A DNA stretch of 64,000 bases, from contig CAYOXX010000002.1 in NCBI GenBank assembly GCA_964408025.1, positions 97,711 through 161,710 on the forward strand, in the 5' to 3' direction. This DNA comes from an uncultured Acidobacteriota bacterium (GTDB taxonomy: Bacteria > Acidobacteriota > DATKUA01). A model generated the notes under the pieces. It saw only the letters and a program-made list of their open reading frames with translations, did not search any database and was not told the origin of the DNA. How positions within the stretch are numbered: position 1 is the first letter of the stretch; each line of letters begins with the position of its first letter. Of this stretch, positions 1 through 64,000 are shown piece after piece. Made by a program: the position numbers and the translations under genes.

Positions 1-516
1 CCGAGCGCTTGGTTGCGGCTGCGTGCGAGAACGGTATGTCGGACGCTGGACGCTCGGAAGAGGCTGGGTACGAGAACGGTACGTCGGGCGCTGAACGCTC
101 GGGCGCGGCTGAGTGCGGGAGCTGGTTGTCGGGCGCTGAACGCTCGTACGAGGCTGTGTGCGAGAAGGCGTCGTCGGGCGCTGGACGCTCGTACGAGGCT
201 GTGTGCGAGAAGGCGTCGTCGGTGGCTGGACGCTCGGACGCGGCTGAGTGCGGGAGTTGGTTGTCGGGCGCTGCGCACTGGAGCGCGAGGAGGAGTTCGA
301 GGGTTGCGAGGCGCGGCTACGGGAGGAAGCTGTGGAACTGGAGGACTGGCGCTGCGAAGACTGCGCCTGTCGGGATCGGTTCGAGTTGCCGGACCGCGAA
401 GAACTGTTCCTGTTGCGCGATTGCCGCGACCTCTCCTGGTCGTCAGCAAACGTGGCGGTTCCAACCAGCATCAGCAAGACACTGAAGACCGCCAGCAACT
501 TGATTACTCTCTTCAC
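1..516 (-). CDS. Secreted low-complexity repeat protein, partial (the 3' end runs off the window). GTG start at 516 with an AGGAGG Shine-Dalgarno. Signal peptide MKRVIKLLAVFSVLLMLVGTATFA, followed by 15-aa repeats of the form R(T/P)SVQRPT(T/Y)xSRTQP
   Basis: Manual reverse-complement translation. It is not in the ORF track because it is incomplete. The plus-strand ORFs 9..485 and 13..585 are its shadows. Confidence 0.5.
   Translation of the reverse strand, partial: MKRVIKLLAVFSVLLMLVGTATFADDQERSRQSRNRNSSSRSGNSNRSRQAQSSQRQSSSSTASSRSRASQPSNSSSRSSAQRPTTNSRTQPRPSVQPPTTPSRTQPRTSVQRPTTPSRTQPRTSVQRPTTSSRTQPRPSVQRPTYRSRTQPLPSVQRPTYRSRTQPQPSAR
35..290. repeat. 45-bp tandem repeat, about 5.5 copies (unit gtcgggcgctgRacgctcgtacgaggctgtgtgcgagaaggcgtc). 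On the minus strand it encodes 15-aa S/T/P/R/Q-rich repeats
   Basis: Direct reading of the sequence; the periodicity is exactly 45 nt and stays in frame with the minus-strand ORF. Confidence 0.7.
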
Positions 517-761
517 GGAAACCACCTCCTTTCGGATTTTGTTCCGCATCCCGATAACAGAACAAAATGCGTGCCAATATTTTGAATCGACTCGAACGCC
601 GCAAATGTTTGAAAACAAGTAGATTATTCTCGTTTCTTTTAAAGAACGGCTAAATAAAAGGTGACGAATGACCTATCGAGGGGACAGTGCAGGCATAAAC
701 AAGCCCGCGCCTCGGCAGCCGCAGCGGCCGTCTTGACCGCACCCTCGGCGAGGGCTAATCT

Positions 762-1493
762 GTGCTGTATGGTGAACGCATGATATCCTTTATACTCGCA
801 GCAGCCGCCTTATTCGTCGCGCCGCCCGGCCCCGACAGCGCTGTCACCTGGGGCCCGACGATTCACCAGATAGTTGTGGTCAAGGCCTCAACTCTGATGC
901 CCCCGTCCCTGCAGCACCAGATTCTGCATCACCGGCGCGAGATCCTGCGCGGCTGCCTCGACGTCCTGAGTGAGAACCTCCAGCCCGATCCGCAGGGCGC
1001 CGACGTGACTACGGCCTACGACGCCGTACTCGTCGAGCTCCGCTCGAGGCCGCAGTTTGAAGAGATCTGCTATGGTCTCGGGCGCCTTAGCGCCCTGGCC
1101 GGGGAATTCGCCTCCCCCTTGAGGGATCTGCCCCCTGGCAGCGACACAACAGCGTTTCGCGACTTCGCGGTAGGGGCGCTCGATACGTTCCCTCTGGTCA
1201 TTACGCACGACGGAGAGGAGCACCTGAGCGAGGGCTCCCTGAGCGCATATTTGCAATACGTCGCCAGGCGCAACAGCCTCAGGCGAGAGCTGATCGCCGG
1301 CATCCTGTGCGAGGAGTCGGATCCTGAAACCTGGCGCGATCAGCGCTCGGCCGCCTACGGCGCCGGGCTCCTCTGCTACAACGACCTGGTGCTCGACACC
1401 GCCCGCCTCTGGCTCTACCTCTGGCAGGAAGCCGGGGGTGAGATTGGCGAGGCGCCCTATTTCCGCATCCCCGTAGCCGGAGCGCAGCAGTGA
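762..1493 (+). CDS. Hypothetical protein. Possible signal peptide if translation starts at the internal MISFILAAAALFVA
   Basis: 243-aa ORF. Its TGA stop overlaps the GTG start of ispH as GTGA, suggesting translational coupling. No family recognised. Confidence 0.4.
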   Translation: MLYGERMISFILAAAALFVAPPGPDSAVTWGPTIHQIVVVKASTLMPPSLQHQILHHRREILRGCLDVLSENLQPDPQGADVTTAYDAVLVELRSRPQFEEICYGLGRLSALAGEFASPLRDLPPGSDTTAFRDFAVGALDTFPLVITHDGEEHLSEGSLSAYLQYVARRNSLRRELIAGILCEESDPETWRDQRSAAYGAGLLCYNDLVLDTARLWLYLWQEAGGEIGEAPYFRIPVAGAQQ

Positions 1494-3217
1494 AAATCAA
1501 GGTCGCCAAGACGGCGGGCTTCTGCTGGGGCGTGAGGCGGGCCATCGACCGCGTCCTCGAGCTGCGCGACAAAACCTCTGACAAGATACAAACCCTCGGC
1601 CCCCTGATCCACAATCCGCAGGCGCTGGAGATGCTCGAGCAGAAAGGGATCGACATCGCCGAAAGCCTCGATGACCTGAGCGGCGGCATGGTGGTCATCC
1701 GCACGCACGGCATCTCGCCCGCCGTGCGCAGCGAGCTGCAACATCGAAACCTAAGTATCTGCGACGGCACATGCCCGCGGGTGGCCCACATCCAGTCGCT
1801 CATCAGGCGCTGCGGACGCGTCGGCAAGCAGGTGGTCATCGCCGGCGACGCTGGCCACGCCGAGGTGGTGGGACTGATGGGCTGCGCCGGCGAAGCGGGC
1901 CACGTGGTCTCGAGCGCCGAGGACGTCGAGACCCTGCCGGAGCTGGACCGCGTAGCGCTGGTGGCGCAGACCACCTTTGGGGAGGCCGAATTCGCGGAAA
2001 TCGTCGCCGCCGTGCGCAAGCGCTTCCCCAGCGCCGAAGTGTTCGACACAATCTGCGACTCGACGCACAACCGGCAACGCGAGGTCCGCGAGCTGGCCGG
2101 GGACTGCGACGTGATAATCGTCATCGGCGGCCGGGGCTCCGCCAACACGCGGCGCCTGGCCGAGCTGGCCGGCTCGCTTGGGGCCCTCACGCGCCTCGTC
2201 GAGAGCGACGACGAGCTGCAGCCGCAAATGTTCGACGGCGCCCGCACGGTCGGCGTCACCGCCGGAGCCTCGACACCGCATTGGATGATCCAGCGGGTAG
2301 TCGAGCGGATCGAGGCGATCGGCAAGAGCCGCAAGAAGCGTTGGCTCGCTGCGGCCTGCCGATTCCTGGTGGCCAGCAACATCTTCGTAGCAGTTGGCGC
2401 CGGCCTGCTCTGCCTGCTGACGGCCGCCCTGCTGGGCATCGAGCCGCGGCTGCAATATGGCCTCATCGCCGGCTGCTACATATTCGCCATGCACCTGCTC
2501 AGCCACTTCGCCGACCCCAACGCCGTCGGTCACAACGAGCCGCTGCGGTTTCGCCTATACAGGAGATACAAGCTTCCGATGGCCGCGGCGGGGTCTATCT
2601 CGGCCGCCGTCGCCATTGGCGTAGCCTTCTCACTCGATCCGCTGGCCGGGATGCTGCTGCTGGTGGCCACCGCGACGGGACTACTCTACAGTGTGCGGGT
2701 GGTGCCGCGCCGCTGGGCCCTGACGCTGCGCTTCCGCCGCCTCAAAGACATCCCCAGCTCCAAAGACCTCTTCGTCGCGATCGCCTGGAGCGCGGTAACG
2801 GTGCTCGTGCCGGCCTTGCACCGCGGCCCACATACGCTCTCCGCCGCGGTCCTCAGCCCCCTCATCGGCGTCTTCGTCCTGGTCTACGCCCGCTCCGTTC
2901 TGTTCGACATGCGCGAGATCCGGGGAGACCGGCTGGTCGGTAAGGAGACGCTACCAACCATCCTGGGTGTCGGCAGGACGCAGCTCTGGCTGGCTTCCGT
3001 CGTCGCCGCGGCCGCCTTGCTCTACCTGGCCGCCAGCCTCTCAGGCCTGCCCTCGCCGGCGAGCCTGATGGTGGTGCCGCTGCTTATCTACATCGGGATC
3101 GCGCAGCTGCTCTTTCACTTCGAGCTGATCGGGATCGGCCTGGCAACCGAGGCGGTCGTCGACGGCAACTTCTACCTCGCCGGCCTGCTCGGCGCGGCCT
3201 GGATGGCGCTAACTTAA
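1490..3217 (+). CDS. ispH: HMBPP reductase IspH/LytB (N-terminal roughly 290 aa) fused to a C-terminal polytopic domain of roughly 285 aa that resembles UbiA-superfamily prenyltransferases
   Basis: IspH Cys motifs GFCWGV, DGTCPRV and ICDSTHNRQ are present. The C-terminal half has multiple TM helices and the motif DMREIRGDRLVGKETLP, which resembles the second Asp-rich motif of UbiA enzymes. The first Asp-rich motif is degenerate. Confidence 0.8.
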   Translation: MKIKVAKTAGFCWGVRRAIDRVLELRDKTSDKIQTLGPLIHNPQALEMLEQKGIDIAESLDDLSGGMVVIRTHGISPAVRSELQHRNLSICDGTCPRVAHIQSLIRRCGRVGKQVVIAGDAGHAEVVGLMGCAGEAGHVVSSAEDVETLPELDRVALVAQTTFGEAEFAEIVAAVRKRFPSAEVFDTICDSTHNRQREVRELAGDCDVIIVIGGRGSANTRRLAELAGSLGALTRLVESDDELQPQMFDGARTVGVTAGASTPHWMIQRVVERIEAIGKSRKKRWLAAACRFLVASNIFVAVGAGLLCLLTAALLGIEPRLQYGLIAGCYIFAMHLLSHFADPNAVGHNEPLRFRLYRRYKLPMAAAGSISAAVAIGVAFSLDPLAGMLLLVATATGLLYSVRVVPRRWALTLRFRRLKDIPSSKDLFVAIAWSAVTVLVPALHRGPHTLSAAVLSPLIGVFVLVYARSVLFDMREIRGDRLVGKETLPTILGVGRTQLWLASVVAAAALLYLAASLSGLPSPASLMVVPLLIYIGIAQLLFHFELIGIGLATEAVVDGNFYLAGLLGAAWMALT

Positions 3218-3439
3218 GCGGCGCTTATAGCAACTTTCGATAGTCATGATCATTCCAAACTCTACAGCATCTTCATCATGGCTGTCATTGCAACCACGAG
3301 TGAAAACGAGGGGAAAGCAATCCCTTACTTGCGCAGATTGCTTCAATCGCTGACGCGCTTTCGCAATGACAGTTAAAACAAGATTTTCGAAAACTACTCT
3401 AACGGAATCGCATCGGGAACCGAGGCAGTGATTCCCCGG

Positions 3440-4570
3440 TTACGGAATCGGTAGCCCATCGCCGGCGGGCCCCTCGCTTCGCGGGCTTTCTATGTCGGTA
3501 TGTTCGCCTCCCTCACCGTCGGGGCCGTAATCGCCGCGGGAGACGATTTCGCGGGTGATGTCGACAAAGTAGTCGGCAATATCGCCTGGGATGATCAGGA
3601 CAATCGAGATCTCCATCTCGTCCTGCTCGACCTGCACCGAATCGAGCATCTGGATCAGGTGCCGCTTAAGCGTTTCCACGTCCCCCGTAGAGTCCACCGA
3701 GCGGCTGATATCTTCGCTCTGAATCAGCATGTTCAGCAGCCCGACGATGGCCCGCAGGCCACGCGCGATGTTGAGCGCGTCCTCGGCAGAGCTGCACAGG
3801 GCCTTCACCCGCAGCGTGACATCGTCGGCCGCGTCCACGCCGATGTAGCCTACGCGCAAGGTGAGAAAGGTCTGCAGGAGCGGGTACTCATCGACCAAGG
3901 GGCCAATCATGCTTTCTATGCCGTCGATGCCGAGCCAGAAATCGTCGGTGGCCACCAGGAAGGGGCGGAAGGGACGTATACCCTCTCCGTCGAGAACCGA
4001 GGTGCCGCCGCCGGAGTGGAAAGCGAGGCTGTTCCGAACCATCTCCGTGGTGCCGAGAGCCACGATGTTCTCGTCGATGAAGGCGAAACCGAAATCGCTG
4101 CCGGAGAAGTAGAGGTTTGCGTCCCCGACCTCCTCGAGCTCGAAGTAGCGCCGCTTCTCGCCGATCAGCCGCAGAACCTCCTCCTCGGTGACCTCGCCGT
4201 CCAGGATCGCCAGGGTCTCGAACTCGCCATCAAGGTCTTCGGGGAAGGCAACCGCCCATGCCAGCGTGTGGAACCTCTCGATACCGATTCCGAGCTTGCT
4301 ATCCCAGAGTTTGATGTGGCGGTTGAAGCTGGCGACACGGCGGCCGAAGCCGCTGCGGGCGATACCCTCGAGATCGGCGAAACCCAGAAAACGGTACTCC
4401 CCGTCAGGGATCCAGACCAGCAGGGACTGCGACTGCTTGCCGGGACCGGCATCGCTCTGGCCGGCCTGGTCGCAGGACACGACAACCGCCAGAACCAGCG
4501 CCGCGCCCACCAGGGCCGCAACGCGGCTGCCGCCATTTCTCCTACGGCGCATCCTGCTATCGCTCCGCAT
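3440..4570 (-). CDS. Putative lipoprotein, hypothetical (lipobox VVSC after a signal peptide). The true start is probably the internal M at about 4552
   Basis: ORF track plus signal peptide and lipobox. Loosely similar to the adjacent ORF 4653..5621, so the two may be paralogs. Confidence 0.5.
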   Translation of the reverse strand: MRSDSRMRRRRNGGSRVAALVGAALVLAVVVSCDQAGQSDAGPGKQSQSLLVWIPDGEYRFLGFADLEGIARSGFGRRVASFNRHIKLWDSKLGIGIERFHTLAWAVAFPEDLDGEFETLAILDGEVTEEEVLRLIGEKRRYFELEEVGDANLYFSGSDFGFAFIDENIVALGTTEMVRNSLAFHSGGGTSVLDGEGIRPFRPFLVATDDFWLGIDGIESMIGPLVDEYPLLQTFLTLRVGYIGVDAADDVTLRVKALCSSAEDALNIARGLRAIVGLLNMLIQSEDISRSVDSTGDVETLKRHLIQMLDSVQVEQDEMEISIVLIIPGDIADYFVDITREIVSRGDYGPDGEGGEHTDIESPRSEGPAGDGLPIP

Positions 4571-4652
4571 CGACTAATGGCCACGCGGGCCGAATTGGCA
4601 TCCAGTTCCGCGTGGCTCGCCTCCACCACGTCTTCGACATCTGCCGTCGCCG

Positions 4653-5621
4653 CTACCGCTCGACTCCGCCCCTCATACCGATCATGTTGCTGAACTGCTC
4701 GAACAGCGTCACAAGAGTGGAGTCGGCTATGCTGCCGGTTATCATCAGCTTGTTGCCGGCGGTGCTATACTCCATGCCGTCGATGACCTCTCCTAAGGCG
4801 CCGGAAGCATCCATCATCCTCAGCATTGCGAACTGCTCCGCTACCTTCTCTTGGATAACCGGCAGCGCCTCAGGATCGCCCGCACCTAACACCACCCGGT
4901 AGTCGAGGGATTCCGCTTCGTGGGAGGCGCTCAGCGAGAAGTACTGCAGCTCGGCCATCTCGGGAGCCTGGCTGACCAGCATCGACCTGGCCTGCTCGGG
5001 GACGACTCCCGCGAGGAAGAAGAATCCTCCGGGATCGACGTCGACCATCGCCCCGACGAGCATCTGGTTAGCCGTCGCGTTCGCCAACTGGCCGGTCCTG
5101 ACCTGTTCGTACGTCTCGAGACCATCGCGGCTCCCGGCAACGAAGGTTCCGGAACCGATTGCGGCCAGATAGCCGTCCTCGCTCTCCGGATCGTCCTCGC
5201 CCTCCGCATCGTCCTCGCCCTCCTCATCCTCCGGATCGTAGATCCGAACGGCGGACAACGAGCCGATCTGCACCTCCTCGAACAGCTTCCCCTCGGCAGC
5301 CAGTATCGAGGTGACCTCGGCGATGCTGAAATCCCCGCTGAGAACTGCGTAGGCGTTCCGAGGATTGCGCAGATCTCCGATACCGATCAGCATCGTGTCG
5401 ACCCTGGCAGTGAAATCGAAGCCTACATTCTCGATGTTGCCCTCGCGTATCTCCTGGGCCATCTCGGCAGGGAGCAATTCCATTATTCTCGCCAGGTCGA
5501 CGCTGACTATGATCAAGGTGTCGTCGGGGAACAACTGCAGGGGCGATTCCTGCGCTGGCAGCCCGACGGCGGTAGCGGCCAAGACCGCGGCGGCCAGCGT
5601 GAGCGTACGTAGCAGCTTCAT
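4653..5621 (-). CDS. Secreted hypothetical protein with an acidic Glu/Asp-rich insert. Start trimmed to MKLLRTLTLAAAVLAATAVG; an AGAGAGGA Shine-Dalgarno sits upstream
   Basis: ORF track plus signal peptide. Similar architecture to 3440..4570. Confidence 0.5.
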   Translation of the reverse strand: MKLLRTLTLAAAVLAATAVGLPAQESPLQLFPDDTLIIVSVDLARIMELLPAEMAQEIREGNIENVGFDFTARVDTMLIGIGDLRNPRNAYAVLSGDFSIAEVTSILAAEGKLFEEVQIGSLSAVRIYDPEDEEGEDDAEGEDDPESEDGYLAAIGSGTFVAGSRDGLETYEQVRTGQLANATANQMLVGAMVDVDPGGFFFLAGVVPEQARSMLVSQAPEMAELQYFSLSASHEAESLDYRVVLGAGDPEALPVIQEKVAEQFAMLRMMDASGALGEVIDGMEYSTAGNKLMITGSIADSTLVTLFEQFSNMIGMRGGVER

Positions 5622-5791
5622 AATCCGTCCTCTCTTCGGTCTCTCTGCAGAGAAACCTCTTGTTCCCAATTGTTAAAACGAATTAGATTCCCGCAGGTTC
5701 ACGGCGACCAGCATTCTATTGACGAGAGAATGAGGTGTCAACGCTGCGGGCTCGACACTCGGCAGGGCGGGCAGAGCAGGCGGCGCCCGAA

Positions 5792-7618
5792 TCAGTCCTG
5801 CCGTTCCCCTCCCCCGTTGACTTCGAGACCCAGTTCGCTCAGCTGCTCGGGGTCCACTTTCGCGGGCGACTTGGTCATCGGGCAGAAGGCCGACGTGGTC
5901 TTGGGGAAAGCAATCACGCTGCGGATCGCGTTCTCCCCCGCCAGGAAGGCCACGATGCGGTCCCAGCCGAGCGCAATGCCCCCGTGGGGCGGCGCGCCGA
6001 AGCTGAGAGCGTCGAGCAGGAAGCCGAACTTCTCCCTCGCCTCCGCCTCGGATATACCGAGGACGGCGAAGACGCGGCGCTGCACCTCGGCGTCGTGGAT
6101 GCGGATGCTGCCGCCCCCGATCTCCTCGCCGTTGAGCACCAGGTCGTAGGCCCGCGAGCGGACCCTCAGCGGTTCGCTCTCCAGCAGCTCGAGATCGTCT
6201 GGATGCGGAGCGGTGAACGGGTGGTGCGTCGGCACCGGGCGGCCTTCTGCGTCCTCCTCGAAGAGGGGGAAATCGACAACCCAGACAAACTTCAGAAGTC
6301 CCTCGTCGCCAATCGCCATCTCCGCAGCAATGTGCAGCCGCAGTGCGCCGAGGGCGGCGCAGGCAATCTGCCAGCGGTCCGCCACCATCAGCAGCGCGGC
6401 GCCCTGATCGCATCCGCCGGCCTCGAAGAGCCGCTCGCAGAGGCTCCCGCCCAGAAGCTTTGCCCCGGGACCGGAGAAGCCGCCCTCACCCTCACCCGGC
6501 TCCCACTTGGCCCACACAAGCCCCTTGGCGCCGTGCTTGCGGGCGAACGCCTCGGCCTCGTCGAGCTGCCTGCGCGAAAGGTTGGCTCCGCCGGGCACGG
6601 CCAGGCCTTTGACTACGCCCCCGTCGCTAACGGCGTCGGCGAAGATGCGGAAATCGCAGTCCCTAACTAAATCGGTCAGCTCGACGAGCTCGAGGCCGAA
6701 GCGCAGGTCCGGTCTGTCGGAACCGAAGCGCTCCATAGCCTCTCGGTAGGAGAGGACGGGGAAGGGAGCCGTCACCTCCTCGCCCCTGCCGATGATTGCG
6801 TGGAGCCCGGCCATCAGCCGCTCGATTATCTCGAAGAGGTCGTCGGGCTCGATGAAGGCCATCTCGACGTCGATCTGGGTGAACTCGGGCTGGCGGTTGG
6901 CCCGCAAGTCCTCGTCGCGGAAGCACTTGGCTATCTGCACGTAGCGGTCGAAGCCGGAGACCATCAGAAGCTGCTTGTAGAGCTGCGGGCTCTGCGGCAG
7001 GGCGTAGAACCGGCCGCGGTGGACGCGGCTGGGCACCAGGAAGTCGCGCGCCCCCTCGGGCGTGCTTCTGGTCAGCACCGGCGTTTCCACATCTACGAAT
7101 CCCTCCTCACTGAAGAAGTTGCGCGCGGCCAGCGTGGCCACGTGGCGCAGGATGATGTTCGCCTGCAGCGAGGGGCGGCGCAGATCGAGATAGCGGTACT
7201 CGAGGCGCAGCTCCTCGCCGGCCGATGTGTCGTCCCTCGGCTCGAAGGGCGGCGTCGCCGCCTCGTTGAACAGCGCCAGCTCGGCCGCGACCACCTCGAT
7301 GTCGCCCGTCGCCATATCGGGATTTAGGTTCTCCTCGCTGCGAGGCTCGACCACGCCCCGGACGCCGACGACGTACTCGTGCCCGAGTTCCCCAACCGCC
7401 GCAGCCGCCTGCGGCCCGCGCTTCGGATCGCAGACCACCTGCGTTACGCCCGACCTGTCCCTCAGGTCAATGAAGATCAGGCCGCCGAGGTCGCGTAACC
7501 GGTTGACCCAGCCGGCGAGCACAACCTCCTGGCCGGCGTGATCCGCCCTCAGCTCTCCGCAGTTGTGTGTCCTGGCCCACTCCTTCGAGTATGGAACTCT
7601 CATAGTCCGTTCTTCCAA
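5792..7618 (-). CDS. aspS: Aspartate--tRNA ligase. The start may be the internal ATG at 7603 (MRVPY...)
   Basis: Full-length match to class II AspS, with an anticodon-binding OB fold followed by the catalytic core motifs. Confidence 0.95.
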   Translation of the reverse strand: MEERTMRVPYSKEWARTHNCGELRADHAGQEVVLAGWVNRLRDLGGLIFIDLRDRSGVTQVVCDPKRGPQAAAAVGELGHEYVVGVRGVVEPRSEENLNPDMATGDIEVVAAELALFNEAATPPFEPRDDTSAGEELRLEYRYLDLRRPSLQANIILRHVATLAARNFFSEEGFVDVETPVLTRSTPEGARDFLVPSRVHRGRFYALPQSPQLYKQLLMVSGFDRYVQIAKCFRDEDLRANRQPEFTQIDVEMAFIEPDDLFEIIERLMAGLHAIIGRGEEVTAPFPVLSYREAMERFGSDRPDLRFGLELVELTDLVRDCDFRIFADAVSDGGVVKGLAVPGGANLSRRQLDEAEAFARKHGAKGLVWAKWEPGEGEGGFSGPGAKLLGGSLCERLFEAGGCDQGAALLMVADRWQIACAALGALRLHIAAEMAIGDEGLLKFVWVVDFPLFEEDAEGRPVPTHHPFTAPHPDDLELLESEPLRVRSRAYDLVLNGEEIGGGSIRIHDAEVQRRVFAVLGISEAEAREKFGFLLDALSFGAPPHGGIALGWDRIVAFLAGENAIRSVIAFPKTTSAFCPMTKSPAKVDPEQLSELGLEVNGGGERQD

Positions 7619-7665
7619 TGGCTACGCCGACGCCGGCTAGGCCGGGCGTTGCGGGCGACGCGTTT

Positions 7666-8442
7666 TCACGCTTCGTGTTCGCGGCGCAGAACTTCCCGCG
7701 CCAGCCGCCGGTAGGCGGCCGCCCCCTTCGACGTGGGAGCGTAGTGGATCACCGGCCGACCTTCGGTCTGCGCGTTGTTGATAGCCACGTTGATCGGAAT
7801 CACCGTGTCGAACACCTTGTCGCCGAAGTAGCGCTCCAGCTCCTTGTAGACGCGGTGGCTTATACTGGTGCGCTGGTCGTAAATGCAGGCCAGCACGCCG
7901 GTCACCACTACCTTGCGCGGCAGGTAAAGGTTGTCGTTTATCACCTCGATCAGATCGAGCAGGTCGCTGACGCCCTCCAGAGAGAGGTAGGCCAGCGCGC
8001 TGGTGATCAGGACGTCGGTGCTGGCGACCAGAGCGTTTATGGTCAGGATGCCGAGGAAGGGCGGGCAGTCGACGAAGACGAAGTCGAAGTGTTCCAGCAC
8101 CGGCTCCAGTGCCCGCGCCAGGATGAACTCCTTGCCCGTGCGCGAGGCCAGCTCGACCTCCGTGGCGGCCAGGCTGGTCTCGCTGGGAACCAGCCAGAGG
8201 TTCTCCAGCCCCGTGTGCACAATCGCATCGGCCAGCTCTACCTTGCCGGTGAGGATGTGGTAGAGGGAAACGCTCGCCTGCGTCGGGTCGAAGCCGAGCG
8301 ACTTGCAGGAGTGCGCCTGGGCGTCGGAATCGACGACCAGAACCCGCTTGCCGAGTTCCGCCAACGCGGCGGACAGGTTGACCACGGTGGAGGTCTTCCC
8401 CACTCCCCCTTTCTGGTTGACCACCGCTACGATCCGGCCCAT
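7666..8442 (-). CDS. ParA/Soj/MinD-family P-loop ATPase (deviant Walker A KGGVGKTS)
   Basis: Conserved ParA motifs. No parB is adjacent, so this is an orphan. Confidence 0.85.
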   Translation of the reverse strand: MGRIVAVVNQKGGVGKTSTVVNLSAALAELGKRVLVVDSDAQAHSCKSLGFDPTQASVSLYHILTGKVELADAIVHTGLENLWLVPSETSLAATEVELASRTGKEFILARALEPVLEHFDFVFVDCPPFLGILTINALVASTDVLITSALAYLSLEGVSDLLDLIEVINDNLYLPRKVVVTGVLACIYDQRTSISHRVYKELERYFGDKVFDTVIPINVAINNAQTEGRPVIHYAPTSKGAAAYRRLAREVLRREHEA

Positions 8443-8545
8443 CTGCCCCCTTCCGGCTTTCCCGCGCCCGCGCAGGTTCCGCGCGGGCTTACAATCTAAG
8501 AGAACAGCTCAAGCTGCGCAAGGGTTCATATCGAAGGCGCCGCGG

Positions 8546-8574
8546 TTGACTGCCCGGCGCAGCTTCGTTACGAT
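8546..8574 (+). promoter_or_regulatory. Candidate sigma-70 promoter for efp: TTGACT, then 17 nt, then TACGAT
   Basis: Hexamer spacing read from the sequence, 45 nt upstream of the efp start. Confidence 0.3.
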
Positions 8575-8619
8575 GATGCTTGGTCGGCAACCAGTTCTCA
8601 TCCTTCTCGAGGTCCGAGA

Positions 8620-9183
8620 ATGCTCCTACCCGCGACCCGCCTGCGCGCGGGCATGATCATCAAGTTCACCGGCGTGGCCTGCCGCGTAACCGTCGTCCAG
8701 CACGTCACGCCGGGCAAGGGCCACGGCATGGTGCAGGCCAAGATGAAGAACCTCGACACCGGCACCAACATCGAGCACCGTTTCCGCAGCGACGAGAAGT
8801 TCGAGAAGGCCTTTCTGGAGAAGCGACGCATGCAGTACCTATACGCCGGCGACGGCGACCACGTTTTCATGGACCTCGAGTCGTTCGAGCAGACCCACAT
8901 TGACGACGAGGCGATGGGCGACAACCGCTACTACCTCGTCCCCGCGCTAGAAATCAGCATGGAGTACTACGAGAGCAAGCCGGTCGGCCTCGAGCTTCCC
9001 ACCACTGTGGAGCTCGAGATCGCCGAGACCGAGCCGCAGTTGAAGGGGGCGACCGCTTCGGCCTCCTACAAGCCGGCCACGCTCAAGACCGGCCTCGTGG
9101 TGCAGGTGCCCCCCTACCTCGACTCGGGCCAGCGCATCAAGATCGACACCCGCGACGGAACCTACATCGGCAAGGCGGACTGA
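8620..9183 (+). CDS. efp: Elongation factor P
   Basis: 187 aa. The conserved PGKG loop, where EF-P carries its modified Lys/Arg, is present; full-length similarity to EF-P. Confidence 0.9.
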   Translation: MLLPATRLRAGMIIKFTGVACRVTVVQHVTPGKGHGMVQAKMKNLDTGTNIEHRFRSDEKFEKAFLEKRRMQYLYAGDGDHVFMDLESFEQTHIDDEAMGDNRYYLVPALEISMEYYESKPVGLELPTTVELEIAETEPQLKGATASASYKPATLKTGLVVQVPPYLDSGQRIKIDTRDGTYIGKAD

Positions 9184-9297
9184 GAGGCCGGCCGAGCGAT
9201 GTCGAGGGACCCACTCTCCAGGAAGCTTGACACATGCCGTGAACCGGCGTTCACGCCCAATCGCTTACCAAGTATTTTGAACACACCACGAAAAGGG

Positions 9298-10140
9298 ATG
9301 TGTCCCGTGATCCTTAATAGACCGCTCAGTTTCGCAAGCACGCTGCCTCTCACTCTCGCATTGTTACTCGCGCAGACAGCGGCATTTCCCCCGCCGGCCG
9401 GTGCTCAGGAGGCGGAAAGCCCCGTGGAGGAGATCACCAACTCCGTGGGCATGGTCCTCAGGCTGATACCTGCCGGCACGTTCATGATGGGCTCCGTTTC
9501 CGCCTACTCTGACATGGTGGAGTGGCCGGTTCACGAGGTGACGATCTCGCGACCGTTCTACATCGGCGTCTACGAGGTGACGCAGGAGGAATACGAGAGG
9601 GTGACGGGAACCAACCCCTCCTACTTCAGCGGCCCCAGGCGGCCGGTCGAAAGGGTCTCCTGGGAGGACGCCGTCGAGTTCTGCGAGAGACTCTCCGAAA
9701 TGGAGGGGGAAACTTACCGGCTGCCCACGGAGGCGGAGTGGGAGTACGCCTGCCGCGCCGGCACCACCACCGACTACTACTGGGGCGACGAGTTCGACGG
9801 GGACTACGCCTGGTACGAGAGCAACTGCGACGAGCAGACCCACGATGTGGGCCAGAAGCTGCCCAACCCCTGGGGCCTCTACGACATGTCGGGTAACGTC
9901 TGGGAGCACTGCTCCGACTGGGCCAGCCAGCGCTACTACCTGGTCTCGGAGTCGACCGATCCCCAGGGTCCCTACCGCGCCAGGTTCCGCGTCGCGCGCG
10001 GCGGCTCGTGGTACTACGACCGCTGGGTCGCTCGCTCACCGGCCCGCAACGGCTACATGCCGGGGCTGCGCATCCACTTCCTCGGCTTCCGCGTCGTCAG
10101 GGAGATCGAGGTGCCGATACGCCTCAACATCTTCCCCTAA
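9298..10140 (+). CDS. Formylglycine-generating enzyme (SUMF1/FGE-sulfatase) family protein, secreted. Start trimmed to MCPVILN...
   Basis: FGE-domain hallmarks (RVTGTNPSYF, RGGSW, WEWC-type Cys region). The track's first start is at 9199. Confidence 0.65.
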   Translation: MCPVILNRPLSFASTLPLTLALLLAQTAAFPPPAGAQEAESPVEEITNSVGMVLRLIPAGTFMMGSVSAYSDMVEWPVHEVTISRPFYIGVYEVTQEEYERVTGTNPSYFSGPRRPVERVSWEDAVEFCERLSEMEGETYRLPTEAEWEYACRAGTTTDYYWGDEFDGDYAWYESNCDEQTHDVGQKLPNPWGLYDMSGNVWEHCSDWASQRYYLVSESTDPQGPYRARFRVARGGSWYYDRWVARSPARNGYMPGLRIHFLGFRVVREIEVPIRLNIFP

Positions 10141-10147
10141 TCTCGAG

Positions 10148-10888
10148 CTAGCGCCGCAGGGGCGTCGTGACCTCCTCGAAGTCCGCGGGAACCTCGTAGA
10201 AGCCGGGCTCGACCTCGACGACGCGGATCAGCTCGACGGTCTGCTCGATCTCGTCACTGATGCTGCCCATGCTGATCGAGGTGGAGGTCCTGATCGGGTA
10301 TCCCTCCATCGCCCTCAGCTCGCGCAGGACACTCTGGTCCAGGAACGGGTTCTGCTCGAGGCCGACGGTCGACATCAGCCGCATAAAGACGTCCAGATCG
10401 AGCTCCGCCTCGGGGCTCATCCAGTAGTCGATGGTTATCTGCAGCTGCACGAAGTCGTCGCCGCGGGTCATGCTGCCGCGCCCGTGGAAGCGCAGCAGGC
10501 GGCAGGAGTAACCCGAGATCGCCGCCTCTTCGGCGCTCCGCTCGACGCGCCAGCTCACCTGCATCCGCTGTCGCATCATCGCCGCGGCGCGCTGGAAGTC
10601 GCTGCGCACTTGGCTCAGCGGGATGACGTAGTACTGGCGCTCCTCCCTGTCGATGGTGATCAGGCGGGAGTTGACGAGGTCGGTGATGTGCACCATCTGT
10701 TGGCCCGGCTCCTCGATCCGGATCGCCTGCTCGGCGATCCACATCCTGGTGACGCCGTTCTCCTCTCCGTCCTGGCTGGATTCACCGGAGTGGCGGCTCG
10801 ACTGCTCGATGTAGATGTCGGCCGCGGCCGGGGCCGCCGCCAGAACCGCCAGTGCCAGTGCGGCCAGCATGATTTGCGCAGTTCTCAT
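10148..10888 (-). CDS. Secreted hypothetical protein
   Basis: Signal peptide MRTAQIMLAALALAVLAAAPAAA. No family assigned. Confidence 0.45.
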   Translation of the reverse strand: MRTAQIMLAALALAVLAAAPAAADIYIEQSSRHSGESSQDGEENGVTRMWIAEQAIRIEEPGQQMVHITDLVNSRLITIDREERQYYVIPLSQVRSDFQRAAAMMRQRMQVSWRVERSAEEAAISGYSCRLLRFHGRGSMTRGDDFVQLQITIDYWMSPEAELDLDVFMRLMSTVGLEQNPFLDQSVLRELRAMEGYPIRTSTSISMGSISDEIEQTVELIRVVEVEPGFYEVPADFEEVTTPLRR

Positions 10889-10910
10889 TTTCGATTCTCC
10901 TGCGTTTAGG

Positions 10911-12263
10911 TCACCTCACGAGGGCGAGCGTGACGTCCATCAGGTTCGTCCCCGTTGGTCCGGTTAGGATCAAATCGTCCAGCTGTTCAAAGAAGCGATA
11001 TGAGTCGTTCCGGTCGAGCGCCTCGCGCGCTACGAGCCCCAGATCGCGGGCCCGGGCGACCGTGTCGCCGTCGGCCAGGGCACCCGCCGCGTCTGTGGGA
11101 CCGTCGATGCCGTCGGTCGAGCCGGCCAGGACGAGGCAGTCGGGCAATCCGGCCAGCTCGATGGCCGCCGCCAGCGCCAGCTCGCAGTTGCGGCCGCCGA
11201 GGCCTTCGCCGCGCACCGTCACCGTGGTCTCGCCGCCGGCGATGTGCGCGTAGGGGCGCGCGTTCGCCGTCAGGCTGCTCGACAGATCGCTTGCCCGCCG
11301 AGCCAGGTCGCGGCCCAGCTCTCTGGCCTCGCCCTCGAACGGGTCCAGCTCCGTCATCGTCCAGTAGCCGCGTGCCCTGAGCTCCGACTCCAACGCAGCC
11401 AGCGCGTCGCGGTTGCAGCCGACGACATAATTATCGTATGCGGCCAGCGCCGCATCGCCGAGCTTAGGCGTCTCAGCCATCCGGCCCTGCAGTCCCAGCC
11501 TCAGGTGCTTGGCGACGCTCTGTGGAATCTCCCCCTCCAAGCCGTGCTTGCCGATAACCGACCAGGCGTCGCCGAAGGTGCCGGGATCGGGTACGGTCGG
11601 CCCACTGGCGATGACGGCCGGGTCGTCGCCCGGCACGTCGGAGAGGTAGAGGCCGAGGGCGGCCGCAGGGAAGATCGCCCGCAGCAGCTGCCCGCCCTTG
11701 AGCGCGCTGATGTGCTTGCGCACCGTATTGAGTTCTGAGATCGGCGCGCCGGCCAGCAGCAGCAGCCGCACCGTCTCCCGCTTGTCTTCCAGCGTTATGC
11801 CCTTCGCAGGGAGGGAGAAGATCGCCGAGCCGCCGCCGCTGACCAGGCAAATGACAAGCTCGTTCTCTCCCGCCGCCTTCGCCGTCTCCAGGGCCACCAT
11901 GGCGGCCTCGACGTTCCGGGGGGTCGGCAGCGGATGGGTGCACTCCAACGCCGCGTACTTGTCGGGGAGCGGCCTCGGGAAAGAGTTCGACAGCACCACG
12001 CCGCTCTCGATCAGCCCGCCCATAACGCCCTCGAGCCCCTCGACCATGCCCGCGGCCGCCTTGCCGAAGGCGATGACGCGGATCCGCTCGAACGATCCCA
12101 CCTCGGCGACCCCGCCCATTACTCTCAGCCTCGAGCCTTCCAAGCGCAGCCGCTCCGCGAGCAACCGGCGGGGATCGATCTCTTCCAGCGCCGAACTGTA
12201 GGCGGCCAAGGCGTCAGCGCGCAGATCGCGGTCTCGCTCCACGCTAGCCTCTTCTACCATCAC
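10911..12263 (-). CDS. Glycerate 2-kinase / hydroxypyruvate reductase-like (MOFRL family)
   Basis: Characteristic MOFRL/GckA architecture and motifs (VSGGGSA, STDGIDGPTDAAG). Confidence 0.8.
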   Translation of the reverse strand: MMVEEASVERDRDLRADALAAYSSALEEIDPRRLLAERLRLEGSRLRVMGGVAEVGSFERIRVIAFGKAAAGMVEGLEGVMGGLIESGVVLSNSFPRPLPDKYAALECTHPLPTPRNVEAAMVALETAKAAGENELVICLVSGGGSAIFSLPAKGITLEDKRETVRLLLLAGAPISELNTVRKHISALKGGQLLRAIFPAAALGLYLSDVPGDDPAVIASGPTVPDPGTFGDAWSVIGKHGLEGEIPQSVAKHLRLGLQGRMAETPKLGDAALAAYDNYVVGCNRDALAALESELRARGYWTMTELDPFEGEARELGRDLARRASDLSSSLTANARPYAHIAGGETTVTVRGEGLGGRNCELALAAAIELAGLPDCLVLAGSTDGIDGPTDAAGALADGDTVARARDLGLVAREALDRNDSYRFFEQLDDLILTGPTGTNLMDVTLALVR

Positions 12264-12560
12264 CTAGAACCATACTACCTGTCTTGAGCAAGGATCATAC
12301 CAACCCGGCAAGCGAATGTGTCAAGGAACGTATACAACTCCAACGCGACCGGCCGCCGATAACTTACGCTTTCTCAAACATTTAGCATGCGCCACCTGAG
12401 GCTGACTCCGATGTCGTCCGCTCCCGCCACCCGGCCCAATCGATACACTGTCCAAACAAAGGGACAACATCCGTCGCGTGACGGCCCGCCTCACCCGTCG
12501 AGCGGCACAATAGCAGACTAAAGTCAAGCCCGCACACCCCCGATAAACAGTGAGAAGAGA

Positions 12561-14006
12561 ATGTCTTGCCGGGCTTCAGTGATGAAAATGCGGCCGCACG
12601 CGCATGGTCGCCTCCCAGCCCTCGATACCCCTCTGCCTTCCGTTCGGACCGTCGCGAAAATCGACTTTCTCGACGACCACTGGCTGGAGTGCCGACGCGG
12701 TCTGCGTCGCGCCTACAGCCAGGCCTTCAAGTCCCCCGCCAACCCAGTGGTCAGGCCGACCGAGCAGTGGGAGGAGAATCGGATTTACCTCTTCGGCTCC
12801 GTCCTGCCCGCCGGCAACAGCGGCTACCGGATGTGGTACCAGACCTGCTCGGATCGCCTGCGGGGCCCGGACAAGGCCTTGGTCTGCGTCGCCGACTCCC
12901 ACGACCTGGTCTCGTGGCGGAAACAAATAAACGGTTTCCTCCCGTTCCGCGACCAGAAGAAGACTAATATAGTCCTCAAGTGCTCCGGCCCCGCGCCCCT
13001 CTACTCGCCGTCCATCATCTTCGATGAGCGGGAGACCGATCCCGCCAAGCGCTTCAAGATGCTCTTCTGGGACAGCGGGCGCCCGAACGAGCGGCGCGGC
13101 GGTTGTGTCGCCTTTTCGCCCAATGGCCTCCGCTGGCGGCGCCACGCTTCGAACCCGGTTTTCTGCAATCCCAACGATGTCCTAGTGACCTCACTCGATC
13201 CCGACGGCGGCTACCTGTGCTACCAGACGCTCCTCGTCGAAGACACGAGCCAGGACCACCCGCGGGACAACCTGCGGGGCCGGCGCAGGATCATCGGCCT
13301 GCGCACCAGCGGCGACTTCGTCAACTGGAGCGAGTCGAAGCCTATCCTCAGTCCCGACGACTCCGACCCCGCGGACGCGCAGTTCTACGGCATGGCGGTC
13401 CACAGGGAAGGCGACCTGTGGATCGGCCTGCTCTGGACCTACCGCGCCGGCAGCCAGACCAGCGACGTCCAGCTCGCCTGGAGCCGCGACGGCCGCCGCT
13501 GGCAGCGGCCCCGGGAGCGCCGACCGCTGATACCCCTCGGCGACCCGAGGCAATTCGACTGCGGCCTCATCTTCACCGCCTCGTCGCCGGTCGAACTCGA
13601 CGGCCGGATACACATTCTCTACGGCGGCTTCGACGGGCCCCACGACTCGCGCACGCGCTCTGCGGCCATCGGCCTCGCATCGCTGCGGCGGGACGGCTGG
13701 TGCGCGCTGGCGGCGGGGGACGAATGGGGCGAGCTGACCACCACTCCCCTTCCTTTCCCACCGCAGACGCTGCGACTCAACATCGACGCCTCCAGCGGTT
13801 GCTGCGCCGGCGAAATAATCGACGTAGAGAGCGGAGCGCCGTTGCCGGGCTGCTCGCTACACGACTCCATCCCGATACAGGATATGAACTCGCTCGCGGC
13901 GCGACTCCGCTGGCAAAGCACTCCTCACCCATCACCGGAGCCGGGCGCATGGGCACTGCGGCTTCGCTTGCGCAACGCGAATCTATACGCAGTAAAAGCG
14001 CCCTGA
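12561..14006 (+). CDS. Putative beta-propeller glycoside hydrolase-like protein (GH43/GH130-like fold). Start uncertain
   Basis: Composition and motifs reminiscent of 5-bladed propeller glycosidases. Weak call. Confidence 0.4.
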   Translation: MSCRASVMKMRPHAHGRLPALDTPLPSVRTVAKIDFLDDHWLECRRGLRRAYSQAFKSPANPVVRPTEQWEENRIYLFGSVLPAGNSGYRMWYQTCSDRLRGPDKALVCVADSHDLVSWRKQINGFLPFRDQKKTNIVLKCSGPAPLYSPSIIFDERETDPAKRFKMLFWDSGRPNERRGGCVAFSPNGLRWRRHASNPVFCNPNDVLVTSLDPDGGYLCYQTLLVEDTSQDHPRDNLRGRRRIIGLRTSGDFVNWSESKPILSPDDSDPADAQFYGMAVHREGDLWIGLLWTYRAGSQTSDVQLAWSRDGRRWQRPRERRPLIPLGDPRQFDCGLIFTASSPVELDGRIHILYGGFDGPHDSRTRSAAIGLASLRRDGWCALAAGDEWGELTTTPLPFPPQTLRLNIDASSGCCAGEIIDVESGAPLPGCSLHDSIPIQDMNSLAARLRWQSTPHPSPEPGAWALRLRLRNANLYAVKAP

Positions 14007-14352
14007 CCTACGGTAGAAATATCATCAGGTCAACAAGTTCATAACATTGCTAATTTATAAATAGTTTTTACACAAAAAGGCAAACCGATACAAAGATGAC
14101 GGACACCAGGGGGGAGACCAGGGAGTGTGACTGTAGCAGTTGAATCCTGGTTGACACTTCGGGTCCTTTGGCCAGCAGATTCTGGGGCAGGGCTTATTCT
14201 TTGCGGCCAGCCTTAAAATGTCGAGGAAGGCAAAACTAGGCTTTTCATCTACATTGCATAATGATACCAGATTAGTTATAATACTTGCATTCAACAATAG
14301 ACAGGTGCATAACCCCTGAGCAAGAAGAGGCGAGCATCTCTGGAGGTCAGCA

Positions 14353-16245
14353 ATGAGTTCAACCCATCGTTCGATGTTTACAGCCTTCATAGCGATCGCA
14401 GCGTTGACGATGATGTGTGTCTGCCAAGCGATGTCTCAAGAAAGGGAAGATCGCCCGACGGGCGATCCATTGGATTATCCGGTGCTCCTGGTTCACGGCC
14501 TCGGCGAAGGCCCCGGCGAAGAGGCCTTCGGCAGCCTCCAAGAGTTGCTCGAATCCTACTATTTCGACGTCGAAGTGATGGACTTCAACAGTTATGCCGG
14601 CAACTCCATCGCCAGACACCGCGACGCCGGCAACCTGGGAACCCTCGCAGCTATCCTCGGGATCAGAATAAGGAGCGTACTGAAGCAGTACAACACCGAC
14701 AGGCTCCACATCGTCGCCCACAGCTACGGCGGCCTCATCGTCCAGGCGTACCTGCTGGATTACGGCGAGGATTACTCCTCGAAAAAGGGCGGCTACGGCG
14801 ACAACGTAGACAAGGTGGTCTACATCCAGGTGCCGTTCTACGGCGTGGTCACCGACGATGAGGAGACGCTGCGGCAGATCGTTGAGGACACAGACTACGG
14901 CCCCTACACCGACTGGCAGGAAATCATGCGTACCCTTGAACTCGGCAGCCAGTGGATTTACGACATGGATGTCGCTCTACGTATAGAGAACCTATATCGA
15001 GACGAGATTGACGCCATCACCCTGGTCGCCGGCGACGACGAGTTCGTCCCGCCGTTGTTCGGAACCCTCAACGCCTTCATGGAGAAAGGTAGGACCCATA
15101 CTTTCCACCGCTTCCGCATCTTCGACGGCCAGCAATGGGGTAACTACACGCACTCTCAACATCCTCTCAGCAAGACCAGGCAACGCGACTCACTAGCCTA
15201 CGTACAGAGCACGACCGACCCTGTTTTCCTCTCTATTGTCAGCTTCCTCGAGGGCGGAAACATATGGCGCAAGATCGGAATGATCAACCTGCCGACCGAT
15301 GTCATCGTCATGGTCAAATACGACAAGGTCAAGGGGTATAAGAATATCGGCGAGGGAGACGTAACTCTGACCCTCAAGAAAAAAGCAAAAGGCGGTAACG
15401 GTTCCAGGTCCGACGCTGCCCGCGCAGCCGGGAGCGGCGACGTTTCCAACGGCTACTTCAACTCGCGCTCACGGATCTTCGTCTTCTCCGACCTAGCGCC
15501 GGGCAGGTACGACATAAACATCAACAATCCTAAGGGAGAGGACTTTGAGCAAGGGTTTGAATTCTATCCGACTGACTTGAAATCCTACGCATATAACCCC
15601 AAGAAGAACGAACTCCGGGAAGGCGATGTGCAGGTTTCCGACCTCGAAGGGCTCTACACGCTCGGCGGGCTGGTCTATCCGGGCAACATGCAATCCGCGC
15701 TGGTAGTGAATATCGCCGGCCGTGGCCTGAATACCAACGGCTTCGCCATCGAATTCGACATCGAGAACGCCGATCCCCAGTGGTACGACAAGGGAGTGGT
15801 GTTCTCGATGATGAACCAGAACGGCCCGCTACCTCCGGGTGGGCGCCCTCGGGATAACGGCGCACGGCTAGAGTTCGTCATTCGCGGTACTAACGTCAAA
15901 CCAGGCACCAGCACTAAGCACGCCAGCAAGATTACCTTTTACCTAGTGGTAGATAAAAATCGAGATAATGTAAAGCAGTATCCGGGCGAAGGCGTAGAAT
16001 ACAAAACCAGCGAGACCTGGAACTGGATGCTGAGACATCACGTGAGGCTCACGGTTGAAACCATCAACGGAGTCTGCTGGGTCAAGTGCTGGGTGGACGG
16101 TGAATTCGTTTTCGATCTGGACAAGAGCGCTCCCTACTACAATCCGAACCCGGTCATCTACTTCGGCGGCTCCGAGTTCAACGTCGACTACCACGCGCCC
16201 AAAGGCGCCCGGCTGTCAAACTTCAGAATCTACAACCTCCAATAG
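14353..16245 (+). CDS. Secreted class-2 lipase-like alpha/beta hydrolase (AHSYGG nucleophile elbow) with a C-terminal beta-sandwich domain of roughly 250 aa. Lower GC than the flanks
   Basis: Signal peptide. The AHSYGG motif resembles the AHSMGG of Bacillus LipA. Confidence 0.6.
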   Translation: MSSTHRSMFTAFIAIAALTMMCVCQAMSQEREDRPTGDPLDYPVLLVHGLGEGPGEEAFGSLQELLESYYFDVEVMDFNSYAGNSIARHRDAGNLGTLAAILGIRIRSVLKQYNTDRLHIVAHSYGGLIVQAYLLDYGEDYSSKKGGYGDNVDKVVYIQVPFYGVVTDDEETLRQIVEDTDYGPYTDWQEIMRTLELGSQWIYDMDVALRIENLYRDEIDAITLVAGDDEFVPPLFGTLNAFMEKGRTHTFHRFRIFDGQQWGNYTHSQHPLSKTRQRDSLAYVQSTTDPVFLSIVSFLEGGNIWRKIGMINLPTDVIVMVKYDKVKGYKNIGEGDVTLTLKKKAKGGNGSRSDAARAAGSGDVSNGYFNSRSRIFVFSDLAPGRYDININNPKGEDFEQGFEFYPTDLKSYAYNPKKNELREGDVQVSDLEGLYTLGGLVYPGNMQSALVVNIAGRGLNTNGFAIEFDIENADPQWYDKGVVFSMMNQNGPLPPGGRPRDNGARLEFVIRGTNVKPGTSTKHASKITFYLVVDKNRDNVKQYPGEGVEYKTSETWNWMLRHHVRLTVETINGVCWVKCWVDGEFVFDLDKSAPYYNPNPVIYFGGSEFNVDYHAPKGARLSNFRIYNLQ

Positions 16246-16265
16246 ACGTCAGAGGAGGCTGGCTC

Positions 16266-16297
16266 AGAACCGCCGTAGGGATCGGCGGTTCTTGTGT
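16266..16297 (+). terminator. Rho-independent terminator-like hairpin (gaaccgccg...cggcggttc followed by TTGTGT)
   Basis: Stem-loop read from the sequence, just after the lipase stop codon. Confidence 0.4.
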
Positions 16298-16521
16298 ACA
16301 TAGCCCAGTTCGAAGTGCAGAAAAGTGGATAAGCGAGGGTTCTGCAGCGTATAGAGCCCTTAGGCACTTACATCGCCCTCAAAGGATCAGGGCAGATAGG
16401 GAGAATACTCCACTAAATTCTTCGAGAGCAGAAAAAGGACATCTCTTCATCTCTGTGGTGGCCGATGTAATATAAAGTGTCTCGATTCAGGAATGGTACC
16501 CTGCCATCCCACCCCGTTCCG

Positions 16522-16590
16522 CTGCCCCGTGACAGGGGCAGCTTCGCTCCTAGATTGATAATGCCATAAGGGATCGCTTTATGGGCAGGT
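16522..16590 (+). repeat. Copy X of a dispersed intergenic element (ctgccccgtgacaggggcag cttcgctcctagattgataa...). A related TTTATGGGTGGGG motif sits at 16696-16714
   Basis: Aligns with the copies at 18965-19065 and 27718-27814. Confidence 0.5.
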
Positions 16591-16924
16591 TGCGAGAGGA
16601 GAATACCTCTTCTCTGTAGAGCATCTGAGTGGGGTGGGCAATTTCTTAAAAGATTCTTGTCCGCTTTCGATACTAGCAGAGTTTAGTTAGGTGTGTCGCA
16701 TTTATGGGTGGGGATTCAGTATCAGCAATCCTTCTGAGCCTGCCGGAAACCTAGGGATCATTGACATGGCAATTGAGCTAACAGCACAAGTTCTATCATC
16801 CTATACAGTGGCTAGCGTTAACTAAGCCATGCCAAAACTATGAAAGGAGGTCAAGGAACGGAGGCTTAAAGTAACTCTTATGGAATCTAAGATCCAATTG
16901 GTGTGCTGGAGAAAGGAGATGCAA

Positions 16925-18772
16925 ATGAAAAAGCTACTATTTGTCAGTTTCTCACTATCACTATTAGCCTGTTGTTTCGTAATCCCGATTTCAATAGCTC
17001 AGGAGGCGGAATGGGTTGATGTTAGCACACTAGGCCCTTCAGTTCGTGCAACACCCGCAATGGTCTATGACGAAGAAAATAATGTAGGAGTACTTTTTGG
17101 TGGGGGGGCTAACATAGGTGGGATTCATAATGATTATGGTGATACTTGGATATGGGATAGTAGTACTAGAACATGGACTGAGGTTACACCAACAGATCCA
17201 GAATCATCACCTTCCAAACGTAGAGTAGCTGGAATGGCTTACTATAGTAATGGAAAAGCGATTCTTTTTGGTGGAATTACCGGCACTGGTGGAACTACCG
17301 TCATTCACTATGATACTTGGATATGGGATAGTAGTACTAGAACATGGAATGATGTTACTCCAGAGGACGTTGATGATAGAGTAGCAAATGGCACATGGCC
17401 TGCTAAACGTGGTTTAACTAAATTAGCTTATGATAGTGCTAGAGATAGAGTAGTACTTTTTGGAGGATGGGATGGATATAACTATTTTGGTGATACATGG
17501 GAATGGGATGATGACAATAGAATATGGATAGATGTAACTCCTTCTGGCGATTCTCCATCTGGGAGATATAGCCATGATATGGCCTATGATGGTGTTAATG
17601 GAATTGTCCTCTTTGGTGGAAATGACCGGGTGGTACGTGGTGATACTTGGATATGGGATGGTACTAATTGGCAAGAAGTCACTCCTGAAATAGGACCATC
17701 ACCTTCTAGGCGTGAGTCGCCTGCAATGGCTTATGACAGCACGAGCAACAGAGTGATCCTCTTTGGGGGACTGCATTATGATCCAAAAGAGTTCAAAGAC
17801 GACACTTGGGAATGGGACGGTAATACGAGAACATGGACTGATATCAGCACACCAGGACCAGATGCCCGCCTATATCATGCGATGGCCTATGATAGCGAAA
17901 ATAGTGTGATGGTTCTTTTTGGAGGAGTATATGACCCATTGGTTTTTTTAGATGACACATGGGAATACGGCCCTGTTTGTATAGAAAACGAAATAACCGC
18001 CACGGATCCGGACGGCAACAGTAACTATTGTTCATCAATTCAAGAGGCTGTCGATTTAGTCGACGGTGAAGGCTGGGAGATTACCGTTGGATCTGGCGAG
18101 TATGATGAATACGTCCTGATCCGTGGGAAAGTAAACCTCGCTATCAGAACATCATGCGCTGCTGAAGTAAAAGGCTTTATGCTCCAAAAATGCAACAACA
18201 TCACAATTGACGGCTTCACAATTGATGCAGAGGGCTCAGGTGCTAACGGCGTCACGCTGATGGGCGGCAATAACGATAATAGCGACGTCACCATCACTAA
18301 CTGCGATATCCACGGAGCTGGCAACAGCTACAGCGGCATCAAAGCGGCGCGGGGCAATCCCAACACAACAATCATTGGTAACCACATCCATCACAATGGC
18401 CGCAACGGGATAGTATTTATCGATGCCGCAGGTGGGCCGCACTTCATTACAAACAACGTCATCGAAGCAAATGGTTGGAATGGATTGAAAGTCGCCCGGC
18501 AACACGAGATCACTCTGACCGGTAACACGATCACAGCCAATGGCACAAGATCAGGTACTACTGGAGGCCGCTATGGAGTTCTCCGCGAGCGAACTACCGG
18601 GACAGGCTGGCCGGAAGGGATCACGCTCATCAACAACGTAATAACTGATAACAACGGGACGGTCCAGACAGGAAAGAGCTCAATTGATCTCGGAAACTAC
18701 GACCAGATGCTGGATGAGACAGACAGCGGCAACACTACAACCTCTGGAGACGAAGGACCTGGCGTGAGCTAG
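16925..18772 (+). CDS. Secreted Kelch-repeat beta-propeller protein fused to a right-handed parallel beta-helix (pectate-lyase-like) domain. Very AT-rich
   Basis: Repeated motifs GDTWIWD and LFGG (Kelch) in the N-terminal half. NxxITxN/GNxI beta-helix repeats in the C-terminal half. Shine-Dalgarno AAAGGAG lies 6 nt before the ATG at 16925. Confidence 0.65.
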   Translation: MKKLLFVSFSLSLLACCFVIPISIAQEAEWVDVSTLGPSVRATPAMVYDEENNVGVLFGGGANIGGIHNDYGDTWIWDSSTRTWTEVTPTDPESSPSKRRVAGMAYYSNGKAILFGGITGTGGTTVIHYDTWIWDSSTRTWNDVTPEDVDDRVANGTWPAKRGLTKLAYDSARDRVVLFGGWDGYNYFGDTWEWDDDNRIWIDVTPSGDSPSGRYSHDMAYDGVNGIVLFGGNDRVVRGDTWIWDGTNWQEVTPEIGPSPSRRESPAMAYDSTSNRVILFGGLHYDPKEFKDDTWEWDGNTRTWTDISTPGPDARLYHAMAYDSENSVMVLFGGVYDPLVFLDDTWEYGPVCIENEITATDPDGNSNYCSSIQEAVDLVDGEGWEITVGSGEYDEYVLIRGKVNLAIRTSCAAEVKGFMLQKCNNITIDGFTIDAEGSGANGVTLMGGNNDNSDVTITNCDIHGAGNSYSGIKAARGNPNTTIIGNHIHHNGRNGIVFIDAAGGPHFITNNVIEANGWNGLKVARQHEITLTGNTITANGTRSGTTGGRYGVLRERTTGTGWPEGITLINNVITDNNGTVQTGKSSIDLGNYDQMLDETDSGNTTTSGDEGPGVS

Positions 18773-18799
18773 TACATCCCTTCAGTGCGAAAATATATT

Positions 18800-18831
18800 G
18801 AGGCCGCCTGAAAAACGGCGGCCTCGTTTTA
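18800..18831 (+). terminator. Rho-independent terminator (gaggccgcc, loop tgaaaaac, ggcggcctc, then GTTTT)
   Basis: Perfect 9-bp stem followed by a T-run, downstream of the stop at 18772. Confidence 0.6.
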
Positions 18832-18964
18832 ACTTCCTGATGATATTGACCAAAGGAACATGTCTTTCTTACCAAACTCTCATCTCTACAATAACTAGCG
18901 CATCCTCTGAGAACCGCTTTCTCGGTAAAGGGAACATTGTGACCATCCGTCCTTTTACAATTAG

Positions 18965-19065
18965 CTGCCCCACGACACCAGCAGCTACGCCCACAGGCTG
19001 ATAGCTGCAGTAGAGTTTGTAAGGGCGGATAACCGCGGAGGGGTGAGATTTGCGGTGGGGGGCAG
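18965..19065 (+). repeat. Copy Z of a roughly 100-bp intergenic element with 7-bp terminal inverted repeats (CTGCCCC ... GGGGCAG)
   Basis: Shares a ctgcccc head, an atagctg core and a 22-bp exact block ggggtgagatttgcggtgggg with copy Y. Confidence 0.55.
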
Positions 19066-19228
19066 AATGTTTGTTTGGTCCTGTGCTTTGGTTGTGTGAG
19101 CCTCTTCCGTCAGGGTTGGATGGAGTCTTCAGCTATGGTTTCAATTGCTTTCAAAAGCCGGGTTAGCTAGTCTGGGAACGGTAAAGAAATCAATCCCATG
19201 TCAAATTCCTAACACGAGGGGAAAAGAA

Positions 19229-20593
19229 ATGAATTTCCGCGACCTCTCTTTCGTTGATGCTCCCATGATCAAGACACAGCCCCCCGGGCCTGTATCCAGG
19301 GAATATCTTGATTCCCAGTCCACCCATGAAGGTTCGGCTGTCTCGTATCCGCGAGGGATGCCGATGGCGCTCCGCAGAGCGAAAGGTGCAACCGTTGAGG
19401 ATGTCGACGGAAATCTCTTCATCGATTTCTTTAGTGGTGCCGGGGTCATAAACGTGGGCCACTCGAATCCGGATGTGATAGAGGCGGCTCACCGACAGAT
19501 CGATGAAATCACCCACGCCCTTGACTTCCCCACCCCTGCCAGGAAATCGCTGGTGGAGAAGCTCCTATCACTTCTGCCGGCCCCTCTGAACAAAGTCTTT
19601 TTCGGAGGGCCGACCGGATCTGACGCCGTGGAAGCGGCGATGAAGCTGGCGAAATATTACACGCGGCGCATCCCGATGATCTCCTTCGAGGGCGCCTATC
19701 ACGGCATGACTGCCGGCGCGCTCTCTCTAACCAGTGGTGACTGCTTTAGGGAAGATTTTCTTCCAGGCCTTCCAGAGGTTCACTTCGTTCCCTACCCCTA
19801 CTGCTACCGCTGCGCATTCGGGATGGAACCTGAAACGTGCGACCTGCACTGCGCCAAACACATCGACCACATTCTGGAAGACCCTCATTCCGGCGTGGCG
19901 AGGCCGGCAGCGGTTATTTTCGAAGCGATTCAAGGGGAGGGTGGTTCCATTATCCCGCCGGATCAGTTCGCACGGGAACTCAGGGAGATATGCGATCGAC
20001 ACGATCTCCTTTTGATAGTAGACGAAATCCAGGCCGGATTCTGCCGCACGGGCAGGACCTTTGCCTTTGAACACTACGGGATCGTGCCCGATATCGTCAC
20101 CATGAGCAAAGCATTGGGAGGCGCCGGCTTTCCGATATCCTGCATTGCATACAGAGAGAAGCTGGACAAATGGCCGGCCGGCAAGCACATCGGCACCTTC
20201 CGCGGCAACGTTGTGGCCTACGCAGCCGGAAGCGCGGCTATCGATTTCATGATTAAGAACAGCCTGGCAGAGTACGCTGCCGAAATGGGCGAATCGATGC
20301 TCTCCTGGCTAAAGGAGATAGAAAAGGATTCCAGAATCGTAGGGGAAGCTCGCGGAAAAGGGCTTATGCTTGGCCTTGAACTGGTGAAGGACAAGGAAAC
20401 AAAAGAGCCGGCCCCCGAACTGGCAAAGAAGGTAAGAACTATCTGTCACCGCCGCGGCCTGCTGATCGAGGTCGGTGGACACTATTTCAACGTTGCGCGC
20501 TTCCTCCCGCCCCTAGTCATCACTGAAAACCTGGCAAAGAAGGGGGTCGAGATAATAGCGGATTCGCTTAGGGAGGCTGAGAAATCGTTTTAG
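19229..20593 (+). CDS. Class III PLP-dependent aminotransferase (GabT / beta-alanine-pyruvate transaminase-like). Start trimmed to MNFRDLS
   Basis: Full-length AT-III fold motifs (DEIQAGFCRTGR, TMSKALGG). Confidence 0.8.
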   Translation: MNFRDLSFVDAPMIKTQPPGPVSREYLDSQSTHEGSAVSYPRGMPMALRRAKGATVEDVDGNLFIDFFSGAGVINVGHSNPDVIEAAHRQIDEITHALDFPTPARKSLVEKLLSLLPAPLNKVFFGGPTGSDAVEAAMKLAKYYTRRIPMISFEGAYHGMTAGALSLTSGDCFREDFLPGLPEVHFVPYPYCYRCAFGMEPETCDLHCAKHIDHILEDPHSGVARPAAVIFEAIQGEGGSIIPPDQFARELREICDRHDLLLIVDEIQAGFCRTGRTFAFEHYGIVPDIVTMSKALGGAGFPISCIAYREKLDKWPAGKHIGTFRGNVVAYAAGSAAIDFMIKNSLAEYAAEMGESMLSWLKEIEKDSRIVGEARGKGLMLGLELVKDKETKEPAPELAKKVRTICHRRGLLIEVGGHYFNVARFLPPLVITENLAKKGVEIIADSLREAEKSF

Positions 20594-20619
20594 ACCAATA
20601 ATGTATTTGTTGTGAGTAG

Positions 20620-22017
20620 GTGATGTTGAAACCGAAGACAACCCTTATCAGGGGCGGAACAATAGTTATCGGGCAGACTGTTTCTCAACAAGATCTTCTA
20701 ATTCAAGGGGAAAGGATTTCAGCTTTAGGTGACATGTCTGACCGCATGGCCGATGTCGAGGTAGACGCCACCGGCCTGCTAGTGCTGCCGGGGGCCGTCG
20801 ACACCCACGTCCACTTCAACGACGAATTCATGAACACGGTCAGCGTGCACGACTACTACACCGGCACCCTGGCTGCCGCTTACGGAGGCGTCACCAGCAT
20901 AGTTGACTTCTCCAACCAGGCTCCCGGCGAGCCTCTTTTAAGTACTGTCAAGCAGAAGAACAAAGAGGCCGCAGGCAACGCCCTCGTCGATTGGGGTGTG
21001 CATCCGGTTATTACGGAGCCGACGCCCCAAACACTGGCAGAAATTCCCTCGGTGGTCGAAGCGGGGGCGCCAACCATAAAGTGCTACATGACCTATCGCG
21101 ACGAGGGCCTCATGATCGAAGACGAGGATCTGAAGCGCATTCTATTTGTGCTAAAAGAGGCCGGCGGAATGCTGATGCTGCACGCGGAGGATGACGACAC
21201 AATAGGAATAAACGTACACAGGATGATCAAGGAGGGCCTCACCAAACCAATCTATCACGCCAGAAGCAGACCGCCCGAGACAGAGGTCAAGGCAATCCGC
21301 CGTTGCCTCAAGATGGTAAGAGAAACAGGAGGCAGACTGTTCATCGTCCACATGGCTACCGACGAAGGTGTTGACATTGTACGTGAGGCCCGGCTCGAAG
21401 GCCTTGATCTCTTTGCTGAGACGTGTACTCACTATCTAGTCTTCACCGATAAAATGTTGGAGCGCGATGACGGAATCAAGTGGATCTGCTCTCCTCCCCT
21501 TCGAAGCCAAGCAATACAAGATCGGCTCTGGGAAAGCATAAAGAACAGCAACATTTCGATGGTGACCTCCGACGACGCCGCCTACTCCTGGGAGGCCAAA
21601 CTTCATGGCGCCGACCGCTTTGACAAATGCCCAAACGGCATCCCGGGCATCGAACCCCGTCTAAGCATTCTCTACTCCGAAGGAGTGGCCGGAGGACGGA
21701 TCTCCTTGCCGCGGTTTATTGAGTTGATTTCTACAGCGCCGGCTACACTATTTGGCCTGACGCCGCAAAAAGGCAGCCTCAATCCCGGAGCCGATGCCGA
21801 TATCGTACTCTTCGATCCCGACGCGCAATGGGTCATGAGCCGGGAAACGCTGCACATGGCCAGTGACTGGTCCGCCTATGACGACATCGAAGTCACGGGT
21901 AAAATTAAGAAGGTGTTTTCTCGGGGGGAGCTGATTATCGACGAAGACCGCTGCCTGGCGGAAAGGGGGAGGGGCCGTTATCTGCACCGCAAACTCGACC
22001 TGTCTGCGGGCGCGTAA
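20620..22017 (+). CDS. Hydantoinase / dihydropyrimidinase (cyclic amidohydrolase)
   Basis: Metal-binding DTHVH motif and full-length similarity to D-hydantoinase/DHPase. Confidence 0.8.
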   Translation: MMLKPKTTLIRGGTIVIGQTVSQQDLLIQGERISALGDMSDRMADVEVDATGLLVLPGAVDTHVHFNDEFMNTVSVHDYYTGTLAAAYGGVTSIVDFSNQAPGEPLLSTVKQKNKEAAGNALVDWGVHPVITEPTPQTLAEIPSVVEAGAPTIKCYMTYRDEGLMIEDEDLKRILFVLKEAGGMLMLHAEDDDTIGINVHRMIKEGLTKPIYHARSRPPETEVKAIRRCLKMVRETGGRLFIVHMATDEGVDIVREARLEGLDLFAETCTHYLVFTDKMLERDDGIKWICSPPLRSQAIQDRLWESIKNSNISMVTSDDAAYSWEAKLHGADRFDKCPNGIPGIEPRLSILYSEGVAGGRISLPRFIELISTAPATLFGLTPQKGSLNPGADADIVLFDPDAQWVMSRETLHMASDWSAYDDIEVTGKIKKVFSRGELIIDEDRCLAERGRGRYLHRKLDLSAGA

Positions 22018-22057
22018 TAAACCTCGCGAGCGGGCTAAGTTCATCCAGGAGACTTAA

Positions 22058-23443
22058 ATGAACGGCGAAGGAAAGAAAGAATTCCCTATATTTTCAGGCG
22101 CCTCTCCAGAGCAGGTGGCTGAGGATCTAGAAACACTTGTTGATTTTCCGGATCAGGGGCTCCCGCTTGAAGAACTGTCCAAATTGATAGACGAACGGCT
22201 TCTTCCTCATCTGATGCGCTATGACCAGCCCGGATTCCAGTCGATGTTTAACTCGTTCCCGGAAGAGGGAGCGGAATTCGGGGCTAAGATTGCCCTCGCC
22301 TACAATCAGGGCGTAACCAACTGGCAGGTATCGCCGGGGGGAGCGATGCTGGAAGAGCTATGCTGCAGGGCTATCTGCAGGCTCTTCGGATTCGGACCTG
22401 ATTCCGATGCCACCTTCATGTACTGCGGCACCTATGCGAATCAGCTAGCCTTGTACCTGGCGCTCCATCGGAAAGCGGAGGGTGAGGGCTTCGACTTGGC
22501 CGAGAAGGGCCTGTGGGGGTTCCCCGACCCTCCCCGCTTGAAGGTTCTGACCTCTTGCGATGCGCACTTTTCCGTCAAACATGCCGTTCGCATGTTGGGG
22601 CTGGGCGAACGGAACCTGGTAACGCTGGCCGTGGATGGAAATCGGCGCATAGATGTCGAGCTGATCGAGGAATACATTAAGAAAACTCGAGAACTCGGTG
22701 ACCTCTTTTGCCTGGTCGCCACGGCAGGCACCACTTGTGCCGGCTCCGTGGATCCGATCCTCCCGATTGCAAAAATCTGCGACCAGCACAACATCTGGCT
22801 TCACGTGGACGGGGCTTACGGCCTGGCTTACAGCCTGGTTCCCGAATGGAAGCCGTTGTTCGCCGGAATCGAGCTTGCCGATTCGGTCTCCTGGGATCCG
22901 CACAAGCAACTAGGCATCCCCATACCAAATTCCCTGCTCTTCGTCCGCCGCAGGGAAGACTTCGGCAGGATGGCCTTGCACAGTAACTATTTCAATATAG
23001 CGGAAACCATCGAGCCAAACCCGGGATTGAAATCGCCCCCTTCCACCCGCCCACTTGCTGCCCTGCCTCTAGTGACCTCTTTGCGTTATCAGGGCATGGC
23101 CAAGGTGATTGAGAGGCTGCGTGCCCCGCTTGCCGCGATTAAAGCGACGGTTGAACATCTTGAAAAGGAGCCCGACATCGAACTCATGCACCGGCCCGAT
23201 ACGGGAATCTTCTGTTTTCGTGTAATCCCCGGAGGCGTGGAAGAGGACAGGTTGGATCAGTTGCAACGATATCTCTATGATACGATCATGGCTGAGGGGA
23301 AGCGGTCTATATCAGTAGCTGAATTTGATGGCAAGACTGTATTGAGGCTGCTGGCGATCTCACCATTTGTGACAAGCCGGGACTTGCTGGAAACCGTTTC
23401 TGAAGTGCGGGCTCTGGCACGTGTATATATAGCTTCCTATTGA
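22058..23443 (+). CDS. PLP-dependent group II amino-acid decarboxylase (Asp/Glu/Tyr decarboxylase family)
   Basis: Conserved SWDPHKQL region containing the PLP-binding Lys. Confidence 0.7.
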   Translation: MNGEGKKEFPIFSGASPEQVAEDLETLVDFPDQGLPLEELSKLIDERLLPHLMRYDQPGFQSMFNSFPEEGAEFGAKIALAYNQGVTNWQVSPGGAMLEELCCRAICRLFGFGPDSDATFMYCGTYANQLALYLALHRKAEGEGFDLAEKGLWGFPDPPRLKVLTSCDAHFSVKHAVRMLGLGERNLVTLAVDGNRRIDVELIEEYIKKTRELGDLFCLVATAGTTCAGSVDPILPIAKICDQHNIWLHVDGAYGLAYSLVPEWKPLFAGIELADSVSWDPHKQLGIPIPNSLLFVRRREDFGRMALHSNYFNIAETIEPNPGLKSPPSTRPLAALPLVTSLRYQGMAKVIERLRAPLAAIKATVEHLEKEPDIELMHRPDTGIFCFRVIPGGVEEDRLDQLQRYLYDTIMAEGKRSISVAEFDGKTVLRLLAISPFVTSRDLLETVSEVRALARVYIASY

Positions 23444-23517
23444 GTAAAGTACAAACCTTGTGACCACGACTCTCGCTTCTCATACTCAATAGATAGAGCG
23501 CGGGAGGTACTTGGCGC

Positions 23518-24927
23518 TTGCTGGAAAGTGTCCTGGACGGCGCTTCATACGTAAGCGGGGCCCTCTGGGGGCCCTGGACGCTGATTTTTATCGCTGCCGT
23601 TTCCGTTTTCCTGACGGCAAGATCCGGCTTCTTCCAGATAAGAAAACCCGGACTAATCTTGAGAGAAACTCTAGGGAAAATCTTTGAGCGGGGGGAATCC
23701 GCTAACAAGGGAAGAATGTCACCGTTCCAGGCGACGTCAACAGCTCTGGCCAGCACCGTTGGAATGGGAAACATCGCCGGGGTCGCCACAGCCATCTCCA
23801 TCGGAGGGCCGGGATCCATATTCTGGATGTGGCTCCTGGCTCTACTCGGGATGATGTCAAAAACCGCGGAGATTACACTCGCCGTCCACTACAGGGATGT
23901 CGACAAGGAAGGGCGTTTCCGTGGCGGACCCATGTATTACATCAAGAAAGGTTTGGGCTGGAAGCCACTGGCCATCGTATTCAGCTCCGGAGTACTCATA
24001 AATTCGTTGTTGAGTGCTTCCCTGCTCCAACCGCACACAGTCGGCAGGGCTCTCCTGTCCAGCTATAATTTCGATCCCTACATAGTCACCGGCCTGATGG
24101 CTGTCATCACTGCGATCGTAGTTTTCGGTGGAGTCAAAAGAATCGGCCAATTCTGCGAGAAGCTCGTGCCCCTCATGTCCCTTCTGTATATTTTGGGCGC
24201 GGTAACGATATTTGTCGTAAATTACGCAAAAATGCCAGAGGTGTTCGGTTCAATATTCATGTACGCTTTTGCGCCGGCCCCGGCTGCCGGCGGGGTGGCG
24301 GGAGTGGCGGTTGCTACGGCCATCCGAGAAGGTATGGCAAAGGGGATGCTGTCCAACGAAGCCGGCTGCGGAACCGCCCCGATGGTTCACGCGACAGCAG
24401 ATACGAAGCACCCCTTTCAGCAGGGCATGTGGGGAACATTTGAAGTCTTTGTAGATACGATCGTTATCTGCACCATAACTTCCTTCGTCGTCCTCTCGAC
24501 CGGAGTATTATCCAGCGGGGAATCCGGTATAGAGTTGGTTATACTTGCTTTCTCATCTGTGTTCCCTGAGGAAGTTGCGGGCACGATGCTCTCCTCCTGC
24601 ATCCTGACTTTCTGCCTGACGACCCAAATAGGTTTTTTTATTTACTATGAAACGGCATTGGTTAATGTATTCGGTAAAAAAGCTGTGAGATATCTGAAAT
24701 GGCTTTACCTGATTCCCGGAATACTATTTGCGGGATTTGCCGACGTCGACAGGCTATGGGTTTTCGCAAACATCGCTGTAGGCGTCTGCGCCATTCCGAA
24801 CCTAGTTGCTGTTCTGGCCCTGAGCGGGGTATTCTTTAAGTTAATGAAGGACTATTTGAACGACACGAACAAATACGCGACAAGGATTGTCGATTCTTCG
24901 AAGGAATATGTGCAAATAGCACAGTAA
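23518..24927 (+). CDS. Alanine/glycine:cation symporter (AGCS family)
   Basis: Polytopic membrane protein with AGCS signature regions. Confidence 0.8.
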   Translation: MLESVLDGASYVSGALWGPWTLIFIAAVSVFLTARSGFFQIRKPGLILRETLGKIFERGESANKGRMSPFQATSTALASTVGMGNIAGVATAISIGGPGSIFWMWLLALLGMMSKTAEITLAVHYRDVDKEGRFRGGPMYYIKKGLGWKPLAIVFSSGVLINSLLSASLLQPHTVGRALLSSYNFDPYIVTGLMAVITAIVVFGGVKRIGQFCEKLVPLMSLLYILGAVTIFVVNYAKMPEVFGSIFMYAFAPAPAAGGVAGVAVATAIREGMAKGMLSNEAGCGTAPMVHATADTKHPFQQGMWGTFEVFVDTIVICTITSFVVLSTGVLSSGESGIELVILAFSSVFPEEVAGTMLSSCILTFCLTTQIGFFIYYETALVNVFGKKAVRYLKWLYLIPGILFAGFADVDRLWVFANIAVGVCAIPNLVAVLALSGVFFKLMKDYLNDTNKYATRIVDSSKEYVQIAQ

Positions 24928-24970
24928 ATAATGTTTCCCATTGGAAGACATGGAAAGGATTTGTTAGTCT

Positions 24971-25438
24971 ATGGATAACAATAGAATGAGCAAAAAAATC
25001 GACAGGATCTCATTTCAACTCGGCATGATCAATTGCTTTGCAGAGATGGTGGCCTGTGGCGTGAAGAAACTTGCTATAAGTCCGCCGATCTCTCCCGAGG
25101 ATTATGAAGTAATTGGAAAGCTATCCAATAACATAGTAAAAGGGTTCGGCATACAGTCCTATTTGGAAAGATCCCTGCTGATAACTGATCTTCAGCCTGA
25201 AGAATTCACTGCAGATAAGTGGTCCATCCTCTACTACGAAAGTGAGGAGATCCTTGAGGAATATCTGGTCTTAAAGGAGAAAAAGCGGCAGCTTGAACGG
25301 TCGGGCCGGTACAATAGGGAGGCCGGAAGAGAGATGGCCAGGGCTTTCATGAGGCTTTTAAGCTATCCCGAGGACAAAACAGAAGAAAAGCTCTCCAAGG
25401 AGACCCCGTCATCCCCCTACATGCTTACTGACGATTAG
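24971..25438 (+). CDS. Hypothetical cytoplasmic protein
   Basis: 155-aa ORF with no recognised domain. It sits within the operon. Confidence 0.4.
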   Translation: MDNNRMSKKIDRISFQLGMINCFAEMVACGVKKLAISPPISPEDYEVIGKLSNNIVKGFGIQSYLERSLLITDLQPEEFTADKWSILYYESEEILEEYLVLKEKKRQLERSGRYNREAGREMARAFMRLLSYPEDKTEEKLSKETPSSPYMLTDD

Positions 25439-25442
25439 GAGT

Positions 25443-26144
25443 TTGGTTATGAGGATATTGATCATCAATCCCAACAGCGACGAAGAGATGACTAAGGCAA
25501 TTCAAAAAGCCGCCGACAATTTCGCCGGCGGGGATTTCGAAGCCGTATGCAAACCTACACCGGGAGCGCCCGCATTCATTGAAACCTACGAGGATCAAAT
25601 CAAGGCCGCGCCCGAAATGATTCGGCTAGTGAGGGAAAACGAAAAGAAGTTTAATGCCTTCGTGGTCGCCTGCCACTGCGACCCTAATCTCGATGCAATC
25701 AAGGAGATCACCAAGAGGCCTGTGGTCGGTATTGGCGAGGCATCGATGAAGATTGCCTCCATGCTGGGGCACCGCTTTTCAGTTGTTTCAAGCAGCAAGC
25801 ATTCCATTCCCAATAAAGAGGCCCTGGCAAGCAAATACGATCTTCAGGACATGCTTGCTTCGGTCAGAGCTCCCGCGGATGAAATGTCTGAATGCGACGA
25901 AGAAGAAAAGATCATGCGGGCCGCGCAATCGGCCATCGAGGAGGATATGGCGGAAGTGATTGTGCTGGGCTGCGCCGGGATGGCGGGACTGGATAAGCAA
26001 CTTCAGAAGAAACTCGGCGTTCCTGTTCTGGATGGAGTCGCTTGCGCCCTGATAATCGCGTCCGGCCTGGTTAAATATGGAGTCTCAACCAGCAATATCC
26101 GTAGGTACAACACTGAATACAAAATCCCTCCTGTGGGCGGTTGA
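25443..26144 (+). CDS. Asp/Glu/hydantoin racemase superfamily protein (hydantoin racemase-like)
   Basis: Two catalytic-position Cys residues (ACHC at about residue 77, GCAG at about 178), matching HyuE-type racemases. Confidence 0.7.
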   Translation: MVMRILIINPNSDEEMTKAIQKAADNFAGGDFEAVCKPTPGAPAFIETYEDQIKAAPEMIRLVRENEKKFNAFVVACHCDPNLDAIKEITKRPVVGIGEASMKIASMLGHRFSVVSSSKHSIPNKEALASKYDLQDMLASVRAPADEMSECDEEEKIMRAAQSAIEEDMAEVIVLGCAGMAGLDKQLQKKLGVPVLDGVACALIIASGLVKYGVSTSNIRRYNTEYKIPPVGG

Positions 26145-26207
26145 AACTATCGGTTTTTTCTCGAAGTGCGGGATCGTGAGCGCAACATTCATGGGAGATA
26201 GCTCGCT

Positions 26208-27401
26208 ATGAGAGAAAAGATAACTTCTATCGCAACGTCAATTCACGACGATCTCATAAACTTACTCCGCGACATGATCGCCATCCCCTCCTACAGCGGT
26301 AAGGAAGGAGCCGTTATCGAGCGAATGAAGCAAGAGATGCAGAACCTCGGTTACGACCAGGTTTGGGTCGACCCACTGGGGAATCTCTTGGGACGGATCG
26401 GTTCGGGAAACAAAGTGATCGCTATTGACGGCCACTGCGATACCGTCGGTGTCGGCAATCCGGAAACCTGGAAAGTCGATCCCTTTAAGGGCGATTATCG
26501 CGATGGAGTCATCTACGGACGGGGTGCATGCGACCAGAAAAGCGGCCTGGCATCGGCAATTTACGCCGGCAAAATCCTGAAAGAGGTCGGCATGCCCGAT
26601 TGCATTTCGGTTTTCGTCGTTGCCACGGTGCTCGAAGAGGACTTCGAAGGCCTCTGCTGGCAATACATCATTAATGAAGGCAGGATCGTGCCCGAGGCGG
26701 TCCTGATCACCGAGCCGACAGGCCTGGAGATCAAGATCGGTCAGCGCGGACGGATGGAAATTGAGGTGAAGACTGAGGGAATATCCTGCCACGGCTCCGC
26801 TCCCGAGCGCGGGAAAAATGCGATCTACTTAATCGCTCCAGTAATCCAGGAAATCGAGCGCCTTAACGAACGCCTGGAAAGCAAATCCGTGCTGGGAAAG
26901 GGTACCGTTACGGTAACCGATATCCGCTCCACCGCGCCTTCTCTTTGTGCCGTTCCCGACAGTGCCACCATTCACCTGGACAGGCGTCTGTCCGCCGGAG
27001 AGAAGCTGGAGACCGCCGTCAAGGAAGTGCAAGACCTTATTTCAGTTAAGACAGCCAAAGCAAAAATTTCGGTGCCTGAATATGAAATCAAGAGCTACAC
27101 CGGTCTCGCTTACCCAGCCAGAGCTTACTACCCTATGTGGTTGATGGACGAATCGGACCCCCTAATTCACACGGCAGCAGAGGCGCATAAAAAAATGTTC
27201 GGCGAAGAAGCAGACATTGGTGTTTGGGGGTTCTCTACTAACGGCGTGGTGACGAAGGGCGTTTATGATATCCCGACCATCGGATTCGGTCCGGGGAAAG
27301 AGGAACATGCCCACACGCCCGATGACCAGGTCCGCACGGACGATCTGTTAGCAGCTATGAACTTCTACGCTGCGTTCGTCCTGGAATGGGGAGAAGGATA
27401 G
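26208..27401 (+). CDS. M20 family amidohydrolase (N-carbamoyl-amino acid / beta-ureidopropionase / YgeY-like)
   Basis: M20 metal ligand motifs (IDGHCDTV, ACDQKSG). Confidence 0.75.
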   Translation: MREKITSIATSIHDDLINLLRDMIAIPSYSGKEGAVIERMKQEMQNLGYDQVWVDPLGNLLGRIGSGNKVIAIDGHCDTVGVGNPETWKVDPFKGDYRDGVIYGRGACDQKSGLASAIYAGKILKEVGMPDCISVFVVATVLEEDFEGLCWQYIINEGRIVPEAVLITEPTGLEIKIGQRGRMEIEVKTEGISCHGSAPERGKNAIYLIAPVIQEIERLNERLESKSVLGKGTVTVTDIRSTAPSLCAVPDSATIHLDRRLSAGEKLETAVKEVQDLISVKTAKAKISVPEYEIKSYTGLAYPARAYYPMWLMDESDPLIHTAAEAHKKMFGEEADIGVWGFSTNGVVTKGVYDIPTIGFGPGKEEHAHTPDDQVRTDDLLAAMNFYAAFVLEWGEG

Positions 27402-27717
27402 TACCATTTAAGGAAGAGCGGTTGAAAAAGTGTCCCACGAGCAGCCGCCAGAGCAAAACGCTGGCATCTCGTCCGGCGACGCCGTCTACCGTGCGATTCT
27501 ATCTTTCCAGAGACATCGGATTGAAAAAGAAAGACCGCCTAATAGTCAGCGCCCAGCTGCGGGCCGTGAAGCACCGTAAGAAGAGGACTATCAGGCTAAT
27601 GACAGCATTGCCCGAAGACGTTCACCCAGCCGCTTCGGACCCTAAAATGTAGCTACCATCTACACTCCACAGAGATTGCTTGTGTTTACCGGCTTGCCCT
27701 GGAGCTTCAAGGCTCCA

Positions 27718-27814
27718 CTGCCCCGGGACAAGAGCAACTTCGCTCTAAGATCAATAGCTGTAAAAGCGCCTTTAAAAGCGGAAAGAGTTAAAGGGGTGAG
27801 ATTTGCGGTGGGGG
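27718..27814 (+). repeat. Copy Y of the roughly 100-bp intergenic element
   Basis: Aligned with copies Z and X. Contains the exact 22-mer ggggtgagatttgcggtgggg. Confidence 0.55.
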
Positions 27815-28121
27815 CAAAGCCATTTAATGAGGTCTGGAGCAGGTGAGTATCCAGATGCTTCCTACTTCCAAATCGGCCAACCTTAAGAGGTGGTTGAGCC
27901 TCACGGCGGGAGTGAGTTCATCAACACGCGGCTAGCGTCAGATGCAGGGAGACAAAAGCCCCGTGTAGGAGCGGGAAACCTGTAAAATCCGCCTGCAGAG
28001 CGGAAAAAACCGGAAGGGGCAATCGGTTGAAACGAGGAGCTAAAACGATCCTGGAGAGCTCGAAATGCCCACTCAAATGATCAATAAATTAATGGCCTCT
28101 GATAAGCCGAATCAGAAGAGC

Positions 28122-28301
28122 CTATACTTCGCCTCTCTTCAGCATGCTCGCACAGCAGCACGATTTGTAGAAGAGGCTCATGATGGCCAAAATTATGGCG
28201 GCCACGATAACAACCCATTGAACCCAGGTTGCAGGCCACCAGAATATGGCCAACACGGCGATAACAGCAGCCAAAATAAACCGGCAGAAGCATATACTCA
28301 T
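28122..28301 (-). CDS. Small hydrophobic membrane protein (59 aa, two predicted TM helices, Cys-rich C-terminus)
   Basis: Strong Shine-Dalgarno AGGGAGGAGG lies 8 nt before the ATG. The antisense plus-strand ORF 28065..28322 is probably its shadow. Confidence 0.4.
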   Translation of the reverse strand: MSICFCRFILAAVIAVLAIFWWPATWVQWVVIVAAIILAIMSLFYKSCCCASMLKRGEV

Positions 28302-28635
28302 GGCACCAACCTCCTCCCTTAGAGTGTTTGCATAATAACATAAGAACACCAAAGGTCAAATTAAATAAACTTTATCTCCGAGCCTGATCCCGACCCCAGA
28401 AAACGAGTCCAGTTTTAATGCTAGTAAATTGTCGTCTACGACACTTGTTCTCCTCGATTTTCATTGGTATCTCAGGAACCTTAGAATATGCAATGCCGCG
28501 GTTCTGGAGTGGTAACCATTCCTCCCCCGCTCCGCTGCCTTGTGACATGAGCATCTCCGCTCCAAGAGCTGAAAGCTGCATTAACAAGAGACTATTGCCC
28601 TATCTGATCACAGAGGAAAGCTGAGCCTGACCTCG

Positions 28636-29043
28636 CTACTGCACCGTGAAGAACCTCTTGCTGTTCGCTTTGCGGCCATCGGGATTCGTGATTTCTACCC
28701 TGTACTGCCCCGAGGCGCCCACAGGGGCGTTCACTACGACCTCCAGGTATTTCTCGTTGAAGTAGAATTTCCTGATCGACACCGTGCCCGCAGTGGAGGG
28801 GGAGGTGCCGACGCTGACCAGCCGCGCTACGCAGCCGGGGAGAGCAAACCTGTGAGACACACTGACGGTGGTTTCGCCGCCGGCGCTTACTATCATTGGC
28901 ATGATCTGCTTCGGCTTGGGAGTTTTCGGCCTCGCCGTTCCGAAAAGGTATAGCTTGGTGCTGATCTGATCTGCCGGAAACGGGCTGTTTCCATTGAAAA
29001 TCGCTGTGAACCGCATCCTGCCGTCGCCGACAATCCCCTGCAT
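28636..29043 (-). CDS. Hypothetical beta-sandwich-like protein
   Basis: ORF on the same strand immediately downstream of 29216..29737. Its frame stays open upstream to 29220 but has no alternative start there. Confidence 0.4.
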   Translation of the reverse strand: MQGIVGDGRMRFTAIFNGNSPFPADQISTKLYLFGTARPKTPKPKQIMPMIVSAGGETTVSVSHRFALPGCVARLVSVGTSPSTAGTVSIRKFYFNEKYLEVVVNAPVGASGQYRVEITNPDGRKANSKRFFTVQ

Positions 29044-29215
29044 ATCAGGTTCTTCTTCACCCTCACCCTCGACGCTGAAAGCGCCCGTAGCCGGGTTGTA
29101 TACTCCCGTCAGAAGGCTGGTACCTGCCTCTAAGGTTTGCGGATTAATATAAACGACGTTGACTGTGATGCGGATGCCATCGACCAGAACAGCGACAAGC
29201 AGGTTTTCGGTAACA

Positions 29216-29737
29216 TCAGGTTAAGCCCCCCCCCTGCTCGACAGACCCGAGGTACATCCCGCTGACATAACTGCCGTCTGCGTTGCAGCGGGTCAACTTG
29301 AAAATCATCTTGCCGGAATCCGTATTGAACGGTATTTTCAGCAGCTTTCCTCCCTTCGCAAACCGCGGAAGCCGTTTAATCGGCTCGTTCTGCTCCTCTT
29401 CGCTCTGAATGATCAGCTTGTTGCCGGCCCAGCTGCCGTCGTAGAGGGGCCAAGTCCTGAAGCCCAAGACCGACTGCGGCGGCGCAAACTGGTCCTCGAC
29501 ATACCCGGGCACAACCGCGCATCCGTAGACGACGCCGCCCTGCTCGACGAAATGCATATAGATCGGGAGATTGAAATCACCCTCCGGATCAGGTTCGAGC
29601 TCCACCACATCAACGGAATAGAAGCCGAGATACTGTGTGCCATCGAGTGTAACGGCTGGTGCCTTATCTTCGTTCGCATAGGCTGAGATTGGCGAAGCGA
29701 ACATCAATAACGCTAAGCTTAACAGCAATTTACGCAT
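29216..29737 (-). CDS. Secreted hypothetical protein (signal peptide MRKLLLSLALLMFASPISAYA)
   Basis: ORF track. A poly-G tract of about 8-9 nt (the C-run at about 29226-29234) lies 5 codons before the stop. Confidence 0.5.
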   Translation of the reverse strand: MRKLLLSLALLMFASPISAYANEDKAPAVTLDGTQYLGFYSVDVVELEPDPEGDFNLPIYMHFVEQGGVVYGCAVVPGYVEDQFAPPQSVLGFRTWPLYDGSWAGNKLIIQSEEEQNEPIKRLPRFAKGGKLLKIPFNTDSGKMIFKLTRCNADGSYVSGMYLGSVEQGGGLT

Positions 29738-30023
29738 GATTATCCCTCGTTCGGATGCTCAGTTATTACAACCTGTTTCTTAGTTTACCCTGAGCTCGGT
29801 TAATAATTAATTCCTTCGCAGACATTATCATGAGATGAAAAGTACAGCAAATGGTCACGTAATGCGACGCAGCTATCGCTTTGCGGTGGGGCCAGAACGG
29901 AGCGTTCTTAGTGATTAAATAGTCCTAATGCAACAAAGTTCAAGTGACACCAAGAGGTCGGCAGACTCCGCAGGTTGTTAGAATAGCGATTAATTTTCGT
30001 TGTTGCTGTGCCGGCCGACTCCG

Positions 30024-30317
30024 TTACGGCATCTTGGCAATGATTCTATACATCTCCTCTGGCGAAACGGCCTGCAGAGTTTCGGTCCTGACATTGCCCA
30101 GGGAGCCGGTGCTCAGGGCAAGGGCCGAATAGGTCTCCAGATCCGGCGCATCCCCGATGACCACCATGTCGTGGCACCCAACGGTGTAGTATAAAGCCTT
30201 GATTGTAACTCCCATTCCCTCTGCCACCTTCTTAAAGGCTTTGGCTCGCTGGACTGTGTCCCTAATGTTCGTAATGCCTTGTGAGGTGAAATCTACCAAG
30301 CTTATGTAGGTTGGCAT
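30024..30317 (-). CDS. GYD domain protein
   Basis: 97 aa with the GYD-family signature (SLGNVRT). AGGAGG Shine-Dalgarno 7 nt upstream. Confidence 0.7.
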   Translation of the reverse strand: MPTYISLVDFTSQGITNIRDTVQRAKAFKKVAEGMGVTIKALYYTVGCHDMVVIGDAPDLETYSALALSTGSLGNVRTETLQAVSPEEMYRIIAKMP

Positions 30318-30852
30318 GACCGCCCTCCTAAGTTATAGGTTTGTGTTGCGACCATCATGAGAGATCGCATGATCTATATAGCTGTTGGGAAACTGACCAG
30401 AGGATACCTTTTTGGATACCGTTTATCAATGGCGGCGAAATGCGGTAAAGAGAGACCGAGAGAGGTGTCGCTTTCTGGCAAGCCGTTTCTGTCCCGAGTT
30501 GAAGCAGCTCGAAGATTCCTTGTGTTCAGCATGTCGATGTGCTCGATGATCATCGGGATTTAGAGAACGATTAAGTCTTTAAATGTTTCGATTTAGGAGT
30601 GTCAACTTTCGTCTTGGCTTGTTAACTCCCTCCTTCAGCGCGGCCCTGGCCAACGGGAACACTACTCCACGCCCCAGATACAATGGAAACAAACCTCGAC
30701 AAACCCGTCGCGCGACCAGTTATTGAGCGGGCAGATACAGTAACGACCTCCGGGTAGCCATTCCAAAACCAGCCCCGCGAGATGCGGTATTGTGCCAACG
30801 CGGAGTCTCGTGGATCATGCATGGAATTCGGAGTTCAATGTAATTCCTCAGT

Positions 30853-32967
30853 CTATCGCTCGAGATTCTGTAAAGCTTCCTGGATCTCAGGTTGGTTGGG
30901 ATTCAGATCCAGCGAGCAACGCCAGGCCTCCTCGGCGCGGTCATGCTGCCCCAGGAGCCGGAAAGTCTCTCCGAGGAGGTTGAAAGCCTCGGTGCTGCCG
31001 GGCTCCTGTGTTACCAGCCTCTGGAGAAACCTGGCTGCCCTGTCGTAGCGCCCGAGGTTGAAGTAGCTGACGCCGATGGGGCGCAACAGTTCCGGGTTTA
31101 GGGGGTCGTCGGCCGCCAACGGCTCGAGCAAGCGCAGCGCCTCTTCGAACCTCTCTGCTTCCATGTACAGTCCGGCCAGCTCGAGACTGCATTCGTCGCA
31201 ACTGGGATCGACTTGGAGGGCGGATAGGCAGGCGGCCTCGGCTCGCACCTCATCGCCCTGGAGCCTCCACATGCGGCTCTGGGCCATTAGCACTTCGGCG
31301 GAGCCGCGTACGAGCCTCCGCCCGCCGTGTGGAGTCGGGGCCGGCAGTTGAGTCGCGCTCAGCTCGAACGCGGCTGTAGCGGTTAAGCTCTCGCCCTCGC
31401 CGCCGAAGTCGACGTTCAACTCCAGGGTATGGCTGCCCGGCTCGAGCTCTGCCGTCGGCAACCGCATGAAGAGGTGGAAGAGCCCGGTGTCGTTGAACCG
31501 GCTCTTGGCGATCGAGTTCTGTCCCGCAATCCTCTCCTCCCCCGAGGCGTCCACGACGCTGTGGCGGATCGATATCGCCCCCGGCGATTCCGAGCGCCTT
31601 TCCGGCGGCAGGTAGAGTTGGCAATAGAAGAGCATCGGCGCGCCGCGGGCGAATCGGCGTCTGGGGTTAGGCAACAGCTTCAAATCGGCGCACTGGAAGG
31701 GTCGGGCGGAAATTATATCGCGCTGCTCCAAGTCCTCGAATTCCCGCACCGGTATGATCTGCCCGACGCCTGCAACGTCCGGCGGAGAGGCCGGCACGAC
31801 TATGTCTTCGGAAAGCAGATAAATCTCGCGCGAAACCTTGTTTTTAAGCAGGATGTTTAAACGGAAGCGCCCGGGCACACAGACCGTCTGGCCCTCGAAG
31901 AGGAGAGGCTGCAAGCGGGCCTCCTCGAGCTGCCGGGGAGTGAAGCTGAATTCGAGATCTTCGGTCACGGAGTGGACTGTGCGGCCATCAAAGTCGGCCA
32001 GCCGGACGTCGACATCGAATGCGCCATATATAGAATCCTCGTATCGGCCCAGGACAATTTGATCCAGTCCAAATTCGATGGCGTAGCTTATGTATGTGTC
32101 GCCGCGCTCGACCAGGTGGGGAAGCACTACGTTGTACATGTTGGCCGAGCTGAAGCTGTATTCGGTGGTGACCTGTTCTTCCCCGACAAGAATGCTATCG
32201 GCGTAGCCGGCATCTATTCCCACGTTCCGTATCTGCTCTATCCTGCTCAGCAGAGTCAGCGACGCCAAGCTGGGTCTGTCGGGTCTGTAGCCTCCCCCCG
32301 AGGGCAAATAGTTGTATGCGGCTCGAGCCAGCTCGGTATCCAAACGCCTGAGCGCCTCGTCGGTAGTCATTTGCGGATTGACCGTCACCACTAGAGCCCC
32401 TGGGCCGTCCATGACGGGGTTGTAAAGCACGAACTCGCCGGCACCGAAGCGCTGGAAGAAGATCAGATAGAAGAAGGGCGGTACGCCCAGCACAGGATCC
32501 ACCTCGTAGAACCACAATTCCATCGGGTAGGTGCTTCCACCGCTGGGGTACGTGTGCCTGGCTCTGGGAGGACCCAGGGTAATGTAGATGCGTCCCCGGT
32601 CGGTCAGCGAACCGCGTCTGGTGGCGCCCCGACTAAATATCCTGTCGGCGTACTCCAAGCGGCGCTGGTGCTCCTCGCGATACTCGTTCCTCTCAGTGCC
32701 GGGGGTAGGGTCGCGCATCTCCCAGAACATTGCGGCGAAGCGCTCGCGCTGCTCCTCGGTCTCCAGTTGTATGAAGACTTCCCGCTCACGGTCGGAGATG
32801 ATGTGCACTACCTCCTGGTTGAGCCATCGTTCCCACCTCGAGGCGAGCCGTTCCCGATCCTGCACGGAGGCGGAAGCCGTGATGGCAAGCGAGCAGTATG
32901 AGGTAACCAGCATCGCGGCAACCGACGCCCTTAGGACCAGCTTCCTCAGGATGGCCGCACGCAGCAT
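30853..32967 (-). CDS. GWxTD-domain protein with C-terminal TPR repeats, secreted. Start trimmed to MLRAAILRK
   Basis: Motif ITLGPP...YPMELWFY, typical of GWxTD proteins. A TPR-like helical C-terminus. Confidence 0.55.
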   Translation of the reverse strand: MLRAAILRKLVLRASVAAMLVTSYCSLAITASASVQDRERLASRWERWLNQEVVHIISDREREVFIQLETEEQRERFAAMFWEMRDPTPGTERNEYREEHQRRLEYADRIFSRGATRRGSLTDRGRIYITLGPPRARHTYPSGGSTYPMELWFYEVDPVLGVPPFFYLIFFQRFGAGEFVLYNPVMDGPGALVVTVNPQMTTDEALRRLDTELARAAYNYLPSGGGYRPDRPSLASLTLLSRIEQIRNVGIDAGYADSILVGEEQVTTEYSFSSANMYNVVLPHLVERGDTYISYAIEFGLDQIVLGRYEDSIYGAFDVDVRLADFDGRTVHSVTEDLEFSFTPRQLEEARLQPLLFEGQTVCVPGRFRLNILLKNKVSREIYLLSEDIVVPASPPDVAGVGQIIPVREFEDLEQRDIISARPFQCADLKLLPNPRRRFARGAPMLFYCQLYLPPERRSESPGAISIRHSVVDASGEERIAGQNSIAKSRFNDTGLFHLFMRLPTAELEPGSHTLELNVDFGGEGESLTATAAFELSATQLPAPTPHGGRRLVRGSAEVLMAQSRMWRLQGDEVRAEAACLSALQVDPSCDECSLELAGLYMEAERFEEALRLLEPLAADDPLNPELLRPIGVSYFNLGRYDRAARFLQRLVTQEPGSTEAFNLLGETFRLLGQHDRAEEAWRCSLDLNPNQPEIQEALQNLER

Positions 32968-33121
32968 CGAAGAACAATTGGTGCATCCGGGTAAACCCGG
33001 AGGATTCGAGATCATGTTGCGATTCATCTGCATCGGCCCTTGTCGTTCAAGACCTGGAGGCAATTGCCAGGCAACAGTGTCGCCCATTCCCCGGAGCGTT
33101 TGCCGGGCGGTTAGTTTCGAG

Positions 33122-34315
33122 TCAAATGATAGCCCTCAGCAGGTTACCTATTATAACACCGAGATACGTGCCGATAACGTATCCCCAGATGCCTACCAGG
33201 AGCGCGGGCAGCACCAGGTCCTTCCAGCCCTTGGCGATGGCCATCGCCGCAGCGTTCATCGGGCCGCCCAAATTGGCACTGACGGATAGCGACAGGTCCT
33301 CGAGTTTCATCTTGGTAAGCTTGCCGATCGTAAAGGTTACGAAAAAGTTCACCGCCGCAATCACTACGCAGAAAAGGAAAAGAACGGGTGCGCGCTGGAC
33401 GATCAGCCAAATGTCGGCTGGAATGCCTATGGTGAAGAAGAATATGTAGATCAGGTAGGTGCCCAGCTCGTCGGCGCCGCTTATCTTTGCAAGCTGCTTA
33501 TGGAACAGTGTCGCGATGATGACGCAGAAGGTGGTGATCAGCAGGAATTGGTTCCCAAGGATATCCCTGACTATTCCGGGCAGCGCCGAGGCGGAGATCA
33601 GCTCCGAGAGCTTGCTGGACACAGCGGCGATGCACACCGCAATGCCGAGCGCCTTGGCGATGTCCAGCAGCGAGATCTCTTTCTTCTTCCAGAAGCTGGC
33701 GGCCTGCAGGGAACTATCACCCCCCTCGGTTTCCACCTCGAGCTGGTGCGGCATGGGGTAGTTCTTGCGAAAGAACTTGAAATTGGTCAGCGATATGAGA
33801 ATCAGGAACATCCCCGCCATGATGACGTTGTCGGCAACCAGGAGCGAATTGGTGAGCTCCTCCGGGGGCCTGAAAGTGGCCGCCAGGGAGAAGAAGTTCA
33901 CGCCGCCGCCGGTGTAGCTCCCGGTCATGATCCCGGATAGCTCGGCCACGAACGGCACTATGCCGTTGAAGATGAATGCCGCCACAATCGCTCCGATCAG
34001 CGTCCCCAGGGCGCTGACGTGGAAGGCGCCGAACATCGAGCCGCTCGTGCGCACGATGTTGAAGATGTTGGCCCTGAACAGCAGGAGGGGAATGGAAACA
34101 GGAACTATATAGCTCCAGATGAGGTCGTAGCTCGGCGACTGGATGGGGAAGATCTTCAGGTTGGACAGGGCTATGGCCGCGATCAGCACAATAACGGGGC
34201 CGGTGATCTTCGCGGCCCAGCGGAAATGCTGCTCCAGGTAAATGCTCACCGCGACGCAGGCGAGCATAATTCCCCACAGCAACCACGCATCGTCTGGATG
34301 AATCAGGGAGTCCAT
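33122..34315 (-). CDS. Polytopic membrane protein, DUF819/YjcL-like
   Basis: About 11 TM segments. Weak family recollection. Confidence 0.45.
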   Translation of the reverse strand: MDSLIHPDDAWLLWGIMLACVAVSIYLEQHFRWAAKITGPVIVLIAAIALSNLKIFPIQSPSYDLIWSYIVPVSIPLLLFRANIFNIVRTSGSMFGAFHVSALGTLIGAIVAAFIFNGIVPFVAELSGIMTGSYTGGGVNFFSLAATFRPPEELTNSLLVADNVIMAGMFLILISLTNFKFFRKNYPMPHQLEVETEGGDSSLQAASFWKKKEISLLDIAKALGIAVCIAAVSSKLSELISASALPGIVRDILGNQFLLITTFCVIIATLFHKQLAKISGADELGTYLIYIFFFTIGIPADIWLIVQRAPVLFLFCVVIAAVNFFVTFTIGKLTKMKLEDLSLSVSANLGGPMNAAAMAIAKGWKDLVLPALLVGIWGYVIGTYLGVIIGNLLRAII

Positions 34316-34564
34316 CAGGTTGTTTCCTCCTCTTTCCGTCCAATTCTGTAACGGTCCGAAGCGGACGATACCGGCAAGCCAGGTCTTTGAGGCCGTATCC
34401 AGCTCCTCGCCCGCGGCATAGTGATGAAGTTACCCACGCACGCCAACCGGCCGGTCTCTTAGAGGTTTATCGCCAGCGCGGCGAAGCTGAAGGAGTATCT
34501 AGCGGCATAGGTTTCCGAATCGTCCACCGGCAACCGCCCTCGAGCTGCATACCTTGGCTGTCGG

Positions 34565-36274
34565 TCAATTATCAATCGGTTCGAACTCGACATAGGCCAT
34601 CACTATGCTCTCGACGTTGCCCTCCTCGTCGAGGCGGAACTCGAACTGCTGGTCTTGGTACATCCCCGAAGAGGGCATGTCGAATAGCGTTTCGCTGACC
34701 GGTGTCAGCCTGTAGTCGAACTCGTTCTCCACGAAAACATAGAGATGTCCGTGCCGGATCGAGACGACTGCCGGTATGAACTCCTGTCCGTAGCTGCCGA
34801 CGTACCCCTGCCAATGGCTCGGTGGCGTCGGGATCTGGTCCGGATCGACCCTCGCAAACCCCATGTCGTTGTATCGGAACTCGGTTGCTATTCCATCCTC
34901 ACCGCGAACGAACGTAACTTGAGCGCCCTCCACCAGCTTACCGCGGGCGAAGTACTCTGTCTCGCTCAGGGGAAGCAGTTCCATCGGCTGGCCGGAGAGG
35001 TTCAGTATGAGCCTTCCATCCTCCGAATTGATCTCCGCCCAGTACATGTGCGACTCGTATTCCCCCGCGTAGTCCTCCCAGATACTGCTGTCAACCTCGA
35101 CAAATTGCGGCGGCTCCGGAGGCGCCTCGCCCAGCTTTGCCTCCAGCATCAGCTCCAGGGCTCGGTTCCTGATCCTGTAGAGTGGGCCTGTGGCGATGTC
35201 CTCGTTCACAAGTACGACAACGCCGATCTTCGCGTCCGGCAGGGCGGTGACGGCGGATGTGAATCCGAAAACCGCGCCGGTGTGGCCTACCGCCCTGTGG
35301 CCGCGGAACTCGCCTAGGACGTAGCCGAGACCGAAGCGCCTCGGATGCTCTTCGGTCGAGAATTGTGCCTGGAACATCCGCTCCAGCGTCTCGGATTCCA
35401 GGATCTGATTATCGCCGGCCCTGCCCTCGGCAAAAATGAACGACAGGAAGCACCCCATGTCTTCCACGGTCGAGTAAAGATTGCCCGCTGGCAGCGTACC
35501 CAGCTCGAAGAGGGGTGCCGCGATGTTTCGCCCGTCGGCGACCCACATGTAGCCCGTGGCCAGGTGCTCCCTGATCTCGGGAGTCGCCAGGAAGTCGCTG
35601 CTGGTCAAGCCCATCGGCTCCAGCAGGTGCTCTCGCTGGTACTGGACGAAAGGCTCACCGGATACCAGTTCCAGTATGTAACCGACGACGGTCACCGCGA
35701 TGTTCGAGTACTTGGTTCGAGTTTCCGGAGGGTATACCAGCTCGGTGTCAAAGATGCTCTCGACCGTTTCCCGGACCGTGGGCTCGGTGTCGTCGAAGTA
35801 GCTGCCGACCGGCGGCTCCCTGGGGAAGCCGGAAGTGTGGCTCATAAGCTGCCGCAGCGTCGTTGGCGTCTCCGTCTCGAAAGGCCTCCCGATGGAGAAG
35901 TCCGGATAGTAAGTGGTGATGTCGGCGTCGAGATCGATACTGCCAGCCTCCACCAGCTGCATCACGCCCATGTCGGTGAACAGTTTCGATATCGAGCCGA
36001 CCCTGTAGATAGTCTGCGCGTCGGCCGCGACCCAGTCTTCGCGGTCCGCCAGGCCAAACCCTTGCGCCCAGACGATTTCCTGGTCGTCCACCAGGGCGAT
36101 TGACAGGCCCGGGATCAGGCCGCGCTCCAACTCCTCGTTGATAAACTGCTCGAGCTGCTCGATGGCGCTCGAATAGATCGTAGCTTCTTGGGTAGGAGGA
36201 CAGCCGACGAACGCAGCCAGACCCGCCAACGCTCCCAGAACCAGAACCAGCTTCCGAATCACTCCAGGGAACAT
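34565..36274 (-). CDS. Beta-lactamase-family serine hydrolase (class C / PBP4*-like), lipoprotein, with a C-terminal extension
   Basis: SISK (SxxK) motif and a lipobox VGC. Confidence 0.7.
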   Translation of the reverse strand: MFPGVIRKLVLVLGALAGLAAFVGCPPTQEATIYSSAIEQLEQFINEELERGLIPGLSIALVDDQEIVWAQGFGLADREDWVAADAQTIYRVGSISKLFTDMGVMQLVEAGSIDLDADITTYYPDFSIGRPFETETPTTLRQLMSHTSGFPREPPVGSYFDDTEPTVRETVESIFDTELVYPPETRTKYSNIAVTVVGYILELVSGEPFVQYQREHLLEPMGLTSSDFLATPEIREHLATGYMWVADGRNIAAPLFELGTLPAGNLYSTVEDMGCFLSFIFAEGRAGDNQILESETLERMFQAQFSTEEHPRRFGLGYVLGEFRGHRAVGHTGAVFGFTSAVTALPDAKIGVVVLVNEDIATGPLYRIRNRALELMLEAKLGEAPPEPPQFVEVDSSIWEDYAGEYESHMYWAEINSEDGRLILNLSGQPMELLPLSETEYFARGKLVEGAQVTFVRGEDGIATEFRYNDMGFARVDPDQIPTPPSHWQGYVGSYGQEFIPAVVSIRHGHLYVFVENEFDYRLTPVSETLFDMPSSGMYQDQQFEFRLDEEGNVESIVMAYVEFEPIDN

Positions 36275-36496
36275 GTTACCCTCCTTGCCTGTAGTGTTAT
36301 CCGGTGAGGCTCCCCTTAAAGAAGCCGCTCCATCCGGTATCGGATCGGCGACCAGAAATCTAACATTGCAAGTACGGTACCGCGCGTCGCCCGTTTAAGT
36401 CAACCTATCGCTCGAAGGCCGCCCGCGGCTGTACGCGTTGCGAGGCGCGACGCGCCTCGGGCCACGACCGGAAAATCGGTATCGATATTACTATAG

Positions 36497-36829
36497 AATG
36501 CATCGAGATTATCGCGCTCGAAGCGGAATAGATGCGGGCGGAATTCAGGGCGCGGCTTCGGCTCGTCAACGGACGGCAGAATCAAGCACGACAGCATGGG
36601 CGCCGCTTGCATCTGGTCGTACACCTGGGGCGGCGAGTTCTTCGGCACCTCGTGCGCCACGCCGATGGCAGTCGGGCACATGGCCGTACTCAAGTCCAGC
36701 AATCCGAAGTTGCGTTCCTCCCGCCTTCGCAGGACTCTTGAGGCCAGCGCCGTGGACGCCGGGGAGGAGGGTAAGGACAACAGCTTCGGCTCCGGCCTGC
36801 TCCGCCTCCCGAAGCTGAAAAAGAAGTAA
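36497..36829 (+). pseudogene. Remnant of a subtilase (S8) peptidase. Only the catalytic-Ser region GTSCATPMAVG plus the C-terminus survive
   Basis: The Ser motif is readable in the frame of ORF 36596..36829. The upstream frame lacks the Asp and His boxes. Confidence 0.35.
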
Positions 36830-36899
36830 GGAGACGCGCCAGCGCGCTTAACAAGATACATAATTAAACTGCAATCTGATTTCCAGAGGAGCCCAGCCG

Positions 36900-37592
36900 A
36901 TGCCGGCACCTGAAGATGACATCATGCCCATCGGAGAGCGGTTTGAACTTCCCTTTCTGGTGCCATACTACTGTCAATTCTGCAGCCCCGAATTGGTGCT
37001 CGACATCATCAGCGGGCGCGTACGGGCGGAGGATGATCCCCGCTGGGCCGAGTTCGGTGCGCGAACGAAGCGTCAATACGCCTACTGGGCCTGGCGGGCT
37101 TGCGGCATCGCATGCTTGAAGATGGCAATCGAGGCTCTTGGCGGGCCCATGCGCCCGATGATGTATTGGATCGAGGCCGCGCTGGCGATCGATGGTTTTA
37201 TACAAGAGCGCCGGGCCCAAAAGGGTAAGCCGTCGGGGTGGATACACCGCTCTCTGGCGGAGCTCGGCAGACAGAATGGCCTGGTGGGTGAGTGCCGGGC
37301 GCCGGTGGATACCGAAGAAATAGCCCGCTGCCTGGATCGCCGGCAGGTGGTCATTGCCTCGGTCTCTCATGAATTGGGCGAGTGGGGACCGGTTACCCGC
37401 AACACCGGTCATATGGTCGTCGTGCACGGCTACTCGCGCCTCGACGGCCTACTCGAAGCGCTGTTGGTAAACAACCCGTCCGGACGCTATCCAGAGCTGC
37501 GGCAGAACTGCTGGATTCCCGAAAAAAGGTTTTCGGCCGCATTCAGCGGCAGAATCATTCTCTTCGCTTCAAAGAAGAACCAACGCGATTAG
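36900..37592 (+). CDS. Putative C39-like papain-fold cysteine peptidase domain protein
   Basis: Cys in ACGIACLKMA and a His in GHMVVVHGY, in an arrangement compatible with a C39_2-like fold. Confidence 0.4.
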   Translation: MPAPEDDIMPIGERFELPFLVPYYCQFCSPELVLDIISGRVRAEDDPRWAEFGARTKRQYAYWAWRACGIACLKMAIEALGGPMRPMMYWIEAALAIDGFIQERRAQKGKPSGWIHRSLAELGRQNGLVGECRAPVDTEEIARCLDRRQVVIASVSHELGEWGPVTRNTGHMVVVHGYSRLDGLLEALLVNNPSGRYPELRQNCWIPEKRFSAAFSGRIILFASKKNQRD

Positions 37593-38773
37593 GATCGGGA
37601 AGTCAAGCGACCTAGCGTCTTAATCACACGGCTTATCTGTTCCTGCGTATGCATTGCGGTGACGACCATGCGGAAGAATCCGTGCTCTGGGCCGCCGGGG
37701 TAGAAGTTGTAAGGAACCAATTGGTCACTATCCAGCAACTCCTTATGGATTTTAAGGTTGTATTCCTTATCGCCCAGCACAAACACTGAAATCGGTGTGG
37801 GGCCATCCTCGAATTCTATCCCCAACGATCTGAGTCCGGATTTCAACAATTCGGTATTCCTTCGCAGGCTGGCCCGCAAGGTGGTGTCGCTGGACACGAT
37901 ATCTATTGAAACCATAGCGGCACAGGCAATCGCGGGGGGAAGCGGCGTAGACCCGATGTAGGCATCGCTGTGCTCGCGCACTAATTCAGTCAGCGGCTTG
38001 TCGCCGGCGACAAAGCCACCAAAACAGCCAAAAGCCTTGCTCAGAGTGCCGGTCTGGTATACGCAGTCGGGCGGCAATCCCAGGTGCTCCAAGGTTCCCC
38101 TTCCGTGCTTGCCGAGCACTCCGACGCCGTGGGCGTCGTCCATCAGGATCGCCGCCTCCCACTTTCGCGCCAGCTCCTGGTACGCGCAGATAGGAGCCAA
38201 GGCGCCAGAGGCGAAGACGCCGTCGGTGCAGATCAAAGCCTTCTGTCCGAGAGAATGATGTTCCTGAAGTTTCGATCCGAGGTCATCGACATCGCAGCTA
38301 CGGAACGTCGCCATCGGCATCGCTGACCCGTTTACCGCGTCCCTTACGCTGCAGTGGGCTCCCTCGTCCAGCAGGCAGATATCAAACATGCCTTGTAGGG
38401 CCTGCAAGAGGATGAGATTGATCATGTAGCCGCTGCAGCAGGTGACGACGTTTGGACGCTGCAAGGCCTCGGCTAGTTTTTGTTCCAGCTCGAGGTGTGC
38501 GGCGGCACTGCCGGTAGTCTGGCGCGAGCCGGCGGAGTTCATGCCCCATTTGATCAGCCCTTCCTGGGCGGCGAGAATCACTTCCTGGTTGTAGCTCATC
38601 CCGAAGTAATTAGTCCCCCCAAAATAGGTGGCCGCTTTGCCGTCCAGGTTCACGACGGTTTTGGCAGCGCTGCCTAAGACGATACTCGACATATCGGTGG
38701 CCCTGCACGTCAAGATCAGGCTTTGAGAAACGAGCGCCCGATAAAGCGGCTTATCCGACCTAGTTGACTGCAA
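37589..38773 (-). CDS. Alpha-oxoamine synthase family PLP enzyme (BioF / Kbl / SPT / CqsA-like). The start may be the internal MSSIVLG at about 38692
   Basis: MDDAHGVGVLGKHGRG and the PLP-Lys motif TGTLSKAFG. Confidence 0.7.
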   Translation of the reverse strand: MQSTRSDKPLYRALVSQSLILTCRATDMSSIVLGSAAKTVVNLDGKAATYFGGTNYFGMSYNQEVILAAQEGLIKWGMNSAGSRQTTGSAAAHLELEQKLAEALQRPNVVTCCSGYMINLILLQALQGMFDICLLDEGAHCSVRDAVNGSAMPMATFRSCDVDDLGSKLQEHHSLGQKALICTDGVFASGALAPICAYQELARKWEAAILMDDAHGVGVLGKHGRGTLEHLGLPPDCVYQTGTLSKAFGCFGGFVAGDKPLTELVREHSDAYIGSTPLPPAIACAAMVSIDIVSSDTTLRASLRRNTELLKSGLRSLGIEFEDGPTPISVFVLGDKEYNLKIHKELLDSDQLVPYNFYPGGPEHGFFRMVVTAMHTQEQISRVIKTLGRLTSRS

Positions 38774-38989
38774 AACCTATACCATCATCTGGACTTCGTT
38801 GCGCCGGGCTCTCCGTCCCCGGGAACTATTAGCGCGGATTCGAGGTGCGCGCATTGTGTAGCGCCTCGATTTGTGTACAATAGAAGTTACAAAACCATCT
38901 GTTGTATACGAATCTGGAGATCTCAAGCATTGCGACTTGCGCACCCCGTACTGCGCTGCTGACCACGTATCAAGGAGATGTGAATTGGG

Positions 38990-40804
38990 ATGAAATCAGT
39001 TAAGCCACAGTCGGTAAAGGTGCCGGAGGAACGTGAAAGTACGGGCGATTCCTACCCGTTGGATAAGCCGTCAAAGCTCGCAGACATACGCCGTTTTACG
39101 CAGGAAGTAGCCCTGGCGACCGCCGCCGTCACGCGAATCGATTTCAGTATCATCGACGAGAATCTCGTACGGGTTTCGGGCTCAGGCAACTACATCGACG
39201 AGGTGGATTTCATCTTACCGGCGCATTCCATTTCCGACCAGATATTGAAGACCGGCCAAGTGTATGTCCTTGAACATCCAAGGGAAGATCCCAGATGTAA
39301 GAAATGTAGCTACATGGGCCACTGCAAGGAGCTGGCCGAAATAAGTTATCCGGTGGTGCTCAACGGCACCCCCATCGGGAATATGGTTCTCGTCGCCTTC
39401 ACCAAGGAGCAGCGGAAACTCCTGCTGGAGCACCGGAACGATTACATTGAGTTCCTTAGCAAGATAGCGAACCTGCTGGTTAACAAGATCGAGTCCAAGG
39501 AAAAGGCGAGGCAAGTATCTCTGCTCAAGCAGCAACTCGAAACCCTAATCAACAAGATAGACCAGGGAATCGTCTACGTTGACGAGAATGGGAAGGTCCA
39601 GTTCTTTAACACCATAGCGAAACAATACCTACTCGAGGAGCTCAACTACGGTCTTTTGATGGAGTACTTCTTGCCCGAGATTTCCTGGCCGGTTACCGAC
39701 CAGATAGACAAGTTAGTCAGCCGAGATAACGAGACCTACTCAGTCAGCGTCAAACCACTGGAAGGCGTTGGCGCCTTGGTCGAAATTCAGCTCATAACCA
39801 CGATTCAACGCAAAGAGCATGATATCCGCCGCCGGATGGCAACCAAAACGCACGTGGCCGAGGCCACGTTCGACGACCTCGTTGGCAACCATCCGGAATT
39901 CCTTAAGACCGTCGAGATAGCGCGCAAATACAGCGTGGTCGACGCGACGGTACTGATCACGGCGGAGACGGGAACGGGAAAGGAGCTATTCGCACAAAGC
40001 TTGCACAACATGAGCCCCCGGCGCAACGGTCCGTTTGTGGCGGTCAATTGCGCCGCCCTGCCCGAAAGCCTGCTCGAGAGCGAGTTGTTCGGCTATGTGG
40101 GCGGCGCCTTCACCGGCGCCAAGCGGAGCGGTAAGGTGGGGCTCTTCGAGCAAGCCCACCGCGGCACGATCTTCCTCGACGAGATCGCCGAGATGCCCTT
40201 CCGGCTCCAGTCCAGCCTTCTACGCGTTCTGCAGCACAAGGAGGTGATGCGCATCGGCGACGACAAGCTGATACCTGTGGACGTCAGAATAATCACGGCA
40301 ACCAACAAGGATCTCCGGGCGCTGGTCGATAAGGAGCAGTTTCGCGAAGACCTTTATTACCGCCTCAATATCCTGAGGCTCGAAATACCGCCGCTGCGCA
40401 GACGCCGCGAGGATATTCCCCTTCTCGTTCAGCACTTCGCCATTCAGGTCTGCCGGACGTACAAGAGACCTCCGATATCTTTCTCGAAGGAGTGCGGGGA
40501 GAGGCTCAGCAACCACCACTGGCCTGGTAACATCAGAGAGCTCTATAATGTGATCCAGCGCGCCGTCCTCCTCGCCGTCGAGCCGATTATCAATGTCAAT
40601 GTGATTGACGGAATCCTCGAACATACAGGAGATGAGGGCAACGTCCAGAACCAACGGTTCGACCTGGATTTAACCGGATCCTTCAAGGACATCCAGCGAC
40701 AGATCATCCAGCAGCTATTCGAAGGTAGCAAAAGCGAGGACGAGGTAGCGCGTATCCTGGGGATTTCGAAAACCACGTTGTGGCGGCGGATGAATGCAAA
40801 ATGA
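38990..40804 (+). CDS. Sigma-54-dependent transcriptional activator with GAF and PAS sensor domains (no receiver domain), AAA+ GAFTGA motif and a Fis-type HTH
   Basis: ETGTGKE Walker A, GAFTGA, ESELFGY and a C-terminal HTH. A Cys/His cluster CKKCSYMGHC lies in the GAF domain. Confidence 0.85.
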   Translation: MKSVKPQSVKVPEERESTGDSYPLDKPSKLADIRRFTQEVALATAAVTRIDFSIIDENLVRVSGSGNYIDEVDFILPAHSISDQILKTGQVYVLEHPREDPRCKKCSYMGHCKELAEISYPVVLNGTPIGNMVLVAFTKEQRKLLLEHRNDYIEFLSKIANLLVNKIESKEKARQVSLLKQQLETLINKIDQGIVYVDENGKVQFFNTIAKQYLLEELNYGLLMEYFLPEISWPVTDQIDKLVSRDNETYSVSVKPLEGVGALVEIQLITTIQRKEHDIRRRMATKTHVAEATFDDLVGNHPEFLKTVEIARKYSVVDATVLITAETGTGKELFAQSLHNMSPRRNGPFVAVNCAALPESLLESELFGYVGGAFTGAKRSGKVGLFEQAHRGTIFLDEIAEMPFRLQSSLLRVLQHKEVMRIGDDKLIPVDVRIITATNKDLRALVDKEQFREDLYYRLNILRLEIPPLRRRREDIPLLVQHFAIQVCRTYKRPPISFSKECGERLSNHHWPGNIRELYNVIQRAVLLAVEPIINVNVIDGILEHTGDEGNVQNQRFDLDLTGSFKDIQRQIIQQLFEGSKSEDEVARILGISKTTLWRRMNAK

Positions 40805-41533
40805 AAACAACGATTTCAAATTGAAATACGTTAGCACGAATACTCTCCCCGCAAGCCGATCAAAAGAGATCCCACTGAGTATGCGCAATCGGTATGGCAA
40901 GCCTCTCATCTTCGCCGACGAGATCCGACCCTGTTGACAAAGATGCATGTTATGCCACCGGTCCGAGCCCGATCCGCCCGATAGACTGTTAACAGATTTG
41001 TCTTTCAGAAGGCTCGGTGGCATTTTCGGGAGTGATAGAAAGGCGTAATCCTATCGCCGATGTGAAAGCGATCCTTCCCGGATGATAAGGTACTTCGCTT
41101 CCCGGCGCGTCCGCCGGACAGAGACCCTTGTCTCCTCTCGAGCCCTTGGGCGAGACGGGCGCATTCGAATGGTTGCTTCTAGTCTCGACAAAGTCGCGGA
41201 AGCGGCTGAAAACAGTCGCGCACAGGCTACAGGCGAGTCGCGTTGAAAACGTTTTCCCATCCCACCAGGGCGGCATATATTTTGCTAATTATCGGGCTGG
41301 AGCGAAGGTGAATAGTATTTTGCGGCAGCTTTTCTATCTCGAGTCGGGAATCACGAGTACGATTCCATCGCCCCGCTTGAAATTTTCAGCGTAAGATGAA
41401 AGGCTGGAGATACAAACCCTTTGATGAAACAAGCCCCGCCTTGCGGGAGTAGGGAGGAGGTGCCATTTGACATGAAAAGGAACATAGCTTTTCACCAGTA
41501 TCAAGAACTGCAAATCTTCCCAAGGAGTATGAT

Positions 41534-44203
41534 ATGAAGAAAAATATCATAGCAGCGGCACTGATCCTGATGTTCCTGTTCAGTGCCCAACTGCTGTACG
41601 GTCAGCGCGCAACGGCAAAGCTGGAGGGCACGATCAGGGACACCGACGGCCTGGTTGTGACCGGAGTCACGGTGACCGCCAGCAATCCCGAGACCGGCAT
41701 CACATGGACGGTCACTTCCGATGACCGCGGCCGCTACGTCTTCTACACGCTGCCGGCTGGCAGCTACGACATCAGGCTCTCCAAGCCCGACTACCAGGAA
41801 CAGCTAGTCGAAGGCATCAGGCTTTTCATCGGCCAGGAGATCAACTACGACTTCGAAATGGTGGCCGGCGTTTTCGAGGAGACTATTGTGATCACCGGCG
41901 AAGCGCCGCTGGTGGAGCTGAAGAAGTCGGACGTGGGGATGGTTATCGCCCAGGAATTCATCCAGTCGATCCCGATCGTCAACAGGACCTTCGAGAGCCT
42001 CGCCCACCTCTCCCCCGGCGTCGTTCCCAACTTCTCGGGTGCCGGCCTCGGCACCAACGTCTCCGTCAACGCCCAGCGCGGCTACAGCAACACCTTCCTG
42101 ATCGACGGAGTGAGTAACGACAACGCCCGCCTCGGCTTTAACATCAACTCCATCTCGCAGGACGCCATACAGGAGTTCGATGTCATCACCCAGATGGCGC
42201 CGGCGGAGTACGGCCAGGCCATCGGCGGGATCATCAACATCGCCACCCGCAGCGGCGGCAATGAATTCCACGGTTCGGCGTTCGGCTTCTTCCAGGACGG
42301 CAGGTTGAACACGCTGCACTACTACGCCACGGAGAAGCCGGAAACCAGCCGGATAATGGGCGGCTTCACTCTGGGCGGACCGATAATCCGCGACAAGGCC
42401 CACTTCTTCTTCAGCTACGAGGGCGACGACAACGACTACTACACCTTCGTCACGCAGCCGCGCAATCCCGGCCAGCACCCCGCGGGCTGGGTCGAGCACC
42501 TCACCATGGTCAGGATCGACTACCGGCCCAATGAGCGGGACATGTTCAACTTCCGCTTCAACGGGACCAACAACACGTGGGTAAATCTCTTCGTCGGCGA
42601 ATGGGACGACGAAACCACCGGTTGGGACGAAGTACGCTATTCCTACACATTCCAGGCCAACTATGTCCGCTGGTTTGGTACGGACATGGTCAACGAGCTG
42701 CGTTTCGCCTACACCAGGCAGAACTACAAGGGCGATCCCTACACCGAATCCGGGCCCTTCCACTGGCACTGGAACGGCAACTGGGGCAAGTGGCTCACGC
42801 TGCCCTACAACGTCAACGACTCCAACCTCCAGCTCCTAGATAACTTCACCATCATGACCGACACCCACACGTTCAAGTTCGGCGCCGACTACATCCGCGT
42901 GGGCAACTGGGGAGCTAACCGCAACTGGGGCGACGGGGCCTGGGAATTCTGGGGCAACAATCTGGAGTTCGATCCGGGCGTCCCCGCATCGTACCCCAAG
43001 TGGTACCAGAGGCGGCTCGGGCCTGACGACTACGAGGTTCCCGACAACCTGATCTCCTTCTTCGTCCAGGACCAGTGGGACATCAGCGACAACTTCACCA
43101 TCAACTACGGTCTCCGTTGGGAATACGAGGACTTCTTCACCAGGATCCCGTCGAAGGCGGTGCTTTTTGACGGGGAAGTCTCGCCCGACCTGAACAACTT
43201 CATGCCTCGTATCGGCTTCACCTGGCGGCCATGGGAGGACGGAAACACGGTCATCCGCGGCGGCTACGGCAGGTTCTACAACCAGGTGCCGGGCAACCAG
43301 GCCGTGTTCATCATGATCAACACCGTCAACACCCTGGGGTGGATAACCATATGGGAGGACAACGGCATCATGTCTTATCCCAACCCGCCGGTCATCGACG
43401 TTCTTGATCCCTCCGTGTTCTGGGGCAAGGACGTCATGGACTCGGAAGCCGAGCTTCCCAAGCTGGACCAGTTTACCATCGGCATCTCGCACCAACTCAC
43501 GCGCAGCACCGCCGTCCACGCCGACTTCACTTACAACAGGGGCTCCCAACTCTGGGGAATGGTCAACCGCAACGCGCGCGATCCTGTTACAGGTCTGCGG
43601 CCGGATCCTAACTGGAGGTGTCTCGCCACCCAGTCGGCCATTCTCAGCTCCGAATACAAGGGTTTGCTCACACGCCTGGAGCATCGTTTCCCGCGCGGCG
43701 TTCTCAACGTCTCCTACACTTATGCCTACGCCTACGACAACAATCGCGGCGACCCGAATTCCGCCGGCGTAACCGACCAGTTCGACCTCGACGTCGACTG
43801 GGGTCCGTCTCCGAACGACATCCGCCACCGCCTGGTCATCAGCGGCTTCGTGGGGCTGCCGTTTGGGTTCAACGTCTCCGGCGTCTTGAATTACCGCACG
43901 GCGTCTCCCTACAGCCAGCGAGAGGGATGGGACATCAACGGAGATGATTTCACCAACGACCGCCCGCCCGGGGTGCCCAAGAACTCGGAACGCGGCGACG
44001 ACTGGTCCACACTCGACTTGCGATTCACCAAGTTCTTCTCACTCGACCGCTACCGCGTGGAGTTCTTTGCCGAAGTCTTCAATCTCTTCAACACCGTGAA
44101 CTTCAGCAGCTACAGAAACAACATCTACGACGAAAACTTCGGCGAACCGACCTGGGCTGCCGATGCCAGGACGTGGCAACTGGGCTTCCGCTTCGACTTC
44201 TGA
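41534..44203 (+). CDS. TonB-dependent receptor-like outer-membrane beta-barrel with an N-terminal carboxypeptidase-regulatory-like domain
   Basis: Signal peptide, CarbopepD_reg-like N-terminus, plug-like region, and a C-terminal aromatic residue (…FRFDF). Confidence 0.75.
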   Translation: MKKNIIAAALILMFLFSAQLLYGQRATAKLEGTIRDTDGLVVTGVTVTASNPETGITWTVTSDDRGRYVFYTLPAGSYDIRLSKPDYQEQLVEGIRLFIGQEINYDFEMVAGVFEETIVITGEAPLVELKKSDVGMVIAQEFIQSIPIVNRTFESLAHLSPGVVPNFSGAGLGTNVSVNAQRGYSNTFLIDGVSNDNARLGFNINSISQDAIQEFDVITQMAPAEYGQAIGGIINIATRSGGNEFHGSAFGFFQDGRLNTLHYYATEKPETSRIMGGFTLGGPIIRDKAHFFFSYEGDDNDYYTFVTQPRNPGQHPAGWVEHLTMVRIDYRPNERDMFNFRFNGTNNTWVNLFVGEWDDETTGWDEVRYSYTFQANYVRWFGTDMVNELRFAYTRQNYKGDPYTESGPFHWHWNGNWGKWLTLPYNVNDSNLQLLDNFTIMTDTHTFKFGADYIRVGNWGANRNWGDGAWEFWGNNLEFDPGVPASYPKWYQRRLGPDDYEVPDNLISFFVQDQWDISDNFTINYGLRWEYEDFFTRIPSKAVLFDGEVSPDLNNFMPRIGFTWRPWEDGNTVIRGGYGRFYNQVPGNQAVFIMINTVNTLGWITIWEDNGIMSYPNPPVIDVLDPSVFWGKDVMDSEAELPKLDQFTIGISHQLTRSTAVHADFTYNRGSQLWGMVNRNARDPVTGLRPDPNWRCLATQSAILSSEYKGLLTRLEHRFPRGVLNVSYTYAYAYDNNRGDPNSAGVTDQFDLDVDWGPSPNDIRHRLVISGFVGLPFGFNVSGVLNYRTASPYSQREGWDINGDDFTNDRPPGVPKNSERGDDWSTLDLRFTKFFSLDRYRVEFFAEVFNLFNTVNFSSYRNNIYDENFGEPTWAADARTWQLGFRFDF

Positions 44204-44230
44204 CGGCAACTACCAGCCGCTATCGCGGAA

Positions 44231-44266
44231 AAGGAGTTGGGGGAAAACCCCAACTCCTTTTTTTCC
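44231..44266. terminator. Bidirectional rho-independent terminator (aaggagttgggg, loop gaaaa, ccccaactcctt, flanked by T and A runs)
   Basis: 12-bp perfect stem between convergent genes. Confidence 0.6.
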
Positions 44267-44333
44267 AATCACTGCGGATCACACAGAAGAAACTGACAAC
44301 TAACCACTCGTCAGCTCACGCGGAGAATATGTT

Positions 44334-45356
44334 CTATTCATCCTGCCGATAAGTGTCCGCGAAGTAATCGTAGGCCATGCGGGATATCCGTCCCACAGCG
44401 ATCTCGAATTCATACCATTCAGATCTCAGGTCGTTGGCGAATACGCAGACGACCACGTGGCCCGCGCCGTTAGGTAGGAAGATGATCCCGGAGTCGCAGA
44501 GTACCGTCTGCCTCCAGTCCCTGCCGAGGCTGCCCCCCTTGCGGGCGACGGTGGTGCCGAAGGGAAGGTAACGGGTTATCAGCCGCGCGCCGGTGTGGTG
44601 ACGCAAAGTGTTGATGATCGAGTCGCTGGTTTCCCGGTCCACGATTTCGCCCTTCACCAGCTTCTCCAGCAGGATGCCGATCTCGCGTGGAGTGGACATG
44701 TTGTGTACCTCGGCGTCCCACCGCGCCATGCGCTCCCGGCGCTCCTCGCTCGCCCAGTATTCGGCGGGAATCCTCCAGAGTTGCGGGATGGTCAGCCGCT
44801 CGTTCATGTCCAGCCCGAGGTAGCCGAGGATAAGCTGGTTTGTGTTGAGGTCGATCACCGTCCGCTCCAGGCCCAGCTCCCGCATGTAGGCGTCGATCCT
44901 CTCGGCGCCGACAACGTCGAAGAGTATGTCTGTGGCGGTGTTGTCGCTGACGGCCATCATCAGCAATTGCAGGTCGTTGAGCGAGAGATTCAGGCCGGGC
45001 CTCATGGCCGGTAGCAATCCGCTGCCGTAGGTCTTCATCGCCTCGGTCAGGACGATGCGGTCTTCGAGGGAGTAGTAACCCTCGTCGATGAGCCTGAACA
45101 GGGTCACCAGCACGGGGATCTTGAAGACGCTGGCGATCTGGTACTGCTCGTCCTCGTTTATGCCTACCGATTCCCCCGATTCCACGTGCAGGACGTATAC
45201 GCCAACATCGCCCTCGATGCCGCTCGCCACGACCTCGATCCGGTTCTGAAGTTCTTCCAGGGACTCGATTTCCGGGAACTCCAGCGATTCCTGAGCCGCG
45301 AGCGGGGCGGCAAGTAGAAAGAATGACGATAACATCGCATATATGCTTCGCTTCAT
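44334..45356 (-). CDS. Secreted class A beta-lactamase-like serine hydrolase
   Basis: SVFK (SxxK), SDN and a KGG-variant of the KTG box. Confidence 0.6.
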   Translation of the reverse strand: MKRSIYAMLSSFFLLAAPLAAQESLEFPEIESLEELQNRIEVVASGIEGDVGVYVLHVESGESVGINEDEQYQIASVFKIPVLVTLFRLIDEGYYSLEDRIVLTEAMKTYGSGLLPAMRPGLNLSLNDLQLLMMAVSDNTATDILFDVVGAERIDAYMRELGLERTVIDLNTNQLILGYLGLDMNERLTIPQLWRIPAEYWASEERRERMARWDAEVHNMSTPREIGILLEKLVKGEIVDRETSDSIINTLRHHTGARLITRYLPFGTTVARKGGSLGRDWRQTVLCDSGIIFLPNGAGHVVVCVFANDLRSEWYEFEIAVGRISRMAYDYFADTYRQDE

Positions 45357-45585
45357 AACGGCCTCCGCGCTAAAGGTTAGGTTACGTAACTGGGAGTGTC
45401 TTCAGACGGCTCTGCTCCTCGGATTCCCTGCGGTTCTGCAGTTACCACATGAGATCATTATTGCAAATATCATGCCCCGGTCTTCTGTTCCTCGGACGGC
45501 GTAGGTGATGTCCTTATCGCGGCTTAAGAATGAAGGGGTGTAGGTTACCTTCGGTCTGTAAAACCGAGTGTTCGATCCTTATGCA

Positions 45586-45752
45586 AGGCCGCCACAGCGG
45601 CCGACGTGACATGGGAGCACAGGCGCTGTGCCGTCGGTATGGAACCCAAACCAGCCTTTCCTGCGAGTGACATGTGGAGCTGGACTACCGCACCGAAGGG
45701 CGGCTACGCGTAATGGGACCGCCAGCCTTGCGGTGGCGTAGAGGGTGGGTTT
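45586..45752. repeat. Diverged duplicate of the segment immediately 3' of tRNA-Ser. It comprises a hairpin aggccgccacagcggccg, the block catgggagcacaggcgctgtgc, and a degenerate copy of the tRNA-Ser 3' end tggcgtagagggtgggtttc
   Basis: Compared with 46729-46840; 18 of 20 nt of the tRNA 3' end match. Confidence 0.4.
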
Positions 45753-45911
45753 CTTTCTCGGAGTGGATCAGGAAATAACCCGAGAAAATACTCTACTTGG
45801 CTAAGCATGTTCGGCCATGTACAATCGGCCTGTTCATTAAGGATCGGCTAGAGCTACAGATCTCGGATTGTCCGGGGCGGCTGATTGCCAATGCGTTTGG
45901 GAGAGATGAAA

Positions 45912-46298
45912 ATGAAGATTCTAACGTCTGTGATGCTCGCTTGTGCTTTGGGGATATTCGTTCTCCTAGTGTCCCTTAACACGGCATGTACTCAGGAAGA
46001 TGCTGTAGGCACTGAAGATGTAGCTGAATATCAAGAGACTGAGGTGACTCTGGACCAGGTTCCAACGGCAGTCAGAGAGACGATGCTTAGTGAGGCTGGC
46101 GAGAACGTGATTACGGAGGTTGAAAGAGTTACCAGGGGAGATCGCGAGATATTCGAAGCAGAATGGATCGAAAATGAACAGGAAGTCGAAATCAGGGTGG
46201 CTGCAGACGGCACTCTCCTCAGCAAGTGTTTTGAGTTCGTTGACGACGACGATGACGACGATGACGACAATTACAACGATGATGACGATGAGTACTGA
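45912..46298 (+). CDS. Small secreted protein with a PepSY-like core and a poly-Asp acidic tail (DDDDDDDDDNYNDDDDEY)
   Basis: Shine-Dalgarno GGGAGAG 6 nt before the ATG at 45912. Low-GC gene. Confidence 0.4.
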   Translation: MKILTSVMLACALGIFVLLVSLNTACTQEDAVGTEDVAEYQETEVTLDQVPTAVRETMLSEAGENVITEVERVTRGDREIFEAEWIENEQEVEIRVAADGTLLSKCFEFVDDDDDDDDDNYNDDDDEY

Positions 46299-46816
46299 CA
46301 CCTGGAGAGGATACCGATCACTAATCCGCTAAAATCCTGATTTATGAGCAATTACCTGTCTATGAGGTGGATACCTAATTTTCACTCCTGAATCAGAGAG
46401 ATCGTATGTGAATTGCTGTCCTAACCTGTTCGCACAAATGGCTAGAGTGGAATGTTGTGAAGATTTTAAACCTTCTGGCGGAAAGGTTGGGATCAATGAC
46501 GGCCTTTCTCGCGAGTGACGGGTGGAGGTAGATGAGTGCACCGGTCGGCCGCTACGCGGATTGTTGCTTACTTGTAAAGTAAGTGGCGGAGAGGGTGGGA
46601 TTTCCGCCTCCGTCCGCACTCGCTATGCTTCGGCGTACTACGGCGGACTAGCTCACCTGGGCGTGGGTTCTCATCCCATAAAATTCGGAAGTATCTAGTG
46701 AATGTTTGTCACGCGCGTTAGGCCCGCTGAGGCCGCCACGGCGGCCGATAAGGGCCGTCAAGCCTATAGGAATCGCGCGAGTGTTGCTTCGCGACCATGA
46801 GAGCACAGGCACTGTG

Positions 46817-46909
<93 letters not shown>

Positions 46910-47052
46910 GAGGGGAACGAATTCTACACCGCAGGCCCGCCCGTCGCAATCGCCCCGCCAGGTTTCCACTCTCCGACCCGAGCCCGCGGCCGCGCGCTAC
47001 GGCTCGTTGTCCAGCCACGCGGGCTCGGTTAAGATGAGCGCCGGAGGGAACT

Positions 47053-47640
47053 GTGGAATCGATCCTCGGCCTCGTAGACAGCATGCCCACCTTCTTCATC
47101 TTCATGTCGATCGCGACTTCGTTCGTCCCGATTCCCGATTTCCCGGTGATCCTCAACCTGGCCGGCTCGGGGGCCCACCCAGCCTGGCTGATCGCGCTGG
47201 TCGGCGGCCTAGGCACCTGCGTCGCCGGCCTCATTGATTACTGGGTGGTTACCCAGTTCCGGCGCCTCAAGAGTATCGAGCGGTTGCTCGAGCATCGCCG
47301 CTACCGGATCGCCGAGCACTACTTCCGGAAGGTTGCCTTCCTCAGCATCGTCGCCAGCGGCTTCCTCGTCTTTATCCCCTTCGACCCGTTCAAGCTGCTG
47401 GCCGCGACGGCCCGCTACGACAAGTATAAGTATGTTGCCGCAATCTTCATCGGCAGGGCGCCGCGCTACTATCTGACCGCGGTCCTGGGAGAGGCTGTGC
47501 GCTTCCAACCGGCGTTGCTCGGCGCTACGTTCCTGATACTGCTGGCCATTCCGATCGCTCAATATCTTCACCGGAGGACTCGCCAGAAGGGCCGCGCCGC
47601 CACTGCTGGCGATTCCGACACATTTCCGCACCTACAATAA
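47053..47640 (+). CDS. Small polytopic membrane protein (YqaA/DedA-like, tentative)
   Basis: Hydrophobicity pattern only. Confidence 0.3.
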   Translation: MESILGLVDSMPTFFIFMSIATSFVPIPDFPVILNLAGSGAHPAWLIALVGGLGTCVAGLIDYWVVTQFRRLKSIERLLEHRRYRIAEHYFRKVAFLSIVASGFLVFIPFDPFKLLAATARYDKYKYVAAIFIGRAPRYYLTAVLGEAVRFQPALLGATFLILLAIPIAQYLHRRTRQKGRAATAGDSDTFPHLQ

Positions 47641-47818
47641 TTATTAAATTCCATTCGCTGTCGTCTACCCTTGCCACAACGATGTTGCTTGAAATAGTAG
47701 AGAATATTTTAAGGTAAAACTATAAAACTAAATATCGCAATTACACTACCCAGTTGCAATATCAAAATGAACATAAATTGATTGATTTTGGATAAACCAT
47801 TGATAAATCAGCAGGTCG

Positions 47819-47847
47819 TTGACAAAGTGCATTCAAATCCCTTATAA
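47819..47847 (+). promoter_or_regulatory. Near-consensus sigma-70 promoter: TTGACA, then 17 nt, then TATAAT, in an AT-rich spacer
   Basis: Exact hexamers with 17-nt spacing, about 12 nt upstream of the GTG of ORF 47859. Confidence 0.45.
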
Positions 47848-47858
47848 TACAAGTTGTA

Positions 47859-49370
47859 GTGGAGGGAAGTGCTGTACGTAACAACATTCAGGCTCGCCCC
47901 ATGGGCTTCCGCAGATGTCGATATGTACTGGCAGCAACGCTGTTAGCTACCTTCGCTGCCGGCGCGGCGGGACCAGCCGACAGCGACGACATGCCGCCAG
48001 CCGGGTTACCCGACTCGCTGATTGAGCTGGGCACCGGCGGCAGCTCCTACGCCATCGTCGTCGACAAGAGTCAGTCCTCTCTCGATATCTACCACAAGCT
48101 CGATGACGGGGCCGTGGTCAGGGTGCGCAGTTTTCAGGCCTCGACGGGTCTCAACGGCGGCGACAAGCGGCACGAGGGCGACCAGCGAACCCCCGAGGGC
48201 ATCTACTACTTCATTCGCATTCGGGAAGACGATGAGCTGCTGAGCGAGTACGGAATCCGCGCCTTCGACCTCAACTACCCCAACGAGCTGGACCGCATCC
48301 TGGGCAAAGAGGGAAGCGGCATCTGGCTGCACGCCACCGACGAGCCGGAGCGGCTGCTGGAACCCCGCTCCAGCCGCGGCTGCGTGGTGGTGAGCAACGA
48401 TGACATCCGCGAGATCTCCCGCTACATCACCCTCTACCGCACCCCCATCGTGATCACCGACCGATCGTCTTACAATAGCCCGGCGGAGCTGGGCGCCGCC
48501 CGTGAGAGGATACAGCTGTTCGTCCGGAGCTGGCTCGATTCCTGGGCGTCTCAGGACTTCGAACGCTACAGCCGCTGCTACAGCGACGGCTTCCGCGGCG
48601 GCGGCGAGAGACTGCGTGCCTGGATGCGACGTAAGCGTGCTGTATTCCAAGCGACCACCTGGGCCGGAATCGACGTCGCCGACATCAAAATCATGCGCTG
48701 CGGCAACTACTACGCCATCAGCTTCTACCAGCGCTACCGCTCTAACCTGATGGACGACACCGGTATTAAAAGCATCTACGTCGTCGAGGAAGCCGACTGT
48801 CCAGGGATCGTGGGCGAAGAGTGGCACCCCGTCGGCTACGCGCGCTCCGGCAGCAGCTGGCACCAAGGCCCGCCCCGTCTCAGCGCCGTCGTCAGCGACC
48901 TGGCGGAGGTCGAATTAGACGCTGCCGGGAGGCTCGCCCTGGCGAGCCCACAGATGCGGCTGCCGCTGTCGGATGCGGGCGGTAGGCGCAGGGGCGCAGC
49001 GCGGACCGCAGCACCGGTGGTGGCCGCGGAAGCGTTTCAGATCACCGGCGCGCAGGGCGACCGCATCGCTTTCAGCATGCGCCTGAGCAAGGTGAGCCGG
49101 GATGCCTCGATCCGGCGAGGCTGGATGTTCCTGGTGGCGCGCTGGGGTGGGCAGCACGGCTACACAGTCTTCCCCGACGCACCTCTGCGGGACGGCCGCC
49201 CGGTCGCCTATGCTGCGGGCGACAGATACGGCATCCGGTGGTTCAAGATAGTCGAGGGCACCATCGAGCGACCTGCTCACGACGCCACGCTGCAGGAGAT
49301 CCGCTGCCTCGTCTTCTCCGCCGAGGGAGAGCTGCTCGTCGACTCCGTCCTTGCAACCGGAGTGTCATAA
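47859..49370 (+). CDS. Secreted L,D-transpeptidase (YkuD domain) with a C-terminal NTF2/SnoaL-like domain and a C-terminal extension. GTG start; the true start may be the ATG at 47901
   Basis: Catalytic His/Cys motifs (GIWLHAT ... SRGCVVV). Confidence 0.7.
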   Translation: MEGSAVRNNIQARPMGFRRCRYVLAATLLATFAAGAAGPADSDDMPPAGLPDSLIELGTGGSSYAIVVDKSQSSLDIYHKLDDGAVVRVRSFQASTGLNGGDKRHEGDQRTPEGIYYFIRIREDDELLSEYGIRAFDLNYPNELDRILGKEGSGIWLHATDEPERLLEPRSSRGCVVVSNDDIREISRYITLYRTPIVITDRSSYNSPAELGAARERIQLFVRSWLDSWASQDFERYSRCYSDGFRGGGERLRAWMRRKRAVFQATTWAGIDVADIKIMRCGNYYAISFYQRYRSNLMDDTGIKSIYVVEEADCPGIVGEEWHPVGYARSGSSWHQGPPRLSAVVSDLAEVELDAAGRLALASPQMRLPLSDAGGRRRGAARTAAPVVAAEAFQITGAQGDRIAFSMRLSKVSRDASIRRGWMFLVARWGGQHGYTVFPDAPLRDGRPVAYAAGDRYGIRWFKIVEGTIERPAHDATLQEIRCLVFSAEGELLVDSVLATGVS

Positions 49371-49379
49371 GGAGGCTAT

Positions 49380-50111
49380 ATGAGATCGCTAAAGGTAATT
49401 ATCTTCCGCGATACCGACAAGCCTTACACCCTCATTCTCTCCCCAGCGCTCATGATCGCACTCTCGTTCTCGCTGGTTGCCATAACCTCGCTGCTGACCT
49501 TCTCCGTGATCAGCAACGTCCTGCTTCTCTCCGAGGACACGGCGGCCGGTAGCGACCGGTCCGCTGCCTCTGCGGACCGAACAGGTCGGGATGAGGCCGC
49601 CGTCGCTGAGGGAGCCGAGGTAAGCGGCACCGCGGAACCCGACGCCGCCCCGGCCGAAACTCGCGAGGGCGTCGCGGAGCCCGAGGAGGGCGCGTTGGAG
49701 CTGCCGGCTGTCGAAAACAACCTCGAACCGTGGATCGCCGACGACAGCATGTTCAGCGTGCAGGTGATAGGTGGGCCGGATTTCGAGGCCGGCGAAGTCA
49801 GCCTCGACACTCGCATCTCCAAAGAGGTCGACCGCGGTAGGGTCGGCAGCGGCCGCTACGTCGCCGCCCTGGTCACCAGCGACGGCCTCCTCGAACCGGT
49901 TTTCCCCGCCGAGGGCATGGTCAGGGCGGAAGGCAGCCGCATCGTCAACCCCGAAGACGGTGAGCTGTTCAGAATCGCCTACAGCAGGGATATCTCCTTC
50001 AGCTTTGCTGCCGGCGACGCCGAGCAGCACGCCGCGCTGGCCATCTTCCTATTCGACGCAGAGACCCGACGGTTACTGTGCAGAACTATTGTAGAGTTGT
50101 CCGCGAGATAA
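49380..50111 (+). CDS. Membrane-anchored hypothetical protein (one N-terminal TM helix, acidic linker)
   Basis: ORF track. It overlaps the next gene by 34 nt. Confidence 0.4.
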   Translation: MRSLKVIIFRDTDKPYTLILSPALMIALSFSLVAITSLLTFSVISNVLLLSEDTAAGSDRSAASADRTGRDEAAVAEGAEVSGTAEPDAAPAETREGVAEPEEGALELPAVENNLEPWIADDSMFSVQVIGGPDFEAGEVSLDTRISKEVDRGRVGSGRYVAALVTSDGLLEPVFPAEGMVRAEGSRIVNPEDGELFRIAYSRDISFSFAAGDAEQHAALAIFLFDAETRRLLCRTIVELSAR

Positions 50112-51943
50112 CGCCCCGCCCGAGGGGCCGACGCCGGCCGAGGCTTGCGGCGATCTCCATCGTGCTCCTGCTCGCCGCCGGCGCGGTCGCCCAGGACGGT
50201 TCTCCCACCCCCAACACCAGCACCGCTCCCAACACCGAACACATAGTATATCTCCCTCATACCGATCACGAGCTGCACGTCTACCGCATCTTTGGCAGGG
50301 AGCCAGGGAACACGGTAATCATCATCGGCGGCATCCACGGCAACGAACCCGGCGGCTACCTGGCGGCGGACAAGTACGTCGACCTCAACCTGCGCCGCGG
50401 TAACCTAATCGTGGTTCCCAGGGCAAACCTGCTGTCGATTCTCAGCAACGACCGCGGAGTGGGCGGCGACTACAATCGCCGCTTCGACAGCCCCCTGAGC
50501 GCGGACAGCAACGACGACCAGGTAATCATGGTGCTGCAGCAGCTGATCGAGGAAAGCGACGTTCTGCTCAACCTGCACGACGGCAGCGGCTTCTACCGCG
50601 ACACCTACATCGACCGGCTGCACAATCCCTACCGCTTCGGCCAGTCGATCATCGTCGACTGCGAGAGCTACCGCTCCGAGCGCAGCGGCGAGGTGCTTCC
50701 CCTCGGCGAGATCGCCCGCAGTGTCGTGTCCAGAGTCAACGAACAGATCGAGAACGCGAGCTACCACTTCCACTTCAGCAACCACGATTCCCTCGCCGCC
50801 GACACGCGCTACCCGGAGATGCGCAGGACGGCCACCTACTTCGCCCTTACCCGCTTCGGCATCCCGGCGTTCGGCATCGAGACCTCGAAGCTGCTCCCGA
50901 GCACGGAGATGAAGGTCGCCCACCAGCTCCTGGCCATCAACGCCATCCTCGACGAGTTCGGCATCGAGGTAGACGTGCCGGGCCTCCGGGTGGACCCGCC
51001 GCGCTTCGATTACGCCGTCGTCTCGGTAAACGACCGTGAGGACCTGGTCGTGCGCGACGGCGGCACGCTTCGGGTGCGCGAGAGCGACACAGTCAGGATC
51101 GACCACATCGTCGGCAACTACGAGCGCCACATGTATGCCGACTTCCAGGGAATCGGCGGGCGCAACGACAATGGTCGCCAGGTTCCCGTGACGCGGCCGC
51201 TGCGGGTGCGTGTACGCAAGGACGCGGATATCTGCGGCGGCTTTCAGATAGTACCTCGTCCCGAAACCGAGGCCCCGGCGCGGGTGGCCGGCACGCCCTC
51301 GTCGGCCAATTTCATCATCGAGGTCAACGGCCACAGGGAGCTGGTGCCGGGGGGTGGCGAGCTCGAGGTGATCCGCGGCGACCTGCTGCGGGTTCTCGAC
51401 TACCTAGCTCCTGGCCTCCCCGCGGGCATCAACGTGAACTTTCTGGGCTACGTCAGCAACCCCCAGAACAACAGGGGCGAGGACCGCGGCTCCCTGATCT
51501 ACACAGCTGACGATCTGCTGGTCAACTGGTCGGTGGACGGGCGCGGCGAGCGCTATGCCATCGCAGTCAAGCTTGGCAGTCGCGAGCTAACCAGGATGAC
51601 CGTGCGCCTCCTGGAGCCGCAGCTCGACTACGTCGTCGTCCGACGCAACCAAGATCGGCCAGTGGTCCTGCAAGCTGGGGAGCGCTGGCACCTGCACGTC
51701 GGCGACCGCCTGACCGTCCTCGGCGCGGCCACCAGCGCCCCCGACGAGCGCTCGTTGAGCTACCGCCTCTGCAATGCCGACGGGCGGGAACTGCAGCTGC
51801 GGGAAAGCAGTTTCGTCGCCGGCCGGGGCGGACCGGGCAGTGCACTGACCCTCTCGGTCCTGCGCGGCGAGCAGACGATGGGATCCGTAACCTTCTTACT
51901 TACCGAAGCCGCGGACGGCGCCATAGGCAGGGGGCGCCGCTGA
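50078..51943 (+). CDS. M14-family zinc carboxypeptidase (succinylglutamate desuccinylase / aspartoacylase-like subfamily) with a large C-terminal extension, secreted
   Basis: IIGGIHGNEPGG and a HDGSG region. GTG start. Confidence 0.65.
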   Translation: MQNYCRVVREITPRPRGRRRPRLAAISIVLLLAAGAVAQDGSPTPNTSTAPNTEHIVYLPHTDHELHVYRIFGREPGNTVIIIGGIHGNEPGGYLAADKYVDLNLRRGNLIVVPRANLLSILSNDRGVGGDYNRRFDSPLSADSNDDQVIMVLQQLIEESDVLLNLHDGSGFYRDTYIDRLHNPYRFGQSIIVDCESYRSERSGEVLPLGEIARSVVSRVNEQIENASYHFHFSNHDSLAADTRYPEMRRTATYFALTRFGIPAFGIETSKLLPSTEMKVAHQLLAINAILDEFGIEVDVPGLRVDPPRFDYAVVSVNDREDLVVRDGGTLRVRESDTVRIDHIVGNYERHMYADFQGIGGRNDNGRQVPVTRPLRVRVRKDADICGGFQIVPRPETEAPARVAGTPSSANFIIEVNGHRELVPGGGELEVIRGDLLRVLDYLAPGLPAGINVNFLGYVSNPQNNRGEDRGSLIYTADDLLVNWSVDGRGERYAIAVKLGSRELTRMTVRLLEPQLDYVVVRRNQDRPVVLQAGERWHLHVGDRLTVLGAATSAPDERSLSYRLCNADGRELQLRESSFVAGRGGPGSALTLSVLRGEQTMGSVTFLLTEAADGAIGRGRR

Positions 51944-51988
51944 CCACTATCCTGTATTGGCTCTCTTCCGGAACGCTTCGAGAACGGT

Positions 51989-53221
51989 TCAATCGGCGGC
52001 CCGCCGCGGTGCCGGTGTAACCAGGTCGCCGACCCTGAGCGAATCAACCGCGTAGGTTATCCGCCCAGTGGCGGTTGTAGAGAAGACGCGGAAAACGATG
52101 AGCTCGGCGACGACGCGGTGGATTTCCGCCTGGACCCTATCCCCTCGGCGCAGCTGCATGTTGCGCGTCGAGAGAGACCGACTGCGGAACGCCTGCACGC
52201 GGTCGCCGATCCTCAGGCCGTGTTCCGAACCCAGATTGATAGCGACGACGTCCCCCGTGCCCACACCGAGGCTCTCGTAATTGGTGTAGACGATGGCCCC
52301 GACCGGTCCGTGCCCCAGTTCGATGTACTGCGCCTCGGTGTCGAAGACACGCCTTGTCCACACCACCGGGTTGGGGCGGGGCTCGTAAGGCGTCAGGATC
52401 GCCCCCTCCGTGAGACCGTCGCAGCCCATGACGACCTCCGCGACCACGTGATCCTCGCCCGCCAGGATCACCCTGACGAGCCCGACCTCTTGGAACGCGG
52501 TGCCGACCTGGGAGTCGCTAAGCGGATCGGAAACCGGCCCCACCAGGTTCGCAGTCACGAACATGTCGCCCACGGCGACCCTGTCCCTACCGTGATTCAT
52601 GTAGACGATGTCGTAGGTGCTGGCCTCTATCTGCCCCGCCTCCTCCTTGCCGATCACCCAGAGGTCGGTGTCCGGCAGGACGGGATAGACGACGCAACTG
52701 CAGTAGAGATCCAACTCGCTCAAGGCCAGCCTGTATTCGGGGCTCTGCCTCGGCTCGGTGGCGAAGACCGTCCTCGCTTCCGGGACAAACTCCTCCTCGA
52801 GAGCTTCCGGTTCGGGCTCCGCCGCCGCGGGCCGCTCCCGAGGCTGTTCTTCCGGCTTGCCCTCCTCGCCCACAGCGCCCGCCTCGGCAACCACCCTGCC
52901 GGGCTCGGCGATCGCCAGGCCGGGTAGCACTAGGGGGTCGCCGGGGTAGATCCAGTGCGGATCGGCAATGTAGGGATTGGCGCTGTGGATGTTGGGCCAC
53001 ACCAGCGGGTTGTCGTAATGGCGCTCGGCGATGTCCCAGAGGGTGTCGCCGCGCACGATGATATAGACCCTGGCGCCCGCAGGGAACGTAGTCGGATAGG
53101 TGTAGCGCGACCAGTGGTCCGTGACCAGCCGTGTAGGCTGCTCGCGCTCCTCCTCCTGCGCCGCGGCGGCCGCCGCCAGGACCAGCGCCGCAAGCATCGC
53201 CAGCGTCAGGGCTTGCCTCAT
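51989..53221 (-). CDS. Secreted LysM-domain peptidoglycan-binding protein with a C-terminal beta-rich domain
   Basis: LysM consensus YIIVRGDTLWDIAERHY... Confidence 0.65.
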   Translation of the reverse strand: MRQALTLAMLAALVLAAAAAAQEEEREQPTRLVTDHWSRYTYPTTFPAGARVYIIVRGDTLWDIAERHYDNPLVWPNIHSANPYIADPHWIYPGDPLVLPGLAIAEPGRVVAEAGAVGEEGKPEEQPRERPAAAEPEPEALEEEFVPEARTVFATEPRQSPEYRLALSELDLYCSCVVYPVLPDTDLWVIGKEEAGQIEASTYDIVYMNHGRDRVAVGDMFVTANLVGPVSDPLSDSQVGTAFQEVGLVRVILAGEDHVVAEVVMGCDGLTEGAILTPYEPRPNPVVWTRRVFDTEAQYIELGHGPVGAIVYTNYESLGVGTGDVVAINLGSEHGLRIGDRVQAFRSRSLSTRNMQLRRGDRVQAEIHRVVAELIVFRVFSTTATGRITYAVDSLRVGDLVTPAPRRAAD

Positions 53222-53490
53222 GGTCTCGCCTCACTCTGTGGTTTGCGAAATGAGCTAAATGACTGATCGCATAATCGTACACTAGATTGCCGGCGTAGTC
53301 AACCATAAATGCCGCCCTGTCAGTAAATTGCGCGCGATCGGCAAAAAAGATCGTCCGTAGCGAAGTCGCACGGCTGCCGCTCCCACGGGCGCGGCAGCGC
53401 CGTGTCGAGGGGCGAGGGATTAAAATCGGGCGCAGCAAAGAGATTCGAGAAAAGGGTCTGCCGGACGGCTAATCTTGTGGAAAGTGCGGG

Positions 53491-54606
53491 CTAGTCGGGC
53501 CAGACGTCATCGCGGGCAAGTCGCGGCAGCGTCAAGTCGTAGAAGAGCCGTGTCGGTTTCTTCCCGCAGTGTTGCAGAAAATCGTTGTCCCGCAGCGACT
53601 CCAGGAAAGCCTCCACCATCTCCTTGTCGTAGGCGGTCCCCGCCAGGCGCCGAAGCTCGCCGATTGCCTCGGCGGTGTCCAAGGCGGGGCGCCAGGGGCG
53701 AGCGTGGATCATGGCGTCAAAGCTGTCGCAGATGGCCACCAGACGGGCGCAGGCGGGTATCTCGTCGCCCCTCAGGCCATCGGGGTAGCCGCTCCCATCC
53801 AGCCTCTCGTGGTGCAGCCTGATGACCGGAATCACGGGGCTGAAATCTGCCAGGTTGCCCACTATCCGCGCCCCCTCCTGCGCGTGGCTGCGCAGCAGCG
53901 CCCTCTCCTCGGCAGTAAGCGGTCCGGTTTTATACAGTACCGCTTCCGGCAGCGCCAGCTTGCCGATATCGGAAATCGGCGCCCCGAGCAGGATCTGGGA
54001 GAGGCGCTTGCTTCCCCAGCCGAGAGCAGTCGCAGTGTCGAGCGCCATGATCGTTATCCGCTCCGTGCGCCCGTAGAGGTAAGTTTCGCGGCTCTCAAGA
54101 GCGTTGCCGAAGATGTGTACGGTCTTGTAGAAGGTCTCCCCGAGCCGGTAGTCGGCCAGCCGAATCCCTTCCGCCCTCTGCTTGACCTTCCGCCTGAGCT
54201 CCGCCCTGTAAGCAATGTTCTCGGTCTCGAGGCGCCTCTTTTCCAATATCTTGCGGACTGAATGGTCCAGCGACTGCAGGGTGAAGGGCTTTAACAGGTA
54301 ATCGTCGGCGCCGAAACGAATCGCCTCCAGCGCGCTGGGGATGTTGCCGTAGGCCGTGATGACGACGATGCTGGAGTCCGCCGCAGTCTTCTTGACACGC
54401 TTCGAGAATTCGATGCCGTCGATCCCGGGCAGCTTCATGTCGGTGACGATCAGAGCGTAGCTGCTCCGTTGCAGCTTCTCGAGTGCCTCCTCGGCGCTCT
54501 CGCAGTCCTCGGTGGCGTAGCCCTGAGAACCGAGAAACTGCGAGATGGCTTCCCTGATGCCCTCCTCGTCGTCGACTACCAGGATTGTTGGCGATTCTTC
54601 ACTCAT
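53491..54606 (-). CDS. Response regulator with an HD-GYP c-di-GMP phosphodiesterase domain (RpfG-like). Start trimmed to MSEESPT
   Basis: Receiver domain motifs (DD, a phospho-acceptor D, K) plus HD ... HHERLDGSGYP. Confidence 0.8.
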   Translation of the reverse strand: MSEESPTILVVDDEEGIREAISQFLGSQGYATEDCESAEEALEKLQRSSYALIVTDMKLPGIDGIEFSKRVKKTAADSSIVVITAYGNIPSALEAIRFGADDYLLKPFTLQSLDHSVRKILEKRRLETENIAYRAELRRKVKQRAEGIRLADYRLGETFYKTVHIFGNALESRETYLYGRTERITIMALDTATALGWGSKRLSQILLGAPISDIGKLALPEAVLYKTGPLTAEERALLRSHAQEGARIVGNLADFSPVIPVIRLHHERLDGSGYPDGLRGDEIPACARLVAICDSFDAMIHARPWRPALDTAEAIGELRRLAGTAYDKEMVEAFLESLRDNDFLQHCGKKPTRLFYDLTLPRLARDDVWPD

Positions 54607-54737
54607 AACCAGCCGCCGCTGGTGGAATCTCGCAACCGATTCTCGCTTCCCCGAGCGGGCGAGCAGGCCCACGCCCTCCGCCGATCCGGCAGCAGCGATC
54701 TCGGCTCGCTACCCTCGCCGTACTGCCGGCGGGCCGG

Positions 54738-55733
54738 CTAGCCCGCCATCTTCTTCATAAGGTCGACCAAGCGGCAGGAGTATCCCCACTCGTTGTCGTA
54801 CCAGGAGACCGCCTTCACCAGGTTGCCGTTGACCTTGGTGGAGAGGCTGTCGAACACGGACGAGTGGGAGTTGCCGATTATGTCGGCGCTGACTATCGGA
54901 TCGACCGCGTATTCGAGGATGCCGCTCATCGGCCCCTGCGCAGCGGCGCTCATGAAGCCGTTGACCTCCTCGACGGACGTCTCGCGCCCGACGACACAGA
55001 CCAGGTCGGTAATCGAGCCGTTGAGCACCGGCACCCGCATCGCCATGCCGTCCAGCCTGCCGTCCAGGTGGGGAAGCACCTTGCAGACGGCCTTGGCGGC
55101 GCCGGTAGTGGTGGGGACAATGTTGGCCGCCGCTGCGCGGCCGCGCCTGGCGCGCCACTTCTTGCTCGGCCCGTCGATCAGAGTCTGCCCGCCGGTGTAT
55201 GCGTGCACCGTGGTCATGAAGCCGTGCTCGAGGCCGAGGTTGTCGTCGAGCACCTTTACCAGCGGCGCCAGGCAGTTGGTGGTGCAGGAGGCGTTGGAGA
55301 CGATGGTGTCGTCCGCCGTCAGCGTCTCATCGTTTACGCCGATCACCACCATCTTGACGTCGCCCTTCGGCGGGGCCGAGAGCGCCACCTTCCTGGCGCC
55401 GGCTTGCAGGTGGAGCCCGGCGGTGTCGGGAGCGAGGAATATACCCGTGCTATCGAGCACGACGTCGACGCCAAGATCACGCCAGGGGAGCGCGGCCGGG
55501 TCGGGCTCGCCCAGGACCTTGACCGCCTTGCCGTCGACTACCAGCGAGTCGCCCCTGATCTCCAGGTCGGCCCCCAGCACTCCGCAAACAGTGTCGTAGC
55601 GCAGTAGGTAGGCAAGCTGCTCAATCTCGAGAAGATCGTTGACGGCGACGAAGTTGATGTCGGGATCGTTGTAGGACACCCGGAAGGCCGAGCGACCGAT
55701 GCGGCCGAAGCCGTTGATAGCGACGTTAATCAT
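54738..55733 (-). CDS. gap: Glyceraldehyde-3-phosphate dehydrogenase
   Basis: NGFGRIGR and the active site ASCTTNCLAP. Confidence 0.95.
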   Translation of the reverse strand: MINVAINGFGRIGRSAFRVSYNDPDINFVAVNDLLEIEQLAYLLRYDTVCGVLGADLEIRGDSLVVDGKAVKVLGEPDPAALPWRDLGVDVVLDSTGIFLAPDTAGLHLQAGARKVALSAPPKGDVKMVVIGVNDETLTADDTIVSNASCTTNCLAPLVKVLDDNLGLEHGFMTTVHAYTGGQTLIDGPSKKWRARRGRAAAANIVPTTTGAAKAVCKVLPHLDGRLDGMAMRVPVLNGSITDLVCVVGRETSVEEVNGFMSAAAQGPMSGILEYAVDPIVSADIIGNSHSSVFDSLSTKVNGNLVKAVSWYDNEWGYSCRLVDLMKKMAG

Positions 55734-55959
55734 CAGTTTAACCTCATAAAAAAATGAAGACCCGTTATACTTCCCGGACTCCTGAATCTCGTCTTAGCCA
55801 GGTGACGATTATACGGGTCGCCAAACCGGACGGCAAGCAAACGGTGGCAGAAAACTGGAAAGCTATCCCCGACTTTCTCCCGCCCCCATAGACTGCTGCG
55901 CGCCTTTGGACTCGCCGCCAGCGCGCAGTGGAATCGCTTTCTGTCCTTTTAGATCGTTA

Positions 55960-56994
55960 TCAGCGCTGCCTGATGTCGAGGTCGCCGGAGCCGGTGTCAA
56001 CGCGAACGCGAGTACGCCCGTCGCCGAGGCGAAATCCGATCAACTCGCCGTCGTCGTAGTGCTGCCGCACCGGATCTTCGCGCAGGTGATGGTTCAGCCT
56101 ACCGCTTCCGGCGTCGAATTCGACATCGAGAGAAGCGCCCATCGGCACCTCCAGAGTCACGTCGCCGCTACCTGTGTCGACGATTATCCGGTCGCAATCG
56201 GCGTTGTCCAGGTCGACATGAACATCGCCGCTTCCTGTGTCCACCAATACACGGCTCGCGTTAATACCGAATAGTTGCACGTCGCCGCTGCCCGTATCGG
56301 CACTGATGGAGCCCTCCAGGCCGCGAAACGTCACATCGCCGCTACCGGTGTCGACCGATACATCTCCCCTGACGTCGGCTAGCTCCACATCGCCGGAGCC
56401 GGTATCGACGGACAGGGAGCCGACATGCTCGGATCCGGTTACATCGCCGGAGCCGGTGTCGACACTCAAGTCGGCCTCGAGTCCGGAGAAATCAACCGGG
56501 CCGACGCACGAATCGGCCAGCAGCGAGGAGCCCGCCGGCACGCCCAGCCTGACATCGGCCCAGAGCGCGAGGCCCCGGCCTCTGCGGCTGGTGATCCGCA
56601 CCCGCGTGCCATCGAACTCGGTGTTGCTGTCACCACTATAGGGCCTGTCTCCCGTACCCGGGTAGAAATAAGTGCGGTGCCGGTCCAGCGGCAGGCTGGC
56701 GATCACGATCAGGCGGCCACCGCGGGTTCGCGTCTCGAAGCCCATCATCTCGCCGATCCGCGCCGCCTCCTCGGCCGTCTCACCGATGCTGTGGATCGTC
56801 GCCTCGAGTGTGAACTCGCTGCCCCCGTTCGGCTCTATGGTGATCGCGCCAGCAAGGAGTACCAGCGCGAACTCATCGGCCGCGCCGAGGGAAAAGGATC
56901 GCGTAATCGTTCGCGTCGCGTGCTCGTCGGCGACGGCCGCCGCTGTGAGGAACGCTAGCAATAGGATCGCTATTGACGCATGCTTAAGCCTCAT
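55960..56994 (-). CDS. Secreted DUF4097-like putative adhesin with about 9 tandem VDTGSGDV repeats
   Basis: Signal peptide and a repeated 18-20-aa unit. The underlying DNA is repetitive at about 55975-56520. Confidence 0.6.
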   Translation of the reverse strand: MRLKHASIAILLLAFLTAAAVADEHATRTITRSFSLGAADEFALVLLAGAITIEPNGGSEFTLEATIHSIGETAEEAARIGEMMGFETRTRGGRLIVIASLPLDRHRTYFYPGTGDRPYSGDSNTEFDGTRVRITSRRGRGLALWADVRLGVPAGSSLLADSCVGPVDFSGLEADLSVDTGSGDVTGSEHVGSLSVDTGSGDVELADVRGDVSVDTGSGDVTFRGLEGSISADTGSGDVQLFGINASRVLVDTGSGDVHVDLDNADCDRIIVDTGSGDVTLEVPMGASLDVEFDAGSGRLNHHLREDPVRQHYDDGELIGFRLGDGRTRVRVDTGSGDLDIRQR

Positions 56995-57186
56995 CTGAAT
57001 CCTCCTTGTCGTATACTCTCCCTGTTAACCATATAGACGGAAAAAACCGTTCGGGGGTTGCCCTGTTGCGCGGAGCTTGATAGTAACGGACCGATTCCTT
57101 AGAATCTGGCTTGGCAAGCAGCCTCGCGCCGGCGACCGGGGCGGGCATTTCGTGTTCTGGGTTTTCTTTTCGGAAGGGGGAATCGT

Positions 57187-58494
57187 GTGAATATCAGCGT
57201 TGTCGGCAGCGGATACGTGGGTCTGGTCACCGGGACCTGCTTCGCCGAGTTCGGGCTCACGGTGACCTGTGCCGACAAGGTCAAGGGCAAGATCAGGATG
57301 CTCCAGAAGGGCGAGCTGCCGATCTACGAGCCGGGGCTCGAGGAGCTGGTGAAGAAGAACATGCGCGAGGGGCGCCTGATCTTCACCTCCGACATCGCCG
57401 AGGCGGTTCGGGGCGCGCTGGCGATCTTCATCGCCGTGGGCACGCCGTCGCGCGAGGACGGCACGGCCGACCTCAGCTACGTCGACGAGGTGGCGCGTGA
57501 GATCGCCCACAACATGAACGGCTACAAGGTCATCGTCACCAAGAGCACCGTGCCCGTGGGCACCGGCGAGCACATCCGCTCCATCATCCGCGCTGAGCAG
57601 AAGGCGAAGGTGAACTTCGACGTCGTCTCCAACCCGGAGTTCCTGCGCGAGGGCTCGGCGGTCAACGACTTCATGCGCCCCGACCGCGTCGTCATCGGCG
57701 CCAACTCCGATCAGGCGATCGCCATCATGAAGGACCTCTACCAGCCGCTCTACCTGCTCGAGACCCCGTTCGTGATCACCAACGTCGAGACCTCCGAGAT
57801 GATCAAGTACGCCTCCAACGCCTTCCTGGCCACCAAGATCAGCTTCATCAACGAGATCGCCGACCTCTGCGAGCTGACCGGCGCCGACGTGCATCAGGTC
57901 GCCCGCGGCATGGGCCTGGACGGCCGCATCGGCCCGAAATTCCTCCACCCCGGCCCCGGCTACGGCGGCAGCTGCTTCCCCAAGGACACCCTGGCCATCA
58001 CCAGCATCGCCCGCAAGCACGAGCACGAGCTGGAGATCGTCGAGGCCACCATACGGGTCAACGACAAGCGCAAGCAACAGATGGCCGACAAGATCGTCGC
58101 CTTCCTCGACGGCAAGGTCGAGGGGCTGACCATCGGCATCCTCGGCCTCGCCTTCAAGCCCAACACCGACGACATGCGGCACGCGCCCACGCTGACCATC
58201 GTCCCCGCCCTGCAGCGCCTCGGCGCCAGGATCAGGGCCTACGATCCGGCTGCCATGGAGGAGGCGGCCAAGATGCTCGAGGAGGTCGAGTACTGCGAGG
58301 ACCCGTACGAGGTTGCCGACGGCAGCGACGCGGTGGTGATCCTCACCGAGTGGCCGCAGTTCCGCAACCTCAACCTCGAGGAACTCAAGAAGCGCCTCAA
58401 GTCGCCCAACGTCATCGACCTGAGGAATATCTATGAGCCGGCCAGGATGATGGAGATGGGTTTCAACTACGCATGCGTCGGCCGCCCTGTTTGA
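57187..58494 (+). CDS. ugd: UDP-glucose 6-dehydrogenase
   Basis: GSGYVG Rossmann motif, catalytic Cys (GGSCFPKD). GTG start with a GGAAGGGGG Shine-Dalgarno. Confidence 0.9.
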   Translation: MNISVVGSGYVGLVTGTCFAEFGLTVTCADKVKGKIRMLQKGELPIYEPGLEELVKKNMREGRLIFTSDIAEAVRGALAIFIAVGTPSREDGTADLSYVDEVAREIAHNMNGYKVIVTKSTVPVGTGEHIRSIIRAEQKAKVNFDVVSNPEFLREGSAVNDFMRPDRVVIGANSDQAIAIMKDLYQPLYLLETPFVITNVETSEMIKYASNAFLATKISFINEIADLCELTGADVHQVARGMGLDGRIGPKFLHPGPGYGGSCFPKDTLAITSIARKHEHELEIVEATIRVNDKRKQQMADKIVAFLDGKVEGLTIGILGLAFKPNTDDMRHAPTLTIVPALQRLGARIRAYDPAAMEEAAKMLEEVEYCEDPYEVADGSDAVVILTEWPQFRNLNLEELKKRLKSPNVIDLRNIYEPARMMEMGFNYACVGRPV

Positions 58495-58513
58495 ACAAAC
58501 CCGGGAGGGCGTA

Positions 58514-59926
58514 TTGAGCGAGCGTATCGTTGACGAACAGTTTGTCGCGGAGCTGGAGGCCGATAGTCGGCGCCGCCGCGCGCTCGACGAGCGCTTCGCC
58601 CGCCTCGAGCAGCTCCTGGAGCGCAGCGACGAGGAGATCGTCGGCGGCGGCCGCCTGAAAAGGGTCCTGTTCCGCTTCCTGAGGTCCGCCCTGATCCCCA
58701 CCCCCCTGCTCGAACACCAGCGTGAGATCCGGGCCGGGCAGCTGCGCCTGCTGCGCGAGCTCTGGTCGCAGGCATCCGAGCGACTCGATTCCGCCGAGGA
58801 CCGGCTGCTGCAGCTCTACGTCAAGGTCGGCGAATCACTATCCGCCCTGCGAGCGGATATCCTGGGCGGCGTCGAGGAGCGCATCGGCGGCCTCGCCGAA
58901 GAGGTGAGCGGCCGGGCCCTGCGCGAGGCCCGCGAAGAAAGCGAAAAGCGCCACCGCGAGGTGACCCTCGAGATGCGCCGCCTCGCCGCCGACCTGGTCA
59001 GCCGCACCGACCTGCTGACCGGCCACCTCGAGCAAGAGGTGGCGGCGCTGAGCCACGACCTCGAGCGGCACGTAAGCTTCGCCGGCGAGAGGCTTGACGG
59101 CTGCCGCACCGATGTCGACGAGATGCGGGATCGGCTGGTCTCGGTGCGCGAACGGGTCCGCATGCTGACACTCGAGCTGCCCCCCCCCGCCCCCTCCTTC
59201 GGGAAGCCGGCCGAGGGCGAGGCGGGCACGCCGCCTACCGACGCCGAGTACGCGGCGCACCTGGACCGCTTCCGCGGCAGCCCGGATGAGATCGCCCGCC
59301 GACAACGGCTTTACATCGATTACTTCCGCGAGAGCGCTCCCGTCCTCGATGTCGGCTGCGGCCGCGGCGAATTCCTCGAGTTGCTGGCCGCCGATGGAAT
59401 CGAGGCCTACGGAATCGACGTCAACTCAGAGATCGTCAAGGCCAACAAAGAACGCGGCCTCAAGGTGATCAGGGCGGACCTGCTCGAGCACCTCAGGAAA
59501 GCGAAGGAAGGATCCCTGGGCGGCATTCTCGCGGCACAGGTGGTTGAGCACCTGGACGAGCCGCAGTTGCGCTCCTTCCTCACACAGTCCCATCGTGTGC
59601 TGAGGGATGGCGGTGTGCTCATCGCGGAGACGCTGAATCCGGAATCGATCTACGCGATGACCCGTTACTTCTACCAGGATTACACCCACCACGCTCCCCT
59701 GCCGCCCGAGCTGCTGCGCTTCTACGCCGAGCTAGCGGGGTTCGCCGAAGTGGAGGTCAAGATGCTCTCCGAGGTGCCGGAGGCGGAGCGCCTGCAGCCG
59801 GTCGAACTGGAAGCGGCCGCTCCGGCGGCGATCGAGTCGGCCTTCCGGCGGCTGAACCGGGATATCGAGCGGCTGAACGATTTCCTCTACGGTCACCTCG
59901 AATATGCGGTCATGGCCACGAAATGA
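58514..59926 (+). CDS. Class I SAM-dependent methyltransferase with a long N-terminal coiled-coil domain
   Basis: Motif I VLDVGCGRGEF. ATGA overlap with the downstream GT4. Confidence 0.65.
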   Translation: MSERIVDEQFVAELEADSRRRRALDERFARLEQLLERSDEEIVGGGRLKRVLFRFLRSALIPTPLLEHQREIRAGQLRLLRELWSQASERLDSAEDRLLQLYVKVGESLSALRADILGGVEERIGGLAEEVSGRALREAREESEKRHREVTLEMRRLAADLVSRTDLLTGHLEQEVAALSHDLERHVSFAGERLDGCRTDVDEMRDRLVSVRERVRMLTLELPPPAPSFGKPAEGEAGTPPTDAEYAAHLDRFRGSPDEIARRQRLYIDYFRESAPVLDVGCGRGEFLELLAADGIEAYGIDVNSEIVKANKERGLKVIRADLLEHLRKAKEGSLGGILAAQVVEHLDEPQLRSFLTQSHRVLRDGGVLIAETLNPESIYAMTRYFYQDYTHHAPLPPELLRFYAELAGFAEVEVKMLSEVPEAERLQPVELEAAAPAAIESAFRRLNRDIERLNDFLYGHLEYAVMATK

Positions 59927-60954
59927 GCCGCTCGCCCACTGTTTTGATACTTCTGCCGCAGGTGCCGCTGGTGCGCGGTGGCGCCGAGCGCCAGGCGGAG
60001 GCTCTATGCGGGAAGCTGCTGGAACGTGGCATACGAGCCGATGTGGTGACTGTGCCCTTCCACTGGGAGCCGAAGGAGACGGTTGTCAGGGAAGCGCTCG
60101 CCTGGCGGCTGCTCGACCTGGAGGCCGATCTCGTCGTGCCGCTGAAGTTCCCCGCATACCTGGTTCGCCACCCGCGCAAGGTCACCTGGCTCTGTCACCA
60201 GTTCCGCCAGCTATACGAGTTCCACGGCACGCCGCTGTCCGGCTTCGCCAACACGCCTCCCGACCACGAGCTGCGCGAGCGGATCGTCGAGCTGGACACC
60301 CGCTGCCTGCGTGAGAGCCTGGCCATCTACACCAACAGCCGCAACACGGCAGCGCGGCTGCGCAAATACAACGGCCTCGACGGCGAGCCGCTCTACCCTC
60401 CCCCGCCCCACGCCGAGAGGCTGCGCTGCGACGGCTACGGCGACTTCGTCCTCGCCGTCGGCCGGCTCGAGGTGGACAAGCGCTTCGACCTCCTGCTCAG
60501 GGCCGCCGCAAAGGCCTCGCCCAAGGTCAGGATCAAGATCGCCGGCACGGGCTCGCAACAGGAGAACCTGCTCTCACTGGCCGAAGAGCTGGGGGTCGCG
60601 GAGCGGGTCGAACTACTCGGCTGGGTAGACGAGGACAAGCTGATCAGCCTCTACGCCGGCTGCCGCGCCGTCCACTTCGCGCCGGCCGACGAGGACTTCG
60701 GCCTCATCGCCATCGAGGCGATGCTCTCGGCCAAACCAGTCGTCACGGCGACCGATTCCGGCGGCCCGCTCGAGCACGTGCGCGACGGCGAGAACGGTTA
60801 CGTATTACCGCCCGACCCGGAGGTGCACGCCGAGGCCCTCGACCGGCTCTGGGCCGACGCCGACCTATGCCGCAGCCTTGGCGAGCGCGGCGCCCGCGAC
60901 GCCGTCGGCATCACCTGGGACGCAGTGCTCGACCGCCTCCTGCAGTGGGTGTAG
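59923..60954 (+). CDS. Glycosyltransferase family 4
   Basis: EDFGLIAIEAM motif, GT-B fold. Confidence 0.75.
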   Translation: MSRSPTVLILLPQVPLVRGGAERQAEALCGKLLERGIRADVVTVPFHWEPKETVVREALAWRLLDLEADLVVPLKFPAYLVRHPRKVTWLCHQFRQLYEFHGTPLSGFANTPPDHELRERIVELDTRCLRESLAIYTNSRNTAARLRKYNGLDGEPLYPPPPHAERLRCDGYGDFVLAVGRLEVDKRFDLLLRAAAKASPKVRIKIAGTGSQQENLLSLAEELGVAERVELLGWVDEDKLISLYAGCRAVHFAPADEDFGLIAIEAMLSAKPVVTATDSGGPLEHVRDGENGYVLPPDPEVHAEALDRLWADADLCRSLGERGARDAVGITWDAVLDRLLQWV

Positions 60955-60956
60955 CC

Positions 60957-61751
60957 GTGCGCGCCGCCGTCATGCTCTGGGGCCGCGACGCCGCCTCGAA
61001 ATACCGGCAAGCGCTGCAGCAGCTTCCAGATCGGATGGACGGCTTTACTATCTTCAGCGACCTTCCGCAGCAGGGGGCGAGAGAGCTGCATTACCTACGC
61101 TTCGCCGAATTAGATGGCGCGGACCCGTTCGACCTGGTCGTTCACAACCTCGACGACGCGCCCGAGTTCGCTTCGAGCTTCCCATACGTCGTGCGCCGAC
61201 CCGGCGTCCTCTTCCTCGGCGACATCTACATGCACCGCTACGCCCGCGCCACCAGCCACAGCGCCCTGGACGGCTGGGGCTACCGCTGGATAGTGGGCGC
61301 CGCCTGTCCCGAACGGGCAGACGCCCTCGCCCGCCTCGCCGAGGCCGGGATTCCGCCCGGGGCGCTCGCGCGGAAGCTCCCGTTAGCGCCGGCGCTCGCC
61401 CGCCGCTCCGCAGCCGTGGTCGTGCCCGACTACGATTCCTGGCTCTTATTCGACGCGGAAGAGTACATGCCTCCAATCGCGGTCATCGCGCCGCCGGATA
61501 TCTCGGCGCCCGAGGGTGAAGTCTCCCCTTCCTCGGAATTCGAGGCCTTCGCCGACGCTTTCGAACGAATGCTGCCCTCGTGGATCGAGAGGGCGAAAGA
61601 GGCCGCAAGCACCATCCCGCCGCTCGAGCATCCCCACCGTGACCTGCTCGGCCTCGAGAGGCGGCGGGTATTTGAGCGCTTCGACGAAGAAGACCGCGCG
61701 CTGGCCGAGCTCGTAGCGAAACCGCTGGTAGAATTGCTTGGGGCGCCTTGA
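60957..61751 (+). CDS. Hypothetical protein within the glycosylation cluster (GTG start abutting the GT4 stop)
   Basis: The ORF track lists an over-extended 60867 start that overlaps the GT4 gene. Trimmed to the first in-frame start after the GT4 stop. Confidence 0.4.
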   Translation: MRAAVMLWGRDAASKYRQALQQLPDRMDGFTIFSDLPQQGARELHYLRFAELDGADPFDLVVHNLDDAPEFASSFPYVVRRPGVLFLGDIYMHRYARATSHSALDGWGYRWIVGAACPERADALARLAEAGIPPGALARKLPLAPALARRSAAVVVPDYDSWLLFDAEEYMPPIAVIAPPDISAPEGEVSPSSEFEAFADAFERMLPSWIERAKEAASTIPPLEHPHRDLLGLERRRVFERFDEEDRALAELVAKPLVELLGAP

Positions 61752-61794
61752 GAGGGCTTGCATCCCTCAGATTTAACAGTAGAATCGGTTCGCC

Positions 61795-62784
61795 ATGACG
61801 AAGAAAGATAACAAAGGCAAATTCGACGCGCTGGCCGAGGCCCGCCGCGTGCTCGGCGAGGAGGCGGATTCCGTGCGCCAGCTCGCCGAGGGTCTCGACG
61901 CCGACTTCGCCGGCGCCGTGGAAGCGATCTTCAACTGCCCCGGCCGCGTAATCGTCTGCGGCATGGGCAAGTCGGGATTGGTAGGCAAGAAGATCTCGTC
62001 CACTCTCGCCTCCACCGGCACGCCAGCCGTCTTCCTACACCCCGCCGAGGGGCTCCACGGCGACCTGGGAGTGACCACCGACAAGGACCTCGCCATCGCC
62101 ATCAGTTATAGTGGCGAGACCGAGGAGCTGTTGGCGATTCTGCCCTTCTTCAAGCGCTTCGGCGTCAAGATCATCGCCGTCTGCGGCGTCAGGGACTCGA
62201 CGCTCGGCCGCGCCGCAGACTTCTTTCTCAACGTACACGTGGAGAGGGAAGCCTGCCCGCTGGGGATCACGCCAACCTCCAGCTCGGCGGCGACCATGGC
62301 GATGGGCGACGCCCTGGCGATGGCGCTCCTGCGCCGGCGCGGCTTCGACCGCGACGACTTCGCACTACGCCATCCCCGCGGCAGCCTCGGGCGCCAGCTA
62401 CTCCTGCGCGTGGCCGATCTGCAGCACTCCGGCGACGAGCTCCCCGTAGTCGGCGAGGAGCGCACGCTGCGCGAGGCGATAGTCGAGATGAGCCGCAAGC
62501 GCCTCGGCATGACCGCTGTCGTCGACGGCAACGGCCGGCTTACCGGCATCATCACCGACGGCGACCTGCGCCGCATCCTCGAGCGCGACGTTGAGCCACT
62601 CGGCGACCTTGTGCGCGACGTCATGTCGGCCAGCCCGAAGACGATCGCCGAAGATGCCCTGGCCACTGAAGCCCTGCGGGTGATGGAACTCAGCGCCATC
62701 ACTTCGCTGCTTACTGTTAAACTCGACGGCTCACCCAGGGGCGTCATACATATCCACGATATACTCAAGGCCGGCATACGTTGA
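61795..62784 (+). CDS. kdsD: Arabinose-5-phosphate isomerase (SIS plus tandem CBS domains)
   Basis: VCGMGKSG SIS motif and a C-terminal CBS pair. KpsF/GutQ family. Confidence 0.85.
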   Translation: MTKKDNKGKFDALAEARRVLGEEADSVRQLAEGLDADFAGAVEAIFNCPGRVIVCGMGKSGLVGKKISSTLASTGTPAVFLHPAEGLHGDLGVTTDKDLAIAISYSGETEELLAILPFFKRFGVKIIAVCGVRDSTLGRAADFFLNVHVEREACPLGITPTSSSAATMAMGDALAMALLRRRGFDRDDFALRHPRGSLGRQLLLRVADLQHSGDELPVVGEERTLREAIVEMSRKRLGMTAVVDGNGRLTGIITDGDLRRILERDVEPLGDLVRDVMSASPKTIAEDALATEALRVMELSAITSLLTVKLDGSPRGVIHIHDILKAGIR

Positions 62785-63171
62785 TCCGCCAAGGCGGACG
62801 GCGGAGCCCATACATTGGGCCGGATCCTCCAAAGGCGGACGAGTTCAGCCTGCCCCTACTGTTGCTTGGATGCATCGCGGGCGGCATCCGCCTACTCTCC
62901 AACTACGCTGAAGCTTCATCGGACAAGCAGGCTCCGGCAAACATGTTCAGGCCGCCCCTACCGTTGCTTTCGTAAGCGCGTCCATTCAGGGCGCGCGTTT
63001 GTACATCCAAGCATGGGTACTTCAGTACACCACGGCGGGCGTCTGTCGCGCTGATGCGCGATCAGTCGGGCTCCGCCTTCGTCCGCCGCGGCGGACTTCA
63101 GCGGATAAATTCAGCCCGACGCTACATCGAGTTCAATAACAGTCGAATATAGTTTTATAACGAATAGAGTT

Positions 63172-64000
63172 TCAGTCGCGCTGGACGACTTTAATTTTCT
63201 TCCAGGCGACTTTCGAGCCGAGGTTTTTAAACCAGTCCATGCCCTCGGATACCATGTCGAATTCGATCAGGTATTCACCCGGCTGCTCTATAGGCGGGAT
63301 CTCGATTCCCATCTCGAACGACCTGCCCGAAGGTGTGTCGCGGGGGATGAATTCGCGTGCGAAGTCGCGGTCGATGACGTTCTTGTTCCGGTCGCAAAGC
63401 TGCCCCCCCAGGCGGACAGTGCGTAACCAGCCGAGGGCCGCGCGCTGCCACTGTGAAGAGCCGACATTCTTGGCCCGTACTTTAATCTTGAGTGGTTTGC
63501 CTGCCTCGACGTCTATCCTCTTTGTCAGCACTTTGATTTTGGCGCGGTATCTCCTGCTCTTTATCGCGCTGGCGAAGTGGCTGGTATCCCATATCTCGTG
63601 ATAGATCTTTTCCCAGGCGGGCGTGCCGATCTGGTACTTCTCGGACTTGGCCTCCTCCGGGTGGTCGGTGATCTCCCAAACGAGCTTGTCGACACCGATC
63701 TTCCTGGCCAGGCGCCTCGCCTTGTTCATCTGGGTTTCGGAGTCGTTCCACTTGAAGAGGATATAGCGCCAGTTGATGAGGGGGTACTCCTTGCCGAGGC
63801 GGTTTCGTTTCTTCACGAAGATTCTCATGATATCGAAAACTTTATCGAAATCACCTTTCTGGCGGTACTTGACGTAGGTCTCCTGGTCGGGGCCGTCGAC
63901 GGAGAAGGTGATCTCGTCGACACCAGCATCGATGAGCCTGCGCATTTTGTCCTCAGTGATGAGGAGTCCGTTGGTGCTGACGTAGATGTACACATGGGGA
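63172..64000 (-). CDS. Radical SAM domain protein, partial (the N-terminal CxxxCxxC region lies beyond the window). Low-GC gene
   Basis: Radical-SAM core strands IYVSTNGLL ... ITFSVDG. Confidence 0.55.
   Translation of the reverse strand, partial: PHVYIYVSTNGLLITEDKMRRLIDAGVDEITFSVDGPDQETYVKYRQKGDFDKVFDIMRIFVKKRNRLGKEYPLINWRYILFKWNDSETQMNKARRLARKIGVDKLVWEITDHPEEAKSEKYQIGTPAWEKIYHEIWDTSHFASAIKSRRYRAKIKVLTKRIDVEAGKPLKIKVRAKNVGSSQWQRAALGWLRTVRLGGQLCDRNKNVIDRDFAREFIPRDTPSGRSFEMGIEIPPIEQPGEYLIEFDMVSEGMDWFKNLGSKVAWKKIKVVQRD

Follow-up and report, generated by a model that had tools for sequence, protein, structure and literature searches.

The stretch of DNA analysed here (the window, 64,000 nucleotides from an uncultured Acidobacteriota bacterium) carries a gene in which IspH, the HMBPP reductase, is joined to a UbiA-fold membrane domain (Table 1). 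As the initial annotation had proposed, the two halves form one polypeptide encoded by a real single gene, and both PF02401 (301 bits against a cut-off of 24.5) and PF01040 (45.3 bits for the whole protein against a gathering cut-off of 34.2) score above threshold. A sequencing or assembly frameshift that artificially joined two adjacent genes is practically inconceivable and is refuted on three counts: at least three samples gave assemblies that independently encode an identical protein; of 80 genome loci spread over many phyla, 78 have the fusion in frame and free of stops, among them three Desulfobacteraceae/Desulfobacterales loci (L053, L071 and L087); and the top 120 homologs, 38–94% identical to the window protein, are all full length and carry both Pfam domains. 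No second ispH is found within the window, nor within 10 kb on either side of the fusion in 80 genomes.

Table 1. Features of the IspH-UbiA-like locus (positions in the window; residue counts refer to 121 aligned family sequences).
Feature	Position	Strand	Description
Upstream ORF, clade-specific	762..1493	+	243 aa; stop overlaps the start codon of the fusion (GTGA)
IspH-UbiA-like fusion gene, complete	1490..3217	+	575 aa; GTG start, TAA stop; from ORF list and sequence
IspH (HMBPP reductase) domain	1490..2329	+	Residues 1-280; cytoplasmic by prediction; PF02401, TIGR00216
Cys12, first [4Fe-4S] ligand	1523..1525	+	C in 118/121 homologs, the others being gaps
Cys95, second [4Fe-4S] ligand	1772..1774	+	C in 121/121 homologs
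Cys189, third [4Fe-4S] ligand	2054..2056	+	C in 121/121 homologs
Short basic juxtamembrane linker	2315..2359	+	Residues 276-290, AIGKSRKKRWLAAAC; 5 K/R, no acidic residues
UbiA-fold membrane domain	2342..3214	+	Residues 285-575; nine TM helices, N-in; PT_UbiA_5-type by homology
First motif, non-canonical	2501..2548	+	S338-H-F-A-D342-P-N-A-V346-G-H-N349-E-P351-L-R353; canonical form N-D-x-x-D-x-x-x-D-x-x-N-x-P-x-R
Family signature	2741..2764	+	L418-K-D-I-P422-S-S424-K425; cytoplasmic loop 4-5; L114, I117, P120, S120, K120 of 121
Second motif	2906..2956	+	D473-M-R-E476-I-R-G-D480-R-L-V-G484-K-E486-T-L-P489; cytoplasmic loop 6-7
Acidic pair	3149..3163	+	E554-x-x-x-D558; predicted cytoplasmic start of TM9; [DE]xxx[DE] in 120/121

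Judged by its sequence, the N-terminal half is a complete HMBPP reductase that has lost none of its catalytic residues. PF02401 matches residues 3–275 (E=9.3e-90), TIGR00216 scores 283.2 bits against a cut-off of 187.85, and the AF2 model of this half has a pLDDT mostly of 85–97. The three Fe-S cysteines noted on first reading are indeed present as C12, C95 and C189; C95, C189, H41, H73, E125, Q160, T162, S217, N219 and S261 are invariant among 38–121 homologs, and H123 is kept in 120 of 121. The half resembles the standalone bacterial IspH/LytB proteins of E. coli and Aquifex aeolicus, matching the PF02401 and TIGR00216 models over their full length and sharing the same cluster cysteines and His/Glu/Thr/Ser/Asn substrate-binding residues, but the window protein has an added membrane extension of 295 residues, and its IspH is therefore predicted to be membrane-tethered instead of soluble. 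Fusions of IspH to ribosomal protein S1 (NF000907, PRK00087) likewise pair an N-terminal IspH with a C-terminal extension, whereas the window protein lacks S1 repeats; its NF000907 score of 298 bits is below the cut-off of 624 and comes from the IspH part of the model alone (positions 1–283 of 671), and the protein lies outside that family.

The C-terminal half is built as a UbiA fold, with about nine TM helices in two pseudo-symmetric four-helix bundles. An N-in topology, with 24 Lys/Arg on the cytoplasmic side and 2 on the periplasmic side in line with the positive-inside rule, would place IspH and the conserved loops 2–3, 4–5 and 6–7 all in the cytoplasm. The PF01040 match reaches 49.3 bits when the half is searched alone and spans just profile positions 71–230 of 250. 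Similarity to individual UbiA enzymes is distant: the best NCBIfam score for a characterised subfamily (DGGGPS, MenA, ChlG, archaeal PRK13591/PRK12872) is 30.3 bits against cut-offs of 238–353, the MenA model TIGR00751 gives 19.9 bits against 102, the PDB profile match has E=0.014, and identity to the solved structures (ApUbiA 4od4, AfUbiA 4tq3, UBIAD1 8djm, DGGGPS 6m31 and chlorophyll synthase 9sau) is 11–16%. The original description of this half as UbiA-like therefore stands as regards the Pfam match and the fold, but the domain is not a canonical UbiA, with a degenerate motif I and no NCBIfam prenyltransferase model near its cut-off. Between the two halves, the pLDDT of the linker falls to about 71 (AF2), and the pTM is 0.64 for the full-length model and 0.85 when the membrane domain is modelled by itself; the models accordingly predict no fixed docking between the two active sites, and the inter-domain geometry is a prediction of low confidence.

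The first aspartate-rich motif sets this domain apart from the solved UbiA enzymes. Motif I reads S-H-F-A-D-P-N-A-V in the window protein and N-[RH]-x-x-D-x-x-x-[SVA] across the family, not NDxxDxxxD, a register that is confirmed by profile alignment to chlorophyll synthase 9sau. Among 121 sequences, position 338 is Asn in 107, Ser in 7 and Tyr in 7; position 339 is Arg, His or Tyr, with Asp never among the top residues; position 342 is Asp in 96 and Asn in 23; and position 346 is Ser, Val or Ala, with Asp in just 3. Further along the motif, N349 (106), P351 (118) and R353 (Arg in 99, Lys in 16) are largely kept. Two of the three canonical aspartates, at +1 and +8, are missing family-wide, the anammox members have N342 in place of the remaining one, and the clade of the window protein has S338 for the ligand Asn and E476 for a ligand Asp. 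In AfUbiA, Mg2+ is bound by N68, D72, D198 and D202, D76 is too distant to bind, and the diphosphate is bound by R22 and K146 (PMC4106721). The equivalents of the four metal ligands in the window protein, S338, D342, E476 and D480, are all oxygen-donor residues, and across the family these positions read NDDD in 65 of 121 sequences, NNDD in 23, NDQD in 8, SDED in 7, YDDD in 7 and NDED in 6, so that the two direct ligand positions of motif I (0 and +4) are retained as Asn/Ser/Tyr and Asp/Asn. The basic residues R353, K425 and R468 are kept in the window protein, K425 being found in 120 of the 121 sequences.

In the second motif, D473 is kept in 106 of 121 sequences, Asp or Glu at 476 in 110, D480 in 120, G484 in 121, E486 in 120 and P489 in 117, and R468, just upstream of it, occurs in 121 of 121. 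Rao et al. describe two DXXXD repeats in these proteins (PMC4746011). We find the strict DxxxD essentially confined to loop 6–7, as D476xxxD480 in 97 of the 121 sequences. The other acidic pair that is widespread in the family is not the canonical motif I but [DE]554xxx[DE]558 on TM9, which the Pfam UbiA match does not reach. The window protein has ExxxD at both sites; in loop 6–7 this is E476xxxD480, a conservative change, with D473 in addition. Compared with the solved UbiA enzymes, the IspH-fused family thus lacks Asp at +1 and +8 of NDxxDxxxD and adds the LKDIPxSK signature of loop 4–5, the TM9 acidic pair and the IspH fusion itself. Both halves are under purifying selection: in the closest pair, the IspH halves give an omega of 0.23 and the UbiA-like halves one of 0.13, and the 15 substitutions that separate the membrane halves of this pair all lie outside the three loops that carry the motifs.

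The view taken on first reading, that known IspH fusions involve only ribosomal protein S1, was mistaken. In 2015, 47 IspH-UbiA 'Rosetta stone' fusions, 'all in sulfate-reducing bacteria', were published by Rao, O'Dowd, Li, Wang and Oldfield (Chem Sci 2015, PMC4746011), who put the membrane half in the CDD subgroup PT_UbiA_5, proposed that the fusion supplies IPP/DMAPP locally to the prenyltransferase, suggested localisation as a further role, and reported that expression of the full-length protein failed, the only published attempt. The window gene is, on sequence grounds, a member of this described family, with which it shares its architecture (N-terminal IspH, C-terminal nine-TM UbiA-like domain) and a length of about 575–590 aa; the assignment of its membrane half to PT_UbiA_5 rests on homology to the family of PMC4746011. 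Our search of the literature after 2015 on IspH-UbiA or PT_UbiA_5 proteins returned nothing functional, and in a paper on anammox ladderanes IspH occurs solely in the reference list.

The range of the family is far wider than the sulfate reducers. With the LKDIPxSK-type signature as a specific pattern, we retrieved it from 216 species genomes, a lower bound, including those of Nitrospinota, anammox Brocadiales, Zixibacteria, Acidobacteriota, Nitrospirota and Thermodesulfobacteriota, which answers the call for a survey of its distribution. The window protein is 40–45% identical over its full length to members from Thermodesulfobacteriota/Desulfobacterales and falls in a clade of its own at about 60% identity, where the nearest genome with a name is that of an Acidobacteriota MAG (L008). 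With the fusion type published in 2015 and found in hundreds of bacterial species, the window case is an ordinary one. Throughout this range the two halves evolve as a single unit and almost never separate: their divergences co-vary with r=0.955 over 7,260 pairs, and the UbiA-like domain is essentially never unfused. An exhaustive search did return matches of 300–370 aa that might pass for the free domain, but those with a judgeable N-terminus start inside the C-terminal segment of IspH (GVTAGASTPNW...); they are gene calls cut short, with the C-terminus of IspH still attached. The only candidate (P0230) lies on a 1.3-kb contig with a coverage of 2.8, where the 300 bp upstream show no trace of IspH, and is too weak to count.

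Taken together, we think it probable that the window protein, as a member of the described family, combines an HMBPP reductase with a divergent UbiA transferase that is still active, and so tethers the production of IPP/DMAPP beside a membrane consumer. The IspH half would work at the inner membrane face, reducing HMBPP to give IPP and DMAPP, and the membrane half, a transferase from a divergent subgroup of UbiA, would bind Mg2+ and diphosphate and attach a prenyl group to a putative acceptor; the fusion would hold precursor production beside its consumer and would guarantee co-expression of IspH and transferase at 1:1. Reading the membrane half as 'catalytically dead' from its degenerate motif I had seemed natural, and we have softened it because motif I of AfUbiA ligates Mg2+ only at positions 0 and +4 (PMC4106721), which the family largely retains, and because dN/dS points to strong constraint. 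Substrate channelling at the membrane, as initially suggested, goes further than these data. UbiA enzymes generally take prenyl diphosphates from further soluble elongation steps, and with no fixed docking of the two sites predicted, direct tunnelling of product between them is not supported by any result here.

The membrane half could instead be only an anchor or scaffold, its transferase activity lost, that tethers IspH to the membrane, perhaps close to a membrane-associated electron donor or to downstream isoprenoid enzymes. We hold this to be unlikely, even though the family-wide loss of the +1 and +8 aspartates, the S338 and E476 of the window clade, the N342 of the anammox members and the finding that no acceptor-related neighbour is conserved across phyla all point that way, as does the localisation role raised by Rao et al. 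(PMC4746011). A pure anchor needs no invariant polar residues in its cytoplasmic loops, whereas R468 (in every sequence) and D480, G484, E486, K425, S424 and P422 (each in 120–121 of 121) are kept across phyla together with the TM9 acidic pair; the low omega of the closest pair and its substitution-free loops also argue against an anchor, and the lost aspartates are at positions that are not direct Mg2+ ligands in AfUbiA (PMC4106721).

Two further readings keep a ligand-binding role for the domain and change what it does. As a regulatory lipid sensor, it would bind a membrane end-product, a prenyl phosphate or diphosphate, leave it unconverted and modulate the attached IspH, giving feedback on the MEP pathway. 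The putative diphosphate-binding residue set kept despite a degenerate catalytic signature, the obligate fusion with tightly co-varying halves, and a linker short enough to transmit a conformational change are consistent with such a sensor, but it has no precedent in the UbiA literature searched, and it would act through an interface that is modelled with low confidence (pTM 0.64); we regard it as improbable. It is very improbable, in our estimate, that the domain is an active transferase that uses a non-prenyl diphosphate donor or other unusual chemistry and is linked to IspH through a lipid acceptor, not the donor. For a non-prenyl donor there is a precedent in Rv3806c, a phosphoribosyltransferase of the UbiA fold that works with PRPP and decaprenyl phosphate, and a UbiA-type terpene cyclase is another for unusual chemistry.

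As a discovery the locus carries little weight: this kind of fusion has been in the literature since 2015, together with its probable place at the membrane and the idea of local supply (PMC4746011), and databases already annotate both domains on these proteins. What we add is the wider range, the near-absence of the unfused domain, the lack of an operon partner shared across phyla, the non-canonical motif I with oxygen donors kept at the metal-ligand positions, the TM9 pair and the evidence of purifying selection. Even so, at least 216 species-level genomes, among them those of biogeochemically important anammox bacteria, nitrite oxidisers and sulfate reducers, have retained the fusion of IspH to a UbiA-fold domain, and the product of the membrane half, if identified, could reveal a new isoprenoid lipid or cofactor, or a new mode of control over the MEP pathway, in bacteria that are difficult to grow in culture. 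For mutagenesis, the residue map offers as targets the four metal-ligand positions, the residues R468 and K425, the loop with LKDIPxSK and the acidic pair on TM9. One bolder form of the transferase reading, which we rate as a long shot, is that the PT_UbiA_5 domain is an enzyme obligately tethered to IspH, whose metal site was remodelled by loss of the +1 and +8 aspartates of motif I and gain of the TM9 pair, and which takes DMAPP, a C5 product of IspH, or even HMBPP as its direct donor; it would make a C5-(hydroxy)prenylated lipid or cofactor of the membrane that has yet to be described. Such a product would be common to anammox bacteria, Nitrospinota, Thermodesulfobacteriota, Zixibacteria and some Acidobacteriota, and its synthesis would entail a genuine hand-over of substrate from the last MEP enzyme to a membrane transferase.

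The neighbours of the fusion are lineage-specific, and no operon partner is shared across phyla. In Brocadiales, DUF502 lies directly downstream, and folD, GT2, a HemN-like radical SAM gene, efp and polyprenyl synthase lie upstream; in Thermodesulfobacteriota, dus is found upstream and GT2 downstream. A scan for promoters and terminators around the fusion gene gave nothing beyond chance. The ORF that overlaps the start of the fusion in the window has no match in Pfam, NCBIfam or PDB and is not found beside the fusion in other phyla; its N-terminus contains TWGPTIH. We considered it as a relative of zinc phospholipase C or P1 nuclease, which the Pfam, NCBIfam and PDB sequence searches do not support. 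Its orthologs, about 50% identical, abut or overlap the fusion start at three loci (L004, L008 and L009).

The IspH-UbiA fusion in the window is a real and correctly recognised, yet previously described feature, and its protein is a new family member from an Acidobacteriota-like clade. Rao et al. (Chem Sci 2015; PMC4746011) reported 47 such fusions, 'all in sulfate-reducing bacteria', placed the membrane half in the CDD subgroup PT_UbiA_5 with no function assigned there, modelled the UbiA domain with Phyre2 on an ApUbiA template, and noted that fusion-bearing genomes also encode a separate UbiA/MenA. They proposed that the UbiA domain brings IspH to the membrane, giving a UbiA-like enzyme a high local concentration of IPP/DMAPP; their attempt to express the full-length protein failed. 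The initial annotation, which knew IspH fusions only with S1, was therefore wrong on this point, and its channelling idea is the hypothesis already published in 2015. We found no later functional work on IspH-UbiA or PT_UbiA_5 in the post-2015 literature, and the worthwhile question is the one that stood then: what the membrane half makes.

The architecture first read from the sequence was confirmed in all details. GGAG lies 7 nt 5' of the start codon, and the N-terminus MKIKVAKTAGFCWGV is typical for IspH. The IspH half is complete, as annotated, matching Pfam LYTB (PF02401, residues 3-275, E=9.3e-90) and NCBIfam TIGR00216 (ispH; 283 bits, cut-off 187.85), and contains all three expected Fe-S cysteines (C12, C95, C189). 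The C-terminal half gives a significant UbiA match (PF01040, residues 366-537; 45.3 bits for the whole protein and 49.3 for the half alone, gathering score 34.2). This tail, annotated with several transmembrane helices, has nine predicted ones in residues 285-575, on which hydropathy and AlphaFold agree, and the reported D-x3-I-x-G-D-x3-G-K-x-T-L-P motif is found at residues 473-489.

Features of the window
Feature	Position	Strand	Remarks
Tandem repeat	17-273		45-bp unit, 5.7 copies, 81% match; alternative period 135 bp
Unknown-function ORF	762-1493	+	243 aa; stop overlaps fusion start codon (GTGA)
IspH-UbiA-like fusion ORF	1490-3217	+	575 aa; GTG start; from ORF list and sequence
efp	8620-9183		
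DUF4147/MOFRL glycerate kinase-type gene	10911-12263		
Low-GC region	about 16000-48000		GC 0.50-0.58 vs 0.64-0.65 in flanks
tRNA	46821-46907		in low-GC region

In the homolog alignments C95, C189, H41, H73, E125, Q160, T162, S217, N219 and S261 do not vary; 118 of 121 sequences have C12 (the others have gaps) and 120 have H123. They correspond to the cluster ligands and substrate-binding residues established for E. coli IspH. This half is modelled with pLDDT mostly 85-97 and has a dN/dS of 0.23 against the closest relative (L088, 94% identity), and nothing points to an inactive enzyme. A second ispH is absent from the 64-kb window and, in the 80 genomes examined, from the 10 kb on either side of the fusion.

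An artefactual joining of two genes has a negligible probability. The identical 575-aa protein occurs in independent assemblies from at least three samples (SRR3095933, SRR3085585, ERZ25073477), and each of the 120 best database homologs has a length of 567-625 aa and carries PF02401 as well as PF01040. A profile built from just the membrane half, scanned against a single genome for each species, matched 216 genomes; 78 of the 80 loci fetched carry the domain fused in frame to IspH without a stop, which, with the identical ORFs, settles the concern over a frameshift in favour of a genuine fusion. The two remaining matches are no more than about 400 bp from a contig end. A HMMER search of 1.84 billion representatives returned 372 clusters at E<=1e-30, among which the inspected shorter matches with a judgeable N-terminus start within the IspH C-terminal segment (GVTAGASTPNW...), and are therefore truncated gene calls, not unfused domains. 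The sole exception and only candidate unfused PT_UbiA_5-like protein, P0230 (L089 301-1224, 307 aa), lies downstream of 300 bp that contain stops in every frame and nothing left of IspH; its contig of 1.3 kb at coverage 2.8 is too weak a basis for claiming that the domain also exists on its own. Over 7,260 sequence pairs, pairwise identity in one half tracks that in the other (r=0.955), as expected if the halves have evolved together after a single fusion.

The survey of phylogenetic distribution that had been proposed, run over the 216 species genomes, makes the family far wider than the 2015 account: it occurs in Nitrospinota, Brocadiales (Brocadia, Kuenenia, Scalindua), Thermodesulfobacteriota (Desulfobacterales, Syntrophobacterales), Zixibacteria, Nitrospirota-labelled MAGs and Acidobacteriota. 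Two Planctomycetota/Brocadiales MAGs hold two loci each (VGXV01, L030 and L032; JAHFOX01, L038 and L054), which points to paralogs in some genomes related to anammox bacteria, or to mixed bins.

The membrane half is, by sequence, a deep, separate branch of the UbiA superfamily: scores against the characterised NCBIfam models reach 30 bits at most (cut-offs 100-350), and chlorophyll synthase is the sole match of a PDB sequence profile search (E=0.014). The latter alignment sets the register of motif I, in loop 2-3 (LNDFYDRDIDAINEPYR vs the family LN-r-f-a-D-k-e-A-v-r-f-N-e-P-a-R). Over 121 sequences, position 0 is N in 107, +4 is D in 96 and N in 23, and +11 N, +13 P and +15 R are retained; the Asp at +1 is lost family-wide (R/H/Y instead), as is that at +8 (S/V/A instead, D in only 3). 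Motif II, in loop 6-7, is kept in most of the family (D473-x-x-D476-x-x-G-D480-x-x-x-G484-x-E486-T-[IL]-P489), with the conservative change of D476 to E in the window, and follows an invariant R468. In AfUbiA, two Mg2+ are ligated by N68 and D72 (motif I 0, +4) and by D198 and D202 of motif II (PMC4106721); we thus softened a first reading that the motif I changes abolish catalysis. The four equivalent positions read NDDD in 65 of 121 sequences, NNDD in 23 (anammox bacteria), NDQD in 8, SDED in 7 (the window's clade), YDDD in 7 and NDED in 6, so that oxygen-donor side chains are kept at all four in most members.

Two signatures are family-specific: a nearly invariant L-K-D-I-P-x-S-K in loop 4-5, and the acidic pair [DE]554-x-x-x-[DE]558, where TM9 is predicted to begin on the cytoplasmic side (120/121). 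Strict DxxxD is frequent in loop 6-7 alone (97 sequences), and the 'two DXXXD repeats' described in PMC4746011 therefore probably correspond to that of loop 6-7 plus the acidic pair of TM9 rather than to the canonical first motif. In anammox members, N replaces D342 and, at the same time, E-Q replaces K419-D420 (LKDIP to LEQIP), a correlated change that ties loop 2-3 to loop 4-5 and hints at an interaction between these residues.

We favour, with some reserve, a fusion in which an active IspH would be tethered to the membrane by a putative divergent, functional UbiA-fold transferase still binding Mg2+ and diphosphate. The predicted cytoplasmic segments (linker and loops 2-3, 4-5 and 6-7) hold 24 K/R and the periplasmic loops 2, in keeping with the N-in orientation known for UbiA proteins, which would place IspH and the conserved loops on one side of the membrane. 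The membrane half has a dN/dS of 0.13, and its 15 substitutions relative to L088 all lie outside loops 2-3, 4-5 and 6-7, a pattern that fits a ligand-binding or catalytic site and is a misfit with a decaying pseudo-domain or simple hydrophobic anchor. A role as anchor only is unlikely in our estimate; a lipid-sensing regulator is less probable still, and unusual donor chemistry is the least probable of these.

Co-localisation and co-expression of the halves are supported. Their linker is short and basic (AIGKSRKKRW), and the full-length model (pLDDT 87, pTM 0.64), in which pLDDT dips at the junction, predicts no fixed placement of the IspH active site against the UbiA cap. The donors of most UbiA enzymes are C10 or longer and come from separate elongation enzymes. 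Taken together, this does not support literal channelling between the halves.

The window protein falls in a small clade of about 60% identity (P0002-P0007, L004, L008, L009), and its nearest named genome, an Acidobacteriota MAG, is syntenic with the window (the ORF preceding the fusion, two genes of unknown function after it, aspS with 74% identity, parA). The upstream ORF has orthologs, about 50% identical and in the same position, only in L004, L008 and L009; it has no Pfam, NCBIfam or PDB match, and kinship to phospholipase C or P1 nuclease found no support in these searches. Fusion neighbourhoods are lineage-specific, with no partner gene common across phyla. In 32 Brocadiales loci a DUF502 (PF04367) membrane-protein gene lies 3' of the fusion (e.g. 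L006 11779-12468), in most on the same strand at 4-34 bp, in the remaining ones about 2.4-2.5 kb downstream, and at 118 bp in L057; the opposite strand carries, farther upstream, folD, GT2, a HemN-like radical SAM gene, efp and polyprenyl synthase. The efp gene is a few kb from the fusion in the window and in 19 Brocadiales loci, and a MOFRL gene is near the fusion in the window and in at least six Thermodesulfobacteriota/delta-type loci (L005, L021, L043, L048, L052, L053); both may be remnant housekeeping synteny, or chance.

The window's other genes are housekeeping and miscellaneous, with no further isoprenoid gene among them. The tandem repeat at its start yields repetitive ORFs in several frames. 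The low-GC region, which could be a horizontally acquired island, carries an aminotransferase/amidohydrolase/PLP-decarboxylase/Na:alanine symporter block, a Kelch/beta-helix protein, beta-lactamase-family genes and a TonB-dependent-type outer-membrane protein.

Follow-up and report, generated by a model that had tools for sequence, protein, structure and literature searches.

The segment at positions 14007-30850 of a 64,000-nt stretch of DNA from an uncultured, high-GC Acidobacteriota bacterium (the whole stretch is referred to here as the window) probably represents a chromosomally fixed accessory 'plasticity zone', composed of modules of different origin and age, and not one mobile island. 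Genomic islands are recognised by their atypical composition, also when they are anchored and without mobility genes, and acquired DNA ameliorates in the sense of Lawrence and Ochman. The region resembles such composition-defined islands in its low GC, GC3 and oligonucleotide signature, in its accessory metabolic and surface functions, in an edge that is sharp and coincides with a gene boundary, and in a GC3 that is host-shifted with GC1 and GC2 donor-like. It differs from classical islands in the lack of an integrase, tRNA or direct repeat at its outer borders, in its diffuse right border, and in comprising at least four compositional modules and no single unit. The initial annotation had described a single, horizontally acquired AT-rich island; the AT-rich region and its accessory gene content were as described, but the region is compositionally heterogeneous, with at least three compositional classes, and forms a patchwork of modules. 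Horizontal acquisition is supported for the core of an operon and for a Kelch gene, but neither for the lipase module, which has a host-like signature, nor for a single 16.8-kb unit.

Composition and edges of the region

The GC content of 14007-30850 was 0.520, compared with 0.646 for 1-14006 and 0.650 for 47859-63000, and the AT-richness claimed relative to the core flanks thus holds (0.52 vs 0.65). It also holds for the stretches singled out as AT-rich, namely 14007-14350 (GC 0.44), 16250-16880 (0.49), 27400-28650 (0.50) and the Kelch gene (0.46). GC3 averaged 0.633 ± 0.082 (range 0.41-0.76) in the region genes (n = 13) and 0.842 ± 0.048 (range 0.76-0.94) in the core genes (n = 23; Mann-Whitney p = 1.1e-6). 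GC1 was also reduced (0.536 vs 0.655), and the core-codon-usage log-likelihood per codon fell from +0.33 in the core to -0.12 in the region. The correlation of tetranucleotide z-scores with the core, a GC-independent measure, was judged against size-matched core controls. It was 0.27 for the Kelch module (controls 0.62 ± 0.08, minimum 0.44), 0.60 for the operon (0.80 ± 0.01) and 0.46 for the small-gene block (0.67 ± 0.06), while the lipase module, at 0.58, lay inside the core range. GC, GC3 and tetranucleotide usage all deviated, and composition was not uniform.

Native DNA without any transfer, with low GC reflecting weak codon bias, low expression or secreted-protein composition, would agree with the range of values that the host tolerates, since GC3 is 0.75 in the flanking GWxTD gene and 0.70-0.72 in several genes at 31-41 kb. 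It would also agree with the host-like tetranucleotide signature of the lipase and with a region that is fixed in the population and without mobility genes. Such bias does not account for the shift, because GC1 is low (0.54 vs 0.66), the cytoplasmic enzymes of the operon have a GC3 of only 0.57-0.65 (host 0.84), and native secreted and outer-membrane proteins within the window keep a high GC3 of 0.75-0.84 (TonB-dependent receptor 0.84, YkuD 0.81, beta-lactamases 0.78-0.82). The Kelch, operon and small-gene signatures outside their size-matched core ranges, the GC1 and GC2 of the operon cassette, which equal those of low-GC orthologs, and a Kelch propeller demonstrably swapped between strains also argue against this explanation, which we consider unlikely. 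For individual genes it may nevertheless be correct: as the native GWxTD gene has a GC3 of only 0.75, the region genes at 0.70-0.76 (the lipase and the 135-aa and 173-aa ORFs) may be native.

The first of these, module A (14353..16245, + strand; GC 0.556, GC3 0.74), encodes a secreted alpha/beta-hydrolase (lipase-like; Pfam Abhydrolase_1/6) with an uncharacterised C-terminal half. The family is rare: among 1.84 billion cluster representatives only 44 belong to it, the closest of them at 45-46% identity. The module is indistinguishable from native genes by oligonucleotide signature. The small genes lie on the - strand. Module D (28122..28352) encodes a small predicted membrane protein of 76 aa (59 aa in the calls of other assemblies), and module E (28636..30317; GC3 0.66-0.76) comprises three small genes, for a 135-aa unknown protein, a 173-aa unknown protein with a signal peptide and a 97-aa GYD-domain protein.

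The left edge of the region is sharp, with GC values of 0.70, 0.62 and 0.46 in successive 200-nt bins across the stop codon, at 14006, of a GH32-like gene of host-type composition (12561..14006, + strand; GC 0.66, GC3 0.83). The right edge is gradual; position 30850, previously taken as the end of the island, is not a compositional boundary, and milder atypicality runs on to about 47.6 kb (GC 0.58, GC3 0.74, sliding r 0.51-0.69). Both edges are AT-rich spacers (left, 14007..14352, GC 0.44; right, 30318..30852, GC 0.50) without a repeat copy, and the left one also lacked tRNA fragments and mobility ORFs. The outer edges are marked by neither an integrase or transposase gene nor a tRNA or terminal direct repeat, and the reported absence of integrase and transposase genes was confirmed with the minor spacer ORFs included.

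Distribution in the population and in outgroup lineages

Both junctions and the whole interior were colinear at 99.8-100% nucleotide identity in at least five independent assemblies, among them JGI contigs (318,713 and 490,727 bp) and further assemblies, of ENA and Logan, built from other samples. If DNA of a lower-GC organism had been joined to a high-GC contig during assembly or binning, the abrupt GC change exactly at a gene end would be explained, and one ENA contig (L001/L009) is itself a chimera further to the left, where it diverges completely inside aspS at window position 6833. Since the junctions and interior were reproduced by different assemblers, samples and centres, such a chimera is effectively refuted.

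All sampled genomes with the GH-like/GlyK context belong to one population (at least 99% identity) and every one carries the whole region, so no empty site was seen. In the next relatives, conserved proteins are only 57-71% identical. Two outgroup lineages (L016/L017/L096, Acidobacteriota bacterium SMAG_U14095, and L097) have EF-P, GWxTD, TPR, unk246 and GlyK genes in this order within 6 kb, with no region gene within 10 kb. This absence does not prove an insertion, because at a distance of about 60-70% at the amino acid level most of the flanking synteny has been lost as well. Nor do the GH-like and GWxTD genes neighbour each other in these relatives: GWxTD adjoins EF-P, within about 2 kb of GlyK, while the GH-like homolog (57-62% aa identity) lies elsewhere in another gene context. 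The GWxTD/TPR gene at the right flank (30853..33087, - strand) is native, judging from its ortholog (43-45% aa identity) beside EF-P and near GlyK in both outgroup lineages.

This placement bears on the possibility of one tRNA-targeted island of about 14.0-46.9 kb, integrated at tRNA-Ser(GGA), from which the integrase has since been lost. The tRNA-Ser gene (46818-46907, - strand) has its 3' end toward the low-GC side, the 19-mer at its 3' terminus is repeated exactly at 46584 and in degenerate form at 46476 and 45734, and the mild atypicality extends to about 47.6 kb, with core values beyond. However, a copy of the tRNA 3' end is present near neither 14.0 kb nor 30.85 kb, and GWxTD, ancestrally linked to EF-P/GlyK in the two outgroups, lies in mid-span. 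A TonB-dependent receptor, a class-A beta-lactamase and a DUF819 gene within the span have core-like GC3 (0.80-0.84), and an integrase is found nowhere in the window; an island of this kind is therefore quite improbable.

The hydantoin-type operon and the Kelch gene

Module C (19.2-27.4 kb) consists of seven genes on the + strand. Gene 1 (19229..20593) encodes a class-III aminotransferase of the diaminobutyrate-2-oxoglutarate transaminase family (Pfam; TIGR00709, 414.8 bits, cut-off 401.6), 68% identical to an Aminicenantes homolog. Gene 2 (20620..22017) encodes a dihydropyrimidinase/D-hydantoinase (TIGR02033, 457 bits, cut-off 393), and gene 3 (22058..23443) a group-II PLP-dependent decarboxylase (Pfam Pyridoxal_deC) that scored under every NCBIfam equivalog cut-off. 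They are followed by genes for an Na+:alanine/amino-acid carrier (AGCS; 23518..24927), assigned by family match, and for a conserved 155-aa protein (24971..25438) with no match in Pfam, NCBIfam or PHROGs, which travels with the cassette and has an ortholog, 69% identical, at the same position in relatives L098/L099. The last two genes encode a member of the Asp/Glu/hydantoin racemase family (25443..26144; family match) and a YgeY-family M20 hydrolase (26208..27401; NF009555, 528.8 bits, cut-off 321).

The five-gene core, from hydantoinase through decarboxylase, AGCS carrier and 155-aa protein to racemase, occurs in identical order in L098/L099 and L100, and an Aminicenantes genome (L101) has the hydantoinase and racemase genes with an aminotransferase gene nearby. 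The nearest cassette relatives are 67-78% identical at the amino acid level and lie on contigs of GC 0.42-0.47, where the GC3 of the cassette (0.36-0.57) matches that of its own flanks. GC1 and GC2 of the window cassette equal those of these low-GC orthologs and its GC3 is higher (0.57-0.65). With GC1 and GC2 of low-GC type and GC3 part-way to the host, the core was probably acquired and partly ameliorated, and its foreign origin is well supported. The nearest known relatives of host EF-P and GlyK share only 71% and 57-62% identity with them, respectively. The distance of the cassette from low-GC lineages is therefore no greater than that of housekeeping genes from the closest kin of the host. 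The hydantoinase has hundreds of homologs at 70-77% identity, which alone is weak evidence of transfer because the family is highly conserved. Two 'Aminicenantes' hydantoinases share 71% identity; they are 70% identical to one from Anaerolineales and 71-73% to that of the window, and similarity among these three taxon-labelled homologs does not appear to track the named taxa. As to direction and timing, we infer that the core is a cassette circulating among phyla that was gained from a lower-GC donor, after which GC3 would have moved toward the host and GC1 and GC2 would not.

The operon resembles hyu clusters and the E. coli ygeW-ygfL region (hyuA, ygeY) in combining a D-hydantoinase/dihydropyrimidinase, a racemase, a YgeY M20 hydrolase and a transporter. 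Here, an AGCS Na+:amino-acid carrier takes the place of an NCS1 hydantoin permease as the transporter, and compared with both systems there are an additional group-II PLP decarboxylase, a diaminobutyrate-transaminase-family enzyme and the unknown 155-aa protein. The E. coli region also has carbamoyltransferase, carbamate kinase and selenium-dependent partners, none of which is present here. The operon appears to be catabolic, with a cyclic ureide of hydantoin or dihydropyrimidine type as its probable substrate. The AGCS carrier would mediate uptake or export, the hydantoinase would open the ring, racemisation would follow, the YgeY-type M20 enzyme would decarbamoylate or deacylate the product, and decarboxylation and transamination would be the last steps.

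Module B (16880..18772, + strand; start at 16925 in other assemblies, with gene calls of 615 aa) encodes a predicted lipoprotein in which an N-terminal Kelch beta-propeller is followed by a right-handed beta-helix at the C-terminus (Pfam). Its lipobox, LLAC, was read directly off the sequence, and an intrinsic-terminator-like hairpin (18799..18826, + strand) follows the gene. With GC 0.46 and GC3 0.41 it is the strongest compositional outlier; it looks horizontally acquired, and its foreign origin is well supported. In strain variant L108, the propeller-coding segment 17026..17949 (+ strand, GC 0.43) is replaced by an unrelated segment of ~912 nt with only ~50% nucleotide identity. The breakpoints are sharp, the flanks are 98.7-99.2% identical, and both alleles keep the signal peptide and the beta-helix. 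Two alleles were seen in total, one of which comes from a 3.3-kb contig with 3x coverage. Relative L109 carries a homologous beta-helix (70% aa identity) behind an FG-GAP propeller. A divergent N-terminal propeller on a constant signal peptide and beta-helix, and another propeller type on the homologous beta-helix of L109, are features of polymorphic surface proteins with exchangeable domains, although the window, unlike those systems, contains neither silent donor copies nor diversity-generating machinery, and the alleles seen are two. The Kelch gene, the most foreign-looking DNA of the region, is still exchanging: its propeller half is swapped, probably via recombination in the conserved flanks.

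Repeats at the module joints

The 'private repeat family' reported for the spacers is real but small, with four copies of about 115 nt, all at module joints and on the + strand. Copy 1 (16505-16619) lies at the lipase/Kelch joint; it was detected with a profile derived from the repeat copies themselves (nhmmer, E = 3.6e-26) and independently by blastn (E = 2.5e-6). Copy 2 (18947-19061) lies at the Kelch/operon joint, copy 3 (27701-27814) at the joint of the operon and the small genes, and copy 4 at 28517-28631. The 3' ends of copies 2 and 3 are the same exact 23-mer, AGGGGTGAGATTTGCGGTGGGGG (19039-19061 and 27792-27814), which occurs twice, bracketing the operon, with 0 matches expected (100 shuffles). 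In the 79 nt upstream of the 23-mer, these copies are identical at 45 of 79 positions (57%), compared with 19.8 ± 4.0 matches, and a maximum of 36, in random pairs.

Four repeats of similar size in one orientation, each after a module, an operon between two copies with an exact 3' core, as if crossover occurred at one site end, and accessory, mostly uncharacterised content could suggest an integron-like cassette array (CALIN-type) with the repeats as attC-like sites and every module a cassette taken up by an integrase encoded elsewhere. Yet the repeats have no conserved fold: the consensus reached -4.0 and -8.6 kcal/mol on the two strands, with no favourable covariation and a hairpin on neither, and single-copy folds were inconsistent with one another. 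Direct reading of the sequences revealed no canonical R''/R' boxes, and the repeats lack end-to-end dyad symmetry, since only the 5' ~55 nt are common to all four. One 'cassette' would span 8.7 kb and seven genes, modules D and E lie on the opposite strand, and there is no IntI in the window, which makes such an array very improbable.

Direct repeats in the same orientation between modules, with an exact short core common to the pair flanking one module, are also reminiscent of tandem island accretion at a reused att site, as well as of integron arrays. Unlike in either system, there is no recombinase, and none can be linked to the repeats; a conserved hairpin, attC-type boxes and outer-edge copies are lacking as well, and module sizes and gene orientations differ from those of integron cassettes. 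In the simplest reading, the repeats would be what remains of insertion or accretion by recombination at a repeated site. A fixed plasticity zone of modules differing in origin and age, which is the explanation favoured here, would be an ordinary kind of bacterial genome plasticity.

Composition and limits of the low-GC region

A single, horizontally acquired island had been proposed in the initial annotation for 14007-30850, between a GH32-like gene and a GWxTD gene. The fall in GC content over this region proved to be real and significant (GC 0.52 against 0.65, with GC3 and tetranucleotide usage also deviating). By segment, GC was 0.646 at 1-14006, 0.520 at 14007-30850, 0.580 at 30853-47640 and 0.650 at 47859-63000, and the four AT-rich stretches that had been named (14007-14350, 16250-16880, 27400-28650 and the Kelch/beta-helix gene) gave 0.44, 0.49, 0.50 and 0.46 on calculation. 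The 23 core genes of the high-GC flanks had a GC3 of 0.842 ± 0.048, a GC1 of 0.655 and a log-likelihood per codon under core usage of +0.33, against 0.633 ± 0.082, 0.536 and -0.12 for the 13 island genes (Mann-Whitney p = 1.1e-6 for GC3). A bias due to low expression or secretion is not the explanation, since GC1 is also depressed in the island, the low-GC3 operon genes encode cytoplasmic enzymes, and the native secreted and outer-membrane proteins of the window hold a GC3 of 0.75-0.84.

The left edge is abrupt, with GC passing through 0.70, 0.62 and 0.46 in 200-nt bins across the GH32-like stop codon at 14006. At the right edge the change is gradual and milder atypicality continues to about 47.6 kb, so that the right boundary claimed for a single island was not borne out. 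Nor does the region form one coherent island, as its modules differ in both GC3 and tetranucleotide signature. GC3 was 0.74 for the lipase-like gene (14353-16245), 0.41 for the Kelch/beta-helix gene (16880-18772), 0.57-0.65 for the seven genes of the operon (19229-27401) and 0.61-0.76 for the small genes (28122-30317). Tetranucleotide usage was also set against the core in the form of z-score vectors, a measure that does not depend on GC, using core segments matched in size as controls. Correlation with the core was 0.27 for the Kelch module (size-matched core 0.62 ± 0.08, minimum 0.44), 0.60 for the operon (0.80 ± 0.01) and 0.46 for the small-gene block (0.67 ± 0.06); the value for the lipase module, 0.58, lay inside the size-matched core range. 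Atypical composition of the kind used to recognise genomic islands was thus found for the region with the exception of the lipase module. Just 44 of 1.84 billion cluster representatives fall in the very small family of the lipase-like protein, the closest at 45-46% identity, and a PDB sequence search gave generic alpha/beta-hydrolase matches with no informative solved relative. Family searches with the small ORFs returned no match except GYD.

The segment at 30853-47640 is a second, milder anomaly (GC 0.58; GC3 0.70-0.84, mean 0.74; tetranucleotide r 0.45-0.65, sliding r 0.51-0.69). Genes of core-like GC3 within it encode a TonB-dependent receptor (0.84), a class-A beta-lactamase (0.82) and a DUF819 protein (0.80), and its atypical genes encode a sigma-54 activator with a GAF domain, an aminotransferase, a C39-like peptidase and a 169-aa unknown. 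A sigma-54 enhancer-binding protein gene is located at 38990-40804; of the sigma-54-type -24/-12 matches across the window, the two best, both on the - strand with 10/12 consensus positions, are at 12287-12302, upstream of the glycerate kinase gene GlyK, and at 45462-45477, upstream of the class-A beta-lactamase gene.

The absence of an integrase or transposase, also claimed initially, was upheld: searches of all genes and ten minor spacer ORFs against Pfam, NCBIfam and PHROGs identified no integrase, transposase, recombinase or phage family, the sole PHROGs match being a marginal esterase hit to the lipase-like protein (E = 2e-4). The region therefore differs from a classical genomic island, which carries an integrase or mobility gene and is inserted at a tRNA or tmRNA gene with direct repeats at both ends; here, flanking direct repeats enclose the operon sub-module only and not the whole region. 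The sole tRNA in the window, tRNA-Ser(GGA) at 46818-46907 on the - strand, lies 16 kb past the right edge, and was ruled out as the att site of the region because no copy of its 3' end was found outside 45734-46836. Its 3'-terminal 19-mer has an exact copy at 46584-46602 and two degenerate ones, at 46476-46494 and at 45734-45752. There are longer repeats as well: 45586-45753 matches 46730-46837, and 45654-45715 matches 46502-46563 (74%). Between these repeats lies a segment of GC ~0.50 with a small secreted Asp-rich ORF (45885-46298, GC3 0.51). The repeats at 45586-46907 look like att-type scars of earlier integration or excision at the tRNA, and would represent a separate islet.

Presence in the population and synteny with relatives

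The locus was recovered in many assemblies by exact-protein look-up of the flanking EF-P and the island GYD protein. Both junctions and the whole interior were 99.8-100% identical at the nucleotide level in JGI, Logan (two runs) and ENA contigs, and the pieces fetched from the JGI contigs Ga0309839_1000008 (318,713 bp) and Ga0111034_1025699 (490,727 bp) were apart by exactly the expected 841 nt. The low-GC region is no assembly artefact. The assemblies all stem from a single near-clonal population, and every one has the region; no empty site was seen among genomes at 99% identity or above.

Some contigs departed from this pattern. ENA contig L001/L009 (ERZ27251135 k141_2491683) is identical to the right of window position 6833 and unrelated to the left, with the break inside aspS; it probably arose when sequences of different species were joined at this conserved gene during assembly. 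In the SPAdes assembly ERZ25073496, NODE_1401 and NODE_219 end at 18052 (inside the Kelch gene) and 29804 (in the spacer before GYD), leaving the interior of the region unjoined to its flanks in that sample; strain heterogeneity or a change in coverage could be responsible. Window positions 1-302 align to sister contigs in either of two registers, offset by about 150 nt, at 94.9% and 74.6% identity. Mismatches to contigs L006-L008 are mostly in 22-133, which suggests that the left end of the window has a short repeat, tandem or variable.

Fine-scale synteny could not be followed through the GH32-like gene. The initial scan of a genome collection was empty, no homolog of 62%-100% identity was found among 5.8 billion clusters, and homologs at 57-62% are in an unrelated context, with GT4-GT2-ATP-grasp beside Fer4-carbamate kinase-OTCase-RidA. 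For GlyK, which lies two genes to the left of the edge, the closest relatives are at 57-62%, including one in Acidobacteriota bacterium isolate SMAG_U14095. Two distant outgroup lineages, one represented by L016, L017 and L096 and the other by L097, keep EF-P, GWxTD, a TPR protein, a 246-aa unknown and GlyK within ~6 kb (contig L016, 10004-16043; contig L097, 7068-13106), with identities to the window of 71% for EF-P, 43-45% for GWxTD, 47-51% for the 246-aa unknown and 57-62% for GlyK. This conserved block indicates that GWxTD is native and ancestrally linked to EF-P and GlyK. Within 10 kb of the outgroup blocks there is neither an island gene nor a GH32-like gene. In the window lineage, GWxTD (30853-33087) is inverted and on the far side of GlyK, 18.6 kb away; the GH32-like gene and low-GC DNA separate the two. 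In the rest of the block, at 8620-12263, an FGE-sulfatase-like gene occupies the place of GWxTD-TPR in the outgroups. Judged from gene order, the relocation of GWxTD is compatible with an insertion plus rearrangement. The comparison with related genomes that had been recommended thus found the region absent from outgroups at 57-71% amino acid identity and present in all genomes at 99% or above; as the outgroups have also lost the aspS/ParA linkage and other synteny, they are too distant to prove or date an insertion.

The operon and the Kelch/beta-helix gene

The operon encodes a class-III aminotransferase of the diaminobutyrate-transaminase family (TIGR00709, 414.8 bits against a cut-off of 401.6), a dihydropyrimidinase/D-hydantoinase (TIGR02033 equivalog, 457 against 393), a group-II PLP decarboxylase recognised by Pfam Pyridoxal_deC alone and falling under every NCBIfam equivalog cut-off, an AGCS carrier of the Na+:alanine symporter family, a 155-aa protein (24971-25438) without family assignment, an Asp/Glu/hydantoin-racemase family protein (Pfam Asp_Glu_race, 157 bits against 31; no NCBIfam equivalog match) and an M20 hydrolase of the YgeY family (528.8 bits against 321) that scores as no named carbamoylase. 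Like hyu operons it includes a hydantoinase/dihydropyrimidinase; the place of the hydantoin racemase may be taken by the Asp/Glu/hydantoin-racemase family protein, and that of the N-carbamoyl-amino-acid amidohydrolase by the YgeY-family hydrolase. Unlike hyu operons, it has an AGCS-family transporter instead of an NCS1-type hydantoin permease. Literature searches turned up no account of the cassette or of the lineage.

Homologs of the hydantoinase at 70-77% identity number in the hundreds. Loci L098 and L099 (contig GC 0.42-0.43) carry the five-gene core in the same order, hydantoinase-decarboxylase-AGCS carrier-155-aa protein-racemase, at 76/67/75/69/74% amino acid identity. L100 (GC 0.44) has hydantoinase-decarboxylase-AGCS carrier-racemase at 75/67/75/78%, and L101, a 4.35-Mb genome of GC 0.47 whose hydantoinase is labelled Candidatus Aminicenantes by NCBI, has hydantoinase-racemase plus an aminotransferase at 71/62/68%. 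The ortholog of the 155-aa protein, at 69%, lies between carrier and racemase in both L098 (13740-14207) and L099 (10096-10563), which are unrelated genomes of low GC, and this protein is likely to be a functional pathway component. Identities among hydantoinases are star-like and do not track the few taxon labels (Aminicenantes, Anaerolineales): two from Aminicenantes share 71% identity with one another, 70% with the one from Anaerolineales and 71-73% with that of the window.

In the low-GC genomes, GC3 of the cassette is 0.36-0.57, in line with neighbouring genes. The window cassette has essentially the GC1 and GC2 of those orthologs and a higher GC3 of 0.57-0.65, the signature expected of partial amelioration in a host of GC3 0.84. 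Its five contiguous genes are as similar to those of low-GC lineages as EF-P is to that of the host's nearest kin. Similarity and composition together point to horizontal acquisition of the operon core, which is the best reading of the sequence comparisons. A plasmid or phage vehicle was dropped, because the best hydantoinase match in a plasmid search was at most 40% identical and viral contigs contained no relatives of the hydantoinase or the Kelch protein.

In the Kelch/beta-helix protein, a signal of lipoprotein type, with the lipobox LLAC, precedes a Kelch propeller and a right-handed beta-helix; gene callers in other assemblies begin the gene at 16925, as against the 630-aa ORF. A PDB sequence search gave eukaryotic Kelch matches only. 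Its best full-length "homolog", protein match P0156, comes from the corresponding locus of a sister strain; this sequence, L108, is a 3.3-kb ENA contig with ~3x coverage and is the sole basis of the second allele. L108 is 98.7-99.3% identical to the window in the upstream spacer, signal peptide, beta-helix half, downstream spacer and aminotransferase, and between them 17026-17949 is replaced by ~912 nt (381-1292 of L108) that share just ~50% nucleotide identity with it and encode another Kelch propeller. In a further locus, L109 (GC 0.46), an FG-GAP propeller precedes a beta-helix 70% identical to that of the window. The swap makes the most AT-rich part of the region an exchangeable domain cassette and implies that recombination is still active at this locus. 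On these alignments, domain-cassette exchange is at work in a predicted surface lipoprotein, with two unrelated propeller alleles within the population.

The repeat at the module joints and its significance

The private repeat family reported in the spacers was confirmed as four copies of ~115 nt, all on the + strand, at 16505-16619, 18947-19061, 27701-27814 and 28517-28631. They occupy the joints lipase | Kelch | operon | small membrane protein | remaining small genes, the second being within the downstream spacer shared with L108. The 23-mer AGGGGTGAGATTTGCGGTGGGGG is present in exact form at 19039 and 27792 (0 matches expected from 100 shuffles) and brackets the operon, 168 nt upstream and 391 nt downstream. 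Similarity reaches ~80 nt upstream of the 23-mer (45/79 identical; random pairs 19.8 ± 4.0, maximum 36), and blastn of copies 2 and 3 gave 69% identity over 97 nt (E = 5e-12). The 5' ~55 nt is common to all four copies, including 1 and 4. A four-copy profile search found no fifth copy in the window, none at the outer edges of the region and none in any unrelated locus.

A structured RNA was ruled out, since the repeats had no Rfam match at gathering thresholds and no consensus fold on either strand (RNAalifold -4.0 and -8.6 kcal/mol, no favourable covariation). The attC sites of integrons and CALINs are imperfect palindromes with a conserved hairpin and R''/R' boxes. That reading was likewise rejected: no hairpin is conserved on either strand, and only the 5' ~55 nt is conserved throughout. 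IntI, expected beside an integron array, was not found within the 64-kb window. The 23-mer was also considered as a sigma-54 promoter, for which its GG-N10-TTGC spacing fits. This reading was rejected: the 23-mer has just 7/12 consensus positions, the cassette in L098-L101 lacks such a site upstream, and no convincing gene on the + strand follows the second copy.

The simplest interpretation is that the repeats are recombination scars or reused insertion sites. They may instead be a host REP/MITE-like element filling long AT-rich spacers. Elements of that kind have numerous copies across a genome and terminal inverted repeats, with target-site duplications in the case of MITEs; within the 64 kb plus flanks of the host genome, all four copies lie inside the region, and a 7-nt end pairing, CTGCCCC/GGGGCAG, is confined to copies 2 and 3. 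A bolder proposal, which we regard as improbable, joins the repeats, as sites of an accretion system served by an integrase in trans, with a Kelch lipoprotein diversified by wholesale propeller swapping. Such an undescribed system would reuse ~115-nt repeats as recombination sites, with crossover at the exact 23-nt core, and would stack whole modules, up to the 8.7-kb operon, head-to-tail at one chromosomal locus, forming a cassette-capture platform distinct from integrons.

Leaving that proposal aside, the region is integrase-less, population-fixed, compositionally mosaic accessory DNA. Of the island originally proposed, foreign, lower-GC origin probably holds for the operon core and the Kelch gene at least, and its unity and right boundary do not. 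The region is another instance of a well-known kind, and only the repeat-at-every-joint layout and the propeller swap merit follow-up. Current understanding is not overturned, the repeat pattern being the sole element that might lead to something new. The comparison also flags a conserved, uncharacterised five-gene cassette, including the family-less 155-aa protein, that occurs commonly among low-GC bacteria of sediments and the subsurface. If correct, the findings would document the entry of genetic material from other lineages into an uncultured, deep-branching lineage of Acidobacteriota, namely a widely shared, predicted cyclic-ureide catabolic cassette and an exchangeable surface-protein domain, and would show that integrase-less, compositionally mosaic regions can become fixed in populations.

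Follow-up and report, generated by a model that had tools for sequence, protein, structure and literature searches.

The window, which is the whole 64-kb stretch of DNA that was analyzed, contains a genuine, small family of noncoding repeats of approximately 110 nt, with four copies in the window and two in other metagenome contigs. We give roughly even chances to the reading that these units are slowly decaying mobile-DNA debris, lineage restricted, linked to a rare IS1182/IS5-like insertion sequence (IS), and most likely functionless now. The unit may have been carried with, or as part of, the IS or its deletion derivative, or spread by segmental copying of IS-adjacent DNA, and its copies would later have eroded through microhomology-mediated deletion and point mutation. 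The units sit in long, relic-filled spacers of what appears to be a horizontally acquired low-GC island (GC content of 0.44 to 0.56, compared with 0.62 to 0.70 in the flanks, which carry housekeeping genes), and the apparent partitioning of the island into modules could reflect debris surviving only between genes.

Copies were read from the window and from approximately 60 kb of related contigs. A profile search of the 64 kb recovered two full-length units (Z and Y) and two 5' halves (X and V), and none beyond this 12-kb cluster (Table 1); all four are on the forward strand, confirming the common orientation reported in the preliminary description. Exact-pattern scans of genome and metagenome collections contributed one additional true copy. 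The unit has discrete ends, running from CTCCGCTGCCCC to TTTGCGGTGGGGSGCAGA, and the flanks of the copies are mutually unrelated with the exception of those of Y and U. Approximately 45 nt of extra homology 5' of the unit (16469 to 16512 in X and 28485 to 28525 in V) is shared by these two copies only (z of 6). Identity is 63% between Z and Y (over 110 nt) and 73% between Z and W. Conserved blocks in the profile include CCCCGYGACA, GCAGCTTCGCTC, TTGATAGCTG, and TTTGCGGTGGGG. The block RRTTTGCGGTGGGG, 14 bases that are invariant in four copies otherwise only 62 to 75% identical, hints at some constraint or gene conversion, which speaks against an origin as debris.

Table 1. Repeat copies and associated features (window positions unless a contig is named)
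Feature	Position	Strand	Extent or content	Match
Copy X	16513-16573	+	First ~60 nt of unit only	Profile E 2.3e-14
Copy Z	18957-19071	+	Full-length	Profile E 1.7e-31
Copy Y	27707-27817	+	Full-length; meets the IS relic at its 3' end, TGCGGTGGGG	Profile E 4.2e-29
Copy V (newly added)	28526-28586	+	5' ~60 nt of unit	blastn matches; profile E 1.7e-13
Copy W	Contig L013, 927-811		Outside the window	
Copy U	Contig L021, 9742-9856		Outside the window	
DinB_2 block	27644-27709	+	Homologous to the 3' end of the DinB_2 gene beside U	blastn 80% over 66 nt, E 6.5e-10, to L021 9078-9143
IS1182/IS5-like right-end relic	27804-28099	+	Last ~41 transposase codons, 3' UTR, right inverted repeat	
GAGACTATTGCCCTA	28588-28602	+	Directly after the V truncation point	11/15 to the IS left inverted repeat GAGACYGTTGATTTA
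"Half-site" TTTATGGGTGGGG	16701-16713	+	String present; family membership unsupported	No profile match
"Half-site" TTTGCGGTGGGG	29880-29891	+	String present; not significant	Profile E 5.4 (29878-29894); pairwise z 1.9-3.6

What had been described from the sequence was borne out in part, and several details were wrong. The order of lipase gene, X, Kelch gene, Z, operon, Y, and small genes is correct, with the operon spanning 8.4 kb and seven or eight genes, and co-oriented intergenic repeats of approximately 110 nt do separate the modules of the low-GC island. The shared head CTGCCCCNNGACA is exact at 16522, 18965, and 27718, on the forward strand in each case; Z starts with CTGCCCC and ends with GGGGCAG; and Z and Y are direct repeats on either side of the operon. 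Two elements attributed to X, Z, and Y alike do not extend to X: the exact shared 21-mer GGGGTGAGATTTGCGGTGGGG is present in Z (19040) and Y (27793) and absent from X, and at the ATAGCTG core X, which is homologous over its first ~60 nt only, reads GATAATGCC. The strings called half-sites exist, but as family members they are indistinguishable from chance; the one at 29880 could be all that is left of the 3' end of a unit, or it could match by chance. CTGCCCC and GGGGCAG had been taken for 7-bp terminal inverted repeats, but they are not the termini of the unit because homology between copies continues past both, for approximately 6 to 8 nt 5' of CTGCCCC and 3 nt 3' of GCAG. In U, the 5' arm reads CCACCCC while the 3' arm is unchanged, so that the inverted repeat is broken with no compensating change.

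Copy Y is fused to a clear relic of an IS1182/IS5-like element. Where an intact element would have a whole transposase gene and both IS ends, this one retains only about the last 41 codons, and profile searches detected no IS left end or body anywhere in the window. The transposase tail (27804 to 27927) reads ICGGGKAI, two in-frame stops, GLEQVSIQMLPTSKSANLKRWLSLTAGVSSSTRG, and a final stop, and the right inverted repeat (TAAATTAATGGCCTC, 28085 to 28099) matches the IS consensus at 12 of 15 positions. The relic is 57.5% identical over 40 amino acids to the IS in contig L020 (tblastx E value of 5e-9), matches an IS-tail profile (nhmmer E value of 3.6e-16), and is 74% identical over 134 nt to contig L023, where the alignment of the 3' UTR and right inverted repeat stops exactly at the IS terminus (z of 5.4, p<0.001). 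At the junction there is a 10-nt G-rich microhomology between TGCGGTGGGG in the unit and TGCGGnGGnGG (the "WCGGG" codons) in the transposase gene. The related transposases in other contigs combine DUF772, DDE_Tnp_1, and DDE_Tnp_1_6 (proteins P0018 to P0028 carry PF01609 and PF13751); among NCBIfam models, IS1182 and IS5_4 fit them best, but the IS scores under the cut-offs for both IS1182 and IS5. Its ends, GAGACYGTTGATTT...AAATCAACRGTCTC, are found in five copies. The family is rare, with 11 clusters among 5.8e9 proteins and no relatives in PLSDB plasmids, and includes the internal-deletion derivatives P0026 (L024) and P0027 (L021).

The units outside the window lie near the same IS. The L021 locus consists of a DinB_2 gene, U, a 5' fragment of a kinase gene, and an IS tail (10046 to 10323) that is co-oriented with U and 190 nt from it. 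Y is colinear with L021 9745 to 9852, and compared with this more intact locus the Y locus shows two deletions, of approximately 600 and 195 nt; the DinB_2 block, Y, and the IS relic together show that the Y locus is a U-like locus that was deleted twice. W is 750 nt from a co-oriented relic of the IS (L013 1988 to 1678), and the segment common to L013 and the 75%-identical contig L019 has the 5' edge of W and the terminus of the IS relic as its exact limits. Since Y and U are not independent, the association with the IS is based on two independent contexts, which counts against the reading as IS debris.

The IS left end (left inverted repeat, promoter, and start-codon region) was considered as a candidate origin of the unit and found no support: a profile of five left ends matches no unit. 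Smith-Waterman comparisons of units with IS left ends gave z values of 0.3 to 3.1, compared with 4 to 7.6 for true left ends among themselves, and in a chain test of units against the IS, 1 of 24 comparisons reached a z of 4.0 (W with L020a). Similarity between the unit and any part of the IS thus lacks statistical support, and no IS inverted repeat flanks X, Z, or U; both observations speak against debris of this IS. The string GAGACTATTGCCCTA beside V is a weak hint of a trace of the IS left inverted repeat, its match being within the chance range because twenty matches in the window are equally good.

Strain single nucleotide polymorphisms (SNPs) have a density of 1.72% in the units, whereas coding sequences have 0.54% and intergenic DNA outside the units 0.41% (Fisher p of 0.01 to 0.015), making the units approximately 3 to 4 times richer in SNPs than the remaining DNA. 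No coding signal was found in the units. The SNP excess, the truncation of X and V, and the lack of covariation, fold stability, and coding signal give no sign of constraint, in keeping with debris.

A regulatory role is unlikely, though it deserves some weight. The units might be portable promoters, operators, or 5' leaders that drive the downstream gene (Kelch, the aminotransferase operon, or the L021 kinase), with Y and V vestigial. X, Z, and U lie approximately 148 to 350 nt before co-oriented starts and 3' of the preceding gene's terminator, a placement that is also compatible with a regulatory role and to that extent counts against debris; Z, for example, is 130 nt beyond the Kelch intrinsic terminator (18799 to 18826) and approximately 160 nt before the aminotransferase start (19229). 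The conserved blocks of the profile are in line with such a role, and X contains a sigma-70-like site matching at 9 of 12 positions (GTGACA-16-TAGATT). However, a shared sigma-70 promoter would have -35/-10 hexamers with 16- to 18-nt spacing at the same place in every copy, and a consensus scan (the consensus may not be that of the host) passed X only, gave no sigma-70-like site inside U or W, and listed none inside Z, Y, or V. The -10 position of the X site is not conserved (CAGGTT, CAGGCT, and AAGATC), and U does not fit the GG-N10-GC pattern of sigma-54. In addition, Y, V, and W have no co-oriented gene downstream, the distance to the start codon varies, the units are more polymorphic than other intergenic DNA, and no promoter or terminator consistent across the units was found. 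A structured cis-regulatory RNA or small RNA, raised in the preliminary description, is far less probable still. Z folds into a closed multistem shape (RNA z of -1.8 on the forward strand and -3.3 on the reverse strand), and both Z and W could form a GCAGCT...AGCTGC stem, but the folds of Y, W, and U are no more stable than those of shuffled sequences. Rfam scans of the window, L013, and L022 gave no match even at E<=10; the RNAalifold covariation terms of +1.0 and +1.6 were positive on both strands (four full copies, giving low power), a single compensatory pair being outnumbered by many broken ones; and no terminator was found after the unit, which is also high in SNPs.

Three readings treat the unit as a mobile or recombining element in its own right. 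The label of MITE/REP-like, proposed earlier, fits as repeat DNA in the broad sense; a genuine MITE with ends TGCCCC...GGGGCA, mobilized in trans by some transposase, is improbable. The unit is discrete and lies in unrelated flanks, Z and W have complementary ends of 7 to 8 bp of the TG...CA type, and homology to L019 breaks off at the 5' edge of W. These points are offset by the inverted repeats being neither conserved (U) nor terminal, by the absence of target-site duplications or flanking direct repeats at any copy, by folds of W, U, and Y that are no better than shuffles, and by only six copies having been found in the window, the related contigs, and the collection scans, which contributed a single one. 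No clean empty site can be defined for W, because L019, which lacks it, shares no downstream flank with L013. We regard as a long shot that the unit is an undescribed nonautonomous element, or a recombination or insertion substrate of the rare IS1182/IS5-like transposase or another recombinase, with RRTTTGCGGTGGGG as the recognition site and successive one-sided events bringing in the lipase, Kelch, and amino-acid modules in cassette-like fashion. Least credible are attC-like sites of an integrase-less cassette array (CALIN-like) or of another recombinase, to which the co-oriented repeats behind successive modules had invited comparison. attC sites carry conserved R'' (RYYYAAC) and R' (GTTRRRY) boxes with AAC/GTT triplets (PMC4889954); a regular-expression search for these boxes on both strands of the six copies and their flanks returned 0 candidates. 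attC sites further form imperfect palindromic single-strand hairpins, with R and L boxes paired and extrahelical bases, and have IntI nearby or at least form a same-strand cluster with spacings under 4 kb. Single-stranded DNA folds of W, U, and Y had z values of +0.85 to -0.80 relative to shuffles (Z, approximately -2), with only a 7-bp terminal pairing that is broken in U; no integrase, tyrosine recombinase, or other recombinase is annotated in the 64 kb; and successive window copies are 2.4, 8.75, and 0.8 kb apart. The modules have their own terminators, one is the entire operon, and two copies are truncated halves. Without conserved boxes, palindromic fold, or integrase, a canonical attC is essentially refuted. 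The suggested excision by recombination between Y and Z also found no support: the 18 contigs with the operon and the 3 with the lipase gene showed no structural variant, a look-up by operon protein being blind to deletion variants, and Y and Z share no identical stretch longer than 23 nt.

As the units are neither integron sites nor regulatory RNAs, the finding is a fairly ordinary one. If they are debris of the IS, this would be ordinary genome archaeology: eroding mobile-element remains pad an island that a high-GC, uncultivated bacterium acquired, and in one neat case a microhomology-mediated deletion has joined a repeat to the end of a transposase gene. The case also calls for caution, since intergenic repeats that are co-oriented and have short complementary ends may be mistaken for attC arrays or riboswitch families, and a striking "conserved 21-mer" can be a mere deletion junction. 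The unit would be relevant to gene-module assembly outside integrons only if it served as an active substrate for recombination or transposition.

Small dispersed intergenic repeats and MITEs include the Correia/NEMIS, RUP, and ERIC elements. The units resemble these in being approximately 110 nt long and intergenic, with unrelated flanks and, in some copies, short complementary ends, but differ in the lack of conserved terminal ends, target duplications, and a stable hairpin and in the very few copies found, two of them half units. With attC sites and CALIN arrays (Cury et al. 2016, PMC4889954), the likeness is in co-oriented repeats of approximately 60 to 140 nt 3' of successive gene modules; the units differ in having no R''/R' boxes, triplets, palindromic fold, or IntI, and the module sizes and separate terminators are atypical. 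IS5/IS1182-type elements also survive as solo ends and as derivatives with internal deletions; the ~110-nt units travel next to such relics, but they align significantly with neither the IS left end nor the body. The relic itself resembles IS5/IS1182-type elements (DDE_Tnp_1/DDE_Tnp_1_6) in its C-terminal ...CGGG..GLEKVxIQMLLAS.AANLKRWL, its 3' UTR, and its terminal inverted repeat, AAATCAACRGTCTC.

The repeat family centered on the ~110-nt intergenic unit is real, small, and lineage restricted. The three elements that the preliminary description had placed in the window, X, Z, and Y, are all present on the plus strand, with CTGCCCCNNGACA exact at 16522, 18965, and 27718. A longer exact word was said to be shared by all three; the exact 21-mer GGGGTGAGATTTGCGGTGGGG is found in Z and Y and is missing from X, which also lacks the ATAGCTG core attributed to it and is homologous to the other copies over its first ~60 nt only. 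Searching the elements by blastn against strain contigs of the same locus identified a fourth copy, V, which, as with X, is a 5' half of the unit, and ~45 nt of extra upstream homology is common to X and V. A profile made from all copies and run over the 64-kb window recovered Z, Y, X, and V with no further significant match. Two short strings proposed earlier as related half-sites are not significant as members of the family; the profile gave an E value of 5.4 at 29878-29894 and no match at 16701. A 173-aa gene at 29216-29737, considered as a DinB_2 paralogue that would account for the half-site at 29880, is unrelated.

Locations of the repeat copies, island genes, and copies of the associated insertion sequence (IS)
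Feature	Location	Strand	Profile E value
Alpha/beta-hydrolase gene	island	+	
Copy X	window 16513-16573	+	2.3e-14
Kelch/beta-helix gene	window 16925-18772	+	
Copy Z	window 18957-19071	+	1.7e-31
Operon: class-III aminotransferase, amidohydrolase, PLP decarboxylase, Na:Ala symporter, unknown protein, Asp/Glu/hydantoin racemase, M20 peptidase	island	+	
Copy Y	window 27707-27817	+	4.2e-29
Copy V	window 28526-28586	+	1.7e-13
Small genes after the plus-strand set	island	-	
IS copies	L020 9155-10435 and 11600-12690; L024; L025 9577-10453; L028 866-2166		

Pattern scans for more copies used CTGCCNNNNGACANNNGCANCTNCGCNCNNAG. Among species-representative genomes, the exact pattern gave one match only, a chance occurrence in coding DNA. 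Among metagenome contigs, the true copy W in L013 was recovered together with L012, which represents the locus of the window itself, and three matches due to chance. Three pattern scans of viral contigs returned nothing or chance matches, and PLSDB contained no match to the unit. W (L013 927-811) is 73% identical to Z; the transposase relic adjoining Y led to a further copy, the sixth, named U (L021 9742-9856; L022 has it too). W, U, Z, and Y have discrete ends in common, from ...CTCCGCTGCCCC to TTTGCGGTGGGGSGCAGA (about 108-115 nt), and their flanks are unrelated except in the Y-U pair. No orthologous locus was obtained for W: contig L019 is without W, and the downstream flank is not common to L019 and L013.

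The window copies lie within an island of low GC content (0.44-0.56; about 14-31 kb of the window), the flanks of which have a GC of 0.62-0.70 and carry the housekeeping genes ispH, aspS, efp, and gap. Intrinsic terminators close the hydrolase and Kelch genes, with X and Z situated past these terminators, and the island has intergenic spacers of unusual length (335-680 nt). About 18 metagenome contigs carry this locus at 99.5-100% identity, and no structural variants or excision products were found among them. The Kelch/beta-helix gene, which has internal ~170-nt repeats and was called at 615, 626, or 348 aa depending on the strain contig, may be variable or in decay. Past its 3' end, at 18799-18826, lies a strong intrinsic terminator that is bidirectional; a sub-threshold Rfam match to NsiR4 at 18801-18866 (22 bits versus a gathering score of 40) was taken as chance, produced by the terminator.

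Other repeats occur in the window. Its extreme start (3-317) consists of a tandem repeat (45-nt period, at least 5 copies), and imperfect 54-nt-period repeats are found at 55979-56463 within a minus-strand DUF4097 "toastrack" gene. The tRNA-Ser(GGA) gene (46818-46907, minus strand) has, 1.08 kb away at 45713-45753, a 41-nt partial copy of its 3' end and downstream hairpin; the copy is 73% identical and could be an att-type duplication of a small integrated remnant.

The translation 3' of Y reads ICGGGKAI, two stops, GLEQVSIQMLPTSKSANLKRWLSLTAGVSSSTRG, and a further stop. A profile search followed by a second search yielded P0018-P0020 and P0021-P0028, respectively, all of them short ORFs from the C-terminus of a DDE transposase (PF01609+PF13751) that end ...VKRWCGGGRARYWGLEKVSIQMLLASMAANLKRWL... 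and for which the best NCBIfam models are IS1182 and IS5_4. The IS delimited from contigs L020, L023, L024, L025, and L028 spans about 1.25 kb and has the ends GAGACYGTTGATTT...AAATCAACRGTCTC. Its alignment with window 27804-28099 starts at the CGGG codons, crosses the stop codon and 3' UTR, and reaches the right inverted repeat (tblastx, E 5e-9; nhmmer, E 3.6e-16), with 74% identity to L023 over 134 nt, a z of 5.4 for the terminal alignment, and a 12/15 match of the right inverted repeat to the consensus. ORF calls for the transposase, with domains DUF772 + DDE_Tnp_1 + DDE_Tnp_1_6, are invariably split or short, and it scores under the NCBIfam cut-offs for IS1182 and IS5_4. The family is rare, with only 11 protein clusters among 5.8e9 sequences and no transposase relative in PLSDB, and internal-deletion derivatives, such as P0026, are common.

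The contig carrying U is colinear with the window over the 3' end of a DinB_2 gene (L021 9078-9143 with window 27644-27709), the unit (9745-9852 with 27712-27819), and the IS tail (10049-10323 with 27807-28099); this makes the Y locus a U-like one minus about 600 nt and about 195 nt. Y meets the IS tail at the 10-mer TGCGGTGGGG, a sequence that corresponds to the conserved 3' block in the unit and to the WCGGG codons in the transposase. In L021, the tail instead joins, at GGCGGCGGCGG, the 17 opening codons of a kinase-like ORF. Each junction resembles a microhomology-mediated deletion. The ORF spanning the L021 junction, P0027 (10001-10468), is a chimera of 17 N-terminal codons of a Ser/Thr-kinase-like gene (GKTISHYMILEKLGGGG) and the last ~45 transposase codons, followed by the IS 3' UTR and right inverted repeat to 10323.

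W has a co-oriented relic of this IS 750 nt upstream of it in L013 (1988-1678), and the segment between the two is exactly the part of L013 in common with the 75%-identical L019. The unit thus adjoins a relic of this rare IS in both independent contexts, Y/U and W. Candidate IS-tail homology downstream of Z and W was not significant. Words common to the unit and the IS left end (GTTGATAG, GAGGGGTAAGG, and ATGAGG.TT.AA) raised the suspicion that the unit is that left end, comprising promoter, RBS, and first ~11 codons, in which case Y would be a classic internal-deletion derivative; comparison of the unit with five left ends by nhmmer profile, Smith-Waterman alignment, and chaining gave this idea no support. 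Similarity among the true left ends of the family is itself weak (z 4-7.6). An IRL-like string directly 3' of the truncation point of V, an IRR-like string 180 nt 3' of W, and 14 invariant bases in the unit (RRTTTGCGGTGGGG) are all weak hints within the chance range.

Among strains, the units contain 6 SNPs in 348 nt, compared with 66 in 12,132 nt of CDS and 9 in 2,211 nt of other intergenic DNA, an excess of 3-4 times over elsewhere (Fisher p 0.01-0.015) that argues against purifying selection. At least one unit SNP (16517 T>C, in X) shifts the copy towards the family consensus and could reflect gene conversion between copies. Three copies seemed to keep the reading frame APLPRD...GGVRFAVG open; a profile with this frame matched only the ORF call over Y, and codon-position and synonymous-change statistics were not significant (column permutation p 0.16 and 0.21). 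A portable promoter or leader is an unlikely explanation. X passes the promoter scan, and it alone does so, with no consistent sigma-70 promoter or terminator across the units. The GG-N10-GC motif of the 3' block, taken as a sigma-54 site, breaks down in U, and no sigma-54-type promoter was tied to the repeat units. Elsewhere in the window, a sigma-54-dependent activator gene adjoins a TonB-dependent receptor gene (38990-40804).

Among known mobile or structured elements, a true MITE is slightly less probable than a promoter, as the inverted repeats once described as terminal are internal to the unit and broken in U, and target duplications are absent. The proposal of a structured RNA is very improbable; covariation terms are positive, with many pairs broken, Y, W, and U fold no better than shuffles, and Rfam scans of the window, L013, and L022 returned nothing at the units at either gathering or E<=10 thresholds. 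Resemblance to an attC cassette array, judged by the criteria of PMC4889954, is the least credible of all, there being no R''/R' boxes, no hairpin, and no integrase in 64 kb. The best explanation, to which we give about an even chance, is that these repeats are neutral remnants of mobile DNA, linked to an IS1182/IS5-like element, within an acquired island.

Follow-up and report, generated by a model that had tools for sequence, protein, structure and literature searches.

The seven genes at positions 19229-27401 of the window (the whole 64,000-nt stretch of DNA that was analysed) probably form an operon for import and breakdown of a chiral cyclic ureide, a hydantoin or a dihydropyrimidine. The conserved unit of the cluster is made up of five genes: hydantoinase, decarboxylase, alanine/glycine:cation symporter (AGCS), a 155-aa protein and racemase. 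The most likely substrate appears to be a 5-substituted hydantoin with a positively charged substituent, e.g., an amino group; a substituted dihydropyrimidine or a cyclic imide is less likely. We agree with the initial annotation that the sequence does not reveal the substrate. A literature search found no paper on this cluster.

All seven ORFs are present on the forward strand with the protein types first assigned to them, and their Pfam domains agree. The first gene (19229-20593) starts at an ATG with GAGGGG on its 5' side and encodes a class III PLP aminotransferase of 454 aa (AT). It is followed by a cyclic amidohydrolase of the D-hydantoinase/dihydropyrimidinase family (HYD, 20620-22017, 465 aa), a group II PLP-dependent amino acid decarboxylase (DC, 22058-23443, 461 aa), an AGCS family carrier (23518-24927, 469 aa), a cytoplasmic alpha/beta protein whose family is highly conserved and unnamed (U155, 24971-25438, 155 aa), a two-cysteine racemase of the hydantoin/allantoin type (RAC, 25443-26144, 233 aa) and a YgeY-family M20A metallohydrolase (M20, 26208-27401, 397 aa). 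The intergenic gaps from AT to M20 are 26, 40, 74, 43, 4, and 63 nt, and the same seven genes were called independently on each of four public contigs that encode an identical M20 protein. A strong bidirectional terminator-like hairpin (18799-18826, both strands; 10-bp stem with 8 GC pairs and a T-run on each side) closes the upstream Kelch/beta-helix gene and marks the 5' boundary of the transcription unit. Terminator-like matches on the forward strand within the block are short (5 to 7 pairs) and all lie in coding sequences, and the first called gene 3' of the operon is on the opposite strand. The layout is consistent with a single transcription unit. Two diverged copies of a direct repeat (about 100 nt) lie on the forward strand, one at 18965-19065 in the 456-nt leader before AT and the other downstream at 27716-27814. 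Both copies carry a perfect 23-nt core, AGGGGTGAGATTTGCGGTGGGGG (19039-19061 and 27792-27814), for which zero chance matches are expected; the sole further exact match in a metagenome collection search was the same locus.

Conservation was assessed in 31 well-flanked species-level loci around the U155 gene. HYD, DC, AGCS and RAC accompany U155 in 16 to 21 loci (RAC in 21), while AT adjoins in eight and M20 in five; U155 occurs without any of these genes in 10. In the clusters of relatives HYD always neighbours DC in the same orientation, M20 is usually missing and AT is often missing or on the other strand. The conserved unit and these gene counts indicate that the decarboxylase is core and the carbamoylase accessory. 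This differs from the first proposal, in which hydantoinase, racemase and carbamoylase formed the classical triad and the decarboxylase was an add-on. Nor is the gene set unique: at least three other species carry all seven genes together.

HYD (Pfam Amidohydro_1) reaches 457 bits with TIGR02033, the D-hydantoinase/dihydropyrimidinase model, and thus exceeds its cutoff of 393. In the NCBIfam profile search it failed the allantoinase models and scored far under the cutoff of the ErtD (hydantoin-5-propionate amidohydrolase) model (250 vs 650 bits). Bacillus D-hydantoinases match HYD at ~1e-107, and E. coli HyuA shares 39% sequence identity. The metal ligands (H63, H65, K154, H188, H244, and D318) are all intact, and Y159, S291, and N339 are likewise retained. 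Judged by family and active site, HYD is a D-hydantoinase/dihydropyrimidinase. Five acidic residues, D68, E162, D191, D319, and D335, are invariant in the HYD orthogroup and specific to it; the corresponding residues are M63, V158, N186, Q316, and T333 in the B. stearothermophilus D-hydantoinase and I, K, N, H, and S in HyuA. M63 is a determinant of the exocyclic-substituent pocket as defined by mutagenesis, and V158 lies inside the gate loop (150-162) that contains the determinants F152 and F159. Homology mapping therefore predicts an unusual, acidic substrate gate in HYD, compared to the hydrophobic or neutral gate of classical enzymes.

RAC (Pfam Asp_Glu_race, 5.8e-46) is most similar in PDB to allantoin racemase 5lfd (9.5e-36) and 3qvj (1.2e-30), and its catalytic Cys pair (in ACHCDP and LGCAGM) aligns with the 3qvj motifs. 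By these matches RAC is a two-cysteine hydantoin/allantoin racemase; the original label of hydantoin racemase holds, as RAC does not group with maleate isomerase. U155, encoded only 4 nt upstream of RAC, had no match in a Pfam search. It shows only 11% identity to PG1857 of Porphyromonas gingivalis (PDB 2guk), a likewise uncharacterised structural-genomics protein, and sequence comparison detected no relation between the two. Fusion proteins of U155-RAC and amidohydrolase-U155 are known. U155 may assist the racemase and the hydantoinase as an accessory protein, perhaps as a ligand-binding or assembly subunit.

AT (Pfam Aminotran_3, 4.8e-98) passes the dat family model TIGR00709 (414.5 bits, cutoff 401.6) and did not reach the cutoffs of the equivalog-level DABA-AT and GABA-AT models. 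Its top PDB match is 7vno (9.7e-91); archaeal class-III racemases come next, and GABA-ATs score close behind. The nearest characterised kin are the dat family and the PH1423-type Orn/Lys delta-AT. AT is predicted to be a class III aminotransferase of the omega-amine/diamino acid type. DC (Pfam Pyridoxal_deC, 2.6e-38) has its best NCBIfam match in the DABA decarboxylase RhbB (148 bits) and the second in the PLP-dependent aspartate 1-decarboxylase PanP (123 bits), far under the respective cutoffs of 900 and 606. Its top PDB matches are 8zpi, DesA-type lysine decarboxylase 5o5c, DABA decarboxylase 2qma, and GADL1; GADL1, which acts on acidic substrates, nearly equals the DABA decarboxylase in score. 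DC appears to form a subfamily of its own among group II decarboxylases. Because AT and DC are far under every equivalog cutoff, their nearest neighbours are weak guides. The carrier (Pfam Na_Ala_symp, 2.2e-118; TIGR00835, 398.5 bits, cutoff 272.65) is an AGCS member in place of the usual NCS1 permease, as originally noted.

M20 (Pfam Peptidase_M20 and M20_dimer) scores 528.8 bits against NF009555 (YgeY, cutoff 321) and 488.5 bits against TIGR03526 (cutoff 321.5), and it aligns with E. coli YgeY across 390 aa at 46% identity. By these scores M20 is a YgeY-family M20A enzyme of the ArgE/DapE superfamily, an assignment that rules out a classical HyuC/AmaB or nitrilase-type carbamoylase. Two 2025 preprints report that YgeY hydrolyses the ureido group downstream of HyuA to give 2,3-diaminopropionate; the genuine substrates of HyuA include 5-ureido-dihydrouracil and ureidomethylhydantoin. 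By analogy M20 is a probable ureidohydrolase (decarbamoylase). The carbamoylase role given to M20 by the initial annotation thus stands as a decarbamoylating activity and falls as a classical carbamoylase. Grouping with peptidase T or acetylornithine deacetylase had been named as counter-evidence to that role; the superfamily assignment resembles that case, but the ureido hydrolysis by YgeY offsets it. AmaB-type M20 genes replace YgeY in two loci (L019 and L053), which indicates that the decarbamoylation step recurs.

AT, DC, and M20 resemble most closely enzymes that act on basic diamino acids. We tentatively propose (probability approximately 0.4) that a cationic, amino-substituted hydantoin is catabolised by conversion to a diamino acid, then to an amine and finally to an aldehyde. 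The compound or a zwitterionic precursor would be taken up by the AGCS carrier, and its C5 enantiomers would be interconverted by the two-thiol racemase, whose family is assigned and whose substrate is inferred. The D-type hydantoinase with its intact active site would open the ring, and the YgeY-type M20, by analogy with its E. coli counterpart, would split off the carbamoyl group in the form of CO2 and NH3. The product would be a diamino acid, for example 2,4-diaminobutyrate or a homologue (2,3-diaminopropionate in E. coli); the group II decarboxylase DC and the omega-aminotransferase AT would turn it into an amine and then an aldehyde. An aldehyde dehydrogenase encoded directly upstream of AT in at least one relative (locus L031) would oxidise the aldehyde there. 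Most relatives lack the carbamoylase in the cluster; it may be encoded elsewhere, or the ring-opened product may be decarboxylated directly. In favor of this route, HyuA-like and YgeY-like genes are paired in the window as in E. coli, and the predicted acidic gate of HYD is a further argument for it. Against it are the scarcity of M20 in related clusters, the AGCS carrier, which would be an unexpected means of uptake if the hydantoin is cationic, and the loci where U155 is found without these genes. In addition, the amino acid produced by a D-selective HYD and YgeY would be the D-isomer, whereas L-isomers are the normal substrates of group II decarboxylases. We know of no natural pool of aminoalkyl-hydantoins.

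The operon could instead serve reductive pyrimidine-type catabolism, as the initial annotation suggested for dihydrouracil to beta-alanine. Dihydrouracil or dihydrothymine would be imported and opened by HYD, M20 would be the beta-ureidopropionase giving beta-alanine or 3-aminoisobutyrate, AT would convert these to malonate (or methylmalonate) semialdehyde, DC would supply extra beta-alanine from aspartate, and RAC would serve C5-chiral dihydrothymine. TIGR02033 is named dihydropyrimidinase by NCBI, PanP and GADL1 are among the DC matches, beta-alanine transaminases belong to class III, and AGCS carriers transport small amino acids. We consider this unlikely and found no specific support for it. 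YgfK, a PydA-related reductase, has no homologue in the 64-kb window, and no reductase is among the conserved cluster genes of relatives; no beta-ureidopropionase is found among the annotated genes, and YgeY is not a known family of that activity. Most clusters lack M20, yet DC always adjoins HYD; the racemase would be useless on achiral dihydrouracil; the PanP score is far under its cutoff; and the five acidic positions are hydrophobic or neutral gate residues in dihydrouracil enzymes. A substrate with an acidic side chain, a carboxyalkyl hydantoin or a dihydroorotate-like ureide, is doubtful as well. For example, 5-carboxymethylhydantoin or hydantoin-5-propionate, which arises when histidine or ergothioneine is degraded, would undergo racemisation and ring opening. 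The resulting N-carbamoyl-Glu or N-carbamoyl-Asp would lose its carbamoyl group, and Glu would go via GABA to succinate semialdehyde or Asp via beta-alanine to malonate semialdehyde. The logic of DC, AT and aldehyde dehydrogenase is that of GadB-GabT-GabD, with GABA-ATs as strong PDB neighbours of AT, and an amino acid carrier is better suited to an anionic or zwitterionic substrate. In a variant locus (L001), AGCS-U155-RAC adjoins 2-oxoacid:ferredoxin oxidoreductase and succinyl-CoA synthetase genes, but the HYD and AT of that locus are only 33 to 35% identical and thus different paralogues. The ErtD match, although sizable, is far under cutoff, the best DC neighbours are basic amino acid decarboxylases, and a carboxylate side chain should be repelled by the predicted acidic gate.

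It is also conceivable, although improbable, that ring opening by HYD exposes a free alpha-amino acid that DC takes directly, with M20 as an optional downstream deacylase. 5-Amino-5,6-dihydrouracil would give albizziin, and aminosuccinimide or aminoglutarimide would give Asn or Gln isomers. The constant HYD-DC adjacency and the usual absence of M20 fit this route; a ring amine would explain acidic residues by the catalytic centre (D319 beside D318, D191 near H188), and the ureido compounds opened by HyuA are a precedent. Cyclic imides are hydrolysed by D-hydantoinases. However, no environmental source of such compounds is known, the carbamoylase gene may just lie outside the cluster, and RAC is closest to hydantoin/allantoin racemases. 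Very unlikely is a shared transcript of two unrelated modules, in which a dat/ddc-like pair (AT and DC) makes 1,3-diaminopropane for polyamines or siderophores beside a hydantoin module (HYD, RAC, and M20). The top functional-family matches of AT and DC are DABA transaminase and DABA decarboxylase, which are known as neighbours that act together in biosynthesis. These matches are under equivalog cutoffs, however, and DC is kept beside HYD, not beside AT, which clusters often lack or carry on the opposite strand; the dedicated importer and module-like spread point to catabolism.

Among known systems, the ygeY-hyuA segment of the reductive 2,8-dioxopurine (uric acid) pathway of E. coli and Clostridium likewise places a HyuA-type D-hydantoinase next to a YgeY M20 ureidohydrolase (39% identity to HYD and 46% to M20) and follows the same logic of ring opening and decarbamoylation to a diamino acid. 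SsnA, XdhD, YgfK, YgeW, YgeX, and YqeA are all absent from the 64-kb window. The operon adds racemase, decarboxylase, aminotransferase, carrier, and U155; its HYD gate residues are unlike those of HyuA, and YgeY is dispensable in most related clusters. Classical hyu clusters (Arthrobacter, Agrobacterium, and Pseudomonas) combine a hydantoinase, HyuE racemase, HyuC/AmaB or nitrilase-type carbamoylase, and NCS1 permease. The operon likewise unites a D-hydantoinase member, a two-Cys racemase, a decarbamoylating hydrolase and a transporter. It differs in the YgeY-type carbamoylase (AmaB-type M20 in some relatives only), in the decarboxylase and U155 core, in a carrier that is AGCS or, in some relatives, an ABC system and not NCS1, and in the predicted acidic rather than hydrophobic gate. 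The PydA-PydB-PydC route with beta-alanine transaminase has in common with the operon an enzyme of the dihydropyrimidinase family, a transaminase of class III, and a hydrolase that removes the carbamoyl group; the operon lacks dihydropyrimidine dehydrogenase and any known beta-ureidopropionase family and has a racemase and a decarboxylase. As in dat/ddc and PatA/PatD-type diamine catabolism, AT passes the dat subfamily model and DC matches DABA and lysine decarboxylases, and the decarboxylase/omega-transaminase/aldehyde dehydrogenase set of L031 mirrors the conversion of ornithine to putrescine, aminobutanal and GABA. Unlike dat/ddc, AT and DC are well under equivalog cutoffs (148 vs 900 for DC), the pair is part of a cyclic-ureide module, with AT not adjacent in every case.

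The gene order HYD-DC-AGCS-U155-RAC is found with 55 to 75% aa identity in Acidobacteriota/Aminicenantes, Gemmatimonadota, Bacteroidota, and Phycisphaerae; in Asgard MAGs the amidohydrolase that accompanies DC-U155-RAC is only distantly related (27%). The genes flanking the cluster are unrelated from lineage to lineage. The operon thus appears to be self-contained and horizontally spread, and its core recurs in many uncultured bacteria from sediments as well as in some Asgard archaea.

Seven co-directional genes on the + strand (19229-27401) encode a class III PLP aminotransferase (AT, 19229-20593), a hydantoinase/dihydropyrimidinase (HYD, 20620-22017), a group II PLP decarboxylase (DC, 22058-23443), an alanine/glycine:cation symporter (AGCS, 23518-24927), a 155-aa protein (U155, 24971-25438), a hydantoin/allantoin-type racemase (RAC, 25443-26144) and a YgeY-family hydrolase (M20, 26208-27401). 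All ORFs were found exactly where the initial annotation had placed them and Pfam backs each of its labels, the 155-aa protein having no Pfam match. The same seven genes are present in independent gene calls of four public contigs carrying an identical M20 protein. The intergenic gaps from AT to M20 are 26, 40, 74, 43, 4 and 63 nt. A strong hairpin terminator (18799-18826) ends the upstream Kelch/beta-helix gene, the + strand terminator-like matches within the operon are short and lie inside coding sequences, and the next called gene on the 3' side is on the opposite strand. This layout fits one predicted transcription unit. An Rfam scan found no riboswitch in the 456-nt leader, a tRNA-Ser being the only match in the whole window, and a sigma-70 promoter scan gave no site above chance and none in the leader. 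The leader was also searched by eye for a sigma-54 -24/-12 element; the sole GG...GC candidate was mis-spaced and was dropped. A gene for a GAF-domain sigma-54 activator is located 11 kb downstream of the operon (38990-40804, +), and in E. coli the sigma-54 regulator gene ygeV adjoins the ygeW-ygeY-hyuA operon. No sigma-54 promoter that would link the operon to this activator was found in front of it. Two small ORFs are located near the 3' end. An 88-aa ORF (27386-27652, +), which overlaps the M20 stop codon, is basic, of low complexity and absent from the public-contig gene calls, and is probably spurious. A small Cys-rich membrane protein (28122-28301, -) was called as 59 aa and would be 76 aa long from an upstream TTG at 28352; its gene has a terminator of its own (27976-27959).

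HYD passes the D-hydantoinase/dihydropyrimidinase equivalog model TIGR02033 (457.1 bits, cutoff 393.25) and scores below the cutoffs of the allantoinase, ErtD and dihydroorotase models, which upholds its annotation as hydantoinase/dihydropyrimidinase. Its best solved relatives are Bacillus D-hydantoinases (~1e-107) and it shows 39% identity to E. coli HyuA. By alignment with the B. stearothermophilus D-hydantoinase (1K1D), HYD residues H63, H65, K154, H188, H244 and D318 correspond to H58, H60, K150, H183, H239 and D315, and Y159, S291 and N339 to the ring-binding Y155, S288 and N337. The binuclear metal site (HxH, carboxylated Lys, two His and Asp) and the ring binders are kept across the orthogroup. 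The hydrophobic stereochemistry gate of 1K1D (M63, L65, F152 and F159) is not kept in HYD. These four residues are mutagenesis-defined determinants of the exocyclic-substituent pocket, in gate loops 60-73 and 150-162 (PMC7175128). In HYD, M63 is exchanged for D68, F152 for Y156, F159 for L164, and V158, which falls in the second gate loop, for E162. Five acidic residues are invariant in the orthogroup: D68, E162, D191, D319 and D335 (M63, V158, N186, Q316 and T333 in 1K1D; I, K, N, H and S in E. coli HyuA), with D319 and D191 flanking metal ligands. The gate change concerns specificity, not fold membership. As circumstantial evidence from the alignment, the acidic gate points to a substituent that is cationic or strongly polar rather than to a carboxylate, and the kept ring-carbonyl binders speak against ectoine-like amidines.

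M20 scores 528.8 bits against NF009555 (cutoff 321) and 488.5 bits against TIGR03526 (cutoff 321.5), and aligns with E. coli YgeY without gaps over the full length (390 aa, 46% identity). In two 2025 preprints the anaerobic uric-acid pathway was reconstituted: HyuA opens the ring of ureidomethyl-hydantoin or ureido-dihydrouracil and YgeY releases 2,3-diaminopropionate by ureido-group hydrolysis, which the two studies place differently, at the 2-ureido or at the 3-ureido group (10.1101/2025.05.19.654654; 10.1101/2025.04.24.650524). Ureidohydrolase activity has been shown experimentally only for E. coli YgeY and is putative for M20. The initial annotation, in which an M20 carbamoylase completed the classical hydantoinase-racemase-carbamoylase triad, is only partly borne out. 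M20 belongs to the ArgE/DapE superfamily, an outcome that the annotation itself had counted against the triad, yet the YgeY family is experimentally a decarbamoylase acting after a hydantoinase. The classical hyu operon, in contrast, has HyuC/AmaB (M20, hydantoinase/carbamoylase family) or a nitrilase-type carbamoylase. The window is not a uric-acid cluster, in which SsnA, XdhD/XdhAC, YgfK/UacX, YgeW/UacY and YgeX are found near HyuA and YgeY: tblastn of the 64-kb window with E. coli proteins recovered only hyuA and ygeY homologues and none of ygeW, ygeX, ssnA, xdhD, ygfK or yqeA.

RAC carries an Asp_Glu_race domain (Pfam 5.8e-46). Its nearest solved relatives are allantoin/hydantoin racemases (5lfd, 9.5e-36; 3qvj, 1.2e-30), and its two catalytic Cys (ACHCDP and LGCAGM) align with ACFGDP and LGCGGM of 3qvj. 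It hits no Asp or Glu racemase equivalog (glut_race only 19 bits), and its annotation as a hydantoin racemase holds. AGCS matches TIGR00835 over profile positions 1-424 of 424 (398.5 bits, cutoff 272.65), in agreement with the earlier remark that such a symporter takes the place of the NCS1 hydantoin permease of the classical hyu operon. AT passes only the broad 'dat' subfamily model TIGR00709 (414.5, cutoff 401.6) and fails NF005393 (476 vs 671), NF005386 and EctB. Its best solved relative is 7vno, which we take to be the P. horikoshii ornithine delta-aminotransferase PH1423. PH1423 is reported to be active on L- and D-ornithine and on L- and D-lysine (PMC9986279). DC belongs to the group II PLP decarboxylases and lacks close relatives that have been characterised; its best matches are DABA decarboxylases, DesA-type lysine decarboxylase and GADL1, all far under the curated cutoffs (NF052646, 148 bits, cutoff 900). 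Neither AT nor DC reaches an equivalog-level match to the DABA transaminase/DABA decarboxylase pair (dat/ddc). The literature search yielded no usable structural determinants of specificity for DABA decarboxylases.

In a representative library the U155 domain is fused to an Asp_Glu_race domain in P0122 and to Amidohydro_1 in P0219. Further fusions (P0207, P0164, P0186, P0130, P0205, P0190, P0167, P0239 and P0237) join it to class V aminotransferase, VOC/glyoxalase (four times), GNAT, MBL, HD and ApbA (ketopantoate-reductase-like) domains. With these many unrelated enzyme partners, the domain, for which Pfam has no entry, behaves like a promiscuous accessory module. These fusions and the 4-nt gap between U155 and RAC suggest that U155 may serve the racemase and the hydantoinase as an accessory or ligand-binding partner.

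We found 524 U155 homologues, most with ~60-73% identity, and a profile search gave at least 465 clusters at 50% identity. The loci compared comprised 70 species-level loci from reference genomes and several metagenome contigs. The recurrent unit is HYD-DC-AGCS-U155-RAC, in the same order and co-directional, with 55-75% aa identity to the window proteins in Aminicenantes/Acidobacteriota, Gemmatimonadota, Bacteroidota and Phycisphaerae; the flanking genes vary between lineages. Among the 31 loci with enough flanking sequence, RAC is present within 8 kb of U155 in 21, AGCS in 17, HYD and DC in 16 each, AT in eight and the YgeY-type M20 in five. The full seven-gene set occurs in three of the 31, and none of the six partner genes in 10. 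From this survey, DC, the carrier, U155 and RAC are stable partners of the hydantoinase, while the carbamoylase and the transaminase are variable. Some relatives have an AmaB-type M20 in place of YgeY (L019 and L053), one has an aldehyde dehydrogenase gene directly upstream of AT (L031), and two have a cystathionine-gamma-synthase/lyase-family gene upstream of HYD (L027 and L029). In some Desulfobacterales U155 adjoins a polar-amino-acid ABC system, a PALP enzyme and RidA. In Anaerolineae (Flexilinea) a Liv-type ABC amino-acid transporter, not AGCS, adjoins U155-RAC. In L063, L066 and L071 the pair lies between a PCC-domain protein with an oligopeptide ABC system on its upstream side and a complete Liv-type transporter on its downstream side; no hydantoinase was found nearby. 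L066 is Flexilinea flocculi TC1, a cultured species, which would make U155-RAC accessible to experiment. Two Asgard MAGs (L012, Hodarchaeota; L037, Heimdallarchaeota) carry DC-U155-RAC with 59-77% identity to the bacterial proteins, and L037 also AT; AGCS is absent from both and the nearby amidohydrolase is only distant (27%). These are either inter-domain transfers or binning artefacts. An uncultured 'Eubacteriales' MAG from hypersaline samples (L001/L002/L015) shows an AGCS-U155-RAC-MBL hydrolase variant, divergent from a four-subunit 2-oxoacid:ferredoxin oxidoreductase, succinyl-CoA synthetase and a LarA-like gene, with HYD and AT only as distant paralogues (33-35%) 9-10 kb off. A full-text literature search found no description of this gene combination. 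The operon is best seen as a variant on the hydantoinase/racemase/carbamoylase theme, with an uncharacterised protein family in its core.

The operon has a GC content of 0.535 (GC3 0.57-0.65), while neighbouring host-like genes have GC3 of 0.70-0.85 and the window ends a GC of 0.645. It is located with several other genes in a lower-GC region (~14000-48000, GC 0.46-0.60), where no integrase or transposase was found among the annotated ORFs. A perfect 23-nt direct repeat, AGGGGTGAGATTTGCGGTGGGGG, brackets the operon (19039-19061 and 27792-27814), embedded in ~100-nt diverged copies that are ~69% similar (about 18965-19065 and 27716-27814). A partial third copy of its 5' part (16516-16555), with a CTGCCCC...GGGGCAG hairpin, is intergenic before the Kelch gene. 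An exact-match scan of the metagenome collection gave only this locus, and in blastn against all fetched loci no strains other than those of this organism had the repeat. Possible readings are a scar left by recombination, the boundary of a cassette, or an element with a regulatory or sRNA role. Taken together, the GC contrast, the flanking repeat and the cross-phylum identity levels indicate that the module has spread horizontally.

Other features were noted in the low-GC region. A tRNA-Ser(GGA) gene (46818-46907, -) lies at its edge. On the + strand, the 19-mer at the 46818 end of this gene (46818-46836) reads TGGCGGAGAGGGTGGGATT. An exact copy lies at a distance of 234 nt (46584-46602), and there are two imperfect ones (46476-46494 and 45734-45752); the repeats look like att-site remnants of integrative elements. 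The Kelch/beta-helix gene (16880-18772, +; GC 0.46, GC3 0.41), between an alpha/beta-hydrolase gene and the operon, encodes a 630-aa protein with Kelch repeats and a right-handed beta-helix. It has internal ~52-nt DNA repeats at spacings of 150-309 nt and is probably foreign.

We tentatively assign the operon (probability roughly 40%) to the uptake and catabolism of a cyclic ureide that is chiral and bears a positively charged substituent. The ureide would be taken up by the operon-encoded carrier, racemised and opened in a D-type manner; YgeY-type decarbamoylation would yield a diamino acid, which may then be decarboxylated and omega-transaminated. The nearest characterised relatives of AT, DC and M20 are all diamino-acid enzymes, a circumstantial clue independent of the gate. 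The substrate clues are circumstantial: AT and DC resemble these relatives only weakly, and the gate was mapped by homology. The route from dihydropyrimidine to beta-alanine suggested by the initial annotation is compatible with the TIGR02033 match of HYD and appears unlikely. In reductive pyrimidine catabolism (Pyd) the dehydrogenase and beta-ureidopropionase are found alongside the dihydropyrimidinase. Neither partner is among the operon genes, the annotated neighbours (the whole-window reductase search being YgfK-based only) or the conserved core of relatives. A carboxyalkyl-hydantoin converted to Glu or Asp and then to GABA or beta-alanine is no more probable, and the acidic gate argues against its carboxylate. 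A scheme of similarly low probability has ring opening directly give the decarboxylase substrate, and it is most improbable that two unrelated functions share one transcript.

Ectoine/hydroxyectoine catabolism (ring hydrolase, deacylase, DABA transaminase and the PF01177 EutA-like protein) was rejected as lead model: HYD retains the binders of two ring carbonyls, the EctB score is below cutoff, and RAC has no NCBIfam match save the 19-bit glut_race, so that no EutA-type model was matched, if the library has one. The anaerobic allantoin pathway was likewise rejected, with the allantoinase models under their cutoffs and the AllC, AllD and AllE partners absent. More speculatively, and with some doubt, the five-gene core (acidic-gate hydantoinase, group II decarboxylase, amino-acid carrier, U155 and hydantoin-type racemase) may be an undescribed, horizontally traded catabolic pathway for an unrecognised natural nitrogen-rich ring compound, with U155 as a new obligate partner subunit of racemase and hydantoinase. 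The substrate would then be an amino-substituted hydantoin, dihydropyrimidine or cyclic imide, which could come from, e.g., oxidised imidazoles or purine breakdown, and the module would be exchanged among anaerobic sediment bacteria and Asgard archaea.

Industrial amino-acid synthesis relies heavily on hydantoinases and hydantoin racemases. To our knowledge, the natural substrates of these enzymes are mostly unknown, except for pyrimidine intermediates and, since 2025, purine intermediates. The operon described here is a conserved mobile module that ties a charged-gate hydantoinase to a decarboxylase, an amino-acid carrier and an uncharacterised protein family. If the substrate is an ordinary dihydropyrimidine, the finding shrinks to a variant gene arrangement. 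Once known, the identity of the substrate would add an organic-nitrogen recycling route in anoxic sediments, give a function to the U155 family and provide biocatalysts for non-canonical amino acids that are basic or polar in other ways.
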